Of a DNA stretch of 64,000 bases, positions 1 through 64,000 are shown one piece after another. Under the pieces are notes generated by a model. That model was not told where the DNA came from and ran no database searches. It saw nothing but the letters and a program-made list of their open reading frames with translations. The stretch covers positions 1 to 64,000 of the forward strand of contig NZ_JAVZIN010000003.1 of NCBI RefSeq assembly GCF_038871235.1, read 5' to 3'. A program made the position numbers and the translations under genes. Positions within the stretch are counted from its first letter, which is position 1; each line of letters starts with the position of its first letter. This stretch comes from Candidatus Hadarchaeum sp. GTDB taxonomy: Archaea; Hadarchaeota; Hadarchaeia; Hadarchaeales; Hadarchaeaceae.

Positions 1-1
1 C

Positions 2-1297
2 TTCCCCAACCTGAAGCGGGTGATCAAGGAGTACGACATCAGGTTCGATCCGGAGCAGATCGTCTTCTCCGACGACTCCCTGGCCGACGACCTCTGGAAA
101 GCCGCTTGGGATTTCTACTTGTCTGTTGGTAGCTACTGTACGAGCACTTACCGCAGGATTCTTTTTACTGAAAGGGAAATCAAGGAAGCCATGTCTTGTT
201 ACGTTGAAGAAGTGTATGTAGGTGAGGGTAAAGATCGAAGAAGGTGGACCCCTAGAAAGGTTGAGGATACAAAGCTGCCAGGTTGCGGATTTACTCCTGT
301 GGGCGTAAGATGCGACGAAGATTTGTTTATTCCGTATGTCATGGCTTATGTCATGGAGCCGCTGGCCGATGCCGTTTCCACACCAGTGCTTGAAGACATT
401 GAAGGTTTGGAAATAAAAACAGGTGCCCCTTCAGAAATCCGAGGGGCCGTGGTACATGCGATGTTGGCAAGACAGGCGGCCAGACGGGCTGGCAGGCCAG
501 GAATTGCCATCACGCTTACAGGGACAGCTTTGTTGGCAGCAGCTCAAATTGCGACTAGCGTCCCTGAGTGGGGATGCAAGCCCACTGATATAAGATGGAC
601 ACCAATTCTGAGCGAGTTAAAGATTGGTAATGATGAACTTGATAAAATGATTCACTTCCACCAGAATGGCTATGTGGCTGGATGTCTAGTAGGACCGATA
701 GTCGGAGGCTATGCGGGACCAGAAGGTACTGCCATCATCGCCATTGCCTCCCACATCATGGGGCTTGTAGTCAACCAAGGCTACATCACCTGCAACTTCC
801 CATTCGAGATAAAGAACTTCTCAACGACCACGAAGGAATGCTTGTGGACAGTCAGTGCTATTTATCAAGCATTGGCTAGGAACACCAGATTTATCACTTT
901 ATCCAACGGTTTTGCTGCAGCTGGTCCATGTACCGATATGGTTCTTTACGAGACAGCCGCCCACGGAATCACCAGCGCGGTTTCTGGAGCGAGCGTTCTC
1001 TGGGAGTCTGCGGTTGCTTCGAACAAATACAAGGAAAGGGCCACGCCGATGGAAGCAAGAATGGCGTGTGAATCAGGATTAGCCGTGGTAAAGTCACATA
1101 TGAAGCGTGAAGACGTTAACGAGATCGTCAAGGAACTTTTGAAGAGGTATGAAAGTAGAATAAGCTCACCACCGCTGGGCAAGACCTTCCGAGAATGCTA
1201 CGATGTTGAGAAGAAGAAACCAACGCAGGAGTACGTGGAGCTTTACGAGAAGATTAGAAAAGAGCTACAGGACTTGGGCATCGAATACGAGTACTGA
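2..1297 (+). CDS. mtmB: Monomethylamine:corrinoid methyltransferase (MtmB) family protein, non-pyrrolysine; 5'-partial
   Basis: Frame is open from the window edge (FPNLKRVIKEYDI). MtmB motifs GRPG, ELKI, PIVGGYAG, AGPCTDM, TPMEARM, GKTFRECYDV. No in-frame TAG; the Pyl position is Thr (ACG, 512-514). Confidence 0.9.
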   Translation, partial: FPNLKRVIKEYDIRFDPEQIVFSDDSLADDLWKAAWDFYLSVGSYCTSTYRRILFTEREIKEAMSCYVEEVYVGEGKDRRRWTPRKVEDTKLPGCGFTPVGVRCDEDLFIPYVMAYVMEPLADAVSTPVLEDIEGLEIKTGAPSEIRGAVVHAMLARQAARRAGRPGIAITLTGTALLAAAQIATSVPEWGCKPTDIRWTPILSELKIGNDELDKMIHFHQNGYVAGCLVGPIVGGYAGPEGTAIIAIASHIMGLVVNQGYITCNFPFEIKNFSTTTKECLWTVSAIYQALARNTRFITLSNGFAAAGPCTDMVLYETAAHGITSAVSGASVLWESAVASNKYKERATPMEARMACESGLAVVKSHMKREDVNEIVKELLKRYESRISSPPLGKTFRECYDVEKKKPTQEYVELYEKIRKELQDLGIEYEY

Positions 1298-1386
1298 TCT
1301 TTGGTTCCGGCCGCGGCTGAAGCCATTTAGGGCCCTTATTTGGGACCAATATTTTTATCCACCTAAGCAAATGTAGTTGGGGTAAA

Positions 1387-2313
1387 ATGGTTGAACCTAT
1401 AGTCGTCGACGGCATAGTTTACGCTGCTCTTTTGGCCTGTATGACGATTGGTTTTACCCTAATCCTAATGTCTACGAAGATTTGGAACTTTGCCTACGGG
1501 TCTATGGCGACTACTGGGGCATATATTTCTTTGACCGCCGCTGAGGTTTGGAAACTATCTATTTACAGCCAATTGGTAACTGCCTTTGTCCTCTCTGGAC
1601 TCATATCATTTGCCTTGTATCGGTTCTTAGTCAGACCTCTGAGCCTAAGAGGCATCTCGCTCGATGGACTATTTGTGCTGACTTTTGCGTTTAATTTCGT
1701 TCTCTTAGGTTTTTTAAACATCTATGCAGATTATTTGACGAATGTTTTCAAACTGCGTGCGAGGTTGTTCTTCCTTAGAGGGGCAGACATACAGATCTTC
1801 GGAACCCCAGGCGTGGTAATAATTTCTCCGTTGCTGGCGGTAGCTATAATCATAATTTTGCATCTTTTCTTGACCAGAACAAAGTTCGGCACAGCCATGC
1901 GGGCGACCATTGAGAACCCTCCTCTTGCAGGCAGCGTGGGCGTGAATGTTAACTTAGTCTACTCAACAGCTTGGTTTCTAGCTGGTGGACTCGCGGGTTT
2001 AGCTGGCGCGCTGCTTCCACTTTGGATTTTGTGTTATCCAAATATCGGGGACGTGATCATGTTAAGCGTTTTCGCTGCCAGTATACTCGGTGGTATCCAC
2101 AGCATCTATGGTGCGTTGTTGGGCGGCTTTATCGCAGGATTGGCTGAGATCTGGGGGACATCAGCTCTGGCCGGAGTGCTCGGCTCGGCAGTAATTCAGT
2201 ACCGGCCCCTCATCCCGCTGATCATAGTGGTCGTCTTCTTCCTAACCGCACCTGAGGGAATAACAGGAATCGAATGGCGTGGGAAGCTGACTAAGAGAAT
2301 AAGAAAAGTTTAG
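1387..2313 (+). CDS. livH: Branched-chain amino acid ABC permease (LivH-like)
   Basis: Polytopic membrane protein with NFAYG, RTKFGTAMRA..ENP.LA..VGVN and FAASILGG..SIYGALLGG. Confidence 0.88.
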   Translation: MVEPIVVDGIVYAALLACMTIGFTLILMSTKIWNFAYGSMATTGAYISLTAAEVWKLSIYSQLVTAFVLSGLISFALYRFLVRPLSLRGISLDGLFVLTFAFNFVLLGFLNIYADYLTNVFKLRARLFFLRGADIQIFGTPGVVIISPLLAVAIIIILHLFLTRTKFGTAMRATIENPPLAGSVGVNVNLVYSTAWFLAGGLAGLAGALLPLWILCYPNIGDVIMLSVFAASILGGIHSIYGALLGGFIAGLAEIWGTSALAGVLGSAVIQYRPLIPLIIVVVFFLTAPEGITGIEWRGKLTKRIRKV

Positions 2314-2335
2314 TTCAATTTGTTGGCTCGTTGGT

Positions 2336-3505
2336 TTATTTTTCCTGAAGAGTTTCAACGATTCTTGATATTCCCGTCACTACTTGTTCATACGGCGCTG
2401 AGTAGGAAATTCTGAGATGTCCTCTGCCGCTCTCACCGAATCCCGAACCGGGGGCAGTGCAAACGTGCGTTTTATTTAGGAGTTCCTTGGCAAGATTTTC
2501 ATCGTTTTTTCCCCACCTTGAAAAATCAGGGAATACATAAAAGGCGCCCTTTGGTCTGACGTAAGAAATTCCAGGAAGTTTTTCTAACTCTTTGAGCACA
2601 GCTTTTCTTCTTCGTTCGTATTCTTGGCGCATTTTTTCCACGCAATCCTGTGGCCCGGTCAAGGCGGCCAGAGCTGCTTTTTGAGCTACGGAGCTGGGGC
2701 AGAGGACTAAATAATAATGTAGCTTGTTTATTTCTCTCGCCAACGCGCCTTTAGCCGCGGCATATCCTATTCTCCACCCAGTCATGGCGTAGGCCTTGGA
2801 GAATCCGTTTACGGTTATAGTTCTGTCCTCGGCGCCTGGGAGTGAACCAATGCTTATATGTTTGGCATTATCATAAGTCAGCTTTTCATAGATCTCATCG
2901 GAAAATATCAACAGGTCATGTTTTTTGGCCACCTCCACGATTATTTCTAAGTCCTCCCTGGTAAAGACATGACCTGTTGGGTTGCTGGGGCTGCATATCC
3001 AGATTAGTTTTGTTCTTGAGTCAATTCTTTTTTCCAGTTCCTCTTGGTTCACTCGATAGTTTTCTTCTTCATTTAAGGGTACTGGCACCGGTACCGCGCC
3101 CGCTATTAATGTGTCCTCAAAGTAGGCAGGATAGTAAGGCTCCAGTACCAATGCCCTGTCCCCCGGGTTCAGAAAGGCCAATGCAGCGATTGCCATCGTC
3201 TCCTGAGTGCCAGAAACTATCACGACTTCGGTTTTTGGATCCACATCAATGCCGTTTTCCCGCGATAGCTTCTCGCTCACGGCTTCTCTCAGTTCCAACA
3301 TTCCTTGCGTCTGTGTATAGTGGGTATAACCCTCATCCATCGCTTTTTTTGCGGCATCCAGTATATGCTTGGGCGTGATGAAATCAGGTTCTCCTTGCTC
3401 CAGATGAATGACGTCTTTCATGCCAGCGCTTAGGTCGATCATTCTTCTGATGGCGGACGGTTTGATAAACTTAAGCCTCTCTGCCGATAAATTTTCGTTT
3501 TTCAT
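2336..3505 (-). CDS. PLP-dependent class I aminotransferase (Asp/aromatic type)
   Basis: GEPDF, SPSNPTG, SDEIYE, GFSKAYAMTGWRIG (PLP Lys), GAFY. Confidence 0.92.
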   Translation of the reverse strand: MKNENLSAERLKFIKPSAIRRMIDLSAGMKDVIHLEQGEPDFITPKHILDAAKKAMDEGYTHYTQTQGMLELREAVSEKLSRENGIDVDPKTEVVIVSGTQETMAIAALAFLNPGDRALVLEPYYPAYFEDTLIAGAVPVPVPLNEEENYRVNQEELEKRIDSRTKLIWICSPSNPTGHVFTREDLEIIVEVAKKHDLLIFSDEIYEKLTYDNAKHISIGSLPGAEDRTITVNGFSKAYAMTGWRIGYAAAKGALAREINKLHYYLVLCPSSVAQKAALAALTGPQDCVEKMRQEYERRRKAVLKELEKLPGISYVRPKGAFYVFPDFSRWGKNDENLAKELLNKTHVCTAPGSGFGESGRGHLRISYSAPYEQVVTGISRIVETLQEK

Positions 3506-3652
3506 AAATATCCACGTTCAACTAAATTTTTTAGTTTATATTTCTTTAGATTTCAAAATTTTTTACATTATCTCAAATTTTATTGTTTGCAAGATTTCCT
3601 TAAAAATGGATAAAGGTTAAATAATTCACTGTTTAATTAAAAAAGAAAAACA

Positions 3653-4681
3653 ATGGCCGCCATTGACTTCTTGCTGGACATGTTGGCGACAGTCGGCGTT
3701 TTTTTAATATTAACTTTAAGTTTAAATCTGGACGCAGGTTATTGCGGGATTCCTAATTTTGGCAAAGTTTTGGCCATGATCGCAGGTGCCTTTGTTGTGG
3801 CGTTTTTCCCAGGCAGAATCCTAGCTTCAATTTTAGGTCTAAGCGGCGATTTTGTTGTGGATAATGCCTCCATGATATTTCAAATAAATAACTTTCTTGC
3901 TTCAGACATTCTAATTAGCGTGGCGCTGTTTATCGCTACAATAATCGTTGCTGTTGGGTTTGGCATGTTGGTGGGTTATGTTTCGACTCGCCCAGCGGTT
4001 AAAATAGGAAGCGGCCCGTTAGCGATCATGTTGTTAGCGATGGGGGAAGGGATGAGAGTGATCGGCATTAACTACGCTCCATTGGCCGGTGGAAGCATAG
4101 GTATTTCAGCTCCTGATGTTTTCGCATGGGCGGGCGGGGATAGATTTGTTGTTGCGTCTGTCGTATTGTTTGCTTTTTCTGTCGCCATTTTCTTTTATAT
4201 CAACCGTTTAACCAATGCACCACTAGGTAGAATGCTGAGGGCCGTCAGAGACAACGAGATCGCTGCTGAGTCTCTCGGGATAAATATCGTAAGCGTGAAA
4301 CTTAAGACAATGATGATTTCATCAGCAATTGCTGCCATTGCCGGAGCCCTATATGCCTTTTACTCCGGGGCTGTTATCAGCACCGCCTACACGCGAGCTT
4401 CATGGACATTTATACCTTGGGCCATGATGTTACTAGGTGGGTCGGCCAACAACGTAGGTGTGGTTGGTGGTGTCTTTACTTTTGTCTTTCTTCGAAAAAT
4501 AATAGTCATGTATAAAACAGAATTAGGCCCATATCTTCCTTTCGATGTTTTGTGGCTTGAACTTATACTTTACGGGGTTATGGTTATCTTGATACTTCTA
4601 TACAGACCCGAGGGTTTAATACCTGAGAAAAGGACAAAAACCTTAGACCTAGGCACGATAAAAAAGCTGCAGAAGGCTTAA
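3653..4681 (+). CDS. livM: Branched-chain amino acid ABC permease (LivM-like)
   Basis: SLNLDAGYCGIPNFG, GRMLRAVRDNEIAAESLGIN, RPEGLIPE. Confidence 0.88.
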   Translation: MAAIDFLLDMLATVGVFLILTLSLNLDAGYCGIPNFGKVLAMIAGAFVVAFFPGRILASILGLSGDFVVDNASMIFQINNFLASDILISVALFIATIIVAVGFGMLVGYVSTRPAVKIGSGPLAIMLLAMGEGMRVIGINYAPLAGGSIGISAPDVFAWAGGDRFVVASVVLFAFSVAIFFYINRLTNAPLGRMLRAVRDNEIAAESLGINIVSVKLKTMMISSAIAAIAGALYAFYSGAVISTAYTRASWTFIPWAMMLLGGSANNVGVVGGVFTFVFLRKIIVMYKTELGPYLPFDVLWLELILYGVMVILILLYRPEGLIPEKRTKTLDLGTIKKLQKA

Positions 4682-5391
4682 CCACCTTTTTTTATTCCGA
4701 GGTAGACCTTGCCGAGTTCGGGGTGTGCTAATAGATTCTTTGCGCTACCCTTGTAGGCCACTTTTCCGCTAGTCATAAGTATCGCGTCGTCGGCTAGTTG
4801 TAGCGCCTTTTTCGCCGCCTGCTCGATTAGGACGATTGTGATTCCCTTTTCATGGAGTTCTAAAATCTTCTTCAATACTTCATTTGCCGCCTTTGGTGAG
4901 AGGCTGGCCACGGGCTCGTCAAACAAGATCATCTCTGGCTTTCTCATCATCGCCATGGCCATGGCCACCATTTGTCTTTCGCCACCACTAAGAAACCCGC
5001 ATTTCTTTCCCAAGTATTTTTTCACAATCGGAAATTCCTCTATGGTTTCTGCGATGCGTTTTTTGGTATCTTCCTTAGACAGCGTGTAACCAGCCAACAT
5101 CAGGTTCTCTTCCACAGTTAGGTTACCAAAGACATTTCCCGTCTGGGGTAGGTATGAGATGCCTCGTTTGGTCACAAGGTGGGTTGGTAAATGGGTAATG
5201 TCTTCATCCTTGAAAAGTATTTTGCCGGAGTATACCTTGGTTAGCCCCATTATTGACTTAATCAATGTACTTTTGCCGCTGCCGTTTGGTCCCACGATGG
5301 TAACAATTTTGCCCTTCTTTATGTTCACATCGACATCAAAAAGCACTTGAAATTTTCCATAGCCAGCGTTCAATCCATTGATTGTTATCAT
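4678..5391 (-). CDS. livF: ABC ATPase (LivF-like)
   Basis: Walker A GPNGSGKS, LSGGERQM, LFDEP, LTVEENL, YLG at C-terminus. Confidence 0.92.
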   Translation of the reverse strand: MITINGLNAGYGKFQVLFDVDVNIKKGKIVTIVGPNGSGKSTLIKSIMGLTKVYSGKILFKDEDITHLPTHLVTKRGISYLPQTGNVFGNLTVEENLMLAGYTLSKEDTKKRIAETIEEFPIVKKYLGKKCGFLSGGERQMVAMAMAMMRKPEMILFDEPVASLSPKAANEVLKKILELHEKGITIVLIEQAAKKALQLADDAILMTSGKVAYKGSAKNLLAHPELGKVYLGIKKGG

Positions 5392-6159
5392 CTACTCACC
5401 TAGGTAGCTTTCAATTACTTTTTCATCGTTAAGAACTTCTTTAGGCTTACCCTCTGAGATAATGTTTCCTCTGTCCATGGCATAGACGTAATCGACATAT
5501 GGCAGAACTGGCTCCAACCTGTGCTCGATGATTAAAAAGGTTATTCCCATCTTCTTTTTCAAGTCAACAAAATGCCTGAACATCTTGTCGATCAAGCTAG
5601 GGAACACACCAGCGGCCGGCTCGTCCATCAGTATCATTTTAGCCCCACTCATCAAAGCTCTGGCCGTTTCAAGAAGCTTCATCTGTCCACCGCTAAGTTC
5701 TGAAGCTTTCTTATCCCACATGTGCGATAGACCAACCGTGTTGAGGATTTCAAAGGCTCTTTCCGTGGCCTCCTTTTCCTCATTTATCCATGTTTTTTTC
5801 ACGCAGGCCTTAAGGAAATTTGTCCCAGGGTTCTCCTTGCAAGCGGCGAGCACATTTTCCAGAACCGTCAGCTTAGTGAACAGCTGGGGGATTTGAAATG
5901 TTCGCACTAAACCCTGTCTGCAAACCTCATCGGCACGGCATTTGGTGATATCTTTGCCGTTGAAAATTACCCTACCTTCATCAGGCCTGTAAATACCGGA
6001 AACAACGTTTATTAAAGTGGTTTTGCCGCTGCCGTTTGGTCCAATTAGCATCACAAGCAGTTGTTTTTTAACCTTCATGTTCACGTTGTCAAGAGCAACT
6101 AAACCGCCAAAAGTCTTCCTGATCCCCTCGATAACTAGCAAATCTTCTTTTGTCATCAT
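5392..6159 (-). CDS. livG: ABC ATPase (LivG-like)
   Basis: FGGLVAL, GPNGSGKTT, RTFQ, LSGGQ, MDEPAAG, IEH, VIESYLG. Confidence 0.92.
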   Translation of the reverse strand: MMTKEDLLVIEGIRKTFGGLVALDNVNMKVKKQLLVMLIGPNGSGKTTLINVVSGIYRPDEGRVIFNGKDITKCRADEVCRQGLVRTFQIPQLFTKLTVLENVLAACKENPGTNFLKACVKKTWINEEKEATERAFEILNTVGLSHMWDKKASELSGGQMKLLETARALMSGAKMILMDEPAAGVFPSLIDKMFRHFVDLKKKMGITFLIIEHRLEPVLPYVDYVYAMDRGNIISEGKPKEVLNDEKVIESYLGE

Positions 6160-6291
6160 TATTTTTTCATAGATGCTTTTTATAACCTTTGTGGAGAAGT
6201 GGGCTTCTTAATTTTAAATATTCACCAGATGGTTCACAAAACCGAAGCAGCAAATATAAATGCTTTAAATTAATGTAGGTGTGGTGATAGC

Positions 6292-7317
6292 TTGCATAAA
6301 TTTAAGGCGGTAATAGAGCACGCCACGTTTCATGACATAGCTATGGAACGTGAAACTTTGGGGAGGATGGGAGTTGAGGTTGTTGATATCGTTGAAACTG
6401 GTGCGGACATCAGAAAGGAGGCAGTGGACGCCGATGCCATTATGATTGAAACTGAAACCATTGACAGGGACATCATTTACTCCACGAAAAAATGCAAGAT
6501 TATCGCCGTCTACGCAACTGGCTATGATAATATCGACGTGAAAGCCGCAACTGAAAAAGGCATCTTTGTGACCAACGCAGGAAATTATTGTTCTGAAGAA
6601 GTTCAGGATCATACTTTGGCCCTGATCATGGCGAGCGTGCGAAAGTTATTCATGTATTCCCAAGCAGTGAAATCCGGAAACTGGGAGCAGAAGTTGGGCA
6701 GACCGGTTCGGAGTTTGCTGGACCTGAAGGACTTGGGTGTGCCGATTAAAGGGATTCCGGACACAACTCTGGGAATATTTGGTTTCGGCCGCATCGGTCG
6801 AGGACTATGTAGAAAAGCGAGATGCATAGGATTTAAAGTAATCGCACACGATCCTCTTGTTCCTGAAGATCAAATAATTAAAGAGGGAGCCACGCCAGTG
6901 AGCTTCGAAGAACTACTGGAGAAATCAGATGTAATTTCAATTCATGCCCCCCTGACTGAGGAAACTAGGCACAAATTCTCCTATAATGAGTTCAAGAAAA
7001 TGAAGAAGACTGCTATCCTAGTGAATGCCAGCCGTGGGGCTATCTTGGATGAAGCGGCCCTAATAAAAGCCTTGAAAGAGGGGGAAATTCAAGCAGCTGC
7101 ACTGGATGTTTTGGCGGAGGAGAACCCGCCCTCCGAGGACAACCCACTCTTCAAATTAGACAACGTGATCGTTACACCACATTGCGCCTTTTACTCGGAG
7201 AGATCCCAGATGGAGCTTCGGAGAAGAATTTTGAACCAGGCAATGCAGGCGCTAAGGGGGGAAGTCCCCGATAATCTTGTCAACAGGGAAGTCCTCGCCA
7301 AGCTCGGTGTAAAATGA
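6292..7317 (+). CDS. D-isomer-specific 2-hydroxyacid dehydrogenase (CtBP/SerA-like)
   Basis: GYDNIDV, GFGRIG, HAPLT, NASRG, LDVLAEE, TPHCAFYS. TTG start after a GGTGA RBS. Confidence 0.92.
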   Translation: MHKFKAVIEHATFHDIAMERETLGRMGVEVVDIVETGADIRKEAVDADAIMIETETIDRDIIYSTKKCKIIAVYATGYDNIDVKAATEKGIFVTNAGNYCSEEVQDHTLALIMASVRKLFMYSQAVKSGNWEQKLGRPVRSLLDLKDLGVPIKGIPDTTLGIFGFGRIGRGLCRKARCIGFKVIAHDPLVPEDQIIKEGATPVSFEELLEKSDVISIHAPLTEETRHKFSYNEFKKMKKTAILVNASRGAILDEAALIKALKEGEIQAAALDVLAEENPPSEDNPLFKLDNVIVTPHCAFYSERSQMELRRRILNQAMQALRGEVPDNLVNREVLAKLGVK

Positions 7318-7371
7318 TTGAGGTATAGAACAAATATACTTTCATAGAAGAAGTTTGTTTATATGGTGTGA

Positions 7372-8361
7372 ATGATAGATCTAGCCATAGCAGATTTAAA
7401 GTTCCCTCCACCTGGCATTGTGATAAGGGAGCTGATGCGAGAGATCTCAAAGATAAATTATTATCCATCTGGGGACTATTTGGAAATCAAGCAGGCTTTT
7501 TGCGATTATTTAAGACCCGACGTTTCGTTGGGTCCTGAAAACTTGGTGTTTGGTAATGGGTTGGATGAGATAATTGACCTTGTCACTAGAGTTTGGGGTG
7601 GCGTGAACTTAATTCCAGCTCCGACCTTCAGCCAATACTCAATGGCCGCTGCGAGATCTGGTCATAGAGAGATAAGCTCGAACATGTTACATCAAGGGAA
7701 GTATGATCTAGATTTTGATGAGGCTGATCTAAGGAAAGCTAGTTTAGTTTGGATATGCAACCCGAACAACCCTACCGGAGATTTGATCTCGCGCAAGAAA
7801 ATTGAGCAGGTTATTAATAGCGCTAGGGGCATGGTGGCGGTTGACGAGTGTTATTATGAATACACTGAAAAAACTGTTGTTGATTTGATAAAAGATTGCG
7901 AAAATCTGATTGTTTTAAGGAGCTTCTCGAAGAATTTCGGCATTGCTGGTTTGAGGCTGGGCGTGGCGATATCAAGTCCGAAGAATATCATGAAAATAGA
8001 GAGGATTAGGCAACCTTTCAATGTGAATCGGCTGGCCGAGAAAGCTGGCGTGATTGTTCTGAGGCATAAAAATGAATACAAAAAAATTTGGCAGAGGGTG
8101 CTGAAAATAGGCAAAAAATTTGCTGCGGAGATCAAAAGAATTGGTTATAGACCGTTCCCAGTTAACGCAAACTTTGTCCTCGTTGATTTTTTGGACGAGA
8201 CCAAAGCTAGTGAGGCCTATCTGAAGTTGAAAGAGGGCGGCATAAAGACTTACCCCGGCTGGAGCGAGGAGGACTTCCAAGGTAGCCTAAATCAACACAT
8301 AAGATTCGCAATCGGTGCCGAAAGGGACATGAATCTAGTTGTGAAAATTTTAAAGAGCTGA
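7372..8361 (+). CDS. HisC/CobD-like class II PLP aminotransferase
   Basis: GNGLDEII, CNPNNPTG, DECYYEY, RSFSKNFGIAGLRLG, ANFVL. Confidence 0.85.
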   Translation: MIDLAIADLKFPPPGIVIRELMREISKINYYPSGDYLEIKQAFCDYLRPDVSLGPENLVFGNGLDEIIDLVTRVWGGVNLIPAPTFSQYSMAAARSGHREISSNMLHQGKYDLDFDEADLRKASLVWICNPNNPTGDLISRKKIEQVINSARGMVAVDECYYEYTEKTVVDLIKDCENLIVLRSFSKNFGIAGLRLGVAISSPKNIMKIERIRQPFNVNRLAEKAGVIVLRHKNEYKKIWQRVLKIGKKFAAEIKRIGYRPFPVNANFVLVDFLDETKASEAYLKLKEGGIKTYPGWSEEDFQGSLNQHIRFAIGAERDMNLVVKILKS

Positions 8362-9591
8362 AAATTGGGTTTTCAAATTTTGTTCTTTTCTAAGTAATAA
8401 AGAGAATATGACCGCAAGGGCACAAATGGTTCCGCTAAGCAAAAAAGCTAAATCGTAATTTTTAATGCTATCAAAGATTAACCCGCCTAAATAAGGCCCG
8501 ATCAAGCCGCCTAGTCCAACTCCGGAGTCAAAAGTACCCAAGATTGATCCGATGTGTTTTGTTCCAAAAAATCCCCTTACTATAATTGGGTAAATTGCTA
8601 TCCAACCACCGAAACCAATACCCATCAGCGTCATCGCCAGGTAGATCGTACAGATATCTTCAGATTTGAAGAGTAAAAAGGTCGAGATTGATTGGAGCGC
8701 GAGGAAGAGCGTAAAAAGGTTCACTGTACCTAACCTGTCCGATGCCATGCCGCCGAGGATTCTGGCCAGCATACTGCAGATCCCAAGCAGGGTTAAGGAT
8801 GTGCTCGCCGTTATCTCATTGATGCCGATCCCTATGGCATGGGGTACCACGTGTACAGTAACCAGAAAGAGCGATATGTGGGTAAAGACCATTACAAGGT
8901 AGATGTACCAGAATGGTTTTTTTCTTGTTGCAGTTCTCAGGTTATATTCAACAATAATTTTATTTTCAGTTCTGTCTGCTCCATAGGGAATTAACCCAAG
9001 CGTCTTTGGCTCGTGCCTGATTAAAAAACTGGAAACTGAAAGAAGTAAAAAGACGATAGCACCAAGTATCAGAAATGTTGTTCTCCACCCGAAATTCTCG
9101 ATTAATATGCCGATAACTGGGGGAAATAAAGCCATTCCGCCGCTGAGGGCCGAGACGGCAAAGCCGGTGGCCATTCCCTTTCCCTTTTCAAACCATCTAG
9201 CAATTGCGGACACAGGCGGTACATATAGGGCACTGATGCCGAAACCGGCGATTCCAATGCAGATGCAAAATTCAACGAGCGACGATACCCGGCTGGAGAG
9301 CAGGAGACCTCCACCGGTGAGAACAGCCCCAATCGCTACCACTTTTCTCACCCCGTAAAGGTCGCTCATCCTCCCAAGCGGTAATGACATGGTTGACAGC
9401 AGGATGGAGATGGAAAAGGCCAAGGAGATGCTGGCCCTTGACCATCCGAACTCCTGTGTCAGCGGTTTAACGAAGACACCATAGCTGTAGATCAAACCGA
9501 CGACTAGCATCGAGAGGAAAGAGGCTAGAACCACAATCCAACCATAGAAGAGCTTTTTTTCTTCGGGTGCTATTCTATCCAAAGTTGACAT
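8350..9591 (-). CDS. MFS transporter (OFA/MCT-like)
   Basis: FYGWIVV, FGWSRA, GRMSDLYG, RWFEKGKGMATG, FGWRTTF; about 12 TM segments. Confidence 0.9.
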   Translation of the reverse strand: MSTLDRIAPEEKKLFYGWIVVLASFLSMLVVGLIYSYGVFVKPLTQEFGWSRASISLAFSISILLSTMSLPLGRMSDLYGVRKVVAIGAVLTGGGLLLSSRVSSLVEFCICIGIAGFGISALYVPPVSAIARWFEKGKGMATGFAVSALSGGMALFPPVIGILIENFGWRTTFLILGAIVFLLLSVSSFLIRHEPKTLGLIPYGADRTENKIIVEYNLRTATRKKPFWYIYLVMVFTHISLFLVTVHVVPHAIGIGINEITASTSLTLLGICSMLARILGGMASDRLGTVNLFTLFLALQSISTFLLFKSEDICTIYLAMTLMGIGFGGWIAIYPIIVRGFFGTKHIGSILGTFDSGVGLGGLIGPYLGGLIFDSIKNYDLAFLLSGTICALAVIFSLLLRKEQNLKTQFSAL

Positions 9592-9638
9592 CTCAAAACC
9601 TTCCGAATATAATGTTCATCCTTAGTCTGTTTTTACTT

Positions 9639-9778
9639 ACCGGAGCGCTTTTTGGTTTTTGGATTAGTTTCGAGTCCGCCAGCTCCGGTTGAATTATCTC
9701 GTTGGTTTACTAACTATGCTGATAGCGTTGTAGCCAAAATTTTTGAATAGTTTTGGCTTTGGTTTAGTGCTATCGGCA
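9639..9778 (+). other. Two tandem hairpins (possible structured RNA)
   Basis: ACCGGAGC/GCTCCGGT (9639-46/9682-89); 14-bp stem 9717-30/9765-78; 10-bp stem 9732-41/9749-58. All non-WC pairs are G-U on the + strand. Confidence 0.45.
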
Positions 9779-9825
9779 AAATTGAAAACTACTTGTCCAG
9801 AGCACTTGGTTTGAGGAGTGAGCGA

Positions 9826-10434
9826 TTATTTTTTCCGTAGTTTTTCGATTTCCATTTCCCCAGCGTTGAAGGCAGCGATATTTTCTTTCAGGTATTTTTT
9901 CGGCACCGTGTCTAGCATTGCTTGATAGAGTTCATCCCTAGTTAATGGGGAAATGCCCAATTTAGCTAGTGAGCCGAGCAAGACAACGCTCATAGCTCTG
10001 ATGGACCCAGCCTGTTTGGCAAGGCCGTAGGCATCGTAAGCGTAGACCTCCCTGCCCAACTGCTTGAGAAGGGAAATTTCCTCTTTTAAATCAGGGTATT
10101 TTTCTTTTCCCATTAAAACTGAAACTGGTAGAATTCCATTGGTGTTCATAATGATGGTCGTTTTCTTCCCGATATACTCAGCGGCACGCAGAGCCTCGTT
10201 AGGATCCAAGGCAATCAGGACATCGGCCTGACCCGGCGGAATGAATGAACTATAGACTTGGCTCCCAAGTCGAATCTGAACTTGGACGCTTCCTCCACGC
10301 TGCGCCATTCCCAGGGTTTCATGCATTCTACCCCGAAGACCCTTTCGAGTCGCTGCTTCCGCGATCACGTTGGTCAAAGTGGCCCCGCCTTGTCCACCTA
10401 CTCCCACAATAATGCAGTTAAATTCATCACTCAT
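9826..10434 (-). CDS. iorB: Indolepyruvate:ferredoxin oxidoreductase beta subunit
   Basis: GVGGQG, ETLGMAQRGGSV, ADVLIALDPNEALR; follows iorA. Confidence 0.93.
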   Translation of the reverse strand: MSDEFNCIIVGVGGQGGATLTNVIAEAATRKGLRGRMHETLGMAQRGGSVQVQIRLGSQVYSSFIPPGQADVLIALDPNEALRAAEYIGKKTTIIMNTNGILPVSVLMGKEKYPDLKEEISLLKQLGREVYAYDAYGLAKQAGSIRAMSVVLLGSLAKLGISPLTRDELYQAMLDTVPKKYLKENIAAFNAGEMEIEKLRKK

Positions 10435-12301
10435 GGCCGGTACCCTCCGTTATTGCTTTCACCGGACAAACTGCCGCACAAATGTGGCATCCGATGCAAA
10501 CGTCTGGATTTATCTTTACCTTCCCCTCGATTGGAACTAAAGCCGAACAGGAAAGGGTTTTCACACATGTCATGCAGCCAGTGCATTTTTCATCATCTAT
10601 TACTAAAGGCTTCCCAATTGCCTTCCTTCTGATGGCAGTAATGGCGCAAAGTCTGCGCAGAACTATCACTGAAGGTCCGTTGTATTTGAGAGCTTCAACA
10701 AAGGCTTCGGTTGTTTTTTCTACATCATAAGGATCGACAACCACGACGTGTTCCACTCCACAGCCTCTAGCTATTTCCTCAGCCTTCACGATTTTTGCGC
10801 TCTCCCCTGTGGCAGTAAACCCAGAACCAGGGGTCGGCTGATGCCCAGTCATGGCAACTATCGAGTTGTCCATTATGGCAACCACTATTTTGGTTTGATT
10901 CCAGACGGCGTCGATTAGAGCAGGTATCCCTGCATGGTAAAATGTTGAGTCGCCGATTGCAGCTATCACGGGCTTTTTAATCCCGGAGCGTTCGAAGCCG
11001 TTGCCTAATCCTATGGAAGCGCCCATGGCGACTTCAGTCCAACATACATCAAAGGGGGGGTTCATGCCCAGAATGGTACAGCCAATATCTCCTGTGACTA
11101 TCACATCTTCACTTTTATACTTCAGCTTTCTCATCGCTCTAAGAATGGAGATGTATGTGCCTATGTGTGGACAGCCAGCACAGAAGGTGATGGGTCGGCG
11201 GATGGAAAGGGATTTGGCCTTTTCGATGAGTTTTTGTCTTTCCGGGTCAATTGGCGACACCAGGTTTTTGCCTAGGATTTTACTCAGAGCGCCCTCCACA
11301 ATAGTCTGATCGAACTCACCCACTGGGGAAGTTGTTCCATCGATCTTGCCGTACACCTTGACCTTTTTACCCATTTCACCCAAAATCTTTAGCACATGGT
11401 CCTCGATCAGGGGTTCCAGCTCCTCGAGGATCAAGACTGAATCAACCTTTTCAAGCAATTTTCTTATTTTTTCGTCAGGTAAGGGATTGATTACTCCTAT
11501 TTTCAGTGTTGAAATTTTTAGGTCGTGCCTGATGATGGCCTCCTTCAATAGGTTCCAAGGCGCTCCCGCGGTAATGACGCCAACCTTGGAGTCGGTCAAC
11601 TCCAAAAGGTTAAATCTATCAGCGTCCTTGCCAGCTTTCTTCATATTCTCGAGCAACGTGGCGTGCTGTTCCATGCACCAAGCAGGCCCTGCTTTGGTAT
11701 ACCTTTTTATGTTGCGGGAATAGTCGGGAACTCTGTCTATTTTTTTCACAGGTCCAAATACTACATTTCCAAACATGTGTGCCGTGTTCGTCGTAGTCCG
11801 GAGCATTACGGGAACTTTGTTTTTTTCCGATATTTCAAACGCTTCAACCACCATTTCCTTTGCCTCTTGCGGGTCAGATGGCTCCAGCATGGGCAGGGCG
11901 GCGAACTTCGCGAATAAACGATCATCCTGCTCAGCCATGCCAGCATGCGTCGCCGGATCGTCAGCTACGTATAGAACCAAGCCACCTTCAGTACCACTGT
12001 AGGCTATCGAAAGGACCGAGTCCGAAGCAACGTTTAGTCCCGCATTTTTCATAGTTGCCATGGCCCTGAGTCCCGTCCAAGCAACGCCAGAGGCTACTTC
12101 AAAGGCAACCTTTTCATTCACCGCCCACTGGACTTTCATATTGATATCTTTAGCAACCGATGCCAACGTTTCGATTACCTCGGTCGATGGGGTTCCCGGA
12201 TAGCCAGTGACAAGATGGGCACCGGCCTCGATGGCTCCTCTCGCAATGGCTTCATTTCCCAGCAGAAGTTTTACCGTACCTTCTTCACCGATAACAGTCA
12301 T
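10427..12301 (-). CDS. iorA: Indolepyruvate:ferredoxin oxidoreductase alpha subunit
   Basis: LLGNEAIARGA, GYPGTPSTE, NEKVAFE, CAGCPH, GDIGC, GDSTFYHAG, C-terminal 2x[4Fe-4S]. Confidence 0.95.
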   Translation of the reverse strand: MTVIGEEGTVKLLLGNEAIARGAIEAGAHLVTGYPGTPSTEVIETLASVAKDINMKVQWAVNEKVAFEVASGVAWTGLRAMATMKNAGLNVASDSVLSIAYSGTEGGLVLYVADDPATHAGMAEQDDRLFAKFAALPMLEPSDPQEAKEMVVEAFEISEKNKVPVMLRTTTNTAHMFGNVVFGPVKKIDRVPDYSRNIKRYTKAGPAWCMEQHATLLENMKKAGKDADRFNLLELTDSKVGVITAGAPWNLLKEAIIRHDLKISTLKIGVINPLPDEKIRKLLEKVDSVLILEELEPLIEDHVLKILGEMGKKVKVYGKIDGTTSPVGEFDQTIVEGALSKILGKNLVSPIDPERQKLIEKAKSLSIRRPITFCAGCPHIGTYISILRAMRKLKYKSEDVIVTGDIGCTILGMNPPFDVCWTEVAMGASIGLGNGFERSGIKKPVIAAIGDSTFYHAGIPALIDAVWNQTKIVVAIMDNSIVAMTGHQPTPGSGFTATGESAKIVKAEEIARGCGVEHVVVVDPYDVEKTTEAFVEALKYNGPSVIVLRRLCAITAIRRKAIGKPLVIDDEKCTGCMTCVKTLSCSALVPIEGKVKINPDVCIGCHICAAVCPVKAITEGTGHE

Positions 12302-13650
12302 CTTTTAACCTCCTTTTTAAATGACCATAAAGCCCATAAAGACCTTGCGGCTCTCTTTGGTGTCTCATAATTAGGAATTTTATTCTCCTCGAATACCGTG
12401 ATCGCGTCTTTTACTAGATGTCCTGACATCCAACAGGCGACCGTTGGCTTGCCCACCTTTTTTATGGCTTCCGAAAGCAGCCTTGCCGCTTCAGTAGCGC
12501 CCCGGGCGTCCCAGGCAATGGGAACATCAATAATTAGCCCGGCATCGTAGTAGTCATCCGAGAAAATGGCTTGGAAAGCCCGAACGTAGTTTTCCGGTGA
12601 CCCTTCCGCGGTGAGGTCGAAGGGATTTTTGCGGCTACAGATGGGCGGCAGAAACTCCAGCTCCTTGAGAATCCTCTCGGTTGGTTCCGGAACCCTCAAG
12701 CCAAGCTTTTCCAACGCGTCGGTCGCGAGGACAGCCGGACCCCCAGAATTGGTTAGGATTGCCACCTTGTTTCCCTTCATTGGCTCAAGATAGGCCAGCG
12801 CCCGGGCCATATCAAACATTTCCTCGATTCCATCCGCCTCGATAACACCAGCCTGCTTGAAAACGGTTCTGTAGACAGCCTCGTTGCCGGCGAGGGAACC
12901 GGTGTGGGAGGCAACGCTCCTAGCGCCGGCAGTGGACAGTCCGCCCTTAATCGCGATGAGGGGTTTCTTCTTGGTGACGTTTTTCGCGGCTTCAAAGAAT
13001 TTTCTGCCGTTTTTGACGCCCTCTATGTAAAGGGTTATCACTTTTGTTTGCGGGTCTTCAGCAAGATAGTTTAAAAGGTCAGATTCATCGACGTCACAAC
13101 CGTTGCCATAACTAGCAAACTTGCTGAGTCCAATTCTTTTTTCTATTGCCCAAGCCAGCACGGCTCCTCCCAGTGCACCGCTTTGAGTTACAAAGGCGAT
13201 GTCACCCTTGCCCGCACGAGATTCCATCGTCGCATAGAGGTTCTTGTGGGTGTTTATGATGCCGGTGCAGTTTGGCCCAATTATCCTCACACCATATTGT
13301 TTGGCGACCTTGGCGACTTCCTCCTCTAAGCTCTTGTTGCCGATCTCGCTGAACCCGGCCGAGATTATAACCACTGCTTTGGTACCTTTTTCACCACATT
13401 GTTTAACTGCGTTCGGCACGGCTTGCGCAGGCACAACCACGACGGCCAAATCAACCAGTTCTTTTATGTCTAAAATGGAGGGATAGCATTTCAGGCCGAG
13501 TATTTCTTCTGCTGCAGGGTTAACCGGGTAAATTTTTCCGGAGAAACCGCCATCAATTATGTTTTTGAGAAGCTCATGGCCAACCTTCAAAGGTTTAGAA
13601 GAGGCCCCGATGATCGCCACCGACTCGGGCTCGAAGAATTTGGAAAACAT
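12298..13650 (-). CDS. acdA: ADP-forming acyl-CoA synthetase alpha subunit
   Basis: IIGAS, YPVNP, SAGFSE, GPNC, QSGA, SHTGSLAG (phospho-His), TNSGG, NPFD. Confidence 0.93.
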   Translation of the reverse strand: MFSKFFEPESVAIIGASSKPLKVGHELLKNIIDGGFSGKIYPVNPAAEEILGLKCYPSILDIKELVDLAVVVVPAQAVPNAVKQCGEKGTKAVVIISAGFSEIGNKSLEEEVAKVAKQYGVRIIGPNCTGIINTHKNLYATMESRAGKGDIAFVTQSGALGGAVLAWAIEKRIGLSKFASYGNGCDVDESDLLNYLAEDPQTKVITLYIEGVKNGRKFFEAAKNVTKKKPLIAIKGGLSTAGARSVASHTGSLAGNEAVYRTVFKQAGVIEADGIEEMFDMARALAYLEPMKGNKVAILTNSGGPAVLATDALEKLGLRVPEPTERILKELEFLPPICSRKNPFDLTAEGSPENYVRAFQAIFSDDYYDAGLIIDVPIAWDARGATEAARLLSEAIKKVGKPTVACWMSGHLVKDAITVFEENKIPNYETPKRAARSLWALWSFKKEVKR

Positions 13651-13812
13651 TTTCGGCCCCAGAGAAATAGTGTCATTGGGTTTTTAAGTATTTGGATGCA
13701 CCGATTTTTAATTTAGGATTTTAAAACTGGGGAAAAGTTTATTAAAGTGGCTGTGAAGTGTGAAGCGGTAAAAAATTAGGAGGAGAAACAAATTTGGGTA
13801 GATGTGATTTAA

Positions 13813-14676
13813 ATGAGACCCACAAGCGTCATTTTAGCTGATTTTGATTATTCGGCGCCTAAGTCGTTAGAGGAGGCGTTGAAAGAGAAAAAGGAACGAA
13901 AAGGGGCCTATATTCTAGCTGGCGGCACTGATCTTGTTCCCAAGATGAGAGGGCAGGTAATAAAGCCGGTTCATCTCATCGATATCAGCGGCATAAAGGA
14001 GTTGGATTACATAAAGGAGCAGGAGGGAGAGGTAAGGATCGGAGCCGCGACCAAGATAAGCCGCATAATTGATTCTAAGGTAAAGATAGGGATATTGCTG
14101 GAGGCGTGCGAAAAGCTGGGAAATCCGCTAACCAGAAATAAGGCGACTATCGGGGGCAACCTCTGTAATGCCTCACCAGCTGCGGATACAGCGACACCTC
14201 TGATGGTTCTAGGCGCGCAGCTGGTTTTGAAGAGCCTCAACGGGGAAAGAGTAGTGCCAGTGGAGAACTTCTTTGTCGGTCCGGGGAAGACGGTTTTGAA
14301 AGAGGATGAGATTTTAACTGAAATCAGAATTAAGCCTCCTGAGGATGGGGCCAAGGCAAAGTTTGTGAAAGTTGGGCTGAGAAAAGCCGACGCAATCTCC
14401 GTTGTCAACTGCGCCGTTTTGTTGAAGTTTCAAAGGGGCATTGTAACAGATGCTAAGATTGCCTTGGGATCGGTTGCGCCTACGCCGATCTTGACTAAGG
14501 AGGCTCAGAAGATCTTGATCGGTAACAAATTGAGCGAGGAATTGGTGGAAAAATGTGCCCAAATTGCCGCCAATGAGGCCAAGCCGATAGATGATGTGAG
14601 GGGGTCGGCAAAATATCGAAAGCTGTTAGTTGAAGGTTGCGTTAAAAAGGCGTTGCGGGAGCTGATGGAGGGGTAG
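13813..14676 (+). CDS. Molybdenum hydroxylase FAD-binding subunit (CoxM/XdhB-like)
   Basis: AGGTDL, RNKATIGGNLCNASPAAD, PIDDVRGSAKYR. Confidence 0.93.
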   Translation: MRPTSVILADFDYSAPKSLEEALKEKKERKGAYILAGGTDLVPKMRGQVIKPVHLIDISGIKELDYIKEQEGEVRIGAATKISRIIDSKVKIGILLEACEKLGNPLTRNKATIGGNLCNASPAADTATPLMVLGAQLVLKSLNGERVVPVENFFVGPGKTVLKEDEILTEIRIKPPEDGAKAKFVKVGLRKADAISVVNCAVLLKFQRGIVTDAKIALGSVAPTPILTKEAQKILIGNKLSEELVEKCAQIAANEAKPIDDVRGSAKYRKLLVEGCVKKALRELMEG

Positions 14677-14679
14677 ATT

Positions 14680-15156
14680 GTGAAAAAGTATCCTCTGGAG
14701 TTTAAGGTGAATGGGAAAAAATACAGCGTTGAAGTCAAGCCGAATATGACATTGTTGCGGCTGTTGAGAAGCCTGGGCTTCACCGAGGTGAAATCCGGCT
14801 GTGAGAAAGGCGATTGCGGTACTTGCGCGGTACTGATGGATGGTGAGCCAGTCAACTCCTGTTTGACGTTGGCCTTGCAAGCCCAGGGCAAAGAGATAAC
14901 GACCGTGAAGGGTTTGGGGACCATGGAAAAACTTCATCCGATTCAAGAGGCTTTCGTAAAATACGGCGCGATTCAGTGCGGATTTTGCACACCAGGAATG
15001 GTGATCACTGCGAAGGCTTTCCTTGATAAAAATCCCAACCCCACTAGGGAAGAGATCAGAGAGGCAATTTCGGGAAATCTCTGTCGATGTACAGGTTATC
15101 AGAAGATAGTGGATGCGATTGAAGCCGCTGCTAAAAAGATGAAGGAGGCGAGATGA
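14680..15156 (+). CDS. Molybdenum hydroxylase 2x[2Fe-2S] subunit (CoxS-like)
   Basis: GCEKGDCGTC, SC, QCGFCTPG, GNLCRCTGY. Confidence 0.95.
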   Translation: MKKYPLEFKVNGKKYSVEVKPNMTLLRLLRSLGFTEVKSGCEKGDCGTCAVLMDGEPVNSCLTLALQAQGKEITTVKGLGTMEKLHPIQEAFVKYGAIQCGFCTPGMVITAKAFLDKNPNPTREEIREAISGNLCRCTGYQKIVDAIEAAAKKMKEAR

Positions 15157-17447
15157 TGGAGATGATTAAGGAATTTAAGGTAATTGGCAAGCGTTTGCCG
15201 AGCCATGACGCTGTGGAGAAAGTTACCGGGCAAACGAAGTATGCAGACGATTTTGCCCTGCCCGGCATGCTCTACGGCAAGATATTAAGGGCGAAATATC
15301 CTCACGCTAGAATCAAAAGCATCGACACCAGCAAGGCGGAAAAACTTGACGGCGTCTATTGCGTGTTGACTCATAAGGACGTTCCCAACAACGTCATTGT
15401 TACTCGTTTTGGCCAGACTAGAGCAGTTGGTGGTTTTGAGGGGACCTTTAGAGTGTTGGCCGAGGGCAAGGTTAGATATTACGGTGAACCTGTCGCCTTA
15501 GTAGCAGCTGAGACCGAGGAGATAGCTGAGAGAGCCATTGACCTGATAGGGGTGGAGTATGAGGAATTGAAAGGTGTTTTCGATCCAGTCGAGGCCATGG
15601 ATCCCAAGGCGCCGAAGGTTGAAGACGGAAAAAGCAACGTGATTGCTAGGTTTAAGATTAGAAAAGGGGATGTTGCCAAAGGCTTTAAGGAGGCCGATGT
15701 CATCGTCGAGAATGAATATATGTCGCAGTTTCTCGACCACGCCTATCTGGAGCCAGAGGCGGGCGTGGCTTGGGTTGAGGACGATGGCTCCCTCACCATC
15801 AGAGTATCAACGCAGGTCATCGAGCACTACCGTGAAATAGCGCATGTGTTGGGAATTCCTGAGAGCAGGGTCAGAGTGATCACGCCTAAGATCGGTGGTG
15901 GGTTCGGTGGCAAAGAAGACATCACCGTGGAATATTATTTGGCTCTGCTGGCTTGGAAGACGGGAAGACCGGTGAAAATAGTTCAGACTAGAGAAGAATC
16001 CTTGTCTTTCCGTTCCAAGAGGCACCCCTACAAGTTCAAGTATAAGACTGGTGTCAAGAAGGATGGTAAGATAGTCGCTGTCGAGGCCGAGTTGATATCA
16101 GATGCTGGGGCATATATGACACTGAGCCCGTGGGTCCTGCTTTATTCTACGGTTAACGCGGTTGGTCCCTATAATGTGCCCAACGTGAAGGTGGATGCCT
16201 ACACAGTGTTGACGAACCATCCGCCCTCTGGAGCTTTTAGAACCTTTGGTGCTGGTCAAGCCTGTGTCGCCTATGAACAACAGATGGATGAGGTAGCGAA
16301 GAAGTTGGGGATGGATCCCGTTGAGTTCAGGAAGAAGAATTACCTCAAGAAGGGCGACACGATGGCCAACGGCTGGAAGATCCCGAACACGGTTGCCCTG
16401 CACGAGACCACCGACCGGGTCTTAAAGGCCTTGGGTAAAAAGCCCAAGCCATCGGGTCCCAAGAAGCTCGTCGGGATGGGAATAGCCTCAGGGATGTGCA
16501 GCTATGGAAGAATGATTTTCCTGCACGACACTTCCCGGTCAAAAGTCCGTCTGGAACTGGATGGAAGCGTGACCATTGAATGCGGGGTTCAAGATGTCGG
16601 CGCGGGTCAGGAAGCGTCACTTTGTCAAATAGTCAGCGAGGTTTTGGGAGTCCCGTTGAAAAAAGTTAGAATAATTTCAGGAGACACTGCCGCGACGCCG
16701 ATAGCGGGAACCACGACGGCCACTAGGCAGCTGTACATGTCCGGCAATGCCACCTATAAGGCAGCGATGAAGGTGAGGGACAACATCCTCACCAAGGCGA
16801 GCGAAATTTTAGGAGTTGACAAATCAGAGCTGGTTATTGAAGATGAAAAAATCAAGAAGAAGGGAGAAAAGGAGGGCATAAGCCTTAGAGACGTTGCGGT
16901 AGCCTGTGCTGAGGAGGGAATTGAGCTGTTTTGCGAGGCCCAATTCAATGCACCTTTTGGCGAAGTTCCTGATCCCGAGACCGGACAAGGCAGGGTTTTT
17001 CCAGATTTTACCTATGGAACCGCGGGGGCAATAGTAGAAATAGACACGGAAACCGGTGAGGTTGAGGTATTGAAGATAGCCTCAGCGTTTGATGTCGGCA
17101 CGGCGATTAACCCGATGAGAGTCGAGGGACAGATCGAGGGCGGAGTCTCCATGGGTATAGGCTGGGCTCTGACTGAGGATGTAAAGTTTGAGAAGGGCAT
17201 CGCTAAGGCGCAATCGTTTGCGGAGTACATCATCGCTACCGCCGTCGATGTTCCGGATATAAAGTCGATAATTGTTGAAAACCACGATGGCTTGGGCCCA
17301 TTTGGTGCCCGTGGGGTGGGCGAAGTGGTGCTTGCCCCAGTTCCTCCGGCCGTGATCAACGCTGTGGCTGACGCGCTGGGAAGAAGGATAAAGGATTTGC
17401 CCATTACGGGAGAAAAAATATTACTGACGCTTAGAGAAAAAAGTTAG
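15153..17447 (+). CDS. Xanthine-oxidase-family molybdopterin large subunit, substrate unknown
   Basis: KVTG..KYADD, HAYLEP, GGGFGGK, AFRTFG, GQIEGG, GARGVGE. Lacks the CODH form I AYxCSFR motif. Confidence 0.92.
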   Translation: MMEMIKEFKVIGKRLPSHDAVEKVTGQTKYADDFALPGMLYGKILRAKYPHARIKSIDTSKAEKLDGVYCVLTHKDVPNNVIVTRFGQTRAVGGFEGTFRVLAEGKVRYYGEPVALVAAETEEIAERAIDLIGVEYEELKGVFDPVEAMDPKAPKVEDGKSNVIARFKIRKGDVAKGFKEADVIVENEYMSQFLDHAYLEPEAGVAWVEDDGSLTIRVSTQVIEHYREIAHVLGIPESRVRVITPKIGGGFGGKEDITVEYYLALLAWKTGRPVKIVQTREESLSFRSKRHPYKFKYKTGVKKDGKIVAVEAELISDAGAYMTLSPWVLLYSTVNAVGPYNVPNVKVDAYTVLTNHPPSGAFRTFGAGQACVAYEQQMDEVAKKLGMDPVEFRKKNYLKKGDTMANGWKIPNTVALHETTDRVLKALGKKPKPSGPKKLVGMGIASGMCSYGRMIFLHDTSRSKVRLELDGSVTIECGVQDVGAGQEASLCQIVSEVLGVPLKKVRIISGDTAATPIAGTTTATRQLYMSGNATYKAAMKVRDNILTKASEILGVDKSELVIEDEKIKKKGEKEGISLRDVAVACAEEGIELFCEAQFNAPFGEVPDPETGQGRVFPDFTYGTAGAIVEIDTETGEVEVLKIASAFDVGTAINPMRVEGQIEGGVSMGIGWALTEDVKFEKGIAKAQSFAEYIIATAVDVPDIKSIIVENHDGLGPFGARGVGEVVLAPVPPAVINAVADALGRRIKDLPITGEKILLTLREKS

Positions 17448-17783
17448 GTAACTACCTCCTCCGCCGATGATGGGATAGATTTCAACCTCTTTCCTTCCCT
17501 TGAGAAAAGCGTCTGTATCTAGGAGTACTGAGACGCTGGATCCGTCCTTTAGCTCCTTGCCGGGTTCAGCGGTTTTGGCTATCACTTTTATGTAGGGCTT
17601 TATTCCGTGCTTGGGGTCTAGGACATATTCTTCAAAGGGCTTTCCGTATTTTTCCGAGAGTTTTTTCATCAAGTCGAGGACAGTGCTGTTTTCTTTCAGC
17701 TCCACGATCGTCTGGGGTTCGCCGGTGAATTCCTTGATCCTAGTATAGAATTTTACCTTGACCTTCATGAGAGCCATCTTCAT
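17421..17783 (-). CDS. MoaD/SAMP ubiquitin-like protein with C-terminal extension
   Basis: MKVKVKFY..IKEFTG, TVLDLMKKLSEKYG, VEIYPIIGG followed by GGSYLTFFSKRQ. Confidence 0.75.
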   Translation of the reverse strand: MKMALMKVKVKFYTRIKEFTGEPQTIVELKENSTVLDLMKKLSEKYGKPFEEYVLDPKHGIKPYIKVIAKTAEPGKELKDGSSVSVLLDTDAFLKGRKEVEIYPIIGGGGSYLTFFSKRQ

Positions 17784-17862
17784 TGTTACTTTCCTACAAA
17801 CAGTTATAATTATTTTTCAATTTTGATTTTTCGTTTTGTGAAAATGTGGTATGAAAAAGGCA

Positions 17863-19212
17863 TTAAGATATGCGAACCCCGCGGAACCTTAAACTTGGCG
17901 TACTAACGGCCGCGGAAGCTCCCCAAGGTATGATTTGCTGTGGAACTTTACCAACGCCGTCCAATTTCTTGAGCAGCCGAGGTAAGTTTTCATGGATTCT
18001 TACTTGTTTGATGGCACCCTTAACTTCCCCATCTGAGATCAGAAAACCGCACCGCGAGGTTGTGGAGAAGTCTCCCACTTGGGGGGTAATGGGATAGGTA
18101 TACCAAATTCGCGAGAGCAGAAGACCGTTTCTAGTATCTTCTCTCAGTTCATCAGATCCAGCGTTTCCCGGTTGAACCACGAGATTTGTTATGTAGGGCG
18201 TCGGACTGCTTTGGTAGCTACGCCCGAAATCACCCAAGCGAAAACCATTTCCAGTGCTTTTTTTTCCCGCTAGACCCCCGTAGTACCAGTCATAGATAAA
18301 TCCCACCAGCCTGCCTTCTTTTATGAGCGGAGTTTTTCGTGTGGGCGAACCCTCATCATCAATGGTTTTCGAGTAGAGCCCTGATGGCATATTGCCCCAG
18401 TCATCAATACTGAAAACTTCTGAAGCCACCATTTTCTCCAAACAGTCTCTGAAGTATGAAATTTGGTCGTAGACATCTTTGCCGTTGATTGCGTATGCCA
18501 GCACGTGGTAGAGAAGTTCTGCCGCAGCGTTTGGTTCTAAGACTACATCATAAATGCCGGGTTTTACTTTCTTGGCTCTTAATGATTTAATAGCGAGTTC
18601 CGCAGCTTGTTTTCCGATTAGGCTTGGCTCAAAATTGCCCAAGGTGGTGCTTCCCATCCATCCTTGGCCCTCCCCCCTGTCTAAGCCGTTAGCTTCCGCA
18701 GTTAGATGGCCGAGGATCTTGGTTGTGGCGTCGGTAGCCTCAACTCCATTAGTATTTGCCACCGCACACCTTTCCGTCATCAAATTGATGGCTCCTGAAA
18801 CTTCGACAATTTTTTTATCAAAATCTAAAGCCGACTGCAACATTTCTTCTGCTAGCTCAACTATTTTTGAACGGCAAATTTCTGCTAAATCTCGATCGTA
18901 AATGGCTGAAGGTTTGCTGGCTCTTTTAGGCGTAGGGAAACCATTGAATTTTGGATTCGGTGGCCTAGCCCGAGCGATGGCAAGGGCGCGTTTCACAAGT
19001 TCTTGATTGAGTTCATTGCCGCTGCAAAAACCAACCTTATTTTTTATCGCAGCACAGATATTGATACCACTATCTTGAACTAGTTTAGTTTCCACGACAC
19101 GATTCGAGGCAATTCTTATTGTTACGACTACATTGTCTGACGCAAATGCCTCCGCTTCATCGGCACCCAACTTTACCGCGAAATTAAGGGCGCGTTGAAC
19201 TCTGGAGATCAC
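17863..19212 (-). CDS. pmbA: TldE/PmbA family protein
   Basis: GADEAEAF, VANTNG, YDVVLEP, DDEG, STGNG; no HExxxH; directly downstream of tldD. Confidence 0.9.
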   Translation of the reverse strand: MISRVQRALNFAVKLGADEAEAFASDNVVVTIRIASNRVVETKLVQDSGINICAAIKNKVGFCSGNELNQELVKRALAIARARPPNPKFNGFPTPKRASKPSAIYDRDLAEICRSKIVELAEEMLQSALDFDKKIVEVSGAINLMTERCAVANTNGVEATDATTKILGHLTAEANGLDRGEGQGWMGSTTLGNFEPSLIGKQAAELAIKSLRAKKVKPGIYDVVLEPNAAAELLYHVLAYAINGKDVYDQISYFRDCLEKMVASEVFSIDDWGNMPSGLYSKTIDDEGSPTRKTPLIKEGRLVGFIYDWYYGGLAGKKSTGNGFRLGDFGRSYQSSPTPYITNLVVQPGNAGSDELREDTRNGLLLSRIWYTYPITPQVGDFSTTSRCGFLISDGEVKGAIKQVRIHENLPRLLKKLDGVGKVPQQIIPWGASAAVSTPSLRFRGVRIS

Positions 19213-20622
19213 TTATCTTACCCCCGCCACCATTGCAACTCCTCTCAGATGCGGTCCCCCGTTCCCGACCCCTATGGTTTGCATTGGGTCACCCTTGCCG
19301 CAGTTCGGCACCGGTCTCATCTCGAAATCTTTACCCACAGCGTCCACACTGTTGAAAAAATCAGGAGCAACTCCAACAATCGATGCACCTCTATAAGGTC
19401 CGGTTATTTCACCATGTTTAATCTGAAATGCCTCCTTGGCACTGATTTGGAAATTGTAGCGTCTGGAGTCTATGCTGGGGATTTTCTGTCCCTTGAGGTA
19501 GACACCATCCTTTACTTCAAAGAGTTCTTCCTTCTCAAAATCACCGGGCTCGATGAATGTGTTGCTCATCCTGATTAAGGGAAGATATTGAAAGCTCTGG
19601 GCACGCATGTTGCCGTTGGGAATAACACCAAATTCAGCCGCAGTTTCTCGACTGTGCATGTGTTCGTTTAAGATCCCATCCCTAATCAGCTCCTTGCGAC
19701 GTGCAGGCGTGCCCTCGTCATCGTATTCATAATAACCCAGTGCACCTTTTACTCGAGGATCGTCTGTTGCGTTCAGCAGTTTTGATCCAATTCTTTTCCC
19801 AATCATTCCAGCCCACCATGCTTTCCCCGCCCACGCGGCTTCTCTCCCAAGTACGCGATCAGCCTCGCTGGGATGGCCAATTATTTCATGGCACAGAAGT
19901 GCCACCAGATCTTGGTCTAAGACTACAGTGGTCTTTTTATCCGGCATCGTTTTAGCAGCGGCTAACTTACTTGCCCTTTGCCCGACGTTTTTTGCTTTTT
20001 CTGGCAGATTGAAATTTTCAATGATTTCATAACCGCCAGAACCACCAGCCATTTCATCCATATATTCTACAACTGCACCGCGTTTGGCGAGAGCAAATGT
20101 TTCGCAGTAAGTTAGGGTGTTTTGAAACATGATTTCGGCCCCCTCACTGCTCATGAAAAGTTTTTGTGTTTTCTCCCAAGCTATGTAAGTTGTGGTGTGT
20201 TTGATGAACCTATCAACGCGAGCGCACCCATCGCCGTCAAGGCACAGTTCCACCTTTTCTTCGACGGGTATGTCCAACGGATCCTTAATAATATTTGTTA
20301 TGATCGTGTCTCTATTTACAGGGATTTTCGAGAGGGTATGTGGTTTCGTTTTTTGAGCACTTTTCCCCATACTGACGGCAGCGGCAACTGTTTTTCTAAG
20401 AGAGCGTTTGTTCAGATCCGTGCAGGAGGCAAACCCCCACGTTTTTAGAAGCACTCTTAGCCCTAGGCCGTGCATTTCCTCCGATTTAGCTCGTTCAACT
20501 TTGCCATCCTTGACAACCACCATTTCCCCGATTGATCTTTCAAGGCGCACGTCGGCGTATTTGGACCCAGCTTTCAGAGCCTCATTGATCGCATATGCGG
20601 CAAGATCCGTTGCCACTTCCAA
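19213..20622 (-). CDS. tldD: TldD metalloprotease
   Basis: YADVR, HEIIGHPSEAD (HExxxH), YDDEG, RMSNTF, CGKG. Start placed at TTG 20622 after GGTGA; the track starts at 20667. Confidence 0.92.
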   Translation of the reverse strand: MEVATDLAAYAINEALKAGSKYADVRLERSIGEMVVVKDGKVERAKSEEMHGLGLRVLLKTWGFASCTDLNKRSLRKTVAAAVSMGKSAQKTKPHTLSKIPVNRDTIITNIIKDPLDIPVEEKVELCLDGDGCARVDRFIKHTTTYIAWEKTQKLFMSSEGAEIMFQNTLTYCETFALAKRGAVVEYMDEMAGGSGGYEIIENFNLPEKAKNVGQRASKLAAAKTMPDKKTTVVLDQDLVALLCHEIIGHPSEADRVLGREAAWAGKAWWAGMIGKRIGSKLLNATDDPRVKGALGYYEYDDEGTPARRKELIRDGILNEHMHSRETAAEFGVIPNGNMRAQSFQYLPLIRMSNTFIEPGDFEKEELFEVKDGVYLKGQKIPSIDSRRYNFQISAKEAFQIKHGEITGPYRGASIVGVAPDFFNSVDAVGKDFEMRPVPNCGKGDPMQTIGVGNGGPHLRGVAMVAGVR

Positions 20623-20712
20623 ACGCTCACCATCAACAGATTCACATTGGAGTCTAAAGCTTTTCACAGGTAGGGAAAAGTTCTAATTGTGCATCGTCTA
20701 GGGTTCGATTGT

Positions 20713-21333
20713 ATGAAGAACTTCAGCGAGAGGGTTAAAATCATTTTTTATAAGGGCGGCAAATTTTTGGTTTATCCTGGGGTCTATGAACCAGCCGATG
20801 ATACCTTTTTGATCGCTGATAATCTTGACGTTAAGAGCGGTGAACGAGTACTTGAGTTGGGCACTGGATGCGGTTTATTGGCCATTTTGGCGGCAAAAGC
20901 GGGTGCCAAAGTTGTGGCCACCGATATCAGCCAGACAGCGCTTGAATGCGCTCGAGCAAATGCGATTGAAAACTTGGTCTCTGATAAGATAGATTTTCGA
21001 TGTGGTGATTTGTTTGATCCGGTGGATGGGGAATTATTTGACGCCATAATTTTCAATCCACCCTATCTACCGGTAGAACCTGAGGAGAGATTTAACGAGC
21101 CGCTTGAGATGGCTTGGAATGGGGGAAGTAACGGCAGAGAAGTTATTGACAGATTTCTCAATGAACTTCCACTTCGTCTTAGGGTAAGAGGAAGGGCCCT
21201 TTTTGTGCACTCATCACTTTCAAATCCTTCTCAGACGGTTCGATTCCTTGAGACCAATCATTTTAAATTTAAAACGGTAAGGATAAAGATGTTTTTTGAG
21301 GAGCTTTTTCTTTTTCAGTGTTTCAGGTGCTGA
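20713..21333 (+). CDS. HemK2/PrmC-like protein methyltransferase
   Basis: VYEPADDTFL, LELGTGCG, DLF, FNPPYLP, GG.NGREVIDRF. Confidence 0.9.
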   Translation: MKNFSERVKIIFYKGGKFLVYPGVYEPADDTFLIADNLDVKSGERVLELGTGCGLLAILAAKAGAKVVATDISQTALECARANAIENLVSDKIDFRCGDLFDPVDGELFDAIIFNPPYLPVEPEERFNEPLEMAWNGGSNGREVIDRFLNELPLRLRVRGRALFVHSSLSNPSQTVRFLETNHFKFKTVRIKMFFEELFLFQCFRC

Positions 21334-21401
21334 GAAGGCCCTTTTATCATGTACAGTTCAAATTTTTGTTAGACGTGGGTTAATGGGTTTGGGTGTAACA
21401 T

Positions 21402-22169
21402 ATGAATTCAGAATTGATGGCCGAAATTGAGAGGAGGGCTCAAGGCCTGAAACTACCACCAGACCAGTTGGCAAAGATGATAGATCACGCCCTGCTTTAT
21501 CCTGATAGTCCCCGCAGTTCCTTTAAAAATCTCTGTCTTGAGGCCAAAAAATACCATTTCCATTCAGTCTGCGTGAATCCGGCATGGGTCAAATTTTGCT
21601 CCGAGGAGCTGATGGATACTGATGTAAAGGTGGTGGCAGCGGTTAGTTTTCCCTTTGGTCAGATGACGCCTATGATGAAGGCAATGGAAGCAAGCGAGGC
21701 GGTTGAGAACGGTGCCAGCGAGGTTGACATGGTGATGAATATCGGTGCTTTCAAGAGTAAGGACTATGATTACGTCAGGGAAGACGTTGAAGCCGTGGTG
21801 GAAGCGGTGGGGGGAAAAATTGTCAAGGTAATTATTGAAGCCGGATATCTCACCGATGATGAAGTGGTTAAAGCGTGTGAAATCGTTAGACAAGCTGGGG
21901 CCCATTTTGTTAAGACAGCGACTGGGTTTGGACCTTCCGGAGCCACGGTTCGTCAGGTTTATTTGATGAGGAAGACAGTCGGTGAAAACTTTGGCGTTAA
22001 AGCTTCGGGAGGAATCAGAAACTTGCGAGATACTTTACTGATGATTGCTGCAGGCGCCAATCGAATAGGCTCCAGTTCCAGCGTTAGGATAATTGAGGAA
22101 TGCAAGGCGGCCGAATTCAATAGAAGTTTTGAAGACACGTTCAACAAGATTTTTACCATACCACGATGA
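21402..22169 (+). CDS. deoC: Deoxyribose-phosphate aldolase
   Basis: IDHALL, VCVNP, EVDMVMNIG, KVIIE, FVKTATGF, VKASGGIR, RIGSS. Confidence 0.95.
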   Translation: MNSELMAEIERRAQGLKLPPDQLAKMIDHALLYPDSPRSSFKNLCLEAKKYHFHSVCVNPAWVKFCSEELMDTDVKVVAAVSFPFGQMTPMMKAMEASEAVENGASEVDMVMNIGAFKSKDYDYVREDVEAVVEAVGGKIVKVIIEAGYLTDDEVVKACEIVRQAGAHFVKTATGFGPSGATVRQVYLMRKTVGENFGVKASGGIRNLRDTLLMIAAGANRIGSSSSVRIIEECKAAEFNRSFEDTFNKIFTIPR

Positions 22170-22190
22170 GTAAAGCAGGTCGGTGCTATC

Positions 22191-22301
22191 ATGGGAAAGC
22201 GTCCAAGGAAATGGAAGAAAAAAGGCCGCATGCGCTGGAAGTGGGTTCGGAAGCGGATGCGGCGCAAAATGCGAAGGATCAAGCAGAGAGCTGGCGGCTA
22301 G
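22191..22301 (+). CDS. rpl41e: Ribosomal protein eL41 (eS32), 36 aa
   Basis: Translated by hand: [36 protein letters not shown]. Matches the extended archaeal L41e pattern [15 protein letters not shown]. Absent from the ORF track. Confidence 0.9.
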
Positions 22302-22382
22302 TTTTTGAGTCGGTCGTAACACCACAATGGACTCGGCGAAAACTATTTATAAATTGGATTAATAATCCAACCAGGGGATAAT

Positions 22383-23048
22383 TTGGATTTGAGAGGGAAG
22401 ATGGTAAAATGGCTCTATGGCGGCAAGACGGCCGAACAGGCGCTGGCCAAGAGATTTAAGATCTTCGTTCTGGTCGCTATTGGGCTCATCGCCGTCAGTA
22501 AACTACTCTATCTAGGCGGTGTCATGCCCATCCCAAATCTCGAGCTAATTCTTCCGACCCTTGTAGTTATAGGATCTCTATCGTTGTACTGCGGGAATTC
22601 TAAATCTTGGGGTCGCTTGGTGAAATACTTCGGCGTTATTGCTTTGATCAGCGTATATTTAGTAGACTTGGCATTTTGGGGCCCGAACCCGATTTACGCA
22701 TTCACTTGGTCCGGTTTTATAATTGTTTGGCTAATCAGTATGAAAAACAAGCTGTCGGCATTTGACCGGTTCAAGAAGTTACTTTATAAGACGACGCTAA
22801 CAGCCGCTTTCGGGATTCTGATCTTTGATATCTGGACGGCATTCGGTTGCTGGCTGGGTTGGGGAGAAAAATCCATCGCTGGACTTATAGCCATCTACTT
22901 AGCGCAGATCCCTTTCACCCTCTATCACCTGGCCTCAATTGTCTTCGTGCCCCCTCTACTTGGGCTTGGAAAATTGATGATGAAGGTTAGGGTGCCCGTC
23001 TCAGTAGCGGTCAATGTTGGTTCTGGCGTCAGGACCAAAGAGAGTTGA
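22383..23048 (+). CDS. Membrane protein, probable ECF S-component (CbrT-like)
   Basis: About 6 TM segments, IPNLELI, FTWSGF, FDIWT, AQIPFTLYHL; adjacent to a DUF4430 gene. Confidence 0.6.
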   Translation: MDLRGKMVKWLYGGKTAEQALAKRFKIFVLVAIGLIAVSKLLYLGGVMPIPNLELILPTLVVIGSLSLYCGNSKSWGRLVKYFGVIALISVYLVDLAFWGPNPIYAFTWSGFIIVWLISMKNKLSAFDRFKKLLYKTTLTAAFGILIFDIWTAFGCWLGWGEKSIAGLIAIYLAQIPFTLYHLASIVFVPPLLGLGKLMMKVRVPVSVAVNVGSGVRTKES

Positions 23049-23062
23049 GTGGAGGTGGAAGG

Positions 23063-23458
23063 TTGAATAAGGGGCTTGCAGCACAAGTTTTGGCGCTGGT
23101 CATCGTTGTCGGCTTTCTCGGCTTCGCTGGCGGCTACTACCTTGCGGGCGGAATGGTCAAGCAGACAGAACAGTACACCTATGGAGAGAACATAACAGTC
23201 AGGGTTAAGATAGCTGATCTCGGCATTGATAAAGAGGTAACACTCTGTAAGGGCATGACACCCTTTGATGCCCTCTTGAAAGTGGCTAGCATGAGAACGG
23301 AGTTTTACGAAAGCTTTGGTGCCTCAATAGTTACGGAGATCGGAGGACTGCAGCAGAGCTGGGGATATCGGGTAAATGGCGTTGAGCCTACTGTGGGGAT
23401 GCAGGATTACCAGCTGAGGGATGGAGACTTACTCGAGCTAGTTAAGCTCGTTTGGTGA
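23063..23458 (+). CDS. Membrane-anchored DUF4430 (transcobalamin C-terminal-like) protein
   Basis: TPFDALL, SFG..VTEIGG, WGYRVNG..PTVG..DYQLRDGD; N-terminal TM. TTG start after GGAGGTG. Confidence 0.75.
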   Translation: MNKGLAAQVLALVIVVGFLGFAGGYYLAGGMVKQTEQYTYGENITVRVKIADLGIDKEVTLCKGMTPFDALLKVASMRTEFYESFGASIVTEIGGLQQSWGYRVNGVEPTVGMQDYQLRDGDLLELVKLVW

Positions 23459-24014
23459 GGGTTCTGGCCGCGGCCCTAGCTCCAGCCTCAGCAGTCAACA
23501 GGTCTTTACCGGCACCGATGATCACAACGTCGCCTTCATTCGGTTGAAGAGTTTTAATTATTTTTTCGCTAATTTCTTTCTTGATTCCCATAAAACCGCC
23601 AGGGATCTTGAGCTTACCTCCTTTAAAGATAAGCACGGTGGCACCATCAGCCCCAACCTTTATGGCCTCGTCCCTTTGTTCAATCCCCCGTTTGACCCTA
23701 TTCGCAGCACCCCTGACGATAGTAGCCACATTGACCTTGCCAACTGCTAAACCGCCAGCTTCAACCGGGATAAAGGGTTGAGGTTCTCGGAGTAAAATTT
23801 TCCCCTTCTCAGTTAAGAAGTGCCCGCCTTTGGATGAAGTTATCAATCCTTCATTCTTCAAGTGGTCCAAAATAGTTCGGACGCTGCCTTCACCAATTCC
23901 AAGCTTGCTGGTGAGCTGTTTACGTCCTATTCGTTTATGTTTGGATATCAGCTCAAGAGCCAACTGGACATGAATTTTAGAAAAACGAGGTAGCGGTCCT
24001 TTTGTTTTAGGCAT
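23442..24014 (-). CDS. DUF4443-type wHTH protein
   Basis: IGRKQL..KLGIGEGSVRTIL..LK..GLI, GIEQRDEAIKVGADGAT. Confidence 0.75.
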   Translation of the reverse strand: MPKTKGPLPRFSKIHVQLALELISKHKRIGRKQLTSKLGIGEGSVRTILDHLKNEGLITSSKGGHFLTEKGKILLREPQPFIPVEAGGLAVGKVNVATIVRGAANRVKRGIEQRDEAIKVGADGATVLIFKGGKLKIPGGFMGIKKEISEKIIKTLQPNEGDVVIIGAGKDLLTAEAGARAAARTLTKRA

Positions 24015-24021
24015 GTTTGTC

Positions 24022-24987
24022 TTATTCCCGGACGATGTGGGTTCCGGTTTTGCCTTCCAGTGCTTCGGTTACCTTGTCTAGTGAACTGATGATCGCCCGT
24101 TTGCCCCCCCATTCTAAGAAACGGATACAAGCCTTTACCTTTGGTCCCATGCTGCCAGCCAAAAAGTGACCCTCACTGAGATAACGTTTTGCCTCCTCTA
24201 TAGTCATTTTAGATATTTCTTTCTCGTTAGGTTTGCCGAAGTTCAGCTTTACTTTCTCCACATCTGTGAGAATTAGAAAAGTATCGGCGTTGACAACTTC
24301 GGCTAGCCTTTCCCCCGCCAGATCCTTGTCGATAACGGCGTCGACACCACGATAGTTACCGTTGTCGTTTAAAATTACAGGGATGCCTCCACCACCAGAG
24401 GCGATGACAATTATCCCGGCATCGACCATTTTTCTTATAGCCTCGGCTTCAACGTTAGCTATTGGATCCGGAGACGGAACTACGCGCCTCCAGCAGCGGT
24501 CGCCCGTGGGTTTGACTTTCTTGAAGATGTATTCGGGGTGTTTGGCCTTTTCCTCCTTAACCTCAGCTTCGGTGAGAAAGTTGCCGACAGGCTTGGAGGC
24601 ATTTTCGCCTTGAAACTCTGGATCGTTCTTATCGACTAAAACGCGGTTCACCACAGCAATGATTTGTTTGTTGATGCCTAGGCTTCTCAACTGATTGTCG
24701 AGCATCTGTTGTAGCATGTAGCCTATCTGTCCCTGAGTCATGGCTCCCAAGACATCCATATCTTGTGGTGGAATCACGGCCTTGGCCAGGTCCTGTTGCA
24801 CGGCTAGGTTGCCGACCTGCGGGCCGTTGCCGTGGGTTATAATAAGCCGATCCTCTGGTCCCATTTTTTTGACCACTTGGGCGAGCAAAGCCGCCGTTTT
24901 TTTACAGTTTATAAACTGTTCTTGGGTGGTGCCTTTTTCGTGTGCTTGTTTGATGGCATTTCCACCTAAGGCGACCAACAATCTCAA
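24022..24987 (-). CDS. arcC: Carbamate kinase
   Basis: VALGGNA, THGNGPQVG, RRVVPSPDP, GGGGIPV, AVIDKD, GSMGPKV. Confidence 0.96.
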   Translation of the reverse strand: MRLLVALGGNAIKQAHEKGTTQEQFINCKKTAALLAQVVKKMGPEDRLIITHGNGPQVGNLAVQQDLAKAVIPPQDMDVLGAMTQGQIGYMLQQMLDNQLRSLGINKQIIAVVNRVLVDKNDPEFQGENASKPVGNFLTEAEVKEEKAKHPEYIFKKVKPTGDRCWRRVVPSPDPIANVEAEAIRKMVDAGIIVIASGGGGIPVILNDNGNYRGVDAVIDKDLAGERLAEVVNADTFLILTDVEKVKLNFGKPNEKEISKMTIEEAKRYLSEGHFLAGSMGPKVKACIRFLEWGGKRAIISSLDKVTEALEGKTGTHIVRE

Positions 24988-25046
24988 GTCATCACCTTAT
25001 CTCCCATCGCCAGATACCTTATAAAAATATTGGTCATCCTCATCCT

Positions 25047-25979
25047 TTAGGGAAGCCCCTTTATCAGCGCCACCAGTAGTGCCTTCTGCACGTGCATCCG
25101 GTTTTCGGCTTGGTCCCAGACCGCAGAGTGTGGGCCGTCGATTACCTCGTCGGTGATTTCTTGGCCCCGATGTGCCGGTAGGCAGTGCATCACGATAGCA
25201 GTGGGTTTGGCCTTTTTAACCAGATTTGAGTTAACTTGATATTTTTTGAAAATTTCCATGCGCTTCTTGGTTTCTTCCTCTTGACCCATAGATACCCAAA
25301 CATCTGTGTAAATAACGTCGGCGTTTTTCACAGCTTTTTCCGGGTCGTTCTGTATTTCAACAAAGCTCCCACTCTTTGTCGCGCTGTTTTTGGACCAATT
25401 TACGATTTCAGCAGGAGGTTCGTAACCACTGGGGCACGCAGCGTGGAAGTTCACACCCATCAATGAGCATCCTTCCATAAGGGAGACACACACGTTGTTA
25501 CCATCACCAATCCAAGCCACGTTAAGTCCCTTTAGCTTACCAAATTTTTCTCTGATGGTCATAAGGTCGGCCAGCGCCTGACATGGATGGTGGAGATCTG
25601 TCAACCCGTTTATTACTGGAACACTGGAGTATTTGGCGAGTTCTTCCGCGTCGTGGTGTTTGAAGAGTCTCGCCATGATTGCGTCTACGTAGCGGGAAAG
25701 TGTTCTGGCGGTGTCAGCGATGGTTTCACCGCGGCCGAGTTGGAGGTCGTTCATTCCCAAGTAGATGGCGTGGCCACCTAGTTGCGTCATACCGGTCTCA
25801 AAGCTGACTCTGGTTCTAGTTGACGGTTTGGCAAAAATCATGCCTAGAGTTTTCCCATGGAGAATTTCATGAGTTTTACCTTCTTTGGTTTCCCTCTTCA
25901 GCTGCTCAGCTAGGTTCAATATTGATTCAATTTCTCCAGCGCTCAGGTCATGAATTGCCAACAGGTTGCGGCCCTTCAT
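25047..25979 (-). CDS. argF: Ornithine carbamoyltransferase
   Basis: STRTRVSF, HPCQ, GDGNNV, DVWVSMG, HCLPA, QAENR. Confidence 0.97.
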   Translation of the reverse strand: MKGRNLLAIHDLSAGEIESILNLAEQLKRETKEGKTHEILHGKTLGMIFAKPSTRTRVSFETGMTQLGGHAIYLGMNDLQLGRGETIADTARTLSRYVDAIMARLFKHHDAEELAKYSSVPVINGLTDLHHPCQALADLMTIREKFGKLKGLNVAWIGDGNNVCVSLMEGCSLMGVNFHAACPSGYEPPAEIVNWSKNSATKSGSFVEIQNDPEKAVKNADVIYTDVWVSMGQEEETKKRMEIFKKYQVNSNLVKKAKPTAIVMHCLPAHRGQEITDEVIDGPHSAVWDQAENRMHVQKALLVALIKGLP

Positions 25980-27160
25980 TTTTTAACCTCTGCGATAATA
26001 CAATCAAGCTCGCTTATTAAGCTATCGATATGTTTTTGTTCCACGATCAGCGGAGGGACAAATCTTAGCACTTTGTCGGCGGTACAATTTATCAGAAAAC
26101 CGCGTTCCCGAGCTTTAACCACGATAGTTTCCGCGGTTGATTTTTCGTTCATTTCCAGCCCCAAGAGTAGGCCGATGCCTCTAGCCTCCTTTATGCACCG
26201 GTATTTTTCAGCGAGTTCATTCAGAGACTTCAGAAAATATTTGCCCATTTTTGCTGCACGTTCAGGGAGCTTCAGTTTCCGCATAGTCTTCACCGTAGCG
26301 ATTGCGGCGGAGCAAGCTAGGGGATTTCCTCCGAAGGTTGAAGCATGATCACCGGGACTGAAAGATTCCATGATTTCTTTTTTTGCTCCCATGCAGCCGA
26401 TTGGGAAGCCACCCCCTAGGGCTTTGGCCATGGTGATTTCGTCGGGTAGCACATTCCAGTGTTCACAGGCAAACCATTTTCCCGTGCGTCCCATTCCGGT
26501 TTGAACTTCGTCGCAGATTAGCAGCAGACCATTTTCATCGCAGATTTTTCTCAGGCCAGGCAGGTAGTCATCAGAAGGAATGTTGACACCCCCTTCTCCC
26601 TGGACCGGTTCAACGATGACGGCTGCAGTTTGATTTCCAACGGCATTTTCCACGGCCTCTAGGTTATTGAACGGCACGAAGTCGAATGCCTTTGGGATCA
26701 GGGCTTTGAATGGTTCTCGGTAGGAGTGTTTCCAAGTGGCACCAACGGTAGCTATTGTTCTGCCGTGAAACGATCCCTGCATGGCGATAATCTTTCTCCT
26801 TTTGGTGTGCTTTATAGCCAGCTTGAAGGCAGCCTCAACCGCCTCCGCTCCCGAATTGCAGAAGAAGAATTTGCTAATCGACTCAGGAGCTATTTTTACC
26901 AACAGAGCAGCGAGTTCGGCCTGAGGCTGGATGTGATATAGGTTTGAGATGTGTATTAGCTTTCTCGCTTGGGTGGTGATTGCCTTGACCACTTCCGGAT
27001 GGCAATGCCCCAAGGAGCAGACGGCAACGCCGGCAACGAAGTCCAAGTATTTTCTTCCTTTAGAATCCCACACAAACATGCCACGTCCTTTTACGATGGT
27101 TAGAGGCTGGCGTTTGTAGGTTTGGGCGATGTAGCGTTCGGTCGTTTTTATGGCGTCCAT
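25976..27160 (-). CDS. argD: Acetylornithine aminotransferase
   Basis: SLGHCHP, NSGAEA, FHGRT, EPVQGEGG, DEVQTG, AKALGGG, HASTFGGNP; operon context. Confidence 0.93.
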   Translation of the reverse strand: MDAIKTTERYIAQTYKRQPLTIVKGRGMFVWDSKGRKYLDFVAGVAVCSLGHCHPEVVKAITTQARKLIHISNLYHIQPQAELAALLVKIAPESISKFFFCNSGAEAVEAAFKLAIKHTKRRKIIAMQGSFHGRTIATVGATWKHSYREPFKALIPKAFDFVPFNNLEAVENAVGNQTAAVIVEPVQGEGGVNIPSDDYLPGLRKICDENGLLLICDEVQTGMGRTGKWFACEHWNVLPDEITMAKALGGGFPIGCMGAKKEIMESFSPGDHASTFGGNPLACSAAIATVKTMRKLKLPERAAKMGKYFLKSLNELAEKYRCIKEARGIGLLLGLEMNEKSTAETIVVKARERGFLINCTADKVLRFVPPLIVEQKHIDSLISELDCIIAEVKK

Positions 27161-27161
27161 T

Positions 27162-28079
27162 TTACTTGCCTCGCACGATCATCGTGCCGACGCCGGTTTC
27201 GGTCAATATTTCGAGTAGCAGGACATGGGGTATGTTTCCGTTGATGATGTGGCAGCGTTCCACACCCAGCTGGAGGGCTTTCAGACAGGCCTCTACTTTA
27301 GGTATCATCCCCTTCTTGACGATCCCTTGCTGAATCAGTGACTGAATTTCGTCCACCGTCAACGTTGATATTAAAGTTTTTTCGTCGTTCGGGTCTCTCA
27401 TCACTCCCATGACGTCAGTTATTATGACCAGTTTTTTAGCACGCATGGCGCCAGCTAGTTCGGCAGCCACCATGTCAGCATTGATGTTTAGGCTGCGTCC
27501 TTCCGCATCTATGCCAATTGGGGCAATAACGGGGATACAGCCTGCCTTTAGAAAGTTATGAATTATCGCCGGATCGATCTTTTCCACCTCTCCAACCAGC
27601 CCGAGATCGATTTCCACCTCTTTCCCCTTGCTGGTGGTGGTTTTGTAGATAAGCTTGCGCGCGCGGATGAGGTTCCCATCCATTCCTGAAATCCCAAAGG
27701 CTTTTCCCCCGTGGTGGTTTATTCCTAAAACTATTTGTTTATTGATCTTACCGGCGAGCTGTTCGTGCAAGATTTCCATCGTTTTTTCATCGGTAACGCG
27801 AAGTCCCTCGATAAACTTGGGTTTCACGCCACTTTTGCGCATTTCCTCACTGATTTCCGGCCCGCCACCATGAACGATGACCATTTTCATGCCAAAGAGG
27901 TTTAGAAGCACTACGTCCTGCAGAAGGGTGTTCAGCATTTCCTCATTGCTGATTACCCTGCCTCCCATCTTCACGACAATGATTTTGTCGTGGAACTGCT
28001 GTATGAAAGGGAGTGCCTCCAGCAGTACTTTTGCCCGTTCGGTCATTTTGGCACTGTTATTCATACCATCATTATTCAA
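27162..28079 (-). CDS. argB: Acetylglutamate kinase
   Basis: LLEALPFI, VKMGG, VHGGGP, GLRVTD, NINAD, GMIPKV. True start may be a downstream ATG. Confidence 0.95.
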   Translation of the reverse strand: MNNDGMNNSAKMTERAKVLLEALPFIQQFHDKIIVVKMGGRVISNEEMLNTLLQDVVLLNLFGMKMVIVHGGGPEISEEMRKSGVKPKFIEGLRVTDEKTMEILHEQLAGKINKQIVLGINHHGGKAFGISGMDGNLIRARKLIYKTTTSKGKEVEIDLGLVGEVEKIDPAIIHNFLKAGCIPVIAPIGIDAEGRSLNINADMVAAELAGAMRAKKLVIITDVMGVMRDPNDEKTLISTLTVDEIQSLIQQGIVKKGMIPKVEACLKALQLGVERCHIINGNIPHVLLLEILTETGVGTMIVRGK

Positions 28080-28165
28080 TACAATTTGTTTTATGGATAA
28101 AAAACTATTCCAGACGTTTTCTCTTGTCCCTTTTCAAGGATTAAAAATGTTTAAGGGAGCTGAGT

Positions 28166-28447
28166 CTAGTCCCAGCTCCCTGCTATGGCGCTGATTCCAA
28201 AATCACTGTCTAAGTTGTCAAGGCTAAGGTTCTCCAAGTCGTTGAGCATCTCTTCAATCGTGGCGAAATCATCTGAAGTTGGCTCCGGAGTCGTTGTCGG
28301 GCTTTTCGTTTCTATAGCAGTCTGACTCGTGCTGGTGGTTTCGGAGGAAACGGTGGTTGGGATAAGAAAAATAGCCGCCGCAATGGCCGCCACCGTTATT
28401 ATTGCTATGACGGCCGCAATCTGGACTCCTTTCATCTGAGACCCCAT
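28166..28447 (-). CDS. Small membrane-anchored Ser/Thr-rich, acidic protein
   Basis: N-terminal hydrophobic helix after KG, S/T/P linker, acidic tail; starts 1 bp after the upstream stop. Confidence 0.65.
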   Translation of the reverse strand: MGSQMKGVQIAAVIAIITVAAIAAAIFLIPTTVSSETTSTSQTAIETKSPTTTPEPTSDDFATIEEMLNDLENLSLDNLDSDFGISAIAGSWD

Positions 28448-28448
28448 C

Positions 28449-29660
28449 CTACGCTGCTTCCCCGGTTTCTAGGACTACAGTAATCCCGCTGGCGTTCCAT
28501 GATCCTTCTTGGGTGCGATTTTCACCATAGACTTTGTAGGTTCCATAACCGGTTAGTCTGACCCTGCCGGTCCCTGAGGCAAATATATCAATGCCGTTTC
28601 CGTTGAGGTCGACAGTTATGTCAGTTCCTGTGATTAAGGCGTTATCGTAACCTTGGTATTGGGTGAATCCGTTTCCGAGTAGAGTTTTAGTTCCGTCTCC
28701 ATAGGTAGTTACCGTTGCGTTTGGTGATACAATAAAGTTGCCATTGATAGGCGCCCTGATCTCGACGGTGCCGGTTCCGGTTAAGTGAACACTGCCGTTG
28801 CCTTGTGCAACGAGAGTTCCAGAACCTTGTATCGTTACGTGGTAGGCGTGTCTTTTCATTTCCATAATGGCGTTTTTAAGATCATTCAGAGCATCCTTGA
28901 GGTACTGTACGGCTTTCCTTACCTTGTTTTGTATAGCGCTGTACATCTCGGGAAAACTGGTGTTTTCGTTGATCTGAGTGACTAGGTTTTCGGCTTCGGC
29001 CACTACCTGTTCGGCAACTTCAATTTTAAGGCGGGCATCGGCGACCCAGTTTTCCAGCGTAGAAGTGTCGATCCCGTTTTCCTTCATCAGCTGAATTTTT
29101 GCCTCAACGTTGCCCACGATCGTTCTTACTCTTTGCACCATACCCTCCGTGAACTCAATCATCATTAGCCCAGTCATTTGCTTGAGTCTCACGCGAACTC
29201 TCAGCCAGTACTGGTGTAGTTCTCCGGCAGCTGCCCTTATCTGCTGTTCTTCGCCTGCGTTATTGATGTTCAGTTGTTTGGCACGAATTTCGTTTATGTA
29301 GTTGTCGATTTCAGCGTAGAGCCTTTCCTTCTGATTTTCCGATATTCCTATTGAGGCCTCGATTCTAGCTCTGATCATTTCCATGTTCTTTATCATAAGG
29401 TCAGCAGCTTTGGAGGCCGCTACCCTAGCAGCGTTCATTAACTGTTGGAAGTTCTGTTGATTTTTATTTCCTCTCCATTGCGACATCGCTTTATTGAATT
29501 CGTTGTTGGCGTCGTTCCAGTCCGAATAAGTGCTCCGGTACTCATTCTTCGCTCGCTCGTAGTTGCTCTTTGCTTTTTCGTAAGGTTGGGCACTTACCGC
29601 AGGCGCCATGGCTATAACCATCAGCGCCAGCATTATTGTGGCTATTATTTTTGTTTTCAT
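28449..29660 (-). CDS. Secreted protein with long helical/coiled-coil region and Gly/Thr-rich beta C-terminus
   Basis: Sec signal peptide (AVSA-Q), heptad-rich middle, GSGT/GNGS/GTG repeats; GGTGGA RBS. Confidence 0.75.
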   Translation of the reverse strand: MKTKIIATIMLALMVIAMAPAVSAQPYEKAKSNYERAKNEYRSTYSDWNDANNEFNKAMSQWRGNKNQQNFQQLMNAARVAASKAADLMIKNMEMIRARIEASIGISENQKERLYAEIDNYINEIRAKQLNINNAGEEQQIRAAAGELHQYWLRVRVRLKQMTGLMMIEFTEGMVQRVRTIVGNVEAKIQLMKENGIDTSTLENWVADARLKIEVAEQVVAEAENLVTQINENTSFPEMYSAIQNKVRKAVQYLKDALNDLKNAIMEMKRHAYHVTIQGSGTLVAQGNGSVHLTGTGTVEIRAPINGNFIVSPNATVTTYGDGTKTLLGNGFTQYQGYDNALITGTDITVDLNGNGIDIFASGTGRVRLTGYGTYKVYGENRTQEGSWNASGITVVLETGEAA

Positions 29661-29892
29661 TTTTATCCACCTTTTCGCGTTCGGGTTAAACTCCCCGCGC
29701 GGCCCCTATCGCGCGCGCGGATCATTGATTTTTCAAACACAAGTTGCCAAGAAAAATTTTTTAAATATACTTTCCTTTTCTTGAGTTAGAAAAGCCTATA
29801 AATTTCTCCTATTGCTTTACAAAGCTTTATAATGGCTTCAATTACTTTAATCAAACAAAAGAATTTTAAGTTAGACTTTTAAAACTCAACAC

Positions 29893-30633
29893 ATGATGAA
29901 AAAGTTTCTCTTAGCATTCACGTTTGTGTTGGTGTTTGGTTTTTGTTCTTCGACTGTGGCGCAGGAGGACTTTGCCAAAGTTCACGGCACCGTCTACTAC
30001 TGGTACAATCTTGAGCCCTTGAGGAACGCGATAGTTGAGGTGAATAGCACTCCGGTGCAAGTTTATGTGGCCAAAAATGGTGAGTATAGTTTCAACCTGC
30101 CTCCGGGAAATTATGTGATTACAGCCCGTTATTATCGAGATAACGTCCTCCTTTATTACGCGGAGGAGAATTTGACCATCTTGGAGGGGGGAGGCGAATA
30201 TATCATAGATTTGATCGCTTTCCCGTTGTTTGAGGATGTTGAAATTGCTGATGAAACGAACTTGGTGCCCTCTATCGAAACACCGGAAAGTGGAGGTCTC
30301 TGGATAATTTCTGCCGCAATCGGGGCAGCGGTTTTTATTTTAGCAGTAGGTGTTTTTTATTATTTGAAAAAACGCCGCAAAAGGTTGCCGGAGCCTAAAG
30401 CTGAGCCGTCACGGGAGACGATTAAATATGTAGGATTGCCAGCAGACCTTCAGGAGATAGTTGATAAGATAAAGGAGGCTGGCGGTAGGATCACTCAGCT
30501 TGAGCTGAGGGAAAAACTACCCTACTCGGAAGCCAAAGTGAGCCTGATGTTAACGGACTTGGAGAACCGGGGCTTGATTCGAAGGATAAAGAAGGGCAGA
30601 GGTAACGTGATCATTTTGAGTGAAGTAGGCTAG
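29893..30633 (+). CDS. Membrane-bound wHTH regulator (COG2512-like)
   Basis: Signal peptide, extracellular beta-sandwich (GEYSFNLPPGNY), TM followed by KKRRKR, then GGRITQ.EL...LPYSEAKVSLMLTDLE..GLI. Confidence 0.8.
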   Translation: MMKKFLLAFTFVLVFGFCSSTVAQEDFAKVHGTVYYWYNLEPLRNAIVEVNSTPVQVYVAKNGEYSFNLPPGNYVITARYYRDNVLLYYAEENLTILEGGGEYIIDLIAFPLFEDVEIADETNLVPSIETPESGGLWIISAAIGAAVFILAVGVFYYLKKRRKRLPEPKAEPSRETIKYVGLPADLQEIVDKIKEAGGRITQLELREKLPYSEAKVSLMLTDLENRGLIRRIKKGRGNVIILSEVG

Positions 30634-30692
30634 TTTGCCAGTTTTTGGTCTTCACTAACTAAAAGGTTAAAATCAGCATTGTTCCAAGTTAG

Positions 30693-31235
<543 letters not shown>

Positions 31236-31248
31236 GTTGGCTGAGGAG

Positions 31249-32211
31249 TTAAATTTTGATAATGTTGATTTCCTCAATGTCGAATAAATTGTTCATTTTT
31301 ACCTGAAATTCAGATATCGTGTACAGAATTTCGTTTATGTAAAGCGATCTCACGACGAAGCTGGTAGGGTCCAGAGCCGTTTCTTGACTGATCGATTCTG
31401 CATGGGTAATTTTGTCCTTTAAATCTAGACCATCAGTAGGCGAAACGTTGAAGACGTATGCGCCTTGCCAGTCCCACGTTCCGTTCTCTACCAAGGTAAT
31501 CGGAATCACGAGAAGATTTTTCGATTTGCTGAACAGAAAGGCCCTGTGATCGTATAAGGCATAGGAATCGGTTCCTCTTTCCCCGATTATGTATTTGGAA
31601 ATCTCTTTTGGTTTTTCAGGGTCACTCACGTCGAAGATAGCCAGCTTTACACCCTGATAAAGGGCGAATTCAGCGTCTGGATAGTTGGTAGTCTCCTTCC
31701 CCAAACCGATTATATGTAATTCATCATATGGATGCAGATAATCAGAGTAGCCGGGAATTTTGAGTTCCCCTAGTATCCTGGGATTAACCGGATCAGAAAG
31801 GTCTATGACAAAAAGTGGATCCACCTTCACAAAGGTCACAAGATAAGCGCGATTGCCCATGAATCTGGCTGAGTAGATCCGTTCACCCGGCGCAAGTCCC
31901 TCGATTTTTCCCGCGACGTCAAGGTCCTTGTTAAGAACGTAAATATTGTTCTTGGCGTTGCCGCTCCAAATGTCTCCCGTTGTGGTCGCTATTCTGAAGT
32001 AATCATTGTGTTCGTCCATGGAGAATTGGTTCAGAACTTGTCCTGGAACTTCTCCTCCTACCCTGTACTCGATTTTTCCATTTAATATAGATATTTTGTG
32101 TATCTTCGTGTTGGTAAGCCATTCCTCTTTACCTTGCATGCTAACCATCTGGGCGCCGGTGTAGGTTATGTAAATGTTGTTAAGCGAATCAGGGTCGGAT
32201 AATAAACCCAT
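31249..32211 (-). pseudogene. N-terminally truncated secreted beta-propeller protein (COG4880-like)
   Basis: LNQFSMDE..YFRIATT, GERIYSARF, VDPLFVIDL, GELKIPGYSDYLHP. No signal peptide; homology begins abruptly at SLNNIYITY. Confidence 0.6.
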
Positions 32212-32230
32212 GTCCGGTTCAAAATCAATT

Positions 32231-32530
32231 TCATAATTTAAAAAAGTATTTGGACAAAAACACCTTATTTCCCTTTATTTCGACTCCCTCGTGCAACAGA
32301 AGATTTTTCTTTTTCTCGATCCCTCCAGCGTAGCCTCCAATATGGCCGTCTGATTTGATAACCCGATGACAAGGAATTTTTATTGGGTGGGGATTTTTTG
32401 CCAAAGCCCTAGCCACCGCTCTGTAGGCCTTCGGTTTCCCCATCGCTAGGGCGATTTGCTTGTAGGTCGTTACCTTCCCGCGTGGAATTTTTGCCGTCAG
32501 CTCCAGAACCTGGCGCTGGAATTCTTGCAT
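32231..32530 (-). CDS. ogt: O6-methylguanine-DNA methyltransferase (C-terminal domain only)
   Basis: IPRGKVTTY, RAVARAL..NP, PCHRV active site. Confidence 0.92.
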   Translation of the reverse strand: MQEFQRQVLELTAKIPRGKVTTYKQIALAMGKPKAYRAVARALAKNPHPIKIPCHRVIKSDGHIGGYAGGIEKKKNLLLHEGVEIKGNKVFLSKYFFKL

Positions 32531-32583
32531 ACACCACAATATTGTTTCTTACTTATTATATCCGGAGTTCCTATCTTCTTCTG

Positions 32584-33657
32584 ATGATCGAGATCGATGG
32601 ATCGATGGGTGAGGGAGGCGGTGCGGTTCTTCGCACCGCTCTAGCGCTCGGGGCCGTGAGCGGACAGCCGATTCATATTTTTAACATCAGAGCCGGTAGA
32701 GACAAGCCCGGGCTTCAGGCGCAGCATCTCCATGGTGTCGAGGCCTTGGCAAAAATCACTGGTGCTGAGCTTCGTGGAGCGATGCTGAATTCAACCGAAC
32801 TCACTTTTATTCCAGGTGAGATTCAAGCTGGCCGATACCACGTTGATATAGGCACAGCTGGTAGCACCACCTTAATTCTGCAGATACTCATGCCGGCAGT
32901 TGCCTTTGCGAGTGGGCCGGTTGATATTGAGATAAGGGGTGGGACGGACAACCCGATGGCACCACCGATCGACTATTTAAAGAACGTTACTATTCCAATA
33001 CTTCGCCGCATGGGCTACCGCGGCGAGGTCGAATGTCTCAGGCGTGGACACTATCCACGAGGCGGGGGCATAGTTCGGGCAAAGATTGAACCTGTGGAGC
33101 AGTTTAAGTCTATAAGTCTTGTTAATCAAGGTAAGATATTGAGGGTGGCCGGAGTTGCCCATGCGGTGAGACTACCGCCGCGGGTAGCAACCAGAATTGC
33201 CCACGCCGCCAGTTTGGAGTTGTTAAAGTCGCTTAGGGCTCCCGTGGACATCCGGTGTGAGTCGTATCAAATTGAACAGGACCCGCACCTCGGACCCGGT
33301 GCTGGATTAACCATCTGGGCTGAAACAGATAGTGGAGCAATTATTGGTACCAGCTCGCTGGGAGAACCCGGTAAACCATCTGAAAAAGTTGGCCGTGAGG
33401 CTGCTCTTGATTTGATTGTGCAACTGAGAACAGGTGGGGCATGCGATCGCTATCTATCCGATCAGCTCATTCCCTACTTGGCCCTCGCTGAAGGTACTTC
33501 AGAGATAACCTGTACTTCGCTCACTTCACACACCATCACTAATATCGAACTGGTGCGCAGAATTCTGGGCGTGGATATTGAGGTTTTTGGGGAACTCGGT
33601 CGACCCGGTAAAATAACGGTTACTGGCATTGGGTTCAAAAAAACGGATAAATCTTAA
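32584..33657 (+). CDS. rtcA: RNA 3'-terminal phosphate cyclase
   Basis: MIEIDGSMGEGGG..LR, IRAGR.KPGL..QH, GTAGS, GGTD, YPRGGG, DQLIP, HT.TN. Start corrected to ATG 32584. Confidence 0.95.
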   Translation: MIEIDGSMGEGGGAVLRTALALGAVSGQPIHIFNIRAGRDKPGLQAQHLHGVEALAKITGAELRGAMLNSTELTFIPGEIQAGRYHVDIGTAGSTTLILQILMPAVAFASGPVDIEIRGGTDNPMAPPIDYLKNVTIPILRRMGYRGEVECLRRGHYPRGGGIVRAKIEPVEQFKSISLVNQGKILRVAGVAHAVRLPPRVATRIAHAASLELLKSLRAPVDIRCESYQIEQDPHLGPGAGLTIWAETDSGAIIGTSSLGEPGKPSEKVGREAALDLIVQLRTGGACDRYLSDQLIPYLALAEGTSEITCTSLTSHTITNIELVRRILGVDIEVFGELGRPGKITVTGIGFKKTDKS

Positions 33658-33704
33658 TATGTTGAGACCGAATTAAATCGAAAGTGTCATGTCGGGTGAG
33701 ATCA

Positions 33705-35012
33705 GTGATAGATCTTGAAAAAATGGAGCAGGCTAGGCGTGAATATGTGGAGAAGATGAAAGGCATAACACTTACCGAGTTCGACCTAGATAAATGGGAG
33801 AAAATAAGGGAGAGCATTTATCCCCCGCGTCGTTTGAATCTTGACGTTATCATAGACGATACGACGTTGAGGGATGGACTGCAGATGGCGGGTCTCGTGA
33901 GTCCTTTGCCCGCCGACGCCGCCAGAATTGCTGAGTTTCTCAGGGACATCGGCGTGGAGAGGCTTGAGGTTATGACTTACACCAAGTCTGATAAGGAGGC
34001 AATCAGGATGATGCAGGACAAGGGCTTGGGAGACATGATTGCTGCTTGGTGTCGGGCTTCTAAGGAGGACGTAGATTCCGCGCTGCAGCTCGATTTTAAG
34101 CAGGTCGGAATTTCCCACCCAGTTTCCTACATTCATTTTGAGAAGTGGTCTGATGTTCCCTTGCAGGATTTGGTGAAGAGAGTAGCTGATGTTGTCCTCT
34201 ATGCCAAGGACCATGGTCTGGATGTTTTTGTGCACGGTGAGGACAGCACGAGGGCCGACTGGAACTTCGAGAAGTACTTCGTAAACACGGTGGCCGAGGC
34301 CGGAGCCAGCGTCTACCGTATCTGCGACACCATTGGTTGCGGTTCTTCTGACCCAAATGATCCGCTCCCGATTGGTATCCCAATGAAGGTGAGGAAGATG
34401 AAGGAGGAGACCAAGATACCTTATCTCGAGATACACACCCACGATGACATGGGAACTTCTTTGGAGAACACCATGGCGGCGATCCGAGCTGCTTCTGGGC
34501 TTTACGACAAGATCTACGTGAGTTCTACCTTTCTTGGCATTGGGGAGCGATCCGGAAACGTGGAAACTGAGAAGATCATCATGAACTGTTATCTACACCA
34601 CGGCATGAAAAAATGGGACCTCCGCTATCTGAGGGAACTCACCATTTTTATGGCCTCGGCGCTGAAGTACAACGTTCCTCTGAACAAATCCATCGTTGGA
34701 GACTTGGCTTTCGCCCACGAGTCCGGAGTCCACATTCACGGGCTCATGGCCTCGCCGTTGACCTATGAGCTTTTCCCCCCGGAACTCGTCGGGCAGAAGC
34801 GGACGATCGTGATTGGGAAGAGATCAGGTAAGCATGGTATTAGGCTGAAGCTGGAGCAGTTGACTGGGCAGAAGATTTCAGAGGACGATCCTAGGCTGGC
34901 CAAGCTGGTTGACATAATCAAGGATAAATTTGTCTCCGGATTGAGGAGATACCCAATTAAGGACACAGAGTTCAGAAATCTGGCTCAGAAAGTAGGGTTC
35001 GAGATGAAGTAG
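33705..35012 (+). CDS. DRE-TIM 2-oxoacid:acetyl-CoA synthase (homocitrate/Re-citrate/isopropylmalate synthase family)
   Basis: DTTLRDGLQ, EDSTRAD, CDTIG, HTHDDMG, GIGERSGN, AHESGVH; no LeuA regulatory domain. Start is uncertain (33684, 33705 or 33723). Confidence 0.85.
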   Translation: MIDLEKMEQARREYVEKMKGITLTEFDLDKWEKIRESIYPPRRLNLDVIIDDTTLRDGLQMAGLVSPLPADAARIAEFLRDIGVERLEVMTYTKSDKEAIRMMQDKGLGDMIAAWCRASKEDVDSALQLDFKQVGISHPVSYIHFEKWSDVPLQDLVKRVADVVLYAKDHGLDVFVHGEDSTRADWNFEKYFVNTVAEAGASVYRICDTIGCGSSDPNDPLPIGIPMKVRKMKEETKIPYLEIHTHDDMGTSLENTMAAIRAASGLYDKIYVSSTFLGIGERSGNVETEKIIMNCYLHHGMKKWDLRYLRELTIFMASALKYNVPLNKSIVGDLAFAHESGVHIHGLMASPLTYELFPPELVGQKRTIVIGKRSGKHGIRLKLEQLTGQKISEDDPRLAKLVDIIKDKFVSGLRRYPIKDTEFRNLAQKVGFEMK

Positions 35013-35025
35013 GTCCTGTGAGAGC

Positions 35026-36285
35026 ATGGGAAAAACGATAACGGAGAAGATATTGGGCAGGGCAGCTGGGATGGACGTTTCTCCCGGAGATCTGATAGTA
35101 GCGCCGATAGATACCTGCATGGCTCACGATGGCACGGCGCCGCTGGCCATCAAGGCCTTCCGCGAAATGGGGGCTAAGAAGGTCTGGGATCCCCGCAGGG
35201 TCGCCTTAGTTATTGATCACATCGCCCCGAGTTCGTCAGAAGGAACCTCAAATCTTCACATATTGATGAGACAGTTTGCCGCTGAGCACGGCATTAAGCT
35301 GTTTGATGTCGGCGAGGGGATCTGCCATCAGATAATGCCTGAAAAAGGTTATGTCCTGCCGGGCCGTGTGATCGTCGGTGCTGATTCACACACTTGTACC
35401 TATGGTGCGTTTGGGGCTTTCTCCACAGGTATTGGCTCCACGGAACTGGCCGCCGTCATGGTTTCCGGGAAGCTCTGGTTCCGGGTGCCTGAGTCCATTA
35501 GATGTGAGGTAAATGGTCCGATGCCCATCGGGGTCGTGCCGAAGGACGTAATTTTGCACATCTTGGGACTAATCGGTGCTGATGGCGCCACCTACAAGGC
35601 AATTGAGTTTTCTGGCGATGTCGTAGCTGGAATGAGCGTCTCAGGCAGAATGACTCTCTGCAACATGGTAGTTGAGATGGGGGCCAAGAACGGAATAGTT
35701 GAACCCGATGAAAAGGTTAAGGAGTTCCTCAAGGGGAGAACGCGGGTAGAGGGAGATTATCTGAGGAGCGATCCGGACGCCGAGTATTCAAAGATCTTTG
35801 AAATTTCTGCTGAGGAGCTGGAGCCCATGGTCGCCTGTCCAAGTTCCGTGGATAATGTCAGACCGGTCAGTGAGGTGGATGGCATCAGGGTGAATCAGGT
35901 TTTCTTGGGCAGCTGCACCAACGGCAGGTTTGAGGACCTTCTCGATGCCGCTAAGATCCTGAAAGGAAGAAAGGTTAAAGAAGGAGTGAGAATGCTGGTG
36001 ATACCCGCATCTCGCGAGGTTTATCTTGAGGCCATGAAGATGGGGCTGTTGCAGATTCTGGCTGAGGCCGGCTGTTCCATTTATGGCCCTGGCTGCGGCC
36101 CCTGCCCTGGCGGCCATCTGGGAGTTCTGGGCCAGGGTGAGGTCTGCGTTTCGACATCGAACCGGAACTTTATGGGAAGAATGGGTAGCAAGGAAGCGCA
36201 GATATATCTGGTCTCCCCACTGACAGCGGCAGCTTCAGCGGTAACTGGGGAGTTGACGGATCCAAGAAGGTTTATAGAGGGATAA
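35026..36285 (+). CDS. LeuC/HacA-type dehydratase large subunit
   Basis: HDGT, GICH, GADSHTCT, GSCTNGR, CGPCPG, SNRNFMGRMG. Confidence 0.93.
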   Translation: MGKTITEKILGRAAGMDVSPGDLIVAPIDTCMAHDGTAPLAIKAFREMGAKKVWDPRRVALVIDHIAPSSSEGTSNLHILMRQFAAEHGIKLFDVGEGICHQIMPEKGYVLPGRVIVGADSHTCTYGAFGAFSTGIGSTELAAVMVSGKLWFRVPESIRCEVNGPMPIGVVPKDVILHILGLIGADGATYKAIEFSGDVVAGMSVSGRMTLCNMVVEMGAKNGIVEPDEKVKEFLKGRTRVEGDYLRSDPDAEYSKIFEISAEELEPMVACPSSVDNVRPVSEVDGIRVNQVFLGSCTNGRFEDLLDAAKILKGRKVKEGVRMLVIPASREVYLEAMKMGLLQILAEAGCSIYGPGCGPCPGGHLGVLGQGEVCVSTSNRNFMGRMGSKEAQIYLVSPLTAAASAVTGELTDPRRFIEG

Positions 36286-36287
36286 CT

Positions 36288-36806
36288 TTGGTAATAAAGG
36301 GACAGGTTTGGAAATTTGGGGACTCGGTCAGCACCGATGCCATTATCTCAGGTAAATACAAGTTCAAGACGATCGATTTGGATGAACTGGCGAAGCATGC
36401 GATGGAAACGTTTGCGCCTGATTTTGCCCGGCTGGTGAAAAGAGGGGACATCATCGTTGCCGGTGAAAATTTCGGTTGTGGTTCCAGCCGGGAACAGGCT
36501 CCTCTGGTCCTAAGACAGCTGGGAGTCGGTGCAATTGTGGCCAAGTCGTTTGCCAGGATATTCTACCGGAACAGCTTCAACGTTGGGCTTCCTGTCGTTG
36601 AGTGCCATGAGCTTCACGATCGGGCGAAGCAAGGTGACGTGCTTGAAATAGATCTGAGGGGGGGGACGATCTTGAACCTGACTACTGGTGAGTCCTTCAG
36701 GGCCAAGCCCGTTCCGGAGTTTCTGTTACAGATGTTAGAAGACGGCGGCTTGGTCGAGCAGTACCGGAAGTATGGTGAGTTTAAGTGGAGCACGTCGTCA
36801 CGCTGA
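36288..36806 (+). CDS. LeuD/HacB-type dehydratase small subunit
   Basis: [25 protein letters not shown]. Confidence 0.93.
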
Positions 36807-37864
36807 TCTACGGTGACGGGGTCGGCCCGGAAGTCATGACTGCGGCGAGGAGATGTATTGAGGCCACTGGCGTTAGGATAAAATGGGAGGTAGTTGAGGC
36901 CGGAGCTGAGGTTATTCCTAAGTATGGTACACCGCTCCCGGAGGAGGTCTTGGAGTCGATAAAGAGAAATGGGGTGGCTTTGAAGGGACCTATTACTACC
37001 CCAGTTGGCAGCGGCTTCAGAAGTGTCAATGTGGCCCTGAGAAAGGAACTTGACCTCTATGCCTGCCTGAGGCCTTGCAAATGGTATCCCGGCGTGCGCT
37101 CCAGATATATCGGCGTTGATCTTATCGTGGTTAGGGAGAACACCGAGGACCTGTACGCTGGCATTGAATACGAGCCCGGAAAGCCTGAAACTGAGGAGTT
37201 CATCAGATTTGTCAGGGAAAGAAAAAAGACAGTAATTCGTGAAGGATCTGGCATAAGCTTGAAGCCGATTTCACCAGCAGCCTCTGAAAGGATAGTCAGG
37301 TTTGCCTTTAACTACGCTAGGCGGAACGGCAGGAAGAAGGTCACCGCGGTGCACAAGGCCAATATCATGAAGTTTTCCGACGGCGTGTTTTTGGAGACGG
37401 CAAGGAGAGTGGCAGCCGAGTTCCCTGACATCGCCTTTGAGGATAGGATTGTCGATAATATGTGCATGCAGCTGGTGCAGAAGCCTGAATTGTATGATGT
37501 AATAGTCGCACCCAACCTCTACGGTGACATTCTCTCAGACTTATGTGCCGGGCTGGTCGGTGGCCTAGGCGTTGCTCCCGGTGCCAACATTGGAGACCAG
37601 GTGGCAGTTTTTGAGCCAACTCATGGCAGCGCCCCGAAGTATGCGGGGAAGAACAAGGTCAACCCAACGGCAGCTGTTCTTTCCGGAGTTATGTTGTTGC
37701 GCTATCTGGGGGAGCTGGAGGCTGCACGAAGGTTGGAAGAGGCTGTGGCCAGAGTTATAAAAGAGGGCAAGCGAGTCACCTACGATCTCAAACCAGATCC
37801 AGAAGACCCGACTGCGGCAGGTACTTCTGAGATGGCAGACGCAATCATTGAAGCGCTGTGTTAG
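36785..37864 (+). CDS. Isocitrate/isopropylmalate dehydrogenase family (NAD-IDH/homoisocitrate-like)
   Basis: [55 protein letters not shown]. Confidence 0.9.
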
Positions 37865-37984
37865 TTTTGGATCGGTGATAAGGGACTCGGTCGGTTTGTA
37901 AATAAAGATGATTGATTATCTGCGTCAATTCCATAAAAGCCTAGAACTTTCTCCCATGTTTTAAATTTGGCCCAGATTTTTTAT

Positions 37985-38284
37985 TTATCCCTTCCAGAGC
38001 CCAAGAGCCAGCCCGAAGAGAAAGGCGACTGAAGAGTAAGGCAGGACATTAATCCATCCGCTGCCGGCTTCGTAAAGTTTGGGCAGCATTTGCATAGCCT
38101 TATCAAACAGATCGTGAAAGCTCAAGCTCAGTGCTCCGGTAGCAACAAGGACGAGGATGAGGGCGATGAGAAGTACCATGAGGTTAAAAGCTTTTTTAAT
38201 GATGGCTCCGACTAACAGCCCTATGATGAAAGCCGCAACTATGGGCACAACCCAGGCAAATTCCACGAGTTCCATTTTCTCCAC
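37985..38284 (-). CDS. FUN14-like small membrane protein
   Basis: GLLVGAIIKK and C-terminal LP...AFLFGLALGLWKG. Confidence 0.6.
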   Translation of the reverse strand: MEKMELVEFAWVVPIVAAFIIGLLVGAIIKKAFNLMVLLIALILVLVATGALSLSFHDLFDKAMQMLPKLYEAGSGWINVLPYSSVAFLFGLALGLWKG

Positions 38285-38388
38285 CTTTCACTTTTACAGA
38301 CCAAAACTTAAAACTTCTTTTTTGTCTACTTTTTTGAAAGGGGCAAGCTTAAAGCCGAATTGAGGGATTAAAACTAAACAGTGGTTGT

Positions 38389-38664
38389 ATGAAAAAATTT
38401 ATTCCAAATCTATTGGTGTTGGCTCTAGCAGCGATTGCTTTTGCTTGTTTAACTTGGGGTTTTTATTACGAGTGGCCCGACTACGTGCATGTTGATTACG
38501 GAATTCCTCTCACCTGGGCCACCCATACTTACATCACGATAATCGGGCCGCCAGCGGCACCATGGAGGGTTGACCTCTTGGCCCTACAGATAGACTTGGT
38601 TTTCTGGTTTGGATTAATTGTACTAGCAGCCCATGCCGGGAAAATTTTAGTGAGATCAGATTAG
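38389..38664 (+). CDS. Small two-TM hypothetical protein
   Basis: Two hydrophobic helices flanking YGIPLTW. Confidence 0.55.
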   Translation: MKKFIPNLLVLALAAIAFACLTWGFYYEWPDYVHVDYGIPLTWATHTYITIIGPPAAPWRVDLLALQIDLVFWFGLIVLAAHAGKILVRSD

Positions 38665-38673
38665 GGCACAATT

Positions 38674-39063
38674 TTAGCTGTTTTCCCCTTTGAGGAGAAT
38701 TATCGCTTTTTTCACAGCCTGTCGAGCATTTTGTATGAATTTTTGAATATCAGTTTCGCTAGCGTTGTTTTGATGAATTCCGACAGAGACCACGACGACG
38801 CGGTTTAGTTCTCGGGCTAGTTCCTCGGAGGCTGTCCTAGCGATCTCGTCGTCCTTGTGTCCAATCAAAGTGAAGATAGATGAGGTGGCGCTCAGTTTAT
38901 TGGGGTTCTTAAGGCTGGGCCTAGGAACCGCTACCGCCACGGCCCCCACATGGGGATAGTTTCCGCCGAATATCGCTACAACGAGGTCTTTTCCAGCAAG
39001 CAAGAGAGCAAGCTGAACTTTATGTTTTCCTCTCCCAGCACTAATCCTGAGGTGAGTTTTCAT
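38674..39063 (-). CDS. LpdD-like (prenylated-flavin chaperone/PAC4-like) protein
   Basis: GKDL...I.GG..PHVGAVA, GHKDD, VVV..GIH. Confidence 0.75.
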   Translation of the reverse strand: MKTHLRISAGRGKHKVQLALLLAGKDLVVAIFGGNYPHVGAVAVAVPRPSLKNPNKLSATSSIFTLIGHKDDEIARTASEELARELNRVVVVSVGIHQNNASETDIQKFIQNARQAVKKAIILLKGENS

Positions 39064-39190
39064 CGAGTTTTCCCAAGATAATGTACGGGTTGCGAAATAT
39101 TTAGTGATTTAGGGACTGGAGGGGGTTTCTGGGGCTCCGGGACACTTTTAAAGGCAGGCATTAAAGGTTAATTTGACCGGGGGAAAATAG

Positions 39191-39673
39191 TTGGAGCTAA
39201 AAATAGTGGAATTAGTTCCTCCTGAGGGCTGCAACGTGATTCTCTGTCAGTCGCACTTCATCAAGACGGTTGAGGATGTGCACGAGGCGCTGGTGACTTC
39301 TGTTCCGGGATTGAAATTTGGGTTGGCCTTTTGTGAATCAAGCGGGCCCTGTCTCGTCAGGCACAGCGGCACGGATTCGGGGCTCGAGGAATTTGCGGCA
39401 AAAAAAGCGCTCGAGATCGGAGCTGGTCACAGCCTACTGATTTTAATAAAAGGAGCCTATCCGATAAACGTTTTGAACAGAATTAAGGAGATAACTGAGA
39501 TCTGCAACATTTTCGCAGCCACCGCCAATCCGTTGCAGATTGTCTTAGCTGAGACCGAGCAGGGCCGCGGAATTTTAGGAGTGGTGGACGGCTTCAAGAG
39601 TCAGGGTATTGAAACAGAGAAAGACGTGGCTTGGCGAAAGGAGTTCCTGAGGAAGATAGGCTACAAGCTTTGA
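39191..39673 (+). CDS. DUF355 adenosine-specific kinase family
   Basis: QSHFIKTVED, FCESSG, YPINVLN, ATANP, RKIGYK. Confidence 0.9.
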   Translation: MELKIVELVPPEGCNVILCQSHFIKTVEDVHEALVTSVPGLKFGLAFCESSGPCLVRHSGTDSGLEEFAAKKALEIGAGHSLLILIKGAYPINVLNRIKEITEICNIFAATANPLQIVLAETEQGRGILGVVDGFKSQGIETEKDVAWRKEFLRKIGYKL

Positions 39674-39683
39674 TGGTTCCCGA

Positions 39684-40670
39684 TCAAATTAATTTTTGTT
39701 TTAGCTCTGAAACACCTTCGCCAGTAGTCGCCGTTATAAATAGGACATCTGGATGAACCTTCCGCATTTCCTCGATTTTCTCTTTATTTAGTAGGTCGGT
39801 TTTGTTGACGACCACGAAAACTTTAGTTTCAGGGAAAGATTTCCTCACATCTTCCAGAAGATTTAGCTGATCCTTCGACCGATAGCCACAGCTTTCGGAA
39901 GGGTCTAGGATGAACACAATGCTCTTGGCGAGGTGTTTCAAGGCCGATATGGCCTGTAGCTCAACTTTGTTCCGTTTTTCTAGAGGCCTATCCAACAATC
40001 CCGGTGTGTCAATGACTTGGTAGCGCTGGTGTCCGTGCTCAAAATATCCCAGTTGCAACCCCGTGGTGGTAAATGGATAGGGGGCGATCTTCGGAGCGGA
40101 TCCGGTCAGAGCCTTCAACAGCGTTGATTTGCCCACGTTGGGATAGCCCGCGATAACGATTGTTGGCAGGTCAAGGTAGACGTCGGGCAGATCTGAGAGC
40201 CTCTTGGCGGCCTCCTTCAAAAAAATCAGGTTACGATCTATTTTCTTTAGAACCGAGGAGATCCTACCATAGGCTTGCCGACGCACTGCAGCGGCTTCAG
40301 CGGGATTTTTGATCATCTTAAGCTTCCTCAGCTGTTCGCGTCTAATCTTGTCCACGACTTTGGCCGTACCGCCGATCGCACCCAGCGACTTTCTCAGCTC
40401 GTCAATGCCTTCGATGGCTTCGACGAGGTCGCGGTAAAAAGGCGGCAGGTCGGCCAAGGAGGGAAAGTCAACAACGATTTTCCTAAGGTATTCAGCTATC
40501 GTCGTCGTTGCTATCGTTATGCGCTGCCGTTCCCTCTGAATCGCCACCTCTCGCGGTGACCCCTCGACCCTAGCTGTACCCTCGGAGGCTCTTTTGAAAG
40601 CGGTGTCGATTAGTTCTCTAGCAGTTAATACATTTGGCAGCTTTCCCAAGGTTATCTTTTCCATAATCAT
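39684..40670 (-). CDS. NOG1-family GTPase
   Basis: GYPNVGKS, YPFTT, DTPGLLDRP, NKTD. Confidence 0.93.
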   Translation of the reverse strand: MIMEKITLGKLPNVLTARELIDTAFKRASEGTARVEGSPREVAIQRERQRITIATTTIAEYLRKIVVDFPSLADLPPFYRDLVEAIEGIDELRKSLGAIGGTAKVVDKIRREQLRKLKMIKNPAEAAAVRRQAYGRISSVLKKIDRNLIFLKEAAKRLSDLPDVYLDLPTIVIAGYPNVGKSTLLKALTGSAPKIAPYPFTTTGLQLGYFEHGHQRYQVIDTPGLLDRPLEKRNKVELQAISALKHLAKSIVFILDPSESCGYRSKDQLNLLEDVRKSFPETKVFVVVNKTDLLNKEKIEEMRKVHPDVLFITATTGEGVSELKQKLI

Positions 40671-40730
40671 CAAGATTAAGTACGGGTCGCGACTGTAATA
40701 ATACCATGTTTTAATTAAATCAAGCCCGGC

Positions 40731-41591
40731 TCAGCCTAGCAACCCAAACCACGTCAGCAGAAAAAGTACAATGAAGGTCAGCAATGAGAGCTGATTAGAC
40801 CTCCACCTTCCAGAGGCCAGTTCCTTAGCCTCCTTCATCACCAAGGAAATCTTTTGCAGCATCGGGTTGAATCCCGCCCTGATGATTGAGACGAAGAAGA
40901 ACATTGCGACGACGAGGAAGAAAATCGCCACCAATGGTGAAACCAGAAACAAAACGCTGGCGCTCGGTGACAAGTACGCCTCGACTGGAGCCGCCATGAT
41001 TATCAGGGTTAGCCCCAGAGCGACAAGGATGATATAGTCAACTAAATATTTCTTGGCAACTGCTTTTCCCCTCTTGGTGATCTTCCATGATCCCGCCGCC
41101 AGAACTTTGCCAAGGTAGCTCCAAAGCTTCCAGCCGAGCCGCAGCGAGGCCGCACCAACGATGAAAGCCCCGGTAAGTTCGAGAGTACCATGCAGAAAGA
41201 TGACGGCCATGAATGTAAGTAGCACAATTGGTCCGTGAAGGTGGTAGTTGTACACTAATGCGAGCCCTATTTGGTGACTCGTCATAAGGATGGAGGCAGT
41301 CCCGGTATAGATTGGAAAGGCAGTTACATAAATGCTGATGACTTTAAGGTTGTTTGTCCAGTAGAACTTTGTCCTTGACCATTCGTCCATTACCATGACG
41401 TTTTCCAGCAAGCTGTCGTACTTTTTAACCTCGGGTAAGTTGATGAATTGCTCGCGGTCGAAGGACAATAGGAAGTAGGCGGTGCTCATAAACATAATGG
41501 TCAGGAAAGATAGTGTTATGAAGCTGATGGCAGCGGAGTTTCTGCTTAGAGCACCGGTCAAAGCGCGTTTCGAATTGTTCATGAAACTCAA
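40731..41591 (-). CDS. SpoIIM-family membrane protein
   Basis: NNLKV, HGTLEL, AAPVEAYLSP; multi-TM. Confidence 0.75.
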   Translation of the reverse strand: MSFMNNSKRALTGALSRNSAAISFITLSFLTIMFMSTAYFLLSFDREQFINLPEVKKYDSLLENVMVMDEWSRTKFYWTNNLKVISIYVTAFPIYTGTASILMTSHQIGLALVYNYHLHGPIVLLTFMAVIFLHGTLELTGAFIVGAASLRLGWKLWSYLGKVLAAGSWKITKRGKAVAKKYLVDYIILVALGLTLIIMAAPVEAYLSPSASVLFLVSPLVAIFFLVVAMFFFVSIIRAGFNPMLQKISLVMKEAKELASGRWRSNQLSLLTFIVLFLLTWFGLLG

Positions 41592-41769
41592 AATTATTTC
41601 TTTTTGGGCATCTAATAGCTACATGGATCGGCATTGAGTTCGGGCATCAATAAAATTGGCGAACGTTTGCCCCACAGTAACGGTGGATTGTTGGTAAAAT
41701 TATGGAGATCGGCCTCGGCCTTAACATTCGGATTCAGCTACAAGACAATCGGAAAATTAAGCCTTAATT

Positions 41770-42717
41770 TTACTCTTTCACGTAGCGTTTCCAGGCAAAG
41801 CTTCTTTCAAATTCAAGCTCGCTTGGTAAATTTGCCCGCTTCAGTATTTCATTGGCCTCGTCCAAGCTTGTTGTTGGCACCAGCGCCTTCGCCACCTTGC
41901 TGATGTTTTCGAAGACAATCCTAGTGTCAAGATAAAAGGTGAGCGCGGACATTGGTGTTACCTGCACCTTACAACGCCCACCTCTTATTTCAACCTCCCC
42001 AGTAAGCCCTTTTGCGGCTTTGACGGCGAGCAGACTCGCCTCGGTCTTAGTTCGGGGAATTACCTCCTCGAGTATCTCGACGTCCTCAGGTGTCAGACAT
42101 CTGGCGCCGAGCAGACCTCCGTGTGCCGCGATTTTTGCCAATTGCCGGTTAAATTCGTCAAAGGTTAGTTCACCATCCATACAGCAGCCCAAGACGCCGA
42201 GAACTGTTGGCACCTCAAGGTTGGCCATTGCCGAGAGCATCATGCTGTCGGCGAGCATGCTGTGGAGGCCCTTCTCCCGACCATCGCCGAGGACATCGCC
42301 GCCGACATCGATGCCTACGAAGAGGTCAGCGTCAAGTTTCCGCATGGCCTCGTTAAGGCCTTCGATTACCCCTTTTACCCCTTGGTTCAGGTCGATAAGT
42401 AAAGTTCTCTCTTGGAGCACCTCGGCCACAACGGATTCGGTGAATCTTATTCCCTTAGTAGTTCGAGTTCTTTCGTTGGCCAGCCCCACCGTTGGTGAGA
42501 GCAGTTCGATGTCAACTATCTCCTCCATCTTTCTTGGCCCTGGCTCCGGGTCGTTGACATAGCGTTCCCAGGTAAGTCCGCCGAGGATGGTAGGTGTTCC
42601 CAGCCAGCGGAGGTAGCGCGAGGTGGGTATGGCTCCGATGATATCTCCGCCTCCCCCGATTCCAACCACCACGGCACGTCGGGAATTTTTGGCCAAGGAT
42701 TCAAATGATTTCTTCAT
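41770..42717 (-). CDS. DUF1152 protein
   Basis: GIGGGGD, WER..DP.PGP, DVGGD, LAD, DGEL. Confidence 0.85.
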   Translation of the reverse strand: MKKSFESLAKNSRRAVVVGIGGGGDIIGAIPTSRYLRWLGTPTILGGLTWERYVNDPEPGPRKMEEIVDIELLSPTVGLANERTRTTKGIRFTESVVAEVLQERTLLIDLNQGVKGVIEGLNEAMRKLDADLFVGIDVGGDVLGDGREKGLHSMLADSMMLSAMANLEVPTVLGVLGCCMDGELTFDEFNRQLAKIAAHGGLLGARCLTPEDVEILEEVIPRTKTEASLLAVKAAKGLTGEVEIRGGRCKVQVTPMSALTFYLDTRIVFENISKVAKALVPTTSLDEANEILKRANLPSELEFERSFAWKRYVKE

Positions 42718-42825
42718 ATATGCTCCTTACCAATTTGGCCTTTTCTGTATAAATCGGGTTTCGGTTTGTTTCAAGCTATAACGCTAACAATTTATCCTGC
42801 CCCAGTAAACCAGTTTCGGGAGACG

Positions 42826-44211
42826 ATGTCCGATATTTTGGCAACGGTGTTAAAAAGAGTCAAACCCACCTCATCCGAGGTAAAGTTCGTGGAGGAGGTG
42901 GCCTCTGAGATAATTCTTCGGTCAAACGAGGCTATCTCTAAATTGGGTTTTAATGCCAAGGCAATGCTCGTTGGCTCAGCGGCTAGGGGAACTTGGCTTC
43001 GTCAGGATCCGGACATCGATGTTTTCATTCTTTTTGATGAGACCATTACCCGCGAGGAGCTGGAGCAGAAGGGGATGGCGGTTGCGCGAGAGGTGGCCGG
43101 GCCAGCAGGTGAGGAAAAGTTTGCCGAACACCCCTACGTGACGATGAAGTTTCGCGGTCTCGATATAGACTTAGTTCCGTGTTTTGATGTTACTGACCCC
43201 AAGAGAATTAAGAGCGCAGTGGACCGTTCCCCGCATCACCAGCGTTACGTCAAGAGCAAACTTACGCCTCAGCTGGTCGAGGAAGTGCTGCTGCTCAAGC
43301 AGTTCGCCTCAGGGACAGGGGTCTATGGAGCCGAGCTGAAGAAGCAGGGTTTTTCAGGCTATCTCTGCGAGCTCTTAATTCTGCACTACGGCTCCTTCAG
43401 AAAGCTGGTTGAGGAGGCGAGCAAGTGGATGCCGGGCGAGGTAATAGATACCTTATCCTATTATCCCGATAAGTCCGAACCGAAACTGATTTTCGAGAAT
43501 CAGCCCCTTGTGGTGATAGATCCGGTTGATCCCAGTCGCAACGCCGCCGCAGCGGTCTCTCTGCAGAACTTTTCCACGTTCGTGCGGGCTTGTCAGGATT
43601 TCCTAGATAATCCCACCCTGAGATTCTTCTTTCCCAAACGAGTAAGATTGTTGAAGCCTGTAGATCTGGACAGGATCCTAAAAAGGCGCGGAACAAGGCT
43701 TTTCTGCATTGTGTTTCGCTCACCCAAAGTAGTACCGGATGTTCTCTATCCTCAGCTCCGCAGGACGGAGAAGGCCATCGTGACCCGGCTGGTCCAAGAG
43801 GGTTTTGAAGTGCTGCGAAGCGATGTCTGGGCAAATGGTAACTCTGCAATTCTGATCGAGCTAAGTGTTTCAAAGCTACCTAGCGTCAAAACTCGCGTTG
43901 GACCTCCACCAAACATTTCGGCCAAGAATTTCATACAAGAACACCTCAGCTCAGGAAAGTGTTTGGCCGGGCCGATGGTTGACGCAGCCGGCAGAGTTGT
44001 TTTTGAGGTTAAAAGGGAATGGACGGACGCCTTGTCACTCCTTAAAGAGATAATGGCGCGGCGTATTTCTTTTGGGAAGAATGTTTCGGAATCAGTTTCC
44101 CAAGGCTATCGCATTCTTGAGAGTGATGGGCTGAAGAAACTTCTTAAGGAAAGCGGATTTAGAGAGTTTCTTTCTGAATATTTAAATCGGAAATTACCAT
44201 GGTATAGGTAA
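42826..44211 (+). CDS. cca: Archaeal class I CCA-adding enzyme
   Basis: VGSAARGTW, DIDVF, AEHPY, SAVDR.P.H, GFSGYLCELL, DPVD..RN.AAA. Confidence 0.96.
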   Translation: MSDILATVLKRVKPTSSEVKFVEEVASEIILRSNEAISKLGFNAKAMLVGSAARGTWLRQDPDIDVFILFDETITREELEQKGMAVAREVAGPAGEEKFAEHPYVTMKFRGLDIDLVPCFDVTDPKRIKSAVDRSPHHQRYVKSKLTPQLVEEVLLLKQFASGTGVYGAELKKQGFSGYLCELLILHYGSFRKLVEEASKWMPGEVIDTLSYYPDKSEPKLIFENQPLVVIDPVDPSRNAAAAVSLQNFSTFVRACQDFLDNPTLRFFFPKRVRLLKPVDLDRILKRRGTRLFCIVFRSPKVVPDVLYPQLRRTEKAIVTRLVQEGFEVLRSDVWANGNSAILIELSVSKLPSVKTRVGPPPNISAKNFIQEHLSSGKCLAGPMVDAAGRVVFEVKREWTDALSLLKEIMARRISFGKNVSESVSQGYRILESDGLKKLLKESGFREFLSEYLNRKLPWYR

Positions 44212-44371
44212 AAATAGCGTCACTTGCCATTAAGGCTAGAAGGCGGAGTTTAGTCGATATTACATGGGTTGTCTCTAGTAAACCAGAGTTCAAGAACGTG
44301 AACTTCACATGAGAATGAGTGATGCGATGAATTTGGATTTTACGGCTGGATTGGTCGAGGGTTGACGTTAA

Positions 44372-44932
44372 TCAATCCTCCAGTTCTATCCTCGCTAAAG
44401 TGTTGTAGATGGGCCCCTTTGGAGTTAGGGTGCTTCCCTTCAGTTCCACAGCTAGGACACGGGTGTTGCCAAAGTCGATGGATTCATTTTCTTTGATGAA
44501 CTTAGCCAGCCTTTCTTTATTTTTTGCTGACTTCACTCTAGCAATGGTCAGATGCGGGACAAAGTCGCCCTCCGGTCGGAATCCGATTTGTTGCAGTTCC
44601 TTCTCTATTTTTTTCTGGAGAGCCATGATTTCCTCTCCTCCTTTTTCCACACCGGCCCAGATAACTCTGACATAGTTTAGGTTCGGAAAGACCCCAATTT
44701 TTTTGATTTCCATGTTAAACTTCTTCATTCCGGCAATGGCTTTTTTGATGGCTCCGGTGATCTCCTCAACTTTTTTGTTTGGAATTTCTCCCAAAAATTT
44801 GAGCGTCACGTGGATGTTTTGGGGCTCAACCAGCTTGAAATCGCCCCCTGTTCCCCTGAGCTGGTTCTGGACCTCGGCCAGCTTCTGTCTGAGCGGTTCG
44901 TCGATGTCAATGGCTATGAAGGCACGCGGCAT
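44372..44932 (-). CDS. thpR: RNA 2',3'-cyclic phosphodiesterase (2H family)
   Basis: RAFIAID, HVTLKFLG, RVIWAG, PHLTIAR, GPIY. Confidence 0.95.
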   Translation of the reverse strand: MPRAFIAIDIDEPLRQKLAEVQNQLRGTGGDFKLVEPQNIHVTLKFLGEIPNKKVEEITGAIKKAIAGMKKFNMEIKKIGVFPNLNYVRVIWAGVEKGGEEIMALQKKIEKELQQIGFRPEGDFVPHLTIARVKSAKNKERLAKFIKENESIDFGNTRVLAVELKGSTLTPKGPIYNTLARIELED

Positions 44933-45233
44933 GTTTTCAACCTGTAATTTTGCCCCAATACAAGGGCCACCACCGGATTAAAATAACTGATTGAAAATCC
45001 GCCATTACCTTAGTTAATAAGAAAAAGGGCTGGTATTCTTCTGAAAAAGGAAAACAAATGGGAACTTAGATCATTTTTTAAATGATGGATGAGATCGAGT
45101 TGAAAATCGAGCCCTAAAATCTGTTCAGGAGATGGCTGAGAATATAGATGCCATGCTTAATCTCTCCGTGCGCAAGATCAGCGGGGCCATTTTTCCAACG
45201 GTTTATTTACTCTCAACTCTAGGATGAAATGGT

Positions 45234-45884
45234 ATGAAAGCCGTCTGTCTAATTTCGGGTGGCCCGGACAGCGCCGTGGCAGCCGCTTTGGCGAAAAGGG
45301 AAGGATACGAGTTATACTGTTTGTCATTCAATTACGGTCAGCTCGCTTCCAAAGAACTGGAAAGCGCCAAAAAAATTGCCCAATCCCTAGGAGCTAAGGA
45401 GCACCGCGTGGTGGACATTTCATTTCTCAGGGATCTCTATGGCTCGGGTGTAACCGCCTTAACGGACAGCAGCATGCGCATGCCGGAGCAATTTGAGCCG
45501 AGTATAATTGTACCATTTAGGAATGGTGTGATGCTGTCGATTGCAGCCGCATATGCGTCCTCAGTGGGCGCCGAGGCCATCTTTTATGGGCCTCAGCTCG
45601 ACGACGCCAAGTATTACCCCGATTGTAGAAAGGAATTCGTCTCTGCCATCTCACGTGCCATATCACTTGGTACTGACTCGAGACTTCAGGTGAAAAATCC
45701 ACTGGCCGATATGAGTAAAGCGGAGGTGCTCAAGCTAGCAGTTGAACTCGGGGTTCCTTTAGAGCAGACTTGGAGTTGCTATTGTAGTGGAGAAATTCAC
45801 TGTGGTCGTTGCGAGTCCTGCAGAAATAGAAAAAATGCATTCAGAGTGGCTGGAATAAGCGATCCCACGATATATTTAGAGTAA
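45234..45884 (+). CDS. queC: 7-cyano-7-deazaguanine synthase
   Basis: SGGPDS, VPFRN, YPDCR, TWSCY, HCGRCESC. Confidence 0.93.
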   Translation: MKAVCLISGGPDSAVAAALAKREGYELYCLSFNYGQLASKELESAKKIAQSLGAKEHRVVDISFLRDLYGSGVTALTDSSMRMPEQFEPSIIVPFRNGVMLSIAAAYASSVGAEAIFYGPQLDDAKYYPDCRKEFVSAISRAISLGTDSRLQVKNPLADMSKAEVLKLAVELGVPLEQTWSCYCSGEIHCGRCESCRNRKNAFRVAGISDPTIYLE

Positions 45885-45891
45885 GTTTGTG

Positions 45892-46323
45892 CTATTCTTT
45901 AAATTTCCAGAGAGCCAGCCCAGTGGTCTGGTCATGCTCCCGCTCGAGCGTATCTCCGATCAGCTCTAAAAGGTGGATCTCGGCCGCGAAGACAGTTGCG
46001 CTGACGAGGTGGCCAGCATAGGTCCTACCCTTGGCATCGGAAAGGACAGCGTGGAGATGTGCGAATGGTTGACCATCCTTTAAAGAGATGTTACCAAAAG
46101 CGTTGGCGATTTCCAGCGGCCGCTTTAACATGATTTTTTTATACTCATGCTTTTTGGGATGGTAATAACCCAGTGTTGCGTCGTCAACCGCTCCGATAAC
46201 GGAGAAAATGGCCATTTTTATTTCTTTTTCCCTGACGAATTCCAATATTGATTTCATAAGTTCGGAGTGGTATTCGGCTCGACACAGAAATGTCCTACCT
46301 ACTTGATATCGTGATGATTTCAT
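45892..46323 (-). CDS. PPC/DUF296 domain protein
   Basis: IGAV, EI...GNIS, HLHAVLSD, GHL, FAAE. Confidence 0.9.
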   Translation of the reverse strand: MKSSRYQVGRTFLCRAEYHSELMKSILEFVREKEIKMAIFSVIGAVDDATLGYYHPKKHEYKKIMLKRPLEIANAFGNISLKDGQPFAHLHAVLSDAKGRTYAGHLVSATVFAAEIHLLELIGDTLEREHDQTTGLALWKFKE

Positions 46324-46415
46324 TCCTCTGCCCCTATAACAATACTCTAGTCAGTTTAAGATATCTCCTGAGGCCAGGTGTTTTAATTAACTGGATAGAA
46401 TCTTTTTGGGTGAAA

Positions 46416-47639
46416 ATGGTTACAACCGCAGTCATCTCGGCCTCAGGGCTTCAGGCGGTGAGGGAGTCAGCGAAGGCGATAATGGAAGGAAAGAACGTGG
46501 TGCTTTTGGGGGGCGGACTATCCCTAACTGAAGAATTAAATTTAAAGTCAGCCGCAGCAGAAAGTGGTCTCTTATTTCTTGGTCCAGCCTGTGGTTCCAC
46601 GATTTTAGATGGACATGGTTATGGCATCTGGAATAAGGTACGGAATGGTCCGGTCGGAATAATCGGCACGTTTGGTAGCGGTATCCAGCAGGTGGCCTGT
46701 TTGGTTGAGGAAGTCGGGGTTTCTCAAGCGCTTGACGTGGGCTTTCGGGATTTGTCCCAGCGTATCAATGCTCTAGGCACATTATCGGCCTTAAAATTTC
46801 TGAAAAATGACCCCAACACTGAAGTCATTGTCTTAGTTTCCCGTGAGCCCGTTACCAGCGTGCAAAGGCGCGTGGTTGAAGCAGCTTTGGAGACGGGAAA
46901 GCCCACCGTCTTTTGTTTTTTAGGCGGTAAAATTCTCCGGCCTCGACCCAAGCTGGTTTTTACAACCACACTGGAAGAGGCCGCTTGGCAGACTTTGAGC
47001 TTAGTTGGTGGTGGTAGGCCAAGCGATACTTTTCCCAAAATATCAGAAAAATACAAAAAAATTGCTGAAGCCGAATACAGCAGATTTGGCTACGGGCAAA
47101 AGTTCATCAGGGGCCTTTATGCGGGTGGAGCACTTTGTACCGAGGCCATGGTGATTATTCGGAAATACTTTAACGCCGTGTATTCCAACATTCCGCTCGA
47201 ACCCAAACTCAAGCTTCCCGATCCCTATTCAAGTAAGGGGCACGCTTTTGTAGATTTTGGGGCCGAATCTCTTTCACAAGGACGTCATCCTGCAGTGGAC
47301 CTTGCCCCTCGTCTGGAGAGGCTTTTGAAGGAGGCGAAAGATTGGGAAACTGCTGTGGTCCTGTTCGATGTTTTACTTGGATATGGGGCGCACCCCAACC
47401 CAGCAGCTGAACTCGCAGCATCGGTTAGAGAGGCAAAAAGGATAGTGGAGGAGTCTGGTGGCTACCTCAGCACTTTGGCTTCAGTAATAGGTACTGGGGA
47501 GGACCCCCAGGGACTCCAGAACCAAGTGAAGCAACTTGAGCAGGCAGGGGTCTTGGTGGTGAACTCCAACGCTCAGGCTACAAAGATGGCCGCCTTGATT
47601 GCTTCTCAAGGTAAATTGTGGAAAAACTTGGCCGGTTGA
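46416..47639 (+). CDS. Divergent FdrA-like acyl-CoA synthetase homologue
   Basis: GPACG, DPNTEVIVLVS, IRGLYAGGALCTEA, DVLLGYGAHPNPA, GTGEDPQ. Start placed at ATG 46416. Confidence 0.8.
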   Translation: MVTTAVISASGLQAVRESAKAIMEGKNVVLLGGGLSLTEELNLKSAAAESGLLFLGPACGSTILDGHGYGIWNKVRNGPVGIIGTFGSGIQQVACLVEEVGVSQALDVGFRDLSQRINALGTLSALKFLKNDPNTEVIVLVSREPVTSVQRRVVEAALETGKPTVFCFLGGKILRPRPKLVFTTTLEEAAWQTLSLVGGGRPSDTFPKISEKYKKIAEAEYSRFGYGQKFIRGLYAGGALCTEAMVIIRKYFNAVYSNIPLEPKLKLPDPYSSKGHAFVDFGAESLSQGRHPAVDLAPRLERLLKEAKDWETAVVLFDVLLGYGAHPNPAAELAASVREAKRIVEESGGYLSTLASVIGTGEDPQGLQNQVKQLEQAGVLVVNSNAQATKMAALIASQGKLWKNLAG

Positions 47640-47640
47640 T

Positions 47641-48222
47641 TTAGGTCAGAAGAAAGGCAGCTTTGATTCCGGAAATGATTAGTTCTATGGCAAAGGCGGT
47701 CAGCAAAAGTCCCGTGACTCTTGAGATAATATCGGTTCCGGAAGTTCCGATGGCGCGGCTGATATGGCCGGAAAGCCACATTATTACCCAACTTGCTGCC
47801 AGCGAGATCAGCGCGGATATTGAGGTTATCAGATAACCATGCTGCTGTACGAAGATCATGGTGGTCACGATCACACCGGGTCCGGTAAGCATCGGTGTCG
47901 CCAGCAAGGTGATGGCTGGGGGAGTCTCGCTTTTTCCGCTGATCGACAGTGACAGCATCAGCTCGATACCTAGGATAGTTAGGACCAGTCCTCCGGCGAT
48001 GCTCAGGGAGGCAAAATCTATCATGAAAACATCAAGGAGGAACTGACCGAAAAAGAGAAAGGCAAAGAGAACAGCACCAGCTGTGAGTATCGCCTGCGTA
48101 GCAGCGGATACCTTTTGTTTTGGGTTCATGTATTTTGTCACTGAGAGAAATATTGGGATGCTGGAAAAAGGCCCCATAATGACAAAAAAGGTAAGTGCTG
48201 ATTTTATAATCTCGTCTATCAT
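47641..48222 (-). CDS. MarC-family membrane protein
   Basis: FFVIMGP, IAGG, PMLTGPG, SRVTGLLL.A.AIE. Confidence 0.9.
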   Translation of the reverse strand: MIDEIIKSALTFFVIMGPFSSIPIFLSVTKYMNPKQKVSAATQAILTAGAVLFAFLFFGQFLLDVFMIDFASLSIAGGLVLTILGIELMLSLSISGKSETPPAITLLATPMLTGPGVIVTTMIFVQQHGYLITSISALISLAASWVIMWLSGHISRAIGTSGTDIISRVTGLLLTAFAIELIISGIKAAFLLT

Positions 48223-48562
48223 GCAATCACCTATAAGTTGACCTAGATGGTTAAAATAATGTGGGGAAATACAAACTTTTCATTATCTCTGGACAACTGC
48301 GCTGAAACGGCAAGCCATGTTACTGTAGCAGGTCAATAGAAACTTCTCATCCCACTATTTGGGCTCTTTCAGCTGACTCAGTAGCTGGATCACCACTGGG
48401 CTTGGGCCGGTGTTTATTTTCAGCCAAATTAAAATCAAATTTAAGGGACAGACATTTCAATAAACTGTTCTGCCTTGAAAAAGCGTTTGGATAAGTTTTT
48501 GGTTCAAACCATGACATGAGTTCCACAGGTTATTTCCTTTTTTAAAAATATGGCTCAATTGT

Positions 48563-48814
48563 TTGACGGGCGACTTGGAGCTATGTTTAATTTTAATCGC
48601 CGTTGCTTGGCATGCAGGTTTAGTCGCTCTCGAGAGACATCTCGATCGTAACGGAACCACCCCTTCGGTTCTTAGGTTGCTTTTCACAGCTGAGATGGAG
48701 CTGCTTCGGTCGCTCAGGGCGGAGCTAAAAAGGCTGTCCGCCAAAGACGCAAACGCGGCAATGGAACTTTTTCAGGTGGAGCAGAGGCTGAGGGAGCTGG
48801 GTGAATATGGTTAG
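48563..48814 (+). CDS. Hypothetical protein (N-terminal TM, helical)
   Basis: First of several overlapping ORFs leading into the secretion ATPase. Confidence 0.45.
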   Translation: MTGDLELCLILIAVAWHAGLVALERHLDRNGTTPSVLRLLFTAEMELLRSLRAELKRLSAKDANAAMELFQVEQRLRELGEYG

Positions 48815-49391
48815 GAAACTCAGAGTTGAGTCCATTTTGACGGCTCTGGATGAAATCGTTGAATTGAATCCGGGTGACCTCGGAAAAGGTTCAAGACTCT
48901 TGCGAAGTCTGGACTGGTATTTGGAACAGCTGCTAGAGGCGGCGAGGATTGACGAGGAGCGCCGAAAGGGTCTATTTAGAATGGTGACGTTAGTGAGGTC
49001 GTCATCGGCAAAGCTCTTTCAGTCACTGGGCAACGCCAAGCAGAGTGGGCAACTACGTGGTGACTGGCTTCGCTTTGCCCAGCATGATTTTTTGAAGCTT
49101 AAAGAGGACCTCATTGCGCTTAGGGAGCATTTAGTTGAAAATGTCGACTTTTTTAGGCTGGCCTGTTTGCGGGACCAAATCGGCGAACTGGCAAGTACTA
49201 GACCTGAGAAGCTTTTCGAGGAGCTTCACGAGGCTGGCGTAATAAGCGAGCGTACTTGGGTTCTGCTTATGTCCTGCCCGGTTTCTTGGAGGGAGATGCT
49301 TGGGGATGGTGAGATTTCAAAGCAGATTTCAAAGCTTTCCGCTTGGCTTCTCGAACTTCAAGAGATAAGAAAAAGGCAAAGAACAGCTTAA
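48801..49391 (+). CDS. Hypothetical helical protein
   Basis: 196-aa Leu/Glu/Arg-rich ORF in the operon; true start may be ATG 48807. Confidence 0.6.
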   Translation: MNMVRKLRVESILTALDEIVELNPGDLGKGSRLLRSLDWYLEQLLEAARIDEERRKGLFRMVTLVRSSSAKLFQSLGNAKQSGQLRGDWLRFAQHDFLKLKEDLIALREHLVENVDFFRLACLRDQIGELASTRPEKLFEELHEAGVISERTWVLLMSCPVSWREMLGDGEISKQISKLSAWLLELQEIRKRQRTA

Positions 49392-49615
49392 GGAGGTTGG
49401 CAGGGCTGATGTTGAAGAAAATCAACGATGAAGTTATAATCGCCGACCATGGAAGACGAATTGCTAAGCTGTGCGATGACGTTGACGTTTTAAGCCAGCG
49501 TCTGCTCGCTTTGGAGAGGAGGGTTGCTACTATCGAGAACAGCCTCGCTGAACTGAGGAAGTTCTGCTACAGGCTTGATCTAGTCCGTCCTGTTTTTAAG
49601 ACAGACGACCGCTGA
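49343..49615 (+). CDS. Small coiled-coil hypothetical protein
   Basis: Heptads LSQRLLALERRVATIENSLAEL; true start probably downstream (MLKK). Confidence 0.5.
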   Translation: MASRTSRDKKKAKNSLRRLAGLMLKKINDEVIIADHGRRIAKLCDDVDVLSQRLLALERRVATIENSLAELRKFCYRLDLVRPVFKTDDR

Positions 49616-49630
49616 GCCGGAGATGAATCG

Positions 49631-51814
49631 ATGAGCTGTGACAGGAGCATGACGACGGTGGGCACTGAGCGCGTGATGAAGTTCAAGTGTGGTGATTGTC
49701 GCGGTGACGCCTCGGTCGAAAAATCTCGTGAGTGCATGAAAGGAGTTCTTGAGGCGCTTATGGATGAGCCAGATATCGACGTGGTTATCCTTTCTGGGAC
49801 GTATGAGCACGAGTACAGCGGGCCCGGACTGTGGGCACTCAAGGAAATGGCAAAAATACTAAATGAGGCCCGTCGATGGTCTCTGGCTAATCTTGTCTCC
49901 GAGGGCTGCACGCGATGCGAAACCGCTCGCGATACCCAGCTTAGAAGGGCGCTTGAGGAGCTTTCCACAGATCCAGTGGCTGGCCACCGCAGGCTGCAGG
50001 AGTTATTTAATGCGATGAACGCGAAAAAGGAGCATGGGTCCAAAGCCTGTCAAGCCTGCCGTTCGGATTTTATCAGGAAATTTCTGGAACCGCTTTTGAG
50101 TTCCATTGAGGGCTCGACCCTTTTGAAGGCCGCGAGAACCGGTTTAAATTATACGGAGATTTTACAACCCCTCATCAGACCATGTTTTTTGAGCACACGC
50201 CTTAAGATGGAGCCGCCCACCGGAGGTGAACTCGTAGACTCATATGAGATCGAAAGCGGTGAGGTGAGGATATATCGCCTCCCTGATCAGCTACAGAACC
50301 TGTATTTTTTTATTCCATCCGAGTACCGCCTGATGCATGACCAAGTGAGGCTTCTTCAACATGCCCACCAGGAGATCGTCGACAATCACCCAAGGCTGGA
50401 TTCCGATGTAGTTCAGGCCCGTAAGCAGATCGTGCGTCTTGGCGAGAGGCTGATGATCGAGAAGGTGACAAAAGAGAAAATCTCGGTTTCAAGGGAAGAA
50501 ATTAGAAATTTGGCCTTGAGCCTATCTAGGTTCACCGCTGGACTGGGCTTGCTTGAATCTCTGCTTTCGGATCCAAAAATCCAAGATATTTATGTTGACG
50601 CCCCAGCGGGAAGAACACCGGTGCACCTGTTGCACCGTGACCATGACGCGTGCTTAACCAATGTCTTTCTCACTCCGGATGATGTTTGTTCGTTAGTCTC
50701 TCGGTTCCGTGCTTATAGCGGCCGGCCATTTTCAGAAGCCGACCCAGTTTTGGACCTTAACTTAGGTGAGGTGAGAATAGCTGCGATCGGGCCACCCCTC
50801 AGTCCTGGCGGCATCGCCTTTGCACTTCGCAGGCACAAACCCACTCCGTGGACGTTGCCTCAATTTATTCAAGCGAAGTTTTTGACCCCTTATGCGGCGG
50901 GGCTGCTCAGCCTGCTGATAGACTCACAGGTTTCTTTGCTGATAGCTGGCAGCCGCGGTGCGGGGAAGACCTCGCTGCTGGGCGCACTTATGTTGGAGAT
51001 CCTTCCTAAGTTCAGGATCATAACTATTGAGGATACCCGGGAACTTATGGTGGATCGGCTCCGCGAACTCGGCTTCAAGATTCAATCTCTGCAGGTTCAG
51101 TCGTCGGTCTTGGGCATACAAAGCGAACTCAGCGCTGAGGAGGCTCTCAGGGCAGCGCTTCGTCTTGGGGAATCGGTCTTGGTTATCGGCGAGGTGAGGG
51201 GTGAAGAGGCGCGCGTTCTCTATGAGGCAATGCGAGTCGGCGCCGCTGGCAGTTCGGTGATGGGTACTATTCACGGGACCACAGCTCGCGATGTTTTTGA
51301 GCGGGTTGTCAACGACCTCAAGATAACGCCGAGCTCCTTCAAGGCTACCGAGGCGATAGTGGTGGCGGCCCCCATCCGAATAAGGGGAGGTATTAATAGA
51401 GTTAGGCGGCTGGTCCAGATAGTTGAGGTCAGAAAGGACTGGCGTTATGACCCGACGGCCGAGGAAGGATTTGTACCTCTCATGTCTCATGATTACTCCC
51501 GCGATTGTTTGAGACCCACTCGGACTCTTCTCAGCGGAAGATCGGAGCTGATTGCCGGTATCGCGAGAAAGTGGGGTTTGGCGCCGCTTCAGGTCAGGCG
51601 CAATCTGGAATTTCGTGCTAGGGTTCAAGAGGATCTGGTAACTGAGGCGGCGATGGGGAGGCCTCACCTGCTTGAAGCCCCTTTTGTCCTTCGGGCCAAT
51701 CTAGCTTGGCACTCATTCTATGAGGACCAGCTCAAGCACGGAAGCGTGGACTATCGCCAGCTGTACCAAAGATGGCGGGAGTGGTTGAACTCAGCCAAAG
51801 AACAAGTAGCGTGA
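49631..51814 (+). CDS. Type II/IV secretion (TadA/FlaI/VirB11-like) ATPase with Cys-rich N-terminus
   Basis: GSRGAGKT, TIEDTREL, LRLGESVLVIGEVRG.EA, GTIHG; CxxC x3 in the N-terminus. Confidence 0.92.
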   Translation: MSCDRSMTTVGTERVMKFKCGDCRGDASVEKSRECMKGVLEALMDEPDIDVVILSGTYEHEYSGPGLWALKEMAKILNEARRWSLANLVSEGCTRCETARDTQLRRALEELSTDPVAGHRRLQELFNAMNAKKEHGSKACQACRSDFIRKFLEPLLSSIEGSTLLKAARTGLNYTEILQPLIRPCFLSTRLKMEPPTGGELVDSYEIESGEVRIYRLPDQLQNLYFFIPSEYRLMHDQVRLLQHAHQEIVDNHPRLDSDVVQARKQIVRLGERLMIEKVTKEKISVSREEIRNLALSLSRFTAGLGLLESLLSDPKIQDIYVDAPAGRTPVHLLHRDHDACLTNVFLTPDDVCSLVSRFRAYSGRPFSEADPVLDLNLGEVRIAAIGPPLSPGGIAFALRRHKPTPWTLPQFIQAKFLTPYAAGLLSLLIDSQVSLLIAGSRGAGKTSLLGALMLEILPKFRIITIEDTRELMVDRLRELGFKIQSLQVQSSVLGIQSELSAEEALRAALRLGESVLVIGEVRGEEARVLYEAMRVGAAGSSVMGTIHGTTARDVFERVVNDLKITPSSFKATEAIVVAAPIRIRGGINRVRRLVQIVEVRKDWRYDPTAEEGFVPLMSHDYSRDCLRPTRTLLSGRSELIAGIARKWGLAPLQVRRNLEFRARVQEDLVTEAAMGRPHLLEAPFVLRANLAWHSFYEDQLKHGSVDYRQLYQRWREWLNSAKEQVA

Positions 51815-51818
51815 AATC

Positions 51819-53330
51819 TTGCTGAAGAAAATTCCATTCTGTGTAAACTGGCGTGACAAACAGGAGGAGTCAAAAGCCTTAGGCGAAGTCCCGACCCTTA
51901 TCGGCTATCTCACCATGGCCATGAAAATAACGCCGAATCTAGAGCGAGCCTGTGCCTTTGCCAGCGAACAGCTCGGAGGTAAAATGGGTCAAGATCTGAG
52001 AAAAAAGATGTCGGAGTGCCATATGCGTCGATATTCCAGCGCTGATGAGGCACTGTTGAAGTTCTCGCAATGCTGGGAGAGGGCCTGCCCCGAACTCGGC
52101 CGGGCAATCTATCTCATCCGCAGTTCTGTTAGCGAGCTGAGGAAGAGCAGCCGGGAGATGACCTTGGATCGATCCCTTCAGCTGGTTCTGCATGGAGCTA
52201 GGCGGCGGGTGCGTGAATTCTCTTCAAAGATAAGCCCACCTACTCTGTTGATCTACAGCTTGGGTATTCTGCTCCCGCTGGTCTTCGTTGTCATCTTGCC
52301 GGTGCTTTCTGTAATCGAGCTGCGAGTGGGTCTGCCTCAGATAATCTTTATTTACTGTTTCTTACTGCCTTTGCTAGTCTATCTTCTGAGCAACAATGTC
52401 CTTTCCCGGCGACCGGCCACACATCAACCGCCAAATGTTTCGATTGGAGCGAGTCAGTTGCATTCGGCATTAATGGCCATTGCTTTTTCGATACCTGCGC
52501 TGGCCATTTGTTTTTGGCTTGATGCATCTCCTGATCTCAAGGCCTTAGCCGTTCTTTGGGCGATTGTTCTTAGCATTTCAGCATTTCTATATTTTACCTC
52601 CGTCCAAGCCTATCTTCACCGTGAGGAGATCGTTCAGATGGAGGGGGAGTTCAGCGATGCCTTGGTGCAGCTCGGCAACCGCATAAGCGAGGAGCGCCCG
52701 GCTGAGGAGGCCTTAGGGCACGTGGCAGCCACGATGGGTGGGAGCAAGCTCGCCGGTGTCTTCATGACTGCGGCTTCGAACGTTAACCTTGGCGGCATGG
52801 GCTTACGTGCGGCCTTGTTTGATGAGACACGTGGGGCACTTAGGCAGGTGAACTCAAACATGATTCGCGGAACATTGAAGATACTTGTGGACTTGGTCGA
52901 GAGGAACACCCGGGCCGCTGGTGAGGCGATTCTTCGGACGGCGCAGCATCTTCATGAGCTGAAAGAGGCCGAGGAAGAAATGAAACGATCGATGGCGGAG
53001 ATGGTTACTTCAATGCGGTCGGTGGCCATCTTCTTTGCGCCTTTGATCACCTCGATCGCGGCTAGGCTTCAGGGACTGCTGTCGGAAAAGGTAGCCTCGC
53101 TTGAGTTTTTTCTTTCAGCCGAGATTTCCCCTCCGGCCTTTTTATTCGTCCTCGGGCTGTACATCATTATCCTGACCATCATCCTGATCAACTATGTGGT
53201 TGAGATAGAACTGGGTGAGGATGGGCTGGCCAAGCGAATGGCGTTTGCAAGCGCTTTGCCGGTTTCAATGGTTGTTTTCACCGCGGGAGCGATATTAGGC
53301 GGGCAAGTTGTTGCTTTCCTTCTAGGTTAA
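51819..53330 (+). CDS. TadB/TadC (FlaJ-like) membrane platform, double domain
   Basis: PNLERA..FA, GILLPL, EFSDAL..LGNR..E..PAE.A, FFAPLI; directly after the ATPase. Confidence 0.82.
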   Translation: MLKKIPFCVNWRDKQEESKALGEVPTLIGYLTMAMKITPNLERACAFASEQLGGKMGQDLRKKMSECHMRRYSSADEALLKFSQCWERACPELGRAIYLIRSSVSELRKSSREMTLDRSLQLVLHGARRRVREFSSKISPPTLLIYSLGILLPLVFVVILPVLSVIELRVGLPQIIFIYCFLLPLLVYLLSNNVLSRRPATHQPPNVSIGASQLHSALMAIAFSIPALAICFWLDASPDLKALAVLWAIVLSISAFLYFTSVQAYLHREEIVQMEGEFSDALVQLGNRISEERPAEEALGHVAATMGGSKLAGVFMTAASNVNLGGMGLRAALFDETRGALRQVNSNMIRGTLKILVDLVERNTRAAGEAILRTAQHLHELKEAEEEMKRSMAEMVTSMRSVAIFFAPLITSIAARLQGLLSEKVASLEFFLSAEISPPAFLFVLGLYIIILTIILINYVVEIELGEDGLAKRMAFASALPVSMVVFTAGAILGGQVVAFLLG

Positions 53331-53363
53331 CTTTTAATTTAGGTGGTGACAACTTCACAGTGA

Positions 53364-53440
53364 GCGGTGGTAGTCTAGCTTGGTTAGGACACGAGCTTGC
53401 CAAGCTCGCAGCGCGGGTTCGAATCCCGCCCACCGCACCA
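53364..53440 (+). tRNA. tRNA-Gly(GCC)
   Basis: Acceptor GCGGTGG/CCACCGC plus A plus encoded CCA; anticodon arm CGAGC-TT-GCC-AA-GCTCG; T-arm GCGGG-TTCGAAT-CCCGC; no intron. Confidence 0.97.
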
Positions 53441-53497
53441 TAAAGTATTTAAATAAGTCTGTTTACGTTTTTGTAATACAAATGTGAGGATGATACC

Positions 53498-54937
53498 ATA
53501 GATGGAGAGGTTCTGATTGGCCTCGTAGCGTATGGCGTGATTCTGATCGCCCTGGGTTTGTATAGTTACATCAAAGCCAAGAATAGACACACGGAAGAGG
53601 AATACTTTTTAGCTTCTCGTGAGTTGGGTTTCTGGGCTCTGGTTTGCACCGTTGGAGCCTCGTGGACGGGAATTTCGGCACTGATTTCCTATAATGCCGC
53701 CTATACTGGTGGCGTAAGCACTTGGTGGATCATGGGATTCCCAACTGTTTTCGCCACCGCCATCGTTGCTGTTTTAGCCTATAGGATCAGGAAAACAAAC
53801 GCGATTTCCCAACCCCAGATCTTCGAATGGCGATACGGACCGAAGGTCAGGATAATTCTAGCAGTGATCGGCATCTGGTACATGATGACTTGGGCGGCAT
53901 CAGAACTTATCGGTGGCGGTGAATCCCTTTCTGTAGCGTTGGGCATGCCATACTTTTTAGGAATATTGGCCATTACATTAATAATCTACTTCTATACCGT
54001 CATTGGTGGCTTCAGGGCGGTTATATACACCGACATATTTCAGTTCATTTTGCTCAACGTTGTGTGCATTGCGCTAAGCCTTATTGCCCTGAGTTCCATT
54101 GGCGGATTTGGAGCCATCGCTTTGCTCCCACAAGAGCTGGGTGTTCCGGGTTATCTGGACTTTTTTGATAACTTTAGGTATAATTTTGCTTACGCCATAT
54201 CCTTTTCCTTGGCTTGGTTCTTAGAGGCAGACATGTGGCAGAGAATACTGGGCGCTAGAAATCCCAAGCTGGCGATGAAGGCGTTCTTGGTTGCGGCAAT
54301 ATTGTTCATCCCCTTATACTTCATTTATACGCTGGGAGGTATGGCAGCGGCAAAGTTTGTGCCTGGCTTGGAAGGCGTTGGGGTTCTGCCTTCTTTAGCA
54401 AAAGCAGCATTGCCTCCCATATTGTTTGGTTTTGCCCTTGCAGGCATTTTGGCCACTGTGATGTCATCCGCCGACACCGCCATAAACTCGGGCGCTTTGT
54501 TGTTAACAGAGGACGTTTATCACAGATATATTAACAAGAAAGCAACTACCAAGGGATTATTCGTGGTGGGGCTGATTGCCACCACCGTTATAACCGTATT
54601 GGCCTTCGGCGTCGGAGTTACTCTTCCAGACATGCTGTGGGTGTTGTGGCTGGGAGCCGATATTCTGGCCTGCGGTTGTCTGGCTCCACTGATTGGTGGA
54701 TTTATCTGGAAGCGGGCAAATGAGCTAGGGGCCATTGCTGGGATGATAGTGGGAGGCGTGTTTGCATTCTACAACTACGTTGGCGATCTGTTTGGCATTG
54801 AAGTGCCCAGGCCTTGGCCTGAGTATCCGTTTTACCTTCCTGTTGGTATCCTGCTGTCAGCGATCGCCTTTATCTTAGTTTCCTTGGCCACAAAACCACA
54901 GCCTGAAAAGTTTAAGGCGTTAAAACCGAGTGATTAA
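53498..54937 (+). CDS. Sodium:solute symporter (SSS) family
   Basis: EYFLASR, RYG, YTVIGGFRAVIYTD.FQ, WQRI, MSSAD. Track start is GTG 53537; possible ATA start at 53498. Confidence 0.9.
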   Translation: MDGEVLIGLVAYGVILIALGLYSYIKAKNRHTEEEYFLASRELGFWALVCTVGASWTGISALISYNAAYTGGVSTWWIMGFPTVFATAIVAVLAYRIRKTNAISQPQIFEWRYGPKVRIILAVIGIWYMMTWAASELIGGGESLSVALGMPYFLGILAITLIIYFYTVIGGFRAVIYTDIFQFILLNVVCIALSLIALSSIGGFGAIALLPQELGVPGYLDFFDNFRYNFAYAISFSLAWFLEADMWQRILGARNPKLAMKAFLVAAILFIPLYFIYTLGGMAAAKFVPGLEGVGVLPSLAKAALPPILFGFALAGILATVMSSADTAINSGALLLTEDVYHRYINKKATTKGLFVVGLIATTVITVLAFGVGVTLPDMLWVLWLGADILACGCLAPLIGGFIWKRANELGAIAGMIVGGVFAFYNYVGDLFGIEVPRPWPEYPFYLPVGILLSAIAFILVSLATKPQPEKFKALKPSD

Positions 54938-54939
54938 AG

Positions 54940-56790
54940 ATGGCTCCAGCTCCCTGCTACTGCGGGAAGATTCTGGAGGTCGATTTGTCTAGTATCAATA
55001 TTGTTAAGCGTTCGGTGGATCCAAATGTGGTAAGGAAGCTGGTGGGTGGTAAAGGTCTGGCTGCTTGGTTGCTGTATAAAATGGTTAAGCCAGGGATTGA
55101 TCCATTTGACGAACAGAATGTGCTGATTTTTGCTACCGGTCCACTGACGGGCACCATAGCCCCTTCACAGAGGGGATTGGTCTGTGCCAAGTCCCCGCTG
55201 ACGGGAACTTTTTCTGATTCCTATTTCGGCGGCCACTTCATCCAAGAGCTCAAATACGCTGGTTATGATGCTCTGGTGGTGAAGGGAAGAGCGGAGAGGT
55301 TGAGCTATCTTTGGATCGACGATGATCACGTTGAGGTAAAGGACGCCACTACTTTGAAGGGACAGGATACTACTCAGACCAACGTTTCTATTAAGCGGGA
55401 ACTGGGGGATTCCCGGGTCAAGGTGGCCTGTATTGGTCCGGCGGGCGAGAAAAAGGTGAGGTTTGCTCTGATCGACTGTGATGTCAAGAGACAAGCGGGC
55501 CGTGGCGGTCTTGGGGCGGTGATGGGATCAAAGAACCTTAAAGCCGTGGCCATCCGCGGCACGGGCCCCGTTGAGGTGGCGAGGCCTCAAGAGTTCTTCG
55601 AAATAGCGAAAAAGTTCCACCGCATTTTAATCGAAAGCGAGGCCGTGCAGGCGGTGTGGAGCCGGTACGGTACGGCGGGGTCGGTTGAGTTCTCCAACAT
55701 GCAGGGCTTCTTCCCGACCAAGAACTTCCAAGATGGACATATCGAGAATGGTGAAAGGCTCTCAGGACTTTCGCAGAGCAAGCTGCTCTGGCTGAGGCGG
55801 GCGGCCTGCTTCTCCTGTCCGATCATCTGCTCCGCCATCTCAGTTATCAGAAATGGTCCTTACAGCGGCACGGTGTTGGACGGCATAGAGTATGAGACCA
55901 CAGGGCTACTGGGAGCCAACTGCGGACTCACCGACCCAGAGGTGGTCGCCTACGCCAACCACCTCTGTGATGAGCTCGGTCTGGACACCATCACTGCTGG
56001 TGGCGTGATCGGTTTCACCATGGAACTGTTCGAGAGAAGGATCTGGAGACACCCAGAGCTGGAGGCGCTGAGACTGAGATTTGGCAACGCTGAGGCAGTG
56101 CTCGAGCTGATTAGTAAGATAGCCTACCGTGAAGGAGTTGGTGATTTGCTGGCTGAGGGGGTGAAGCTAGTCGCGGAGAAGGTTGGAGGAAGTGCTAAGG
56201 ATTACGCTATACACATCAAAGGATTGGAGACCCCAGCTTGGCCACCCCGAGGTTCTCCAGGGATGGGGCTAGCACTAGCGACTGCTGACAGAGGCGGTTG
56301 TCACGAGAGAGGATGGCCGGTGGGCTATGAAGTTGAGGGAATTCCCGGGCCTTCTGGTCCGGTGGAGCGTCTGTCGCTCCAAGGTAAGGCCGAGATAGTA
56401 AAGTGGGAGCAGGACTGGTTTGCTGCGGTTGACACCTTGGTTGGCTGCGATTTCAGCCGAACCGGACTCACGCCGGAGCATTCAGCACAACTTCTTTCTG
56501 CAGCCACTGGATGGGACATCAGTGCTGACGAATTCCTGAGAATTGGTGAGCGAGTTTGGAACTTAACACGAATGTTTAATGTCCGCGAGGGCTTCACACG
56601 GAAGGATGATGACCTGCCTAGACGATTTAAGGAGGAGCCGCTACCCTTCGGACCAGCAAAAGGGCACATGGTCAGTTCCAGCGATCTGAACCGGATGCTT
56701 GATGATTATTACAAGTTAAGGAAATGGGACTCGAACGGAGTGCCGACAAAGGAGAAGCTGGCGGAGCTGGGCCTTGAGGAGTTCCTGTGA
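54940..56790 (+). CDS. aor: Tungsten aldehyde:ferredoxin oxidoreductase family
   Basis: KSPLTG, LKYAGYD, IGPAGE, GRGGLGAVMGSKNLKA, CFSCPIIC, EYET, DELGLDTI, RGGCH. Confidence 0.93.
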   Translation: MAPAPCYCGKILEVDLSSINIVKRSVDPNVVRKLVGGKGLAAWLLYKMVKPGIDPFDEQNVLIFATGPLTGTIAPSQRGLVCAKSPLTGTFSDSYFGGHFIQELKYAGYDALVVKGRAERLSYLWIDDDHVEVKDATTLKGQDTTQTNVSIKRELGDSRVKVACIGPAGEKKVRFALIDCDVKRQAGRGGLGAVMGSKNLKAVAIRGTGPVEVARPQEFFEIAKKFHRILIESEAVQAVWSRYGTAGSVEFSNMQGFFPTKNFQDGHIENGERLSGLSQSKLLWLRRAACFSCPIICSAISVIRNGPYSGTVLDGIEYETTGLLGANCGLTDPEVVAYANHLCDELGLDTITAGGVIGFTMELFERRIWRHPELEALRLRFGNAEAVLELISKIAYREGVGDLLAEGVKLVAEKVGGSAKDYAIHIKGLETPAWPPRGSPGMGLALATADRGGCHERGWPVGYEVEGIPGPSGPVERLSLQGKAEIVKWEQDWFAAVDTLVGCDFSRTGLTPEHSAQLLSAATGWDISADEFLRIGERVWNLTRMFNVREGFTRKDDDLPRRFKEEPLPFGPAKGHMVSSSDLNRMLDDYYKLRKWDSNGVPTKEKLAELGLEEFL

Positions 56791-56800
56791 GGTAGGTCCT

Positions 56801-57211
56801 ATGCCAATCAAGCTGGAAATTCACCCGGAAAAATGCGTTGGCTGCAGGTCATGTGAGCTGGCTTGTTCCTTCAAAAAGACCGGCGTGTTTAGCCCGAGTC
56901 AGTCGCGGATATCGGTCACGATCAGCAACCCTCGGACAATAATGTATCCTGTGGCCTGCATCCAGTGCGTCGAGCAGTCATGCGTCAAGGCCTGTCCGGT
57001 TGGGGCGCTAAGAAAAGACGAGGTCACCAACGCCATTGTCTTTGACCGCGATATCTGTACGGGCTGCGGCCTGTGTGTGAAAAGCTGTCCGTATTCAGCG
57101 ATAAGGATGGATGAAAGGAGCAGAAAGCCCCTGATTTGCGATCTTTGCGGCGGTGATCCCGAGTGTGTAAAGTGGTGCCCCACTGCCGCTCTTGAAGCCA
57201 AAAGAGTTTGA
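56801..57211 (+). CDS. 4x[4Fe-4S] electron-transfer subunit (AorA/DmsB-like)
   Basis: CVGCRSCELAC, CIQC..CVKACP, CTGCGLCVKSCP, CDLC..CVKWCP. Confidence 0.93.
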   Translation: MPIKLEIHPEKCVGCRSCELACSFKKTGVFSPSQSRISVTISNPRTIMYPVACIQCVEQSCVKACPVGALRKDEVTNAIVFDRDICTGCGLCVKSCPYSAIRMDERSRKPLICDLCGGDPECVKWCPTAALEAKRV

Positions 57212-57237
57212 AGTTCTAGTTGTTCGCTCAGTCTAGT

Positions 57238-58446
57238 TCAGATATTTCCTTCCCAAATATCTCTTAGCAATGCCTTGATATTTTCTAGCGTAATTACTGC
57301 AGGATTGATATCGGGCAGTCCGTAGTTGTACTGTTGTTCCTTGGCGATGAAAGCGGCCAGTTCATCCAAGTCTTCACGTGGGACGTTTAACTCCTTCAGA
57401 CTGATGGGCATGTTGAGGTCTAGGAGCAGCTCCTTGAGTCCCTCGACCACTTGAAGCGCTCTTTTTTTCACATCTTTCGCCGGTTCATCGGTGAAGAATT
57501 GTGCCAGCGAGGCGACCCTCTCCGGCCAAGCGGCGATATTGAATTTAGTTATATAAGGCAGAACCAAGCCGCAGGCGGCTCCATGAGGTATGTGGTAACG
57601 GGGACCAATGGTTTCACCAAGACAGTGGCCAATGTTGACGGCAGCAGGTGTGGTTATCGCGATGCCTCCGTAGGTGGCTGCCAAGGCCATGCCTGCTCTC
57701 GCGACCAGATCTTTTCCGTGATGATAGGCCCTTCTCAGATGCCTAGCGGCGAGTTCCACAGCCCGGTAGGCGTAGGTGTCTGAGAACATGTTAGCCGTGA
57801 ATGAAAGAACGGCCTCAACTCCATGGGAGAGGGCATCAAGTCCGGTGTGCGCAGTCAGTTTCGGTGGCATCGACTGAGAAAGAGTTGGGTCAACAATGGC
57901 TACTTCCGAGACGATTTTTGGACTCATCACGAAACCCTTGTAGCCCTTCTCTTCAATAACCACCGCGTAACCCGAGGCCTCGCTGCCGGTACCGGCGGTG
58001 GTGGGGATGAGTATCTTGGGGACTGGTTGCACCTTTATGCTGTCCTGAAGGTAGGTGATGTAGTCTTTCATTGGTCCCGGGTTGGTGACGGCAGCGGAGG
58101 CAAATTTAGCCATATCTAGAGCACTGCCGCCTCCAAAGCCGATGACCAAGGCTGGCTTTTCGGCTCTAGCCTTTTCAGCAACCTTCTCCACCATGCTTAT
58201 GGTGGGTTCTTGCGTGGCTTGGTCATAAACGGTCAGGGTGTATTTTTCTTCCTCCAGTGGTTTTAGGATCCTGTTCACCAGCCCTATGTTGATTAGGTTC
58301 TTGTCGGTTACGATCAGGATTTTAGAACCCTTCAGAGCTAAGGGCTCTATTTCGCGGCAAATGTTATCAACCGCATTTGGTCCAAAGATATACTTTTTTG
58401 GGTAATTGAACTCCACATATCCAATATTTGAGATTTCCTCAGACAT
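57238..58446 (-). CDS. Iron-containing (type III) alcohol dehydrogenase
   Basis: GGGSALD, PTTAGTGSE, DALSH, GH, PHG. Confidence 0.92.
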   Translation of the reverse strand: MSEEISNIGYVEFNYPKKYIFGPNAVDNICREIEPLALKGSKILIVTDKNLINIGLVNRILKPLEEEKYTLTVYDQATQEPTISMVEKVAEKARAEKPALVIGFGGGSALDMAKFASAAVTNPGPMKDYITYLQDSIKVQPVPKILIPTTAGTGSEASGYAVVIEEKGYKGFVMSPKIVSEVAIVDPTLSQSMPPKLTAHTGLDALSHGVEAVLSFTANMFSDTYAYRAVELAARHLRRAYHHGKDLVARAGMALAATYGGIAITTPAAVNIGHCLGETIGPRYHIPHGAACGLVLPYITKFNIAAWPERVASLAQFFTDEPAKDVKKRALQVVEGLKELLLDLNMPISLKELNVPREDLDELAAFIAKEQQYNYGLPDINPAVITLENIKALLRDIWEGNI

Positions 58447-58448
58447 GG

Positions 58449-58459
58449 GTGAAGTTCAC
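58449..58459. promoter_or_regulatory. Palindrome GTGAA-G-TTCAC, candidate operator of the Fe-ADH gene
   Basis: Lies between a TTTTTATTTA box and the ATG on the minus strand. Confidence 0.35.
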
Positions 58460-58511
58460 ACGTTAGTAAATAAAAATGTTTTGTCCAAATTTTTTGAAAT
58501 TTTTAATCGGA

Positions 58512-59894
58512 CTAAATAAGAACAGGCACGCCTAGATCTATTATTTTCTTTTTCACGTTATTATACAGTTCAGTGTATTCTTTAGTTGGTACCACACGCT
58601 TGATGTCGTAACATTCTTGGAATTTTTTACCCAGCGGGGCGTCTTTGATCTTCCCCTCGTATTCTTTCAAGAGTTTCTTAGCTAACTCGTTTGTCTCATC
58701 CCTCTTTAATCCCGCCTTGGCTGCAGCGCGGCCTACCTCACAGGCCATTCTTGCTTCCACAGGGGTGGTCCTATCTTTGTATTTATTCCTTGCTGCAAAA
58801 AATTCCCAGAGGTTAGCACCGGAGACGGTGCTTACTAAACCATGGGTGGCGGCCTCAAGGAGTACCATCTCTGTGCATGGTCCAGCAGCGCCGATACCGT
58901 TTGACATGCTAAGGAAGGGAGAATTTCTTGCTAAAGCTTGATAGACCAAGCTGATCATCCAAAGAAGATTTCTTGAGGTATTATTGAGTTGATTTATATC
59001 AAAGGGGAAAAACGTGTCGAGGTGTCCTTGATTCACCATTAATCCCTGTAAATGAGTCGCCACGCTAACTATTGCTGTGCCTTCTACACCACCGGCATAT
59101 CCGCCAACCATCGGACCAAATAATGACATGATGATGTATCCGCATTTGTGGAAGTTGACCATTCTGTTAAGACCTCCCCAGTCGATCTTCAGTTCTGATA
59201 TCGTTCCGACCATTCTGCCATCGGTAGTCCTAACGCCCCATTCGGGATTGCTCACAGAGATTTGGGCGGTGTCCGACAGCGCGGTTTGAACATCCGCCAA
59301 GTATATGTTTGGCCTGCCCACTCGCCTCACCGCTTCCCTTATCATCAAGGCATGTGCTCCAGCTCCAGCAACATCAGTTGGTGCTTTTGACCTTACCTTT
59401 TCACCCCACAGTTCATCAAGCACTCCCGCCCCGACGCCATCCGCAAGCGGTTCCAGCGCGTAGGCCATTTCAACGATGGCGAAAAGTTCCTCGGAAAAAG
59501 GCAGGCTCGGGCTGAACACGCAAAAAGGTCTTCTTCTGTCTTCAATATCCCTGTGATATACTTCCCTTCTTTCCGTTCCAGATCCGACCACAATTTTTTC
59601 CGGAAAGCTGATCAAGGCTTCCTTTATCTCTTCTTCGGTAAACATGATTCTTCTGGAGGTCTCGAGGCACAGGGTCCCCGTGTGCAGGTAGAGTTCTAAG
59701 CCTGCCTTCCAGAGATCGTCTGCCAAGCTGTTGTCCGATGGAATAATGGTTTCACCATCGAACTTTATATCATACTCCTTTATCAACTCCTTAATCTTTG
59801 GAAACAGTATTTTTGTATCGAAGTCTTTTTCCATACACAAGGGGCCGTTTTCAGATCTTCTTAAAACTTCAGGTATTCTCCAGGGTGGTGCCAT
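58512..59894 (-). CDS. mtmB: MtmB family methyltransferase, non-pyrrolysine
   Basis: Full length 460 aa; GRPN, ELKID, PMVGGYAGG.EGT, AGPCTEM, GKKFQECYD. The Pyl position is Ala (GCG, 59295-59297). Confidence 0.93.
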   Translation of the reverse strand: MAPPWRIPEVLRRSENGPLCMEKDFDTKILFPKIKELIKEYDIKFDGETIIPSDNSLADDLWKAGLELYLHTGTLCLETSRRIMFTEEEIKEALISFPEKIVVGSGTERREVYHRDIEDRRRPFCVFSPSLPFSEELFAIVEMAYALEPLADGVGAGVLDELWGEKVRSKAPTDVAGAGAHALMIREAVRRVGRPNIYLADVQTALSDTAQISVSNPEWGVRTTDGRMVGTISELKIDWGGLNRMVNFHKCGYIIMSLFGPMVGGYAGGVEGTAIVSVATHLQGLMVNQGHLDTFFPFDINQLNNTSRNLLWMISLVYQALARNSPFLSMSNGIGAAGPCTEMVLLEAATHGLVSTVSGANLWEFFAARNKYKDRTTPVEARMACEVGRAAAKAGLKRDETNELAKKLLKEYEGKIKDAPLGKKFQECYDIKRVVPTKEYTELYNNVKKKIIDLGVPVLI

Positions 59895-59895
59895 T

Positions 59896-60558
59896 TCACG
59901 CTCCTCCTTTTAACATTAGTTCTTTAGCTATATTCACACCCTTAACGGCAGAATCCGCCCATCCATCAGCACCTATCTCCTCCGCCCACTCCTTAGTTAC
60001 AGGTGCGCCCCCAATCAGAACGAGGAATTTCTCCTTCTGCGAGATGCCCTTTAAGATTTCGATGACCTCCCTTTGGGAGGGCATGGATGTCGTCATTAGT
60101 GCCGATAGAGCGATGATGTCTGCTTTTGTTTCGTTTGCCCTTTTGACCACTTCTAGAGAGGGCACATCTCTTCCGAGATCGTAAACCTCAAATCCGTTTA
60201 CTTTAAGGAGAAAAGCCACAATGTTTTTCCCAATATCGTGGATGTCACCAGCAACTGTAGCGATTACCACCTTTCCGAATTTTCTTTCCGCGGCCATCAA
60301 TTTTCTCTTTTCAATTTCTGACATTATCACGTCAGACGCAGCTTTCATGACATCCGCGATTAGCATTAGCTCAGGTAAAAATAGCTCTCCGTTTTCATAT
60401 TTCTCTCCCAAAGTTTTCGCTATGGAAGCAAACTCATCAAAAATTTTAGTTGGCTCAATATTTTTGTTTAAAATCTCTACAACAACAGACTTAGCGACAT
60501 CTTCATTATACTCAAAGATACTTTGTCTCAGTTTTTCGAACAGTTCATCATTACTCAT
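59896..60558 (-). CDS. Cognate corrinoid protein (MtmC/MttC-like)
   Basis: FLPELM, GDIHDIGKNIV (DxHxxG), SALMTTSM, IGGAPV, IGAD. Confidence 0.95.
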   Translation of the reverse strand: MSNDELFEKLRQSIFEYNEDVAKSVVVEILNKNIEPTKIFDEFASIAKTLGEKYENGELFLPELMLIADVMKAASDVIMSEIEKRKLMAAERKFGKVVIATVAGDIHDIGKNIVAFLLKVNGFEVYDLGRDVPSLEVVKRANETKADIIALSALMTTSMPSQREVIEILKGISQKEKFLVLIGGAPVTKEWAEEIGADGWADSAVKGVNIAKELMLKGGA

Positions 60559-61988
60559 TTCTTTCCCTTTGCGCCTGCTTTCTCAAGTTTACTGATTCCA
60601 ACGTATAGAACGACAGATATTGCCATTCCTATTACTGCATTTTCAATCCAGTTGAATATGTAGATATATTCCAAATAGATGTAGATGATATAGGTTACTA
60701 TAATCGAGATCAGCGCCCCGTTTCTCGTACCTCCCTCCTTCCAAAATAGTCTCAAAAATAGCGGCCCGGTTAGAACCGCAGCCAAGCCTGTTGAGCCAAT
60801 GATCGCCAGATATGCAAGCAGCTCCGGTGGCCTAGTAATCACCCAAGTGAGGCTGCACAGAGCGAGAATTATCACCAATAATCTTGACACCCAGAACCGT
60901 GTACGGTCAGAAACTTTGTATTTTTCCCACACTGGTTTTAGCGCCGTTTCAAAATTTGCGCATGAAGCTATCAGATAGGAGTCCACGCTTGAAATTATTG
61001 CGTTTACAATACCAAGGGAGCCAAAGACCATAAGAGCCTCTGGCAAGTAGCGGCTAAACATTTCCGGCAAGGCTGTATCTGGATCGGCTAGTCCAGGTAA
61101 AACCACTCTTGCCGTTAGACCAACCAATACCGGAAAAGAGGTTAATAGTGTTAGCAAGGAAACAATTGTCGCTACGGTCGCTCTTCTTGTTGCAGGCATC
61201 TCGGCAACGGAGATATATTTCTGTGAGAATGACGGCGCAAATTGGAAGGCCGTATATGCGATCACGATAGCTACAAAGGTCCAAGGAACGGTGCTTGCAT
61301 ATGGCACTCCGGTTGTTGGATAGACCAGTTCAGGATCTATAGCAGCAGCTCTTTCAAAAAGAGGGCCGAAACCGCCGACTGCGGCAAAGATTATGTATAT
61401 GCATAAAAAGCAAGCAGCAATCATCCATACTATTGAAACTACATCGGTGTACATGACTGCTCTGAGACCGCCTTGCGTCACGTAGATTATGGTAATAATC
61501 ATAAACACTAAAATGGCAAACAGAGTCGGAATTCCAAGCATTCTGGACAAAATTGCACCTGCGGCTTTAAATTGTGCAGTGACGAACATCATGTACATTA
61601 TGAAAATAAGTGCAGCAACTAAAGCTCTTAAGGCGTTGCTATCTCCATGAGTGTAACCAATTAGGTCGCCGATTGACGTGGCTTTATATTTTGCGATCCA
61701 GCTCTTGTAATACGGCACGGCAAAATAGACGACTAAAAATATTCCCGGAATCCACGCTATTGGTGTGGATAATAGTTCGATGACTCCGTAAGAATATCCG
61801 ACGCCAGGGGCCCCTATATAAGCCCACCCACTTGCGGAGGCAGCGGCAAGAGAGCAGGCAAACAAATAGGGTGATAATCTCCAGCCACCGGTAAAAAACT
61901 CCTCCCTCGTCATCGTTCTTCGCATCGCCAAAGTTCCCAGACCTATCATCAATATTATGAACGCTATTAAACCGATCCAAGCAATCAT
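60555..61988 (-). CDS. Sodium:solute symporter (PutP/PanF-like)
   Basis: EFFTGG, SGWAYIGAPG, AQFKAAG, GGLRAVMYTD, AIISSVDS; ATGA overlap with the corrinoid gene. Confidence 0.92.
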   Translation of the reverse strand: MIAWIGLIAFIILMIGLGTLAMRRTMTREEFFTGGWRLSPYLFACSLAAASASGWAYIGAPGVGYSYGVIELLSTPIAWIPGIFLVVYFAVPYYKSWIAKYKATSIGDLIGYTHGDSNALRALVAALIFIMYMMFVTAQFKAAGAILSRMLGIPTLFAILVFMIITIIYVTQGGLRAVMYTDVVSIVWMIAACFLCIYIIFAAVGGFGPLFERAAAIDPELVYPTTGVPYASTVPWTFVAIVIAYTAFQFAPSFSQKYISVAEMPATRRATVATIVSLLTLLTSFPVLVGLTARVVLPGLADPDTALPEMFSRYLPEALMVFGSLGIVNAIISSVDSYLIASCANFETALKPVWEKYKVSDRTRFWVSRLLVIILALCSLTWVITRPPELLAYLAIIGSTGLAAVLTGPLFLRLFWKEGGTRNGALISIIVTYIIYIYLEYIYIFNWIENAVIGMAISVVLYVGISKLEKAGAKGKK

Positions 61989-62000
61989 ATCAATTCACCC

Positions 62001-62183
62001 TTATTTTTTGCCTTCCTCCTGTTTTCTTGCGATGAGATAGCAGATAACCCCCACCAAAAACCATACTGGAAAAGAGACCCAAATCGAAGCACCTATGGAA
62101 ACAAAACTTGCGGTGACAAACACAATTATTATACCGATCAACGTAACAAGAAAGTACAACATTTCTTCTTTCATCACTATCAA
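62001..62183 (-). CDS. Small two-TM protein, probable SSS accessory subunit
   Basis: Two TM helices, 12 bp upstream of the SSS gene, which has a GGTGA RBS. Confidence 0.6.
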   Translation of the reverse strand: MIVMKEEMLYFLVTLIGIIIVFVTASFVSIGASIWVSFPVWFLVGVICYLIARKQEEGKK

Positions 62184-62293
62184 TAAAAAAATTGAAAATC
62201 GATTTTTATAAAAAGTTTGGAATCACAGGTACTAAATTTTAATTCTAACCTGAAATTCAAAAACGATTTTATTGATTCAAGAGAGGAAATTCG

Positions 62294-62479
62294 ATGTCAA
62301 AATTGGATGATATCCTTAGTGTATTTGATGATGGTAAAGTGCATGGAGTAGAGGAGATCATCAAAAGATTTTCACTACCCGGTGATGTGGTTTTAAAGGT
62401 GCTTTATTTTTTAGCCGAGTTTGGGTTCATTAATTTTGATGGAACCCAAGGAAAAAGTACGGACTTTTCTAAAAAATGA
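62294..62479 (+). CDS. Small wHTH-like protein
   Basis: DDILSVF.DGK.H..EEI, VL.FLAEFGFI; GAGGA RBS. Confidence 0.55.
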   Translation: MSKLDDILSVFDDGKVHGVEEIIKRFSLPGDVVLKVLYFLAEFGFINFDGTQGKSTDFSKK

Positions 62480-62485
62480 TTTCTA

Positions 62486-62794
62486 TTAAAGCTGAAGAAG
62501 ATTCTGAATTTCATTATATTTTTTCAAAAACTCATTTCCCTTCTCAGTGACCGACCATTTAATCGGGTGGGTTTTTTCAATCTTTATCAGCCCCATCCTA
62601 AGTAACTCATCCAGATATTTTTGGCATCGGTTGAAGTTCAGATTGGCGCGGTAGACAATGTGGCTTTTTCTTGAGCAAGTTCCTATGGCATTTAAAATAT
62701 CTACATATAAGGTGATTATATTTCTCCTTTTCCTATCGGAGTTGACCTCCTTCAATTTGCCCGCCTTCTCAGATGTGTTTCTGCTGGCACACAT
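62486..62794 (-). CDS. wHTH regulator (HTH_45/COG3432-like)
   Basis: RR....YVDIL, KSHIVYRANLN, YLDEL..GLI, TEKG.EFL. Confidence 0.85.
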   Translation of the reverse strand: MCASRNTSEKAGKLKEVNSDRKRRNIITLYVDILNAIGTCSRKSHIVYRANLNFNRCQKYLDELLRMGLIKIEKTHPIKWSVTEKGNEFLKKYNEIQNLLQL

Positions 62795-62889
62795 CCATGG
62801 TTGAGTTTACTTAGTGGTGTATAAAAAGGTAACAATCGACTGGCCCATTTGCAATTGGCCAATGCCTGAAGAAAAGAATTAACTTGGGT

Positions 62890-63300
62890 TCACCTGTGGT
62901 CGGAATCTAAATCTTTTTCAGGATTTGGTTTTAATTCAGACCCTTCTCCATGGACAACGATCTGCAGCTTTTTCTTCAGCTGCTCCCGGATCTGATCCAT
63001 GATTAAAAAATCCGTCTCAATCCTCTTTTTCAGGGCTTGCATTTTTTTCTCCAGTCTTTCAAGTTCTTCCATTTCACGTTGAAGATTTTCTAAAGTTGAG
63101 CCCAGCCTTGCTAAGACATGTAACTGTTCGTAGGCGTCGCTAGGGTTGTTCAACATTCCACGTTTCGATGCATCCGCCATGTTGTCTTTTATCTGATTTA
63201 ACAGTTTTTCCATCTTGGTTAGCTTTTCTTTGGGGATTATCATTGAGTCTAGCGTTGTCGTAATCTCTGCCCACAGTTTAGCGATTTCCTCAGTGCCCAA
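62890..63300 (-). CDS. Coiled-coil hypothetical protein
   Basis: 136 aa, E/K/L/M-rich heptads. Confidence 0.55.
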   Translation of the reverse strand: MGTEEIAKLWAEITTTLDSMIIPKEKLTKMEKLLNQIKDNMADASKRGMLNNPSDAYEQLHVLARLGSTLENLQREMEELERLEKKMQALKKRIETDFLIMDQIREQLKKKLQIVVHGEGSELKPNPEKDLDSDHR

Positions 63301-63410
63301 CCGTGCACCCGAGAAGAAGACCCTAGGGCCCGAAAAAATGCTTTTCTTATTTTTAATCTATCTAATTTCGACACAAAAATTGATATATTTAGAAGGATGT
63401 TGATAGTACA

Positions 63411-63767
63411 GTGGTAAAGATGTCAGAGAGTTCTGGAAGAAAAGATGGCGCCGGTAGCAGCTTAGTTCATAAACTGGTCAAAAGTGAGCTGGAGTACCTC
63501 TTTTTGGCTTTGCTAATGAGGCGGCCGATGTGCGGCACCGACATCATTAAGGAAATCCATGTAAAGTTCGGTCTGTTGCTCAGCCCAGGCACGGTTTATC
63601 CATTGTTACATGATTTGGAGACAAGAGGATTGATACAACATGAGCCGGGGACGAAGATAAAGATCTATAGTACGGTCAAAGGGATGAGGCAGAAAATCAA
63701 AGACATGTTGGAACAGCGAATCAGTGACCTGAAGCAGGTTATTGAATTTCTCCTGCAGGGCGAATGA
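63411..63767 (+). CDS. PadR-family regulator
   Basis: PMCGTDII..I..KFG.LLSPGTVYPLL..LE..GLI. Confidence 0.88.
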   Translation: MVKMSESSGRKDGAGSSLVHKLVKSELEYLFLALLMRRPMCGTDIIKEIHVKFGLLLSPGTVYPLLHDLETRGLIQHEPGTKIKIYSTVKGMRQKIKDMLEQRISDLKQVIEFLLQGE

Positions 63768-63785
63768 GATCAGGCATTTAGTCAA

Positions 63786-63998
63786 TCAGGTCCTTTGGAT
63801 GGACTCAAGAAGATATCTCTGGGCGGCGATGAAATCATTTATCCTGCTCTCCGCCAGCGCTCGACCCTGCTCGGTGAGGACATAAATCTTGGACCGCATT
63901 GATTCTCCCTTCATTATCGTGACCAGACCCCGGGCCTCAAGTGAATAGAGAAGGGAGTAAACAGTTCCTTGGCTAAGCGAGGTGTAGTAGCGCTGGTA
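63786..63998 (-). CDS. PadR-family regulator, 5'-partial
   Basis: Hand translation YQRYYTSLSQGTVYSLLYSLEARGLV...KIYVLTEQG...IQRT*; not in the ORF track. Confidence 0.8.
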   Translation of the reverse strand, partial: YQRYYTSLSQGTVYSLLYSLEARGLVTIMKGESMRSKIYVLTEQGRALAESRINDFIAAQRYLLESIQRT

Positions 63999-64000
63999 GA

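Follow-up and report, generated by a model that had tools for sequence, protein, structure and literature searches.

The monomethylamine:corrinoid methyltransferase MtmB of Methanosarcina barkeri (PDB 1L2Q, 1NTH and 1TV2) is a TIM-barrel enzyme with a UAG-encoded pyrrolysine (Pyl) at position 202, and the gene of its corrinoid protein lies adjacent. The residues E205, E229 and E259 of this enzyme, which we take to be catalytic acidic residues, are central to the comparison below; a literature search for a statement of this role returned nothing relevant. Among non-Pyl homologues, MtqB of Methanococcoides methylutens Q3c, published in 2026, is the only characterised one, and its gene is also accompanied by a corrinoid protein gene. 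It is a proven corrinoid methyltransferase and thus a functional precedent: according to the accessible part of PMC13044021, it methylates cob(I)alamin from tetramethylammonium and choline and, although Pyl-free, turns over methylamine at a low rate (11 vs 37-42 nmol/min/mg). The view of the preliminary description that non-Pyl MtmBs have no settled substrate is therefore outdated. In the non-Pyl MttB superfamily, e.g. the glycine betaine enzyme MtgB (2QNE/9YCE), Pyl-free members likewise use other methylated amines and work together with RamA and a corrinoid protein of their own, following the same evolutionary logic.

Two further members of the MtmB family are encoded in a 64,000-nucleotide stretch of DNA (positions 1-64000 of contig C3, here called the window) from the 1.2 Mb, 94.75% complete genome G000 of a non-methanogenic hot-spring archaeon. 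Judged from sequence, they probably (estimated probability about 0.7) represent intact, selectively maintained and substrate-specific corrinoid methyltransferases ('MT1') which act on different substrates, likely N-methylated amino-acid-like compounds.

Family, fold and Pyl site of the two genes

Gene 1 (2-1297, forward strand) is a 431-codon open frame running off the contig start. As full-length relatives have 462 residues, including the 98% identical P0114, about 31 N-terminal residues are missing. Gene 2 (58512-59894, reverse strand) is complete and encodes 460 residues. The only in-frame stops are the terminal ones, TGA in gene 1 and TAG in gene 2, and TAG also terminates 140 of the 701 open reading frames of at least 250 residues in the genome, gene 2 included. 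Pfam searches assigned both proteins to MtmB (PF05369; cut-off 25) with 326.1 bits over profile positions 32-450 and 356.7 bits over 5-449, respectively, confirming the proposed family membership. No other Pfam family was matched at E <= 0.001, including the MttB family PF06253 to which MtgB-type enzymes belong, and no NCBIfam model was matched. With phmmer, the M. barkeri structures 1L2Q/1NTH were found with E-values of 1.4e-63 for gene 1 (aligned to 1L2Q residues 41-457) and 4.3e-78 for gene 2, full-length identity being about 34%. An AlphaFold model of gene 2 (pLDDT 94.9) superimposes on 1L2Q with a TM score of 0.94 and an rmsd of 1.6 A (34% identity, 452 columns), whereas comparison with MttB/MtgB structures gave TM scores of about 0.5.

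The codon aligned with UAG/Pyl202 is ACG in gene 1 (512-514, forward strand; Thr171 of the partial protein) and GCG in gene 2 (59295-59297, reverse strand; Ala200). HMMER alignments to 1L2Q place G/W/L of gene 1 and Q/M/L of gene 2 at E205/E229/E259. The same Pyl and Glu columns resulted from a MAFFT alignment with eight in-frame-TAG MtmB genes and from manual counting in both HMMER alignments, so that the residue assignments of the preliminary description hold throughout. At M. barkeri positions 202-205, 228-229, 259-260 and 333, the pocket signatures read T-L-T-G/R-W/L-V/N in gene 1 and A-D-V-Q/R-M/L-F/N in gene 2; all residues associated with the TAG codon (E205, H228-E229, E259-Q260 and Q333) are replaced in both. 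Glutamate at all three positions is present in seven of the eight TAG-type genes and in none of 157 non-Pyl homologues. Conservation of the three glutamates thus goes hand in hand with the TAG codon and is confined to genes that have it, and, as far as these alignments reach, non-Pyl members of the family generally lack the full Glu set. The earlier claim of a remodelled active site consequently stands for both genes but not as a feature particular to them.

Public databases nevertheless name these proteins monomethylamine:corrinoid methyltransferase, and some methylamine turnover would be conceivable because MtqB shows such activity without Pyl. That genes 1 and 2 are still monomethylamine enzymes which have become Pyl-independent is, however, very improbable given the replacement of every TAG-associated residue. 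Six to seven paralogues with differing pockets would also be pointless for a single substrate, these paralogues are accompanied by amino-acid-type transporters, and two congeners with a canonical TAG-MtmB have the pyl genes beside it (see below). Monomethylamine is accordingly an unlikely substrate of either enzyme.

Position in the family and group-specific pockets

In trees of the MtmB family, genes 1 and 2 fall into one clade of Bathyarchaeia and Asgard archaea, in which they belong to different orthologue groups, and they are far from the TAG-type clade. Their clade and that of the TAG-type enzymes are not sisters, so they are not recent derivatives that lost Pyl. MtqB was represented by P0290 (M. 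methylutens), P0293 (M. sp. AM1) and L044, of which P0290 and P0293 were taken as relatives of MtqB from strain Q3c on the basis of their source names and of the strain AM1 identities given in the accessible part of PMC13044021. The MtqB clade groups with the TAG-type enzymes and is separate from that of genes 1 and 2, both in a FastTree phylogeny of 165 rows and in an IQ-TREE quick phylogeny of 48 rows with SH-aLRT values of 99 and 100.

The signature of the MtqB-like clade, I/V/L-G-I-M, H-L, C-M/S and Y, differs from ADVQ-RM-LF-N and TLTG-RW-LV-N, and its pocket residues Met205, His228, Cys259 and Tyr333 (numbered as in this alignment) are absent from genes 1 and 2. Together with an identity of only 31% between P0290 and the window proteins, this argues against a quaternary-amine methyltransferase of the MtqB type, a reading which would apply to gene 2 and perhaps to gene 1 and for which the neighbourhood offers some evidence (see below).

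Genes 1 and 2 differ from each other at the Pyl-site loop and the adjoining ends of barrel strands, the pocket positions being those given by the alignment and by the strand ends in the gene 2 model. All 13 rows assigned to the gene 2 group, the most divergent at 63% identity, have the signature ADVQ-RM-L-N, and pocket signatures are invariant within each orthologue group over 63-100% identity. This invariance favours different specificities and disfavours relaxed selection, in agreement with the suggestion that the two copies have different pockets. Because both genes belong to separate orthologue groups with group-specific pocket residues, different substrates are most likely. Across the wider alignment, Arg228 is present in 140 and Leu259 in 141 of 144 rows.

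Gene neighbourhoods and candidate substrates

Gene 1 lies in an island of amino-acid uptake and fermentation genes. A LivH-type ABC permease (BPD_transp_2; 1387-2313, forward strand) follows immediately 3', succeeded by a class I/II PLP aminotransferase (2336-3505, reverse), a LivM-type ABC permease (3653-4681, forward) and two LIV-type ABC ATPases (4678-5391 and 5392-6159, reverse). Further along, the island encodes a D-2-hydroxyacid dehydrogenase (6292-7317) and a second class I/II aminotransferase (7372-8361), both on the forward strand, and, on the reverse strand (9826-13650), a 2-oxoacid:ferredoxin oxidoreductase of the indolepyruvate type (9826-10434 and 10427-12301) with an ADP-forming acyl-CoA synthetase subunit (12298-13650).

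Gene 2 is the last gene of a reverse-strand row consisting of a sodium:solute symporter (SSF; 60555-61988), a corrinoid protein (MtxC; 59896-60558) and MtmB. The corrinoid protein gene ends one base upstream of gene 2, and its product has B12-binding_2 and B12-binding domains with a DxHxxG motif (DIHDIG at residue 105), which substantiates its earlier designation as the cognate partner. The adjacency of MtxC and MtmB is kept in six of nine related loci (L018 and L056-L060) and was not seen in the other three (L019, L020 and L061). Within the genome, a corrinoid protein gene adjoins gene 2 and all four other full-length paralogues, while the 5' side of gene 1 is the contig start. Downstream of gene 2, an iron-type alcohol dehydrogenase is encoded on the same strand (57238-58446), and a convergent forward-strand row (53537-57211) encodes a second SSF symporter (53537-54937), an aldehyde:ferredoxin oxidoreductase (54940-56790) and a 4Fe-4S protein (56774-57211).

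If gene 2 acted on choline or tetramethylammonium, as MtqB does, the alcohol dehydrogenase and the aldehyde:ferredoxin oxidoreductase could process the amino-alcohol part. The row from the alcohol dehydrogenase to the symporter is spanned by one contig of a second sample with 0 differences, and the best NCBIfam match of the dehydrogenase is the choline dehydrogenase GbsB. However, the GbsB score of 232 bits is far below the cut-off of 550 and nearly tied with those of sulfoacetaldehyde and lactaldehyde reductase (229 and 225 bits). At the locus of a 93% identical orthologue of gene 2 (L056), which also has the SSF symporter, a UbiD-like gene takes the place of the alcohol dehydrogenase, and readings based on the dehydrogenase are weakened by this replacement. 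With the distances in sequence, tree and pocket described above, a quaternary-amine function is quite unlikely.

The UbiD-like gene, a member of an aromatic acid decarboxylase family, hints at aromatic acids instead. Accordingly, the two enzymes might be O-demethylases for methoxylated, lignin-derived aromatic acids of the vanillate type, as proposed for other Bathyarchaeia systems; the clade-wide Arg228 could hold a carboxylate, and the aldehyde:ferredoxin oxidoreductase near gene 2 would fit as well. Demethylation of methoxy-aromatics by Bathyarchaeia is described in the accessible part of PMC10989822, but the MT1 reported there has about 300 residues, lacks homology to known MT1s and belongs to a different family. 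The literature search, including the accessible part of PMC13044021, also gave no member of the MtmB family acting on O-methyl groups, and most paralogues lie beside amino-acid transporters, aminotransferases and 2-oxoacid oxidoreductases. O-demethylation is thus improbable, though less so than the quaternary-amine function.

Every MtmB paralogue in the genome has an adjacent transporter gene, and aminotransferases, oxidoreductases of the indolepyruvate type and ADP-forming acyl-CoA synthetase recur near gene 1 and other paralogues. Members of Peripla_BP_6 and SSF also transport aromatic and other carboxylates, and transporter families alone do not fix the substrate. In combination, the amino-acid-type and solute:sodium transporters, the aminotransferases, the 2-oxoacid oxidoreductases and the clade-wide Arg228 point to N-methylated carboxylate compounds such as N-methyl amino acids and betaines as putative substrates. 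The more general proposal of larger methylated substrates is plausible, the N-, O- or S-methyl class not being readable from sequence.

Proposed methyl transfer in the host genome

The two genes are not a special pair in the genome, whose MtmB set comprises six full paralogues and a fragment, besides three separate MttB-family genes; congener genomes have from 3 to 30 or more MtmB paralogues each. The suggested search for Pyl genes covered PylS, PylD and tRNA-Pyl. In the 94.75% complete genome, HMM searches found no PylS or PylD above the cut-off, and tRNA-Pyl (tRNA-CUA) is absent among the 36 tRNAs found by ARAGORN. The same HMMs and ARAGORN detected pylT, PylS, PylD and TAG-MtmB in the congeners G003 and G005, in which the pyl genes adjoin the canonical TAG-MtmB gene. 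Searches of G000 also found no MtrH, CdhC, MTHFR, MCH or FTHFS, and no McrA, whereas the host of MtqB is a methanogen with CoM and MCR.

That the Pyl machinery, present in two congeners, is missing here and most C1 pathway enzymes were not found could suggest that genes 1 and 2 are decaying or non-catalytic leftovers of a former methylamine pathway. This is highly unlikely in view of their intact frames, signature positions fixed over 63-100% identity, conserved corrinoid partners and confident fold prediction, and of a clade that is not sister to the TAG-type one.

The activity, direction, substrate class and methyl acceptor that we infer for both methyltransferases would combine as follows. 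Each enzyme, keeping the MtmB TIM barrel without the whole Pyl-dependent methylamine site, would demethylate a small substrate specific to it and load the methyl group onto the Co(I) of its own corrinoid protein, which for gene 2 would be the product of 59896-60558 and for gene 1 is probably encoded beyond the contig start. The cobalt would be held in the reduced state by a RamA/RACo-type activase (C4:6326-8284). Candidate MT2s of the URO-D type (C1:32234-33316 and C13:22510-23616, as well as a URO-D::B12 fusion, C6:6272-8029) would hand the methyl group on, most plausibly to H4MPT, from which Mer (C3:85172-86137) and serine hydroxymethyltransferase, both present in the genome, could pull it into C1 and serine metabolism, while the demethylated compound would be fed into the fermentation of amino acids. 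The route beyond the corrinoid protein is conjecture because the C1 enzymes listed above were not found. A more specific and tentative proposal is that the whole Arg228/Leu259 clade consists of N-methyl-amino-acid (or betaine):corrinoid methyltransferases, with orthologue groups such as ADVQ, TLTG, VLTG, QGVG and KSVG each tuned to another methylated amino compound; in archaea that are not methanogens, they might convert N-methylated amino acids into ordinary ones for fermentation and pass the methyl group via H4MPT, Mer and serine hydroxymethyltransferase to serine.

The clade of genes 1 and 2 occurs widely among Bathyarchaeia and Asgard archaea. Surveys of Bathyarchaeia score mtmB as methylamine use, and in PMC10321748 the word 'pyrrolysine' occurs 0 times. 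For the Bathyarchaeia/Asgard clade, this reading is very probably wrong; it is made doubtful by the lack of a Pyl codon, of its companion residues and of the Pyl machinery in G000. Group-specific pockets and islands of amino-acid uptake and fermentation genes lead to a short list of candidate substrates. Their identity would correct metagenome-based inferences on the carbon and nitrogen cycles and would show the role of methyl metabolism in archaea without methanogenesis or the Wood-Ljungdahl pathway. If the enzymes indeed act on N-methyl amino acids, this would amount to methylotrophy without methane, acetogenesis or respiration.

The pyrrolysine position and the decoding machinery

The source genome (1.205 Mb in 16 contigs, 94.75% complete) encodes two members of the MtmB family in the window, which spans the initial 64 kb of contig C3. 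Gene 1 (2-1297, plus strand) is an open frame of 431 codons that runs off the contig start, and gene 2 (58512-59894, minus strand) is a complete ORF of 460 codons. PF05369 (MtmB; cut-off 25 bits) is the sole Pfam match of each, with 326.1 bits for gene 1 and 356.7 bits for gene 2, and no NCBIfam model matches either of them. In a phmmer search of the PDB, MtmB of M. barkeri (1L2Q/1NTH, 1TV2-4) was the only match for both genes (gene 1, E = 1.4e-63; gene 2, E = 4.3e-78). The preliminary description had found no in-frame TAG in either gene, and indeed the only in-frame stop of each gene is the one that ends it, TGA in gene 1 and TAG in gene 2. In the phmmer alignment, the pyrrolysine (Pyl) at residue 202 of M. 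barkeri MtmB, whose numbering is used throughout, aligns to Thr in gene 1 (GRPGIAI-T-LTGTAL) and to Ala in gene 2 (GRPNIYL-A-DVQTAL).

For comparison, 33 related loci were fetched from named genomes and 21 of them were translated. A single in-frame TAG at the Pyl position is present in eight and no TAG in ten; L038, L040, and L043 were left out because of several stops in the translated span. The genome's own paralogues and 18 of these loci were aligned with MAFFT. At the columns of interest, the eight TAG-type genes read X-G-x-E (one with Q), H228-E229, E259-Q260, and Q333, the corresponding residues being T-L-T-G, R-W, L-V, and N in gene 1 and A-D-V-Q, R-M, L-F, and N in gene 2. Thus, E205, E229, and E259, which we take to be the catalytic acids of MtmB, correspond to G/W/L in gene 1 and to Q/M/L in gene 2. 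Both the residues at the Pyl site and these replacements had been given in the preliminary description, and they hold in the phmmer and MAFFT alignments alike. A literature search for the three glutamates as active-site acids returned only unrelated papers.

The stretch is carried as DNA contigs by nine sequencing runs, eight from hot-spring metagenomes and one from a seawater metagenome (small share), plus one added run; no RNA run was among the sequencing runs found. A contig from a second sample of the probable source study spans 58120-60866 with 0 differences, and short identical stretches occur in two runs from a different study, with the uncovered parts (X3, X4) being uninformative.

The genome search for pyl genes that had been proposed earlier yielded no score over the cut-off for PylS or PylD, and ARAGORN found no tRNA with a CUA anticodon in the source genome, in which TAG ends 140 of 701 long ORFs. 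Two further ARAGORN calls were considered as a hidden suppressor tRNA and rejected, as neither has a CUA anticodon. The call 'gcta' at C14 c[14690-14788] is a tRNA-Ser(GCU) according to the Rfam alignment, and the intron-mode call 'tRNA-Stop (tta)' at C6:45465-45561 (L107:265-361; 24-nt intron), which reaches 26.4 bits in Rfam and is thus below 29, is probably a mis-parsed intron-containing tRNA.

MtmB matches occur in all eight genomes of the same genus, in one of 17 from other genera of the family, and in one of 16 from other families of the order. The congener genomes G003 and G005 (1.4-1.8 Mb) have at least 30 MtmB-family matches each and encode a canonical MtmB (757 and 749 bits) whose frame holds a single TAG; PylS (246 bits), PylD (214-220 bits), and tRNA-Pyl(CUA) lie within a few kb of it (pyl clusters G003:C22:238-9152 and G005:C6:21558-28165; loci L092, L093, L096, and L097). 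The same methods therefore detect the Pyl system where it is present. The source genome and the five other congeners, which carry 3-7 MtmB copies, show no Pyl genes, so that Pyl-decoding and non-decoding species are found in one genus.

Paralogues, family tree, and pocket signatures

PF05369 has seven matches in the source genome, none of which contains a stop; six are full-length genes, and the seventh is a C-terminal fragment located where contig C3 ends. In the six full paralogues, residue 202 reads T, A, V, Q, V, and V. A profile of these six, searched against 1.84 billion cluster representatives, matched 1513 proteins at E <= 0.001, of which 399 reach E <= 1e-30. A 165-row alignment was built from the six own sequences, 17 from the loci, and those 142 of the 150 best representatives that have 400 aa or more. 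In it, all three glutamates are present in seven of the eight TAG-type genes and in none of the 157 others, which have L, V, I, G, T, M, S, A, C, or further residues at position 202. Pyl-free MtmB homologues have thus generally lost the acidic site, and genes 1 and 2 represent two out of numerous Pyl-free paralogues. Of the remodelled two-copy pair described earlier, the alteration of both sites stands; the genome has seven matches, and the alteration is general among Pyl-free homologues.

Both ends of contig C3 lie within MtmB paralogues, gene 1 at the start and a different one at the end (C3:118504-118743), and over its first ~45 residues (window 2-140) gene 1 is almost identical to the paralogue on contig C9 (G000:C9:37890-38024). 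The assembly probably broke on these MtmB repeats, and there may be further unassembled MtmB copies.

The proposed tree of non-Pyl MtmBs was built with FastTree (165 rows, 457 columns) and with the 'quick' mode of IQ-TREE (48 rows, LG+G4), both rooted at midpoint only. The two trees concur in placing genes 1 and 2 in one clade (local support 1.0 in FastTree, SH-aLRT 99 in IQ-TREE) together with the C9 and C10 paralogues, protein P0141, and loci from a Bathyarchaeia MAG (L018), a Thermoproteota MAG (L019), and a Heimdallarchaeota chromosome (L020). The C1 paralogue and a further one on C3 (C3c) fall into two further clades. The TAG-type genes form a separate clade (99), and in the IQ-TREE tree an 18-row group (91) joins it with a Pyl-free Methanosarcinales clade (100). 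L044, a member of the latter, is 85% identical to P0290 from Methanococcoides methylutens and 80% identical to P0293 from Methanococcoides sp. AM1. MtqB (ACT9XH_RS04775), the Pyl-free MtmB homologue of Methanococcoides, has been reported to share 78% identity with its AM1 homologue and to branch close to the Pyl enzymes (PMC13044021). Based on these identities and this branching, the Pyl-free Methanosarcinales clade is taken as the MtqB clade.

Quaternary amines and methoxy-aromatic acids are the main rival substrate readings. The activity of MtqB in cob(I)alamin methylation is 37 nmol/min/mg with tetramethylammonium and 42 nmol/min/mg with choline, and a weak 11 nmol/min/mg with methylamine (PMC13044021, 2026). 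The MtqB-type P0290 shares 31% identity with gene 1 and likewise with gene 2 and is no nearer to them than Pyl-MtmB with 34% identity. Genes 1 and 2 belong to a widespread Bathyarchaeia/Asgard clade, as yet uncharacterised and separate from MtqB, and quaternary amines of the MtqB type appear very unlikely as their substrates.

Word-index searches with both proteins returned hundreds of relatives, those with a named source coming from Bathyarchaeia and from Hod-, Odin-, Thor-, Heimdall-, and Promethearchaeota. In a 144-row alignment (137 of these matches with at least 420 aa, the six paralogues of the source genome, and a TAG-type reference), 140 rows have R228 and 141 have L259. Positions 202-205 fall into the signature types KSVG (55 rows), QGVG (31), ADVQ (13), QSVG (13), VLTG (8), TLTG (3), and rarer ones. 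The ADVQ rows are gene 2 and P0001-P0012, which are 63-100% identical to it, and all 13 keep R-M, L, and N. TLTG-RW is common to gene 1, P0114 from its own 98% cluster, and P0103 (80%). The nearest paralogue of gene 1, C9 (74-75% identical), carries VLTG-RL like P0108 and others. Six segments at barrel-strand ends are 40% alike between genes 1 and 2 and 61% alike between gene 1 and C9, the rest of the proteins being 52% and 77% alike, respectively; these values are descriptive and not a test. Signatures that are fixed inside groups and differ across them are the pattern of substrate-specific enzymes, unlike that of decaying genes. The group-fixed signatures ADVQ-RM and TLTG-RW speak for the different pockets proposed for the two copies.

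Members of KSVG, the largest signature group, have a plain lysine at the Pyl position. In the named member that was checked (Heimdallarchaeota chromosome, L020:6001-7377), this lysine is a sense codon because the translation shows no stop.

An AlphaFold2 model of gene 2 from a 56-row alignment (pLDDT 94.9, pTM 0.94) matches the fold of M. barkeri MtmB, against which it had been suggested to be modelled (Foldseek versus 1L2Q: TM 0.94, rmsd 1.6 A, 452 columns); TM is about 0.5 versus MttB and MtgB. The active site of a TIM barrel sits at the strand ends, and in this model Ala200, Arg227-Met228, and Leu258 are located in or at the end of the successive predicted strands 198-200, 226-230, and 254-259.

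Gene neighbourhoods

Gene 2 stands third in a row of minus-strand genes, which begins with a sodium:solute symporter (60555-61988) and a corrinoid protein with B12-binding_2 and B12-binding domains and a DIHDIG motif (59896-60558). A substrate:corrinoid methyltransferase (MT1) and its carrier protein are a textbook pair. An iron-type alcohol dehydrogenase (57238-58446, minus strand) follows gene 2, and the row converges on plus-strand genes for another symporter, an aldehyde:ferredoxin oxidoreductase, and a 4Fe-4S protein, which also form a row. Among nine related loci tested by tblastn, the corrinoid-protein gene is directly upstream in six (L018, L056-L060) and was not seen in three (L019, L020, L061); the symporter is present only at L056, a 93% orthologue, and the alcohol dehydrogenase at none. 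The latter was rejected as a pointer to choline: its best NCBIfam match, GbsB, reaches 232 bits with a cut-off of 550 and is tied with two other reductases, and the gene is absent at the 93% orthologue.

Upstream of the symporter, a Sso10a-family chromatin protein is encoded (62486-62794, minus strand; 60.5 bits, cut-off 60), and a similar small ORF is found at the matching place in L056. Elsewhere in the window, a FlaI/TadA-type secretion ATPase is encoded (49631-51814, plus strand; 139 and 132 bits, under the equivalog cut-offs); the 503-aa ORF after it (51819-53330) matches no Pfam or NCBIfam model.

Downstream of gene 1, LivH- and LivM-type permeases, two LIV-type ATPases, and an MFS transporter are encoded along with two class I/II aminotransferases and a D-2-hydroxyacid dehydrogenase; an indolepyruvate-type 2-oxoacid:ferredoxin oxidoreductase (IOR) and an ADP-forming acyl-CoA synthetase subunit are also nearby. 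Judged by gene content, these surroundings are an archaeal amino-acid fermentation set. Similar surroundings recur at the other paralogues. The C9 paralogue is accompanied by a corrinoid protein and a complete LIV-type ABC system, and at the C10 paralogue a corrinoid protein, MttB, and MtmB are flanked by two Peripla_BP_6 binding proteins. The C1 row consists of EamA, a corrinoid protein, MtmB, a class III aminotransferase, a Pot-type ABC system, and a corrinoid protein with MttB. Upstream of the paralogue at C3:104513, an amino-acid permease and an enzyme of the IOR type are encoded, and the paralogue's row (C3:104513-112705; L054:5770-13962) comprises MtmB and a corrinoid protein, then a carbamoyltransferase-like gene, an amidohydrolase, and an aldehyde:ferredoxin oxidoreductase, as well as a dihydroorotate-dehydrogenase-like Fe-S protein. 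This row looks like one for the breakdown of ureido or hydantoin/pyrimidine-type compounds and may point to an N-methylated compound of this kind. At L056, a UbiD-like gene follows the MtmB orthologue; methoxy-aromatic acids as substrates of genes 1 and 2 are nevertheless regarded as improbable.

Methyl transfer and candidate substrates

The source genome encodes three MttB-family proteins, a RACo/RamA-type activase (C4:6326-8284), and at least six corrinoid proteins; no match for MtbB was found in it. MtaB (methanol:corrinoid methyltransferase; 667 bits) is followed by a 585-aa fusion of a URO-D (MtaA-like) domain with B12-binding_2 and B12-binding domains (G000:C6:4619-8029; L100:619-4029), and with two more URO-D proteins there are three in all. 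A Pterin_bind protein (C1:67171-68103) was rejected as an H4F-type corrinoid:acceptor methyltransferase (MT2); its gene adjoins that of a F420-0:gamma-glutamyl ligase, and a role in cofactor biosynthesis is more likely. McrA, MtrH, CdhC, MTHFR, MCH, and FTHFS were not found in the source genome, and among the congeners MCH is present only in the Pyl-positive G003 and G005. Mer (355 bits, C3:85172-86137) and serine hydroxymethyltransferase (SHMT) score over their cut-offs. These are the only C1 enzymes found of those sought. Conceivably, a URO-D MT2 would transfer the methyl group from methyl-corrinoid to give methyl-H4MPT, which Mer would convert into methylene-H4MPT, and SHMT would then form serine from methylene-H4MPT and glycine.

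Pyl-free MtmB-type enzymes have long been known, with roles unknown, and have been noted in Asgard archaea (PMC13044021). In seven Bathyarchaeia orders, mtmB and mttB were counted as mono- and trimethylamine systems (PMC10321748), and the word 'pyrrolysine' is absent from the text of that paper. One hot-spring family has acquired and duplicated these genes (PMC8407382), and a Bathyarchaeia MAG with Pyl genes has been described (PMC9723677). The bathyarchaeial 'MtgB' O-demethylase (PMC10989822) was rejected as the same system, having ~300 aa and belonging to a different family. Among the papers retrieved on Pyl-free or Bathyarchaeia MtmB, none was found to assign a substrate to the Bathyarchaeia/Asgard clade.

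The earlier interpretation of genes 1 and 2 as corrinoid methyltransferases for other substrates was right in kind, its novelty being overstated. With a probability of about 0.7, genes 1 and 2 encode substrate-specific corrinoid methyltransferases that act on different non-methylamine substrates. Within this reading, N-methylated, carboxylate-bearing amino compounds are tentatively favoured as these substrates, at somewhat short of even odds.

Follow-up and report, generated by a model that had tools for sequence, protein, structure and literature searches.

In the window (the whole stretch of 64,000 nucleotides from Candidatus Hadarchaeum sp. analysed here), a methyltransferase cassette (58512-62794) adjoins an Fe-ADH gene and an SSS2-AOR-polyferredoxin operon, and we read these as two independent units with a probability of about 0.7. 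This reading builds on the families of the genes, their operon structure, the lack of pyrrolysine (Pyl), sequence conservation and the presence or absence of the genes in relatives. The preliminary description had instead joined MtmB, ADH and AOR into one pathway for a methylated amino alcohol; this proposal was not borne out, given the double dissociation of the two parts, an apparently separate ADH promoter, a proximity at chance level and a weak match of the ADH to GbsB.

Organisation of the two proposed units

The transporter operon of the cassette lies on the minus strand and begins with a small two-helix membrane protein (62001-62183, a 60-aa ORF; probable SSS1 accessory subunit), which is followed by SSS1 (60555-61988), a member of the sodium:solute symporter family and the presumed substrate importer, then by a corrinoid protein of the MtmC/MtbC/MtgC type (59896-60558) and by a Pyl-free MtmB-family substrate:corrinoid methyltransferase (MT1; 58512-59894). 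The junctions, as read from the sequence, are a 12-bp gap, an ATGA overlap and a 1-bp gap, in agreement with the tight coupling reported in the preliminary description. Divergent from this operon is orf61 (62294-62479, plus strand; 61 aa), possibly a second small DNA-binding protein, and the upstream end of the cassette is formed by a minus-strand gene for a small winged-helix protein of the HTH_45/Sso10a family (62486-62794), a candidate regulator.

Downstream of MtmB, after a gap of 65 bp in the sequence, stands Fe-ADH (57238-58446, minus strand; PF00465, 156 bits, and PF25137). It faces a convergent plus-strand operon (53537-57211) made up of SSS2 (53537-54937; PF00474, 150.8 bits), AOR (54940-56790; AFOR_N 253 bits, AFOR_C 469 bits) and, as the third gene, a polyferredoxin (Fdx; 56774-57211). 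According to the ORF coordinates, SSS2 and AOR are 2 bp apart, and AOR and Fdx overlap by 17 bp. Here too, the ORFs and families agree with the order described earlier. At its left end, the conserved ADH/AOR block has a tRNA-Gly(GCC) gene (53364-53440, plus strand; ARAGORN). The ADH-MtmB junction is real and no assembly artefact, because a contig from another public run (X2) crosses it, covering 58120-60866 with 0 differences.

A pyrrolysine-free member of the MtmB family

The methyltransferase covers positions 5-449 of the 450 positions of PF05369 (356.7 bits; cut-off 25) and matches Methanosarcina barkeri MtmB (PDB 1L2Q/1NTH) with an E value of 4.3e-78, residues 13-456 being aligned with 15-456. 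Like the MtmB1/MtmC system of M. barkeri, it thus shows a full-length sequence match and a corrinoid gene that adjoins the methyltransferase gene. Pyrrolysine 202 of MtmB is the catalytic residue that binds methylamine. Unlike M. barkeri MtmB1, the window protein has an Ala at this position, within a different loop (Y-L-A-D-V), and the best PylS_Cterm match in the studied genome, at 39.7 bits, falls short of the cut-off of 178. The earlier view of the transporter-corrinoid-MtmB operon as pyrrolysine-free is upheld by these two results. Since Ala replaces Pyl202 in a different loop and PylS has no match above its cut-off, monomethylamine is an unlikely substrate. An assignment to monomethylamine methyltransferase MtmB proper was rejected on the same grounds and on the lack of an in-frame UAG; indeed, the gene (58512-59894) contains no in-frame stop at all.

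In the tree, the sister of the window protein is a Bathyarchaeia protein (65% identity; SH-aLRT 99), and the whole clade comprises 13 rows from Hadarchaeum, Bathyarchaeia, other Thermoproteota and Heimdallarchaeota. Identity to Pyl-type and Methanosarcinales homologues is 31-37%. Among the paralogue groups, the residue at the Pyl position varies (Ala, Gln, Val or Thr), and so does the type of importer (SSS, LIV-type ABC or APC). Taken with the genes beside the relatives, this variation is counted as apparent substrate diversification.

Corrinoid protein, importer and small genes of the cassette

The corrinoid protein fits the family of methyltransferase-cognate corrinoid proteins with no named subtype, because it has the B12-binding (95.3 bits) and B12-binding_2 (49.3 bits) domains, carries a DxHxxG motif (D-I-H-D-I-G) and adjoins MtmB, while it scores 191 bits against a cut-off of 215.3 for TIGR02370 and likewise falls below the cut-offs of the MtgC and MtbC equivalogs. 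SSS1 belongs to PF00474 (131.9 bits; cut-off 22.8) and stays far below the levels for PanF (136 vs 328) and PutP (109 vs 515). A database of 5.8 billion yielded, among its scored candidates, only two proteins above 30% identity (90% and 46%), and the 65 other Hadarchaeota genomes hold no SSS1 orthologue, the best match being 28%. Judging from these searches, the SSS1 lineage is very rare.

A metagenome relative, L147, has the complete cassette, bordered by the same left flank: winged-helix gene, orf61, the gene for the small membrane protein, SSS1, corrinoid gene and MtmB. Both there and in the studied genome, these six genes have remained intact despite saturated synonymous sites. MtmB is 93% identical (pN 0.036 vs pS 0.69), SSS1 90% (pN 0.063 vs pS 0.69) and the corrinoid protein 85%. 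The homologue of the small membrane protein has 57 aa and is 68% identical over 53 residues (pN 0.21 vs pS 0.73); the window ORF, which matches no Pfam or NCBIfam family, is therefore probably a real gene. Its true start is likely the ATG at 62174 (57 aa), since the alignment with L147 begins at residue 4. The winged-helix protein matches PF14947 (67.3 bits) and NF053610 Sso10a_fam (60.5 bits; cut-off 60), and its gene is kept in L147 (60% identity) and in another Hadarchaeum genome, G033, on contig C151 (63%); it is not present in two congeners, G036 and G039. No Pfam match was obtained for orf61, which in L147 is 55% identical over 56 aa with matching relative position and orientation. These two genes probably regulate the cassette.

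Each part occurs without the other in relatives

Comparison with relatives by blastn delimited a variable segment (58485-62962) that encloses the cassette. This segment is found in the studied genome and in L147, is missing from G036 and G039, and is mostly deleted in a third congener, G034; its GC content of 0.432 places it in the bottom 1% of 2274 equally long genome windows. In G039, the homologue of position 62963 is joined to that of 58484/5 with 92 bases between them, and in G036 the homologue of 62929 is joined to that of 58484/5 with 53 bases between them. G034 lacks 58688-63461, which leaves a 57-residue MtmB C-terminus (84% identical) directly before the ADH (95% identical).

The ADH/AOR block has a different distribution. 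ADH orthologues 90-95% identical to the window protein occur in G033, G034, G036 and G039, none of which (0/4) has the cassette. G039 retains the ADH (90% aa identity) and full-length AOR, Fdx and SSS2, and G036 retains the ADH (92%) and part of AOR; SSS2 was not found in the latter. As a block, SSS2-AOR-polyferredoxin is kept in G033 (84% nt identity) and G039 (79% nt identity) and partly in G034 and G036. The homology with G033 begins at 53432, and that with G033, G036 and G039 ends at 58484/58485, all three having a TATA-like box ~20 nt before the ATG. This box (AAAACATTTTTATTTA; candidate promoter region 58447-58484, minus strand) is retained in every state of the slot, whatever sequence stands upstream, suggesting an independent, conserved promoter for the ADH. 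In L147, conversely, the cassette is followed by a UbiD-family gene and not by an ADH. Among the outcomes that the preliminary description had named as speaking against its proposal was a lack of linkage between ADH/AOR and mtmB in relatives, and this is what we observed: either part occurs without the other. The Fe-ADH thus appears to go with the AOR block and not with the cassette.

These data bear on the alternative of a single pathway, in which a methylated amino alcohol (choline, dimethylethanolamine or N-methylethanolamine) would be imported, oxidised by ADH and AOR to an N-methyl amino acid and then demethylated by MtmB. The adjacency of MtmB and ADH at 65 bp speaks for it, but ADH and AOR persist without the cassette in G036, G039 and G034, the cassette persists without the ADH in L147, and the ADH seems to have a conserved promoter of its own; we regard it as highly improbable. 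One observation here was counted against the two-unit reading: in G033, another corrinoid protein and an MtaA-like gene occupy the slot immediately upstream of this ADH, which means that the slot attracts methyltransferase genes repeatedly.

Identity of the Fe-ADH and its proximity to methyltransferase genes

The top NCBIfam match of the Fe-ADH is the choline dehydrogenase GbsB (NF053866), which would suit oxidation of an amino alcohol in a single pathway. However, the match scores 232.4 bits where the cut-off is 550, and similar scores come from four other equivalogs, among them SarD (229.5 bits), lactaldehyde reductase (225.5 bits) and ErcA (219.6 bits). An identification as GbsB was therefore rejected, the match being far below the cut-off and no better than those to sulfoacetaldehyde or lactaldehyde reductase, and the protein is, by its family scores, a generic Fe-ADH. 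Modules of AOR and Fe-ADH for aldehydes are known in fermentative anaerobic archaea, e.g. Pyrococcus and Thermococcus. The window block resembles these in its adjacent polyferredoxin, its nearby Fe-ADH and the several paralogues in the genome; unlike them, it has an SSS carrier gene, SSS2, at the head of the AOR operon. For 4 of the 7 AORs of the genome, a homologous polyferredoxin adjoins the AOR gene.

The proximity of the gene families was also compared across the genus, where the counts are rough owing to fragmented assemblies and MtmB counts of at least 25 each for G037 and G038. Among the matches listed, MtmB lies within 5 kb of AOR in 5 of 78 cases and within 5 kb of Fe-ADH in 2 of 78, the latter being the window gene and the G034 remnant; for comparison, 9 of the 20 Fe-ADH matches in the genus are within 5 kb of AOR. 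Given genomes of about 1 to 1.8 Mb with 4 to 15 AOR matches each, the proximity of MtmB to AOR among the matches listed is, on a rough estimate, about what chance would give. In the 13-row clade, ADH or AOR stands beside MtmB in none of the six other locus types. The co-occurrence that the preliminary description had suggested as a check was thus found neither at the other loci of the MtmB subclade nor, as an enrichment, in the genus, which again argues against a single pathway.

Several loci were weighed on the other side, as evidence against independence of the cassette from ADH/AOR. The same genome carries another MtmB-corrinoid pair, at C3:104513-106551, whose surroundings include an AOR (3.3 kb downstream) and an Fe-ADH (4.5 kb upstream); G039 shares this arrangement, and G036 shares it as regards the ADH. 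In other non-Pyl MtmB subclades, the Anaerolineae loci L079 and L057 have an Fe-ADH upstream on the same strand (Fe-ADH shares a same-strand block with the corrinoid gene and MtmB in both Anaerolineae loci that have upstream sequence), and a convergent Fdx-AOR pair comes after the methyltransferase genes in Hecatella (L060). The C3 neighbourhood and the Anaerolineae loci also count in favour of a single pathway.

Such loci could also reflect a looser link, in which the demethylated primary amine or amino acid would be converted to an aldehyde by enzymes encoded elsewhere and passed to the neighbouring AOR/ADH, the position being weakly selected rather than accidental. Three observations fit this idea: class-III aminotransferases are neighbours both of MtmB relatives of this clade (L053) and of the Anaerolineae clade (L057); two of the six full-length MtmB genes of the studied genome have an AOR within 5 kb; and G033 has another methyltransferase pair in the slot. 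Against it, the genome has seven AORs (and three Fe-ADHs), so that AOR serves general aldehyde oxidation. Moreover, the genus rate of 5/78 among the matches listed is about chance by the rough estimate, and L147 retains the cassette without this module. We therefore consider such a link improbable.

Substrate and closest known systems

As a guess from gene neighbourhoods, the substrate of the cassette may be an N-methyl amine or N-methyl amino acid, an amino alcohol being less likely. LIV-type ABC importers lie next to the sister paralogues, and the closest relatives have a class-III aminotransferase (L053) or an M20 peptidase (L054) as neighbours.

The closest characterised system is MtqB/MtqC of Methanococcoides methylutens Q3c, a tetramethylammonium/choline:corrinoid methyltransferase (Kashyap et al. 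2026, PMC13044021). By the published description, MtqB is the only characterised non-Pyl MtmB and prefers choline, an amino alcohol, which is a further point for a single pathway (PMC13044021). Set against that description, the window likewise has a Pyl-free PF05369 member with an adjacent cognate corrinoid protein, and the genes for RamA and for a second methyltransferase of the MtaA/MtbA type lie at other sites of the genome; unlike the system as described, the window cassette includes an SSS importer and two small, putatively winged-helix genes. The window protein also falls into the separate Hadarchaeum/Bathyarchaeia/Thermoproteota/Heimdallarchaeota clade of the tree.

The cassette might then be an MtqB-like system for a quaternary amine (choline or tetramethylammonium), with ADH and AOR uninvolved. 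The SSS family includes choline carriers, PF05369 is common to both proteins and Pyl is missing from both. The description of MtqB adds activity of a non-Pyl MtmB on choline and tetramethylammonium, and homologues in Asgard archaea (PMC13044021). However, the window clade is apart from L078, the sole non-Pyl Methanosarcinales sequence sampled (a long branch near the Pyl clade, not established as MtqB), the identity to Pyl-type and Methanosarcinales homologues is low, and the sister paralogues adjoin LIV-type ABC importers and not BCCT or OpuA-type betaine/choline carriers. We rate this alternative as unlikely.

A further comparison is offered by the betaine systems of the non-Pyl MttB family, namely MtgB/MtgC of Desulfitobacterium hafniense and its relatives. 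Like the cassette, they combine a Pyl-free methylamine methyltransferase homologue with its corrinoid partner and with a linked importer that takes up an N-methylated solute. The window protein belongs to PF05369, whereas MtgB, of the non-Pyl MttB family, belongs to PF06253. Bacterial MtgB systems pass the methyl group to tetrahydrofolate via an MtgA-type enzyme. Unlike these, the studied genome (a draft) has a dihydropteroate synthase as its only Pterin_bind protein, and MTHFR and FTHFS were not found in it.

Partner enzymes and the fate of the methyl group

The draft genome of the host, a hot-spring archaeon, is 94.75% complete. Its matches to URO-D, Pterin_bind and RACo all lie on other contigs (C6, C1, C13 and C4), and MtrH has 0 matches genome-wide, in line with the earlier statement that no MtaA/MtbA, MtgA/MtrH or RamA gene is in the window. 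That a second methyltransferase and an activase are encoded elsewhere was also confirmed: the genome has an MtaA-family gene at C1:32234-33316 and a second candidate at C13:22510-23616, an MtaA-MtaC fusion at C6:6272-8029 and RamA at C4:6326-8284. It further encodes about ten substrate:corrinoid methyltransferases (six MtmB-type, three MttB-type and MtaB), one MttB gene being flanked by a corrinoid gene on one side and by an MtmB gene on the other.

The preliminary description had called the module non-methanogenic and methylotrophic and had proposed a search for mcr, mtrH/mtgA, ramA and Wood-Ljungdahl genes. Of these, ramA was found; McrA, CdhC, CdhD, MCH, MTHFR and FTHFS gave 0 matches each in the draft. 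Methylotrophic methanogenesis and Wood-Ljungdahl-linked methylotrophy were rejected accordingly, as far as a draft genome allows. The first adjective stands: McrA is missing from all eight genomes of the genus, which sets this host apart from that of MtqB/MtqC, and the methyl group therefore cannot end as methane. The second is doubtful because no known methyl-group route was found in the studied genome.

For the two-unit reading, the partners and the substrate class are what we infer, and so are the direction and purpose of methyl transfer, because no known methyl fate was found. The cassette would be an old, dispensable, low-GC unit that imports one N-methylated solute and removes a methyl group from it. 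SSS1 and the small subunit would import the compound; MtmB would bind it and transfer a single N-methyl group from it to the corrinoid protein in the Co(I) state; one of the two MtaA-family enzymes (on C1 or C13) would move the methyl group to a thiol acceptor; and RamA would restore oxidised corrinoid. The other unit would be a redox module for aldehydes, alcohols and acids that stands apart from the cassette, has a promoter to itself and is conserved within one subclade of the genus.

As to purpose, the cell might want the demethylated carbon-nitrogen skeleton, with the methyl group going via MtaA to a thiol and then leaving by a hitherto undescribed disposal route. This may hold because about ten methyltransferases, MtaA and RamA are present, yet no MCR, Mtr, CODH/ACS, MCH, MTHFR or FTHFS was found in the draft; we put it forward as a speculative and rather improbable suggestion. 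If it is true, disposal could take the form of, e.g., methylated-thiol excretion or biosynthetic use.

Organization of the MtmB locus

The locus comprises two converging groups of genes. On the plus strand, SSS2 (53537-54937) heads the AOR side and is followed by the genes for AOR (54940-56790) and a polyferredoxin (Fdx; 56774-57211), which face the Fe-ADH gene on the minus strand (57238-58446); together they are called the ADH/AOR block here. Directly upstream of ADH, at a site referred to as the slot, the minus strand carries the genes for an MtmB-family protein (58512-59894), a corrinoid protein (59896-60558), the importer SSS1 (60555-61988) and a small membrane protein, a two-helix ORF of 60 aa (62001-62183). 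As the preliminary description had it, the sequence reads as these families in tight coupling, with a 12-bp gap, an ATGA overlap and a 1-bp gap; 65 bp then separate MtmB from ADH. In this analysis, we also joined to the unit a divergent 61-aa ORF (orf61; 62294-62479) and a winged-helix protein of the HTH_45 / Sso10a family (62486-62794), both of which are kept in a metagenome relative (L147), and the whole (58512-62794) is termed the cassette. Contigs of four public DNA runs compared with the window confirmed the MtmB-ADH junction; at ≥90% likeness, no joint representing a cassette-less form of the locus was found among them.

On its left, the conserved SSS2-AOR-Fdx-ADH block is bounded by a tRNA-Gly(GCC) gene (53364-53440). 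Just upstream of the tRNA and the AOR block lies a gene pair (49631-53330) for a FlaI/TadA-like secretion ATPase (727 aa) and then a 503-aa protein with a weak FlaJ/ArlJ-like match. The congener G039 has an additional 349-aa gene between the tRNA and SSS2, a hint that the region beside the tRNA, where the block is located, is variable.

The cassette and the ADH/AOR block occur without each other in relatives

The first reading of this locus combined ADH, AOR and MtmB into one pathway for a methylated amino alcohol. The linkage was checked in relatives by a DNA search of seven congeners, then by blastn and ORF comparison, and it was not kept in the congeners G033, G034, G036 and G039 or in L147. 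One congener sequence (L083) shows 85% nucleotide identity to the genome that holds the window (G000). G033 and G039 keep the entire SSS2-AOR-Fdx-ADH block at 84% and 79% nucleotide identity, with ADH proteins 93% and 90% identical, respectively, while in G036 ADH (92%) and a portion of AOR remain. Homology ends in all three at window position 58484/58485, 38 bp before the ADH start codon. Because it resumes after 92 bases at the homologue of 62963 in G039 and after 53 bases at 62929 in G036, window segment 58485-62962 is missing from these two genomes. The slot of G033 (contig C114, L086:2-1338) holds an MtaA-like URO-D gene and a corrinoid protein gene that is truncated where the contig stops; the two replace the SSS-corrinoid-MtmB cassette, and that methyltransferase genes again occupy the slot is a point in favor of the pathway reading. 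The winged-helix gene of G033 lies at the end of a separate contig (C151). G034 lacks 58688-63461 and retains a 57-residue MtmB C-terminus (84% identical) directly upstream of ADH (95% identical), the result of a deletion removing the cassette and leaving ADH under selection. The SSS2 orthologue of G034 (contig C47:2048-3431) matches in two pieces (residues 2-58 and 63-466), owing to a frameshift or an assembly error.

The converse arrangement was found in L147, which shares the left flank of the cassette (flank proteins 57-80% identical). In addition to the winged-helix gene and orf61, it encodes homologues of the small membrane protein (68% identical), SSS1 (90%), MtmB (93%) and the corrinoid protein (85%); here a UbiD-family gene, not ADH, comes after MtmB. 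Furthermore, a TATA-like box (AAAACATTTTTATTTA) located ~20 nt before the ADH ATG, a putative promoter element, is kept in G033, G036 and G039 regardless of the sequence further upstream. Since it is conserved whatever precedes it, ADH appears by sequence to be its own transcription unit.

Genus-wide counts, which are rough as the assemblies are fragmented and G037 and G038 have at least 25 MtmB matches each, gave the same picture: 9/20 Fe-ADH matches lie within 5 kb of an AOR match, and among the matches listed, 5/78 MtmB-family matches lie within 5 kb of an AOR match and 2/78 (the window gene and the G034 remnant) within 5 kb of an Fe-ADH match. By a rough estimate, the MtmB-AOR rate is about that expected by chance from 4 to 15 AOR matches per genome of ~1 to 1.8 Mb. 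ADH goes with AOR, not with MtmB.

Other results favor a link between methyltransferases and ADH/AOR. In G000 itself, a second MtmB-corrinoid pair (C3:104513-106551) has an AOR gene 3.3 kb downstream and an Fe-ADH gene 4.5 kb upstream. This locus (C3:104513-111059, outside the window) continues from the pair into an OTCase-like gene, an amidohydrolase and AOR, with an APC permease accompanying the upstream Fe-ADH, and its MtmB-AOR spacing is preserved in G039. In other MtmB subclades, the link does look real. In one Anaerolineae sequence (L079), a single strand block comprises genes for Fe-ADH, a corrinoid protein and MtmB together with those for a radical-SAM activase and a glycyl-radical enzyme; in another (L057), Fe-ADH precedes corrinoid-MtmB-MtmB, and a class-III aminotransferase comes next; in Hecatella (L060), two MtmB genes precede a convergent Fdx-AOR pair. 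The MtmB of L079 is Pyl-free, its glycyl-radical enzyme is PFL-like, and genes for an SDR and a LIV-type binding protein follow; this locus (L079:6300-12626; MAG contig CAYUPJ010000018.1) is a candidate bacterial pathway in which demethylation would be combined with glycyl-radical chemistry, acting on an amino alcohol or a related compound. In addition, MtqB, the sole characterized non-Pyl MtmB, prefers choline (PMC13044021). In view of these loci and this preference, an amino-alcohol substrate is plausible for parts of the MtmB family. The cassette and the block, however, are each held by relatives without the other, and the neighbors of the cassette lend no support to such a substrate. Attractive as it was, the notion that the locus offers a complete route for methylated amino alcohols falls away, and what remains is of modest value.

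A pyrrolysine-free MtmB in an old cassette

The window MtmB homologue has zero in-frame stops and places Ala opposite pyrrolysine 202 of Methanosarcina barkeri MtmB (alignment E-value 4.3e-78), and a profile search of G000 gave no PylS match over the cut-off. Pyl-free MtmB homologues are already known, one of them with a demonstrated function (PMC13044021). Searches of an open-access library turned up no description of MtmB-type genes in Hadarchaeum. A quick-search tree (LG+G4) built from 66 MtmB-family sequences shows no near-identical orthologue of the window protein in the congeners, in contrast to every other G000 paralogue. The window protein pairs with a sister from Bathyarchaeia (65% identity, SH-aLRT 99), and the two group with three further G000 paralogues and one sequence each from Thermoproteota and Heimdallarchaeota in a clade of 13 rows (support 100). 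The Heimdallarchaeota sequence (in L054:6803-9383; chromosome CP070695.1) has Lys at the pyrrolysine position and is preceded, at a distance of 23 bp, by a gene for an M20-family peptidase.

SSS1 is a rare protein: no orthologue was found in 65 other Hadarchaeota genomes (best match 28%), and of the candidates scored out of a database of 5.8 billion proteins, only two (90% and 46%) were more than 30% identical. Segment 58485-62962 is poor in GC (0.432), ranking in the bottom 1% among 2274 genome windows of its length. Together with the Bathyarchaeia sister, this low GC might point to recent horizontal transfer, a reading that we rejected as unproven, given that between G000 and L147 pS is 0.69-0.86 in the cassette and 0.59-0.75 in the flanks. 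Because synonymous sites are equally saturated in both, the cassette is taken to be old in the lineage. Amino-acid changes between the two are very few, with pN of 0.036 for MtmB and 0.063 for SSS1 against a pS of 0.69. Judged from these comparisons, the cassette is old, strongly constrained and dispensable, and its history may have been either a single ancient gain or repeated loss.

Possible substrate and mechanism

The residue at the Pyl position varies by paralogue group, being Ala in the window protein and Gln, Val or Thr in others. The importer type differs likewise, with SSS at the cassette and LIV-type ABC or APC elsewhere, and genes next to the closest relatives encode a class-III aminotransferase in L053 and an M20 peptidase in L054. 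This pattern would fit diversification over N-methyl amino acids or amines.

The protein families, their gene coupling and their conservation are observed features on which a mechanism can be proposed. SSS1 and its small subunit would import the compound, and MtmB would hand a single N-methyl group from it to the corrinoid protein in the Co(I) state, if transfer runs in this direction. An MtaA-family enzyme encoded elsewhere (C1:32234-33316 or C13:22510-23616), as the probable partner, would move the methyl group to a thiol as the presumed acceptor, and the oxidized corrinoid would be repaired by RamA.

The cassette is clean, strongly conserved and self-contained, combining putative regulator genes and a rarely seen importer with a corrinoid protein and a Pyl-free MtmB. 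With MtqB the only member of the MtmB family whose substrate is known, it lends itself well to expression and to screening for substrates, and its presence or absence among members of the genus means that a habitat or enrichment comparison could point to the substrate.

Methyl transfer in the genome and the genus

The archaeal G000 draft (1.2 Mb, 16 contigs, 94.75% complete), in which the window is C3:1-64000, has seven MtmB-family matches (six full length, none with a stop) and three Pyl-free MttB genes. It also encodes an MtaB followed by an MtaA-MtaC fusion (C6:4619-8029), a stand-alone MtaA-family gene (C1:32234-33316), a weaker URO-D family gene, six stand-alone corrinoid proteins and one RamA (C4:6326-8284). 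The oxidation genes are multiple as well, with three Fe-ADHs and seven AORs, four of which adjoin the same polyferredoxin. Second methyltransferases and RamA, noted earlier as lying outside the window, are thus all encoded elsewhere in G000. McrA was found in none of the eight genomes of the genus (0/8), in agreement with a non-methanogenic organism. The preliminary description accordingly holds for the locus as observed, for its non-methanogenic host and for methyl carriers encoded elsewhere; its pathway with ADH/AOR, which are unlinked in relatives, finds no support.

McrA, MtrH, CdhD, CdhC, MCH, MTHFR and FTHFS had no match in the 94.75% complete draft, and none of the known sinks for the methyl group turned up in G000. 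The single Pterin_bind protein was considered as an MtgA-type methyltransferase and rejected, as it scores 198.9 bits against 162.6 for the DHPS equivalog and 31.9 against 259 for the methyl-THF:corrinoid model; it is a dihydropteroate synthase. The missing sink is a property of the genome, not of the cassette locus, and is the point of greatest interest: about ten methyltransferases would collect methyl groups in an archaeon that has neither methanogenesis nor either branch of the Wood-Ljungdahl pathway. ARAGORN reported only 22 tRNA genes in G000, three with odd anticodon loops, which suggests that intron-containing tRNA genes were missed by this program.

The congeners G037 (C6:24676-28171, L153) and G038 (C22:3355-9158, L154), both without McrA and with at least 25 MtmB matches each, carry one mtmB gene apiece whose only in-frame TAG coincides with the pyrrolysine position, within the loop G-I/A-I-*-G-P-E-T. 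A PylS_Cterm match lies on the same contig as the TAG-bearing mtmB (246 bits vs a cut-off of 178), which suggests that G037 and G038 are Pyl-using, non-methanogenic Hadarchaeum.
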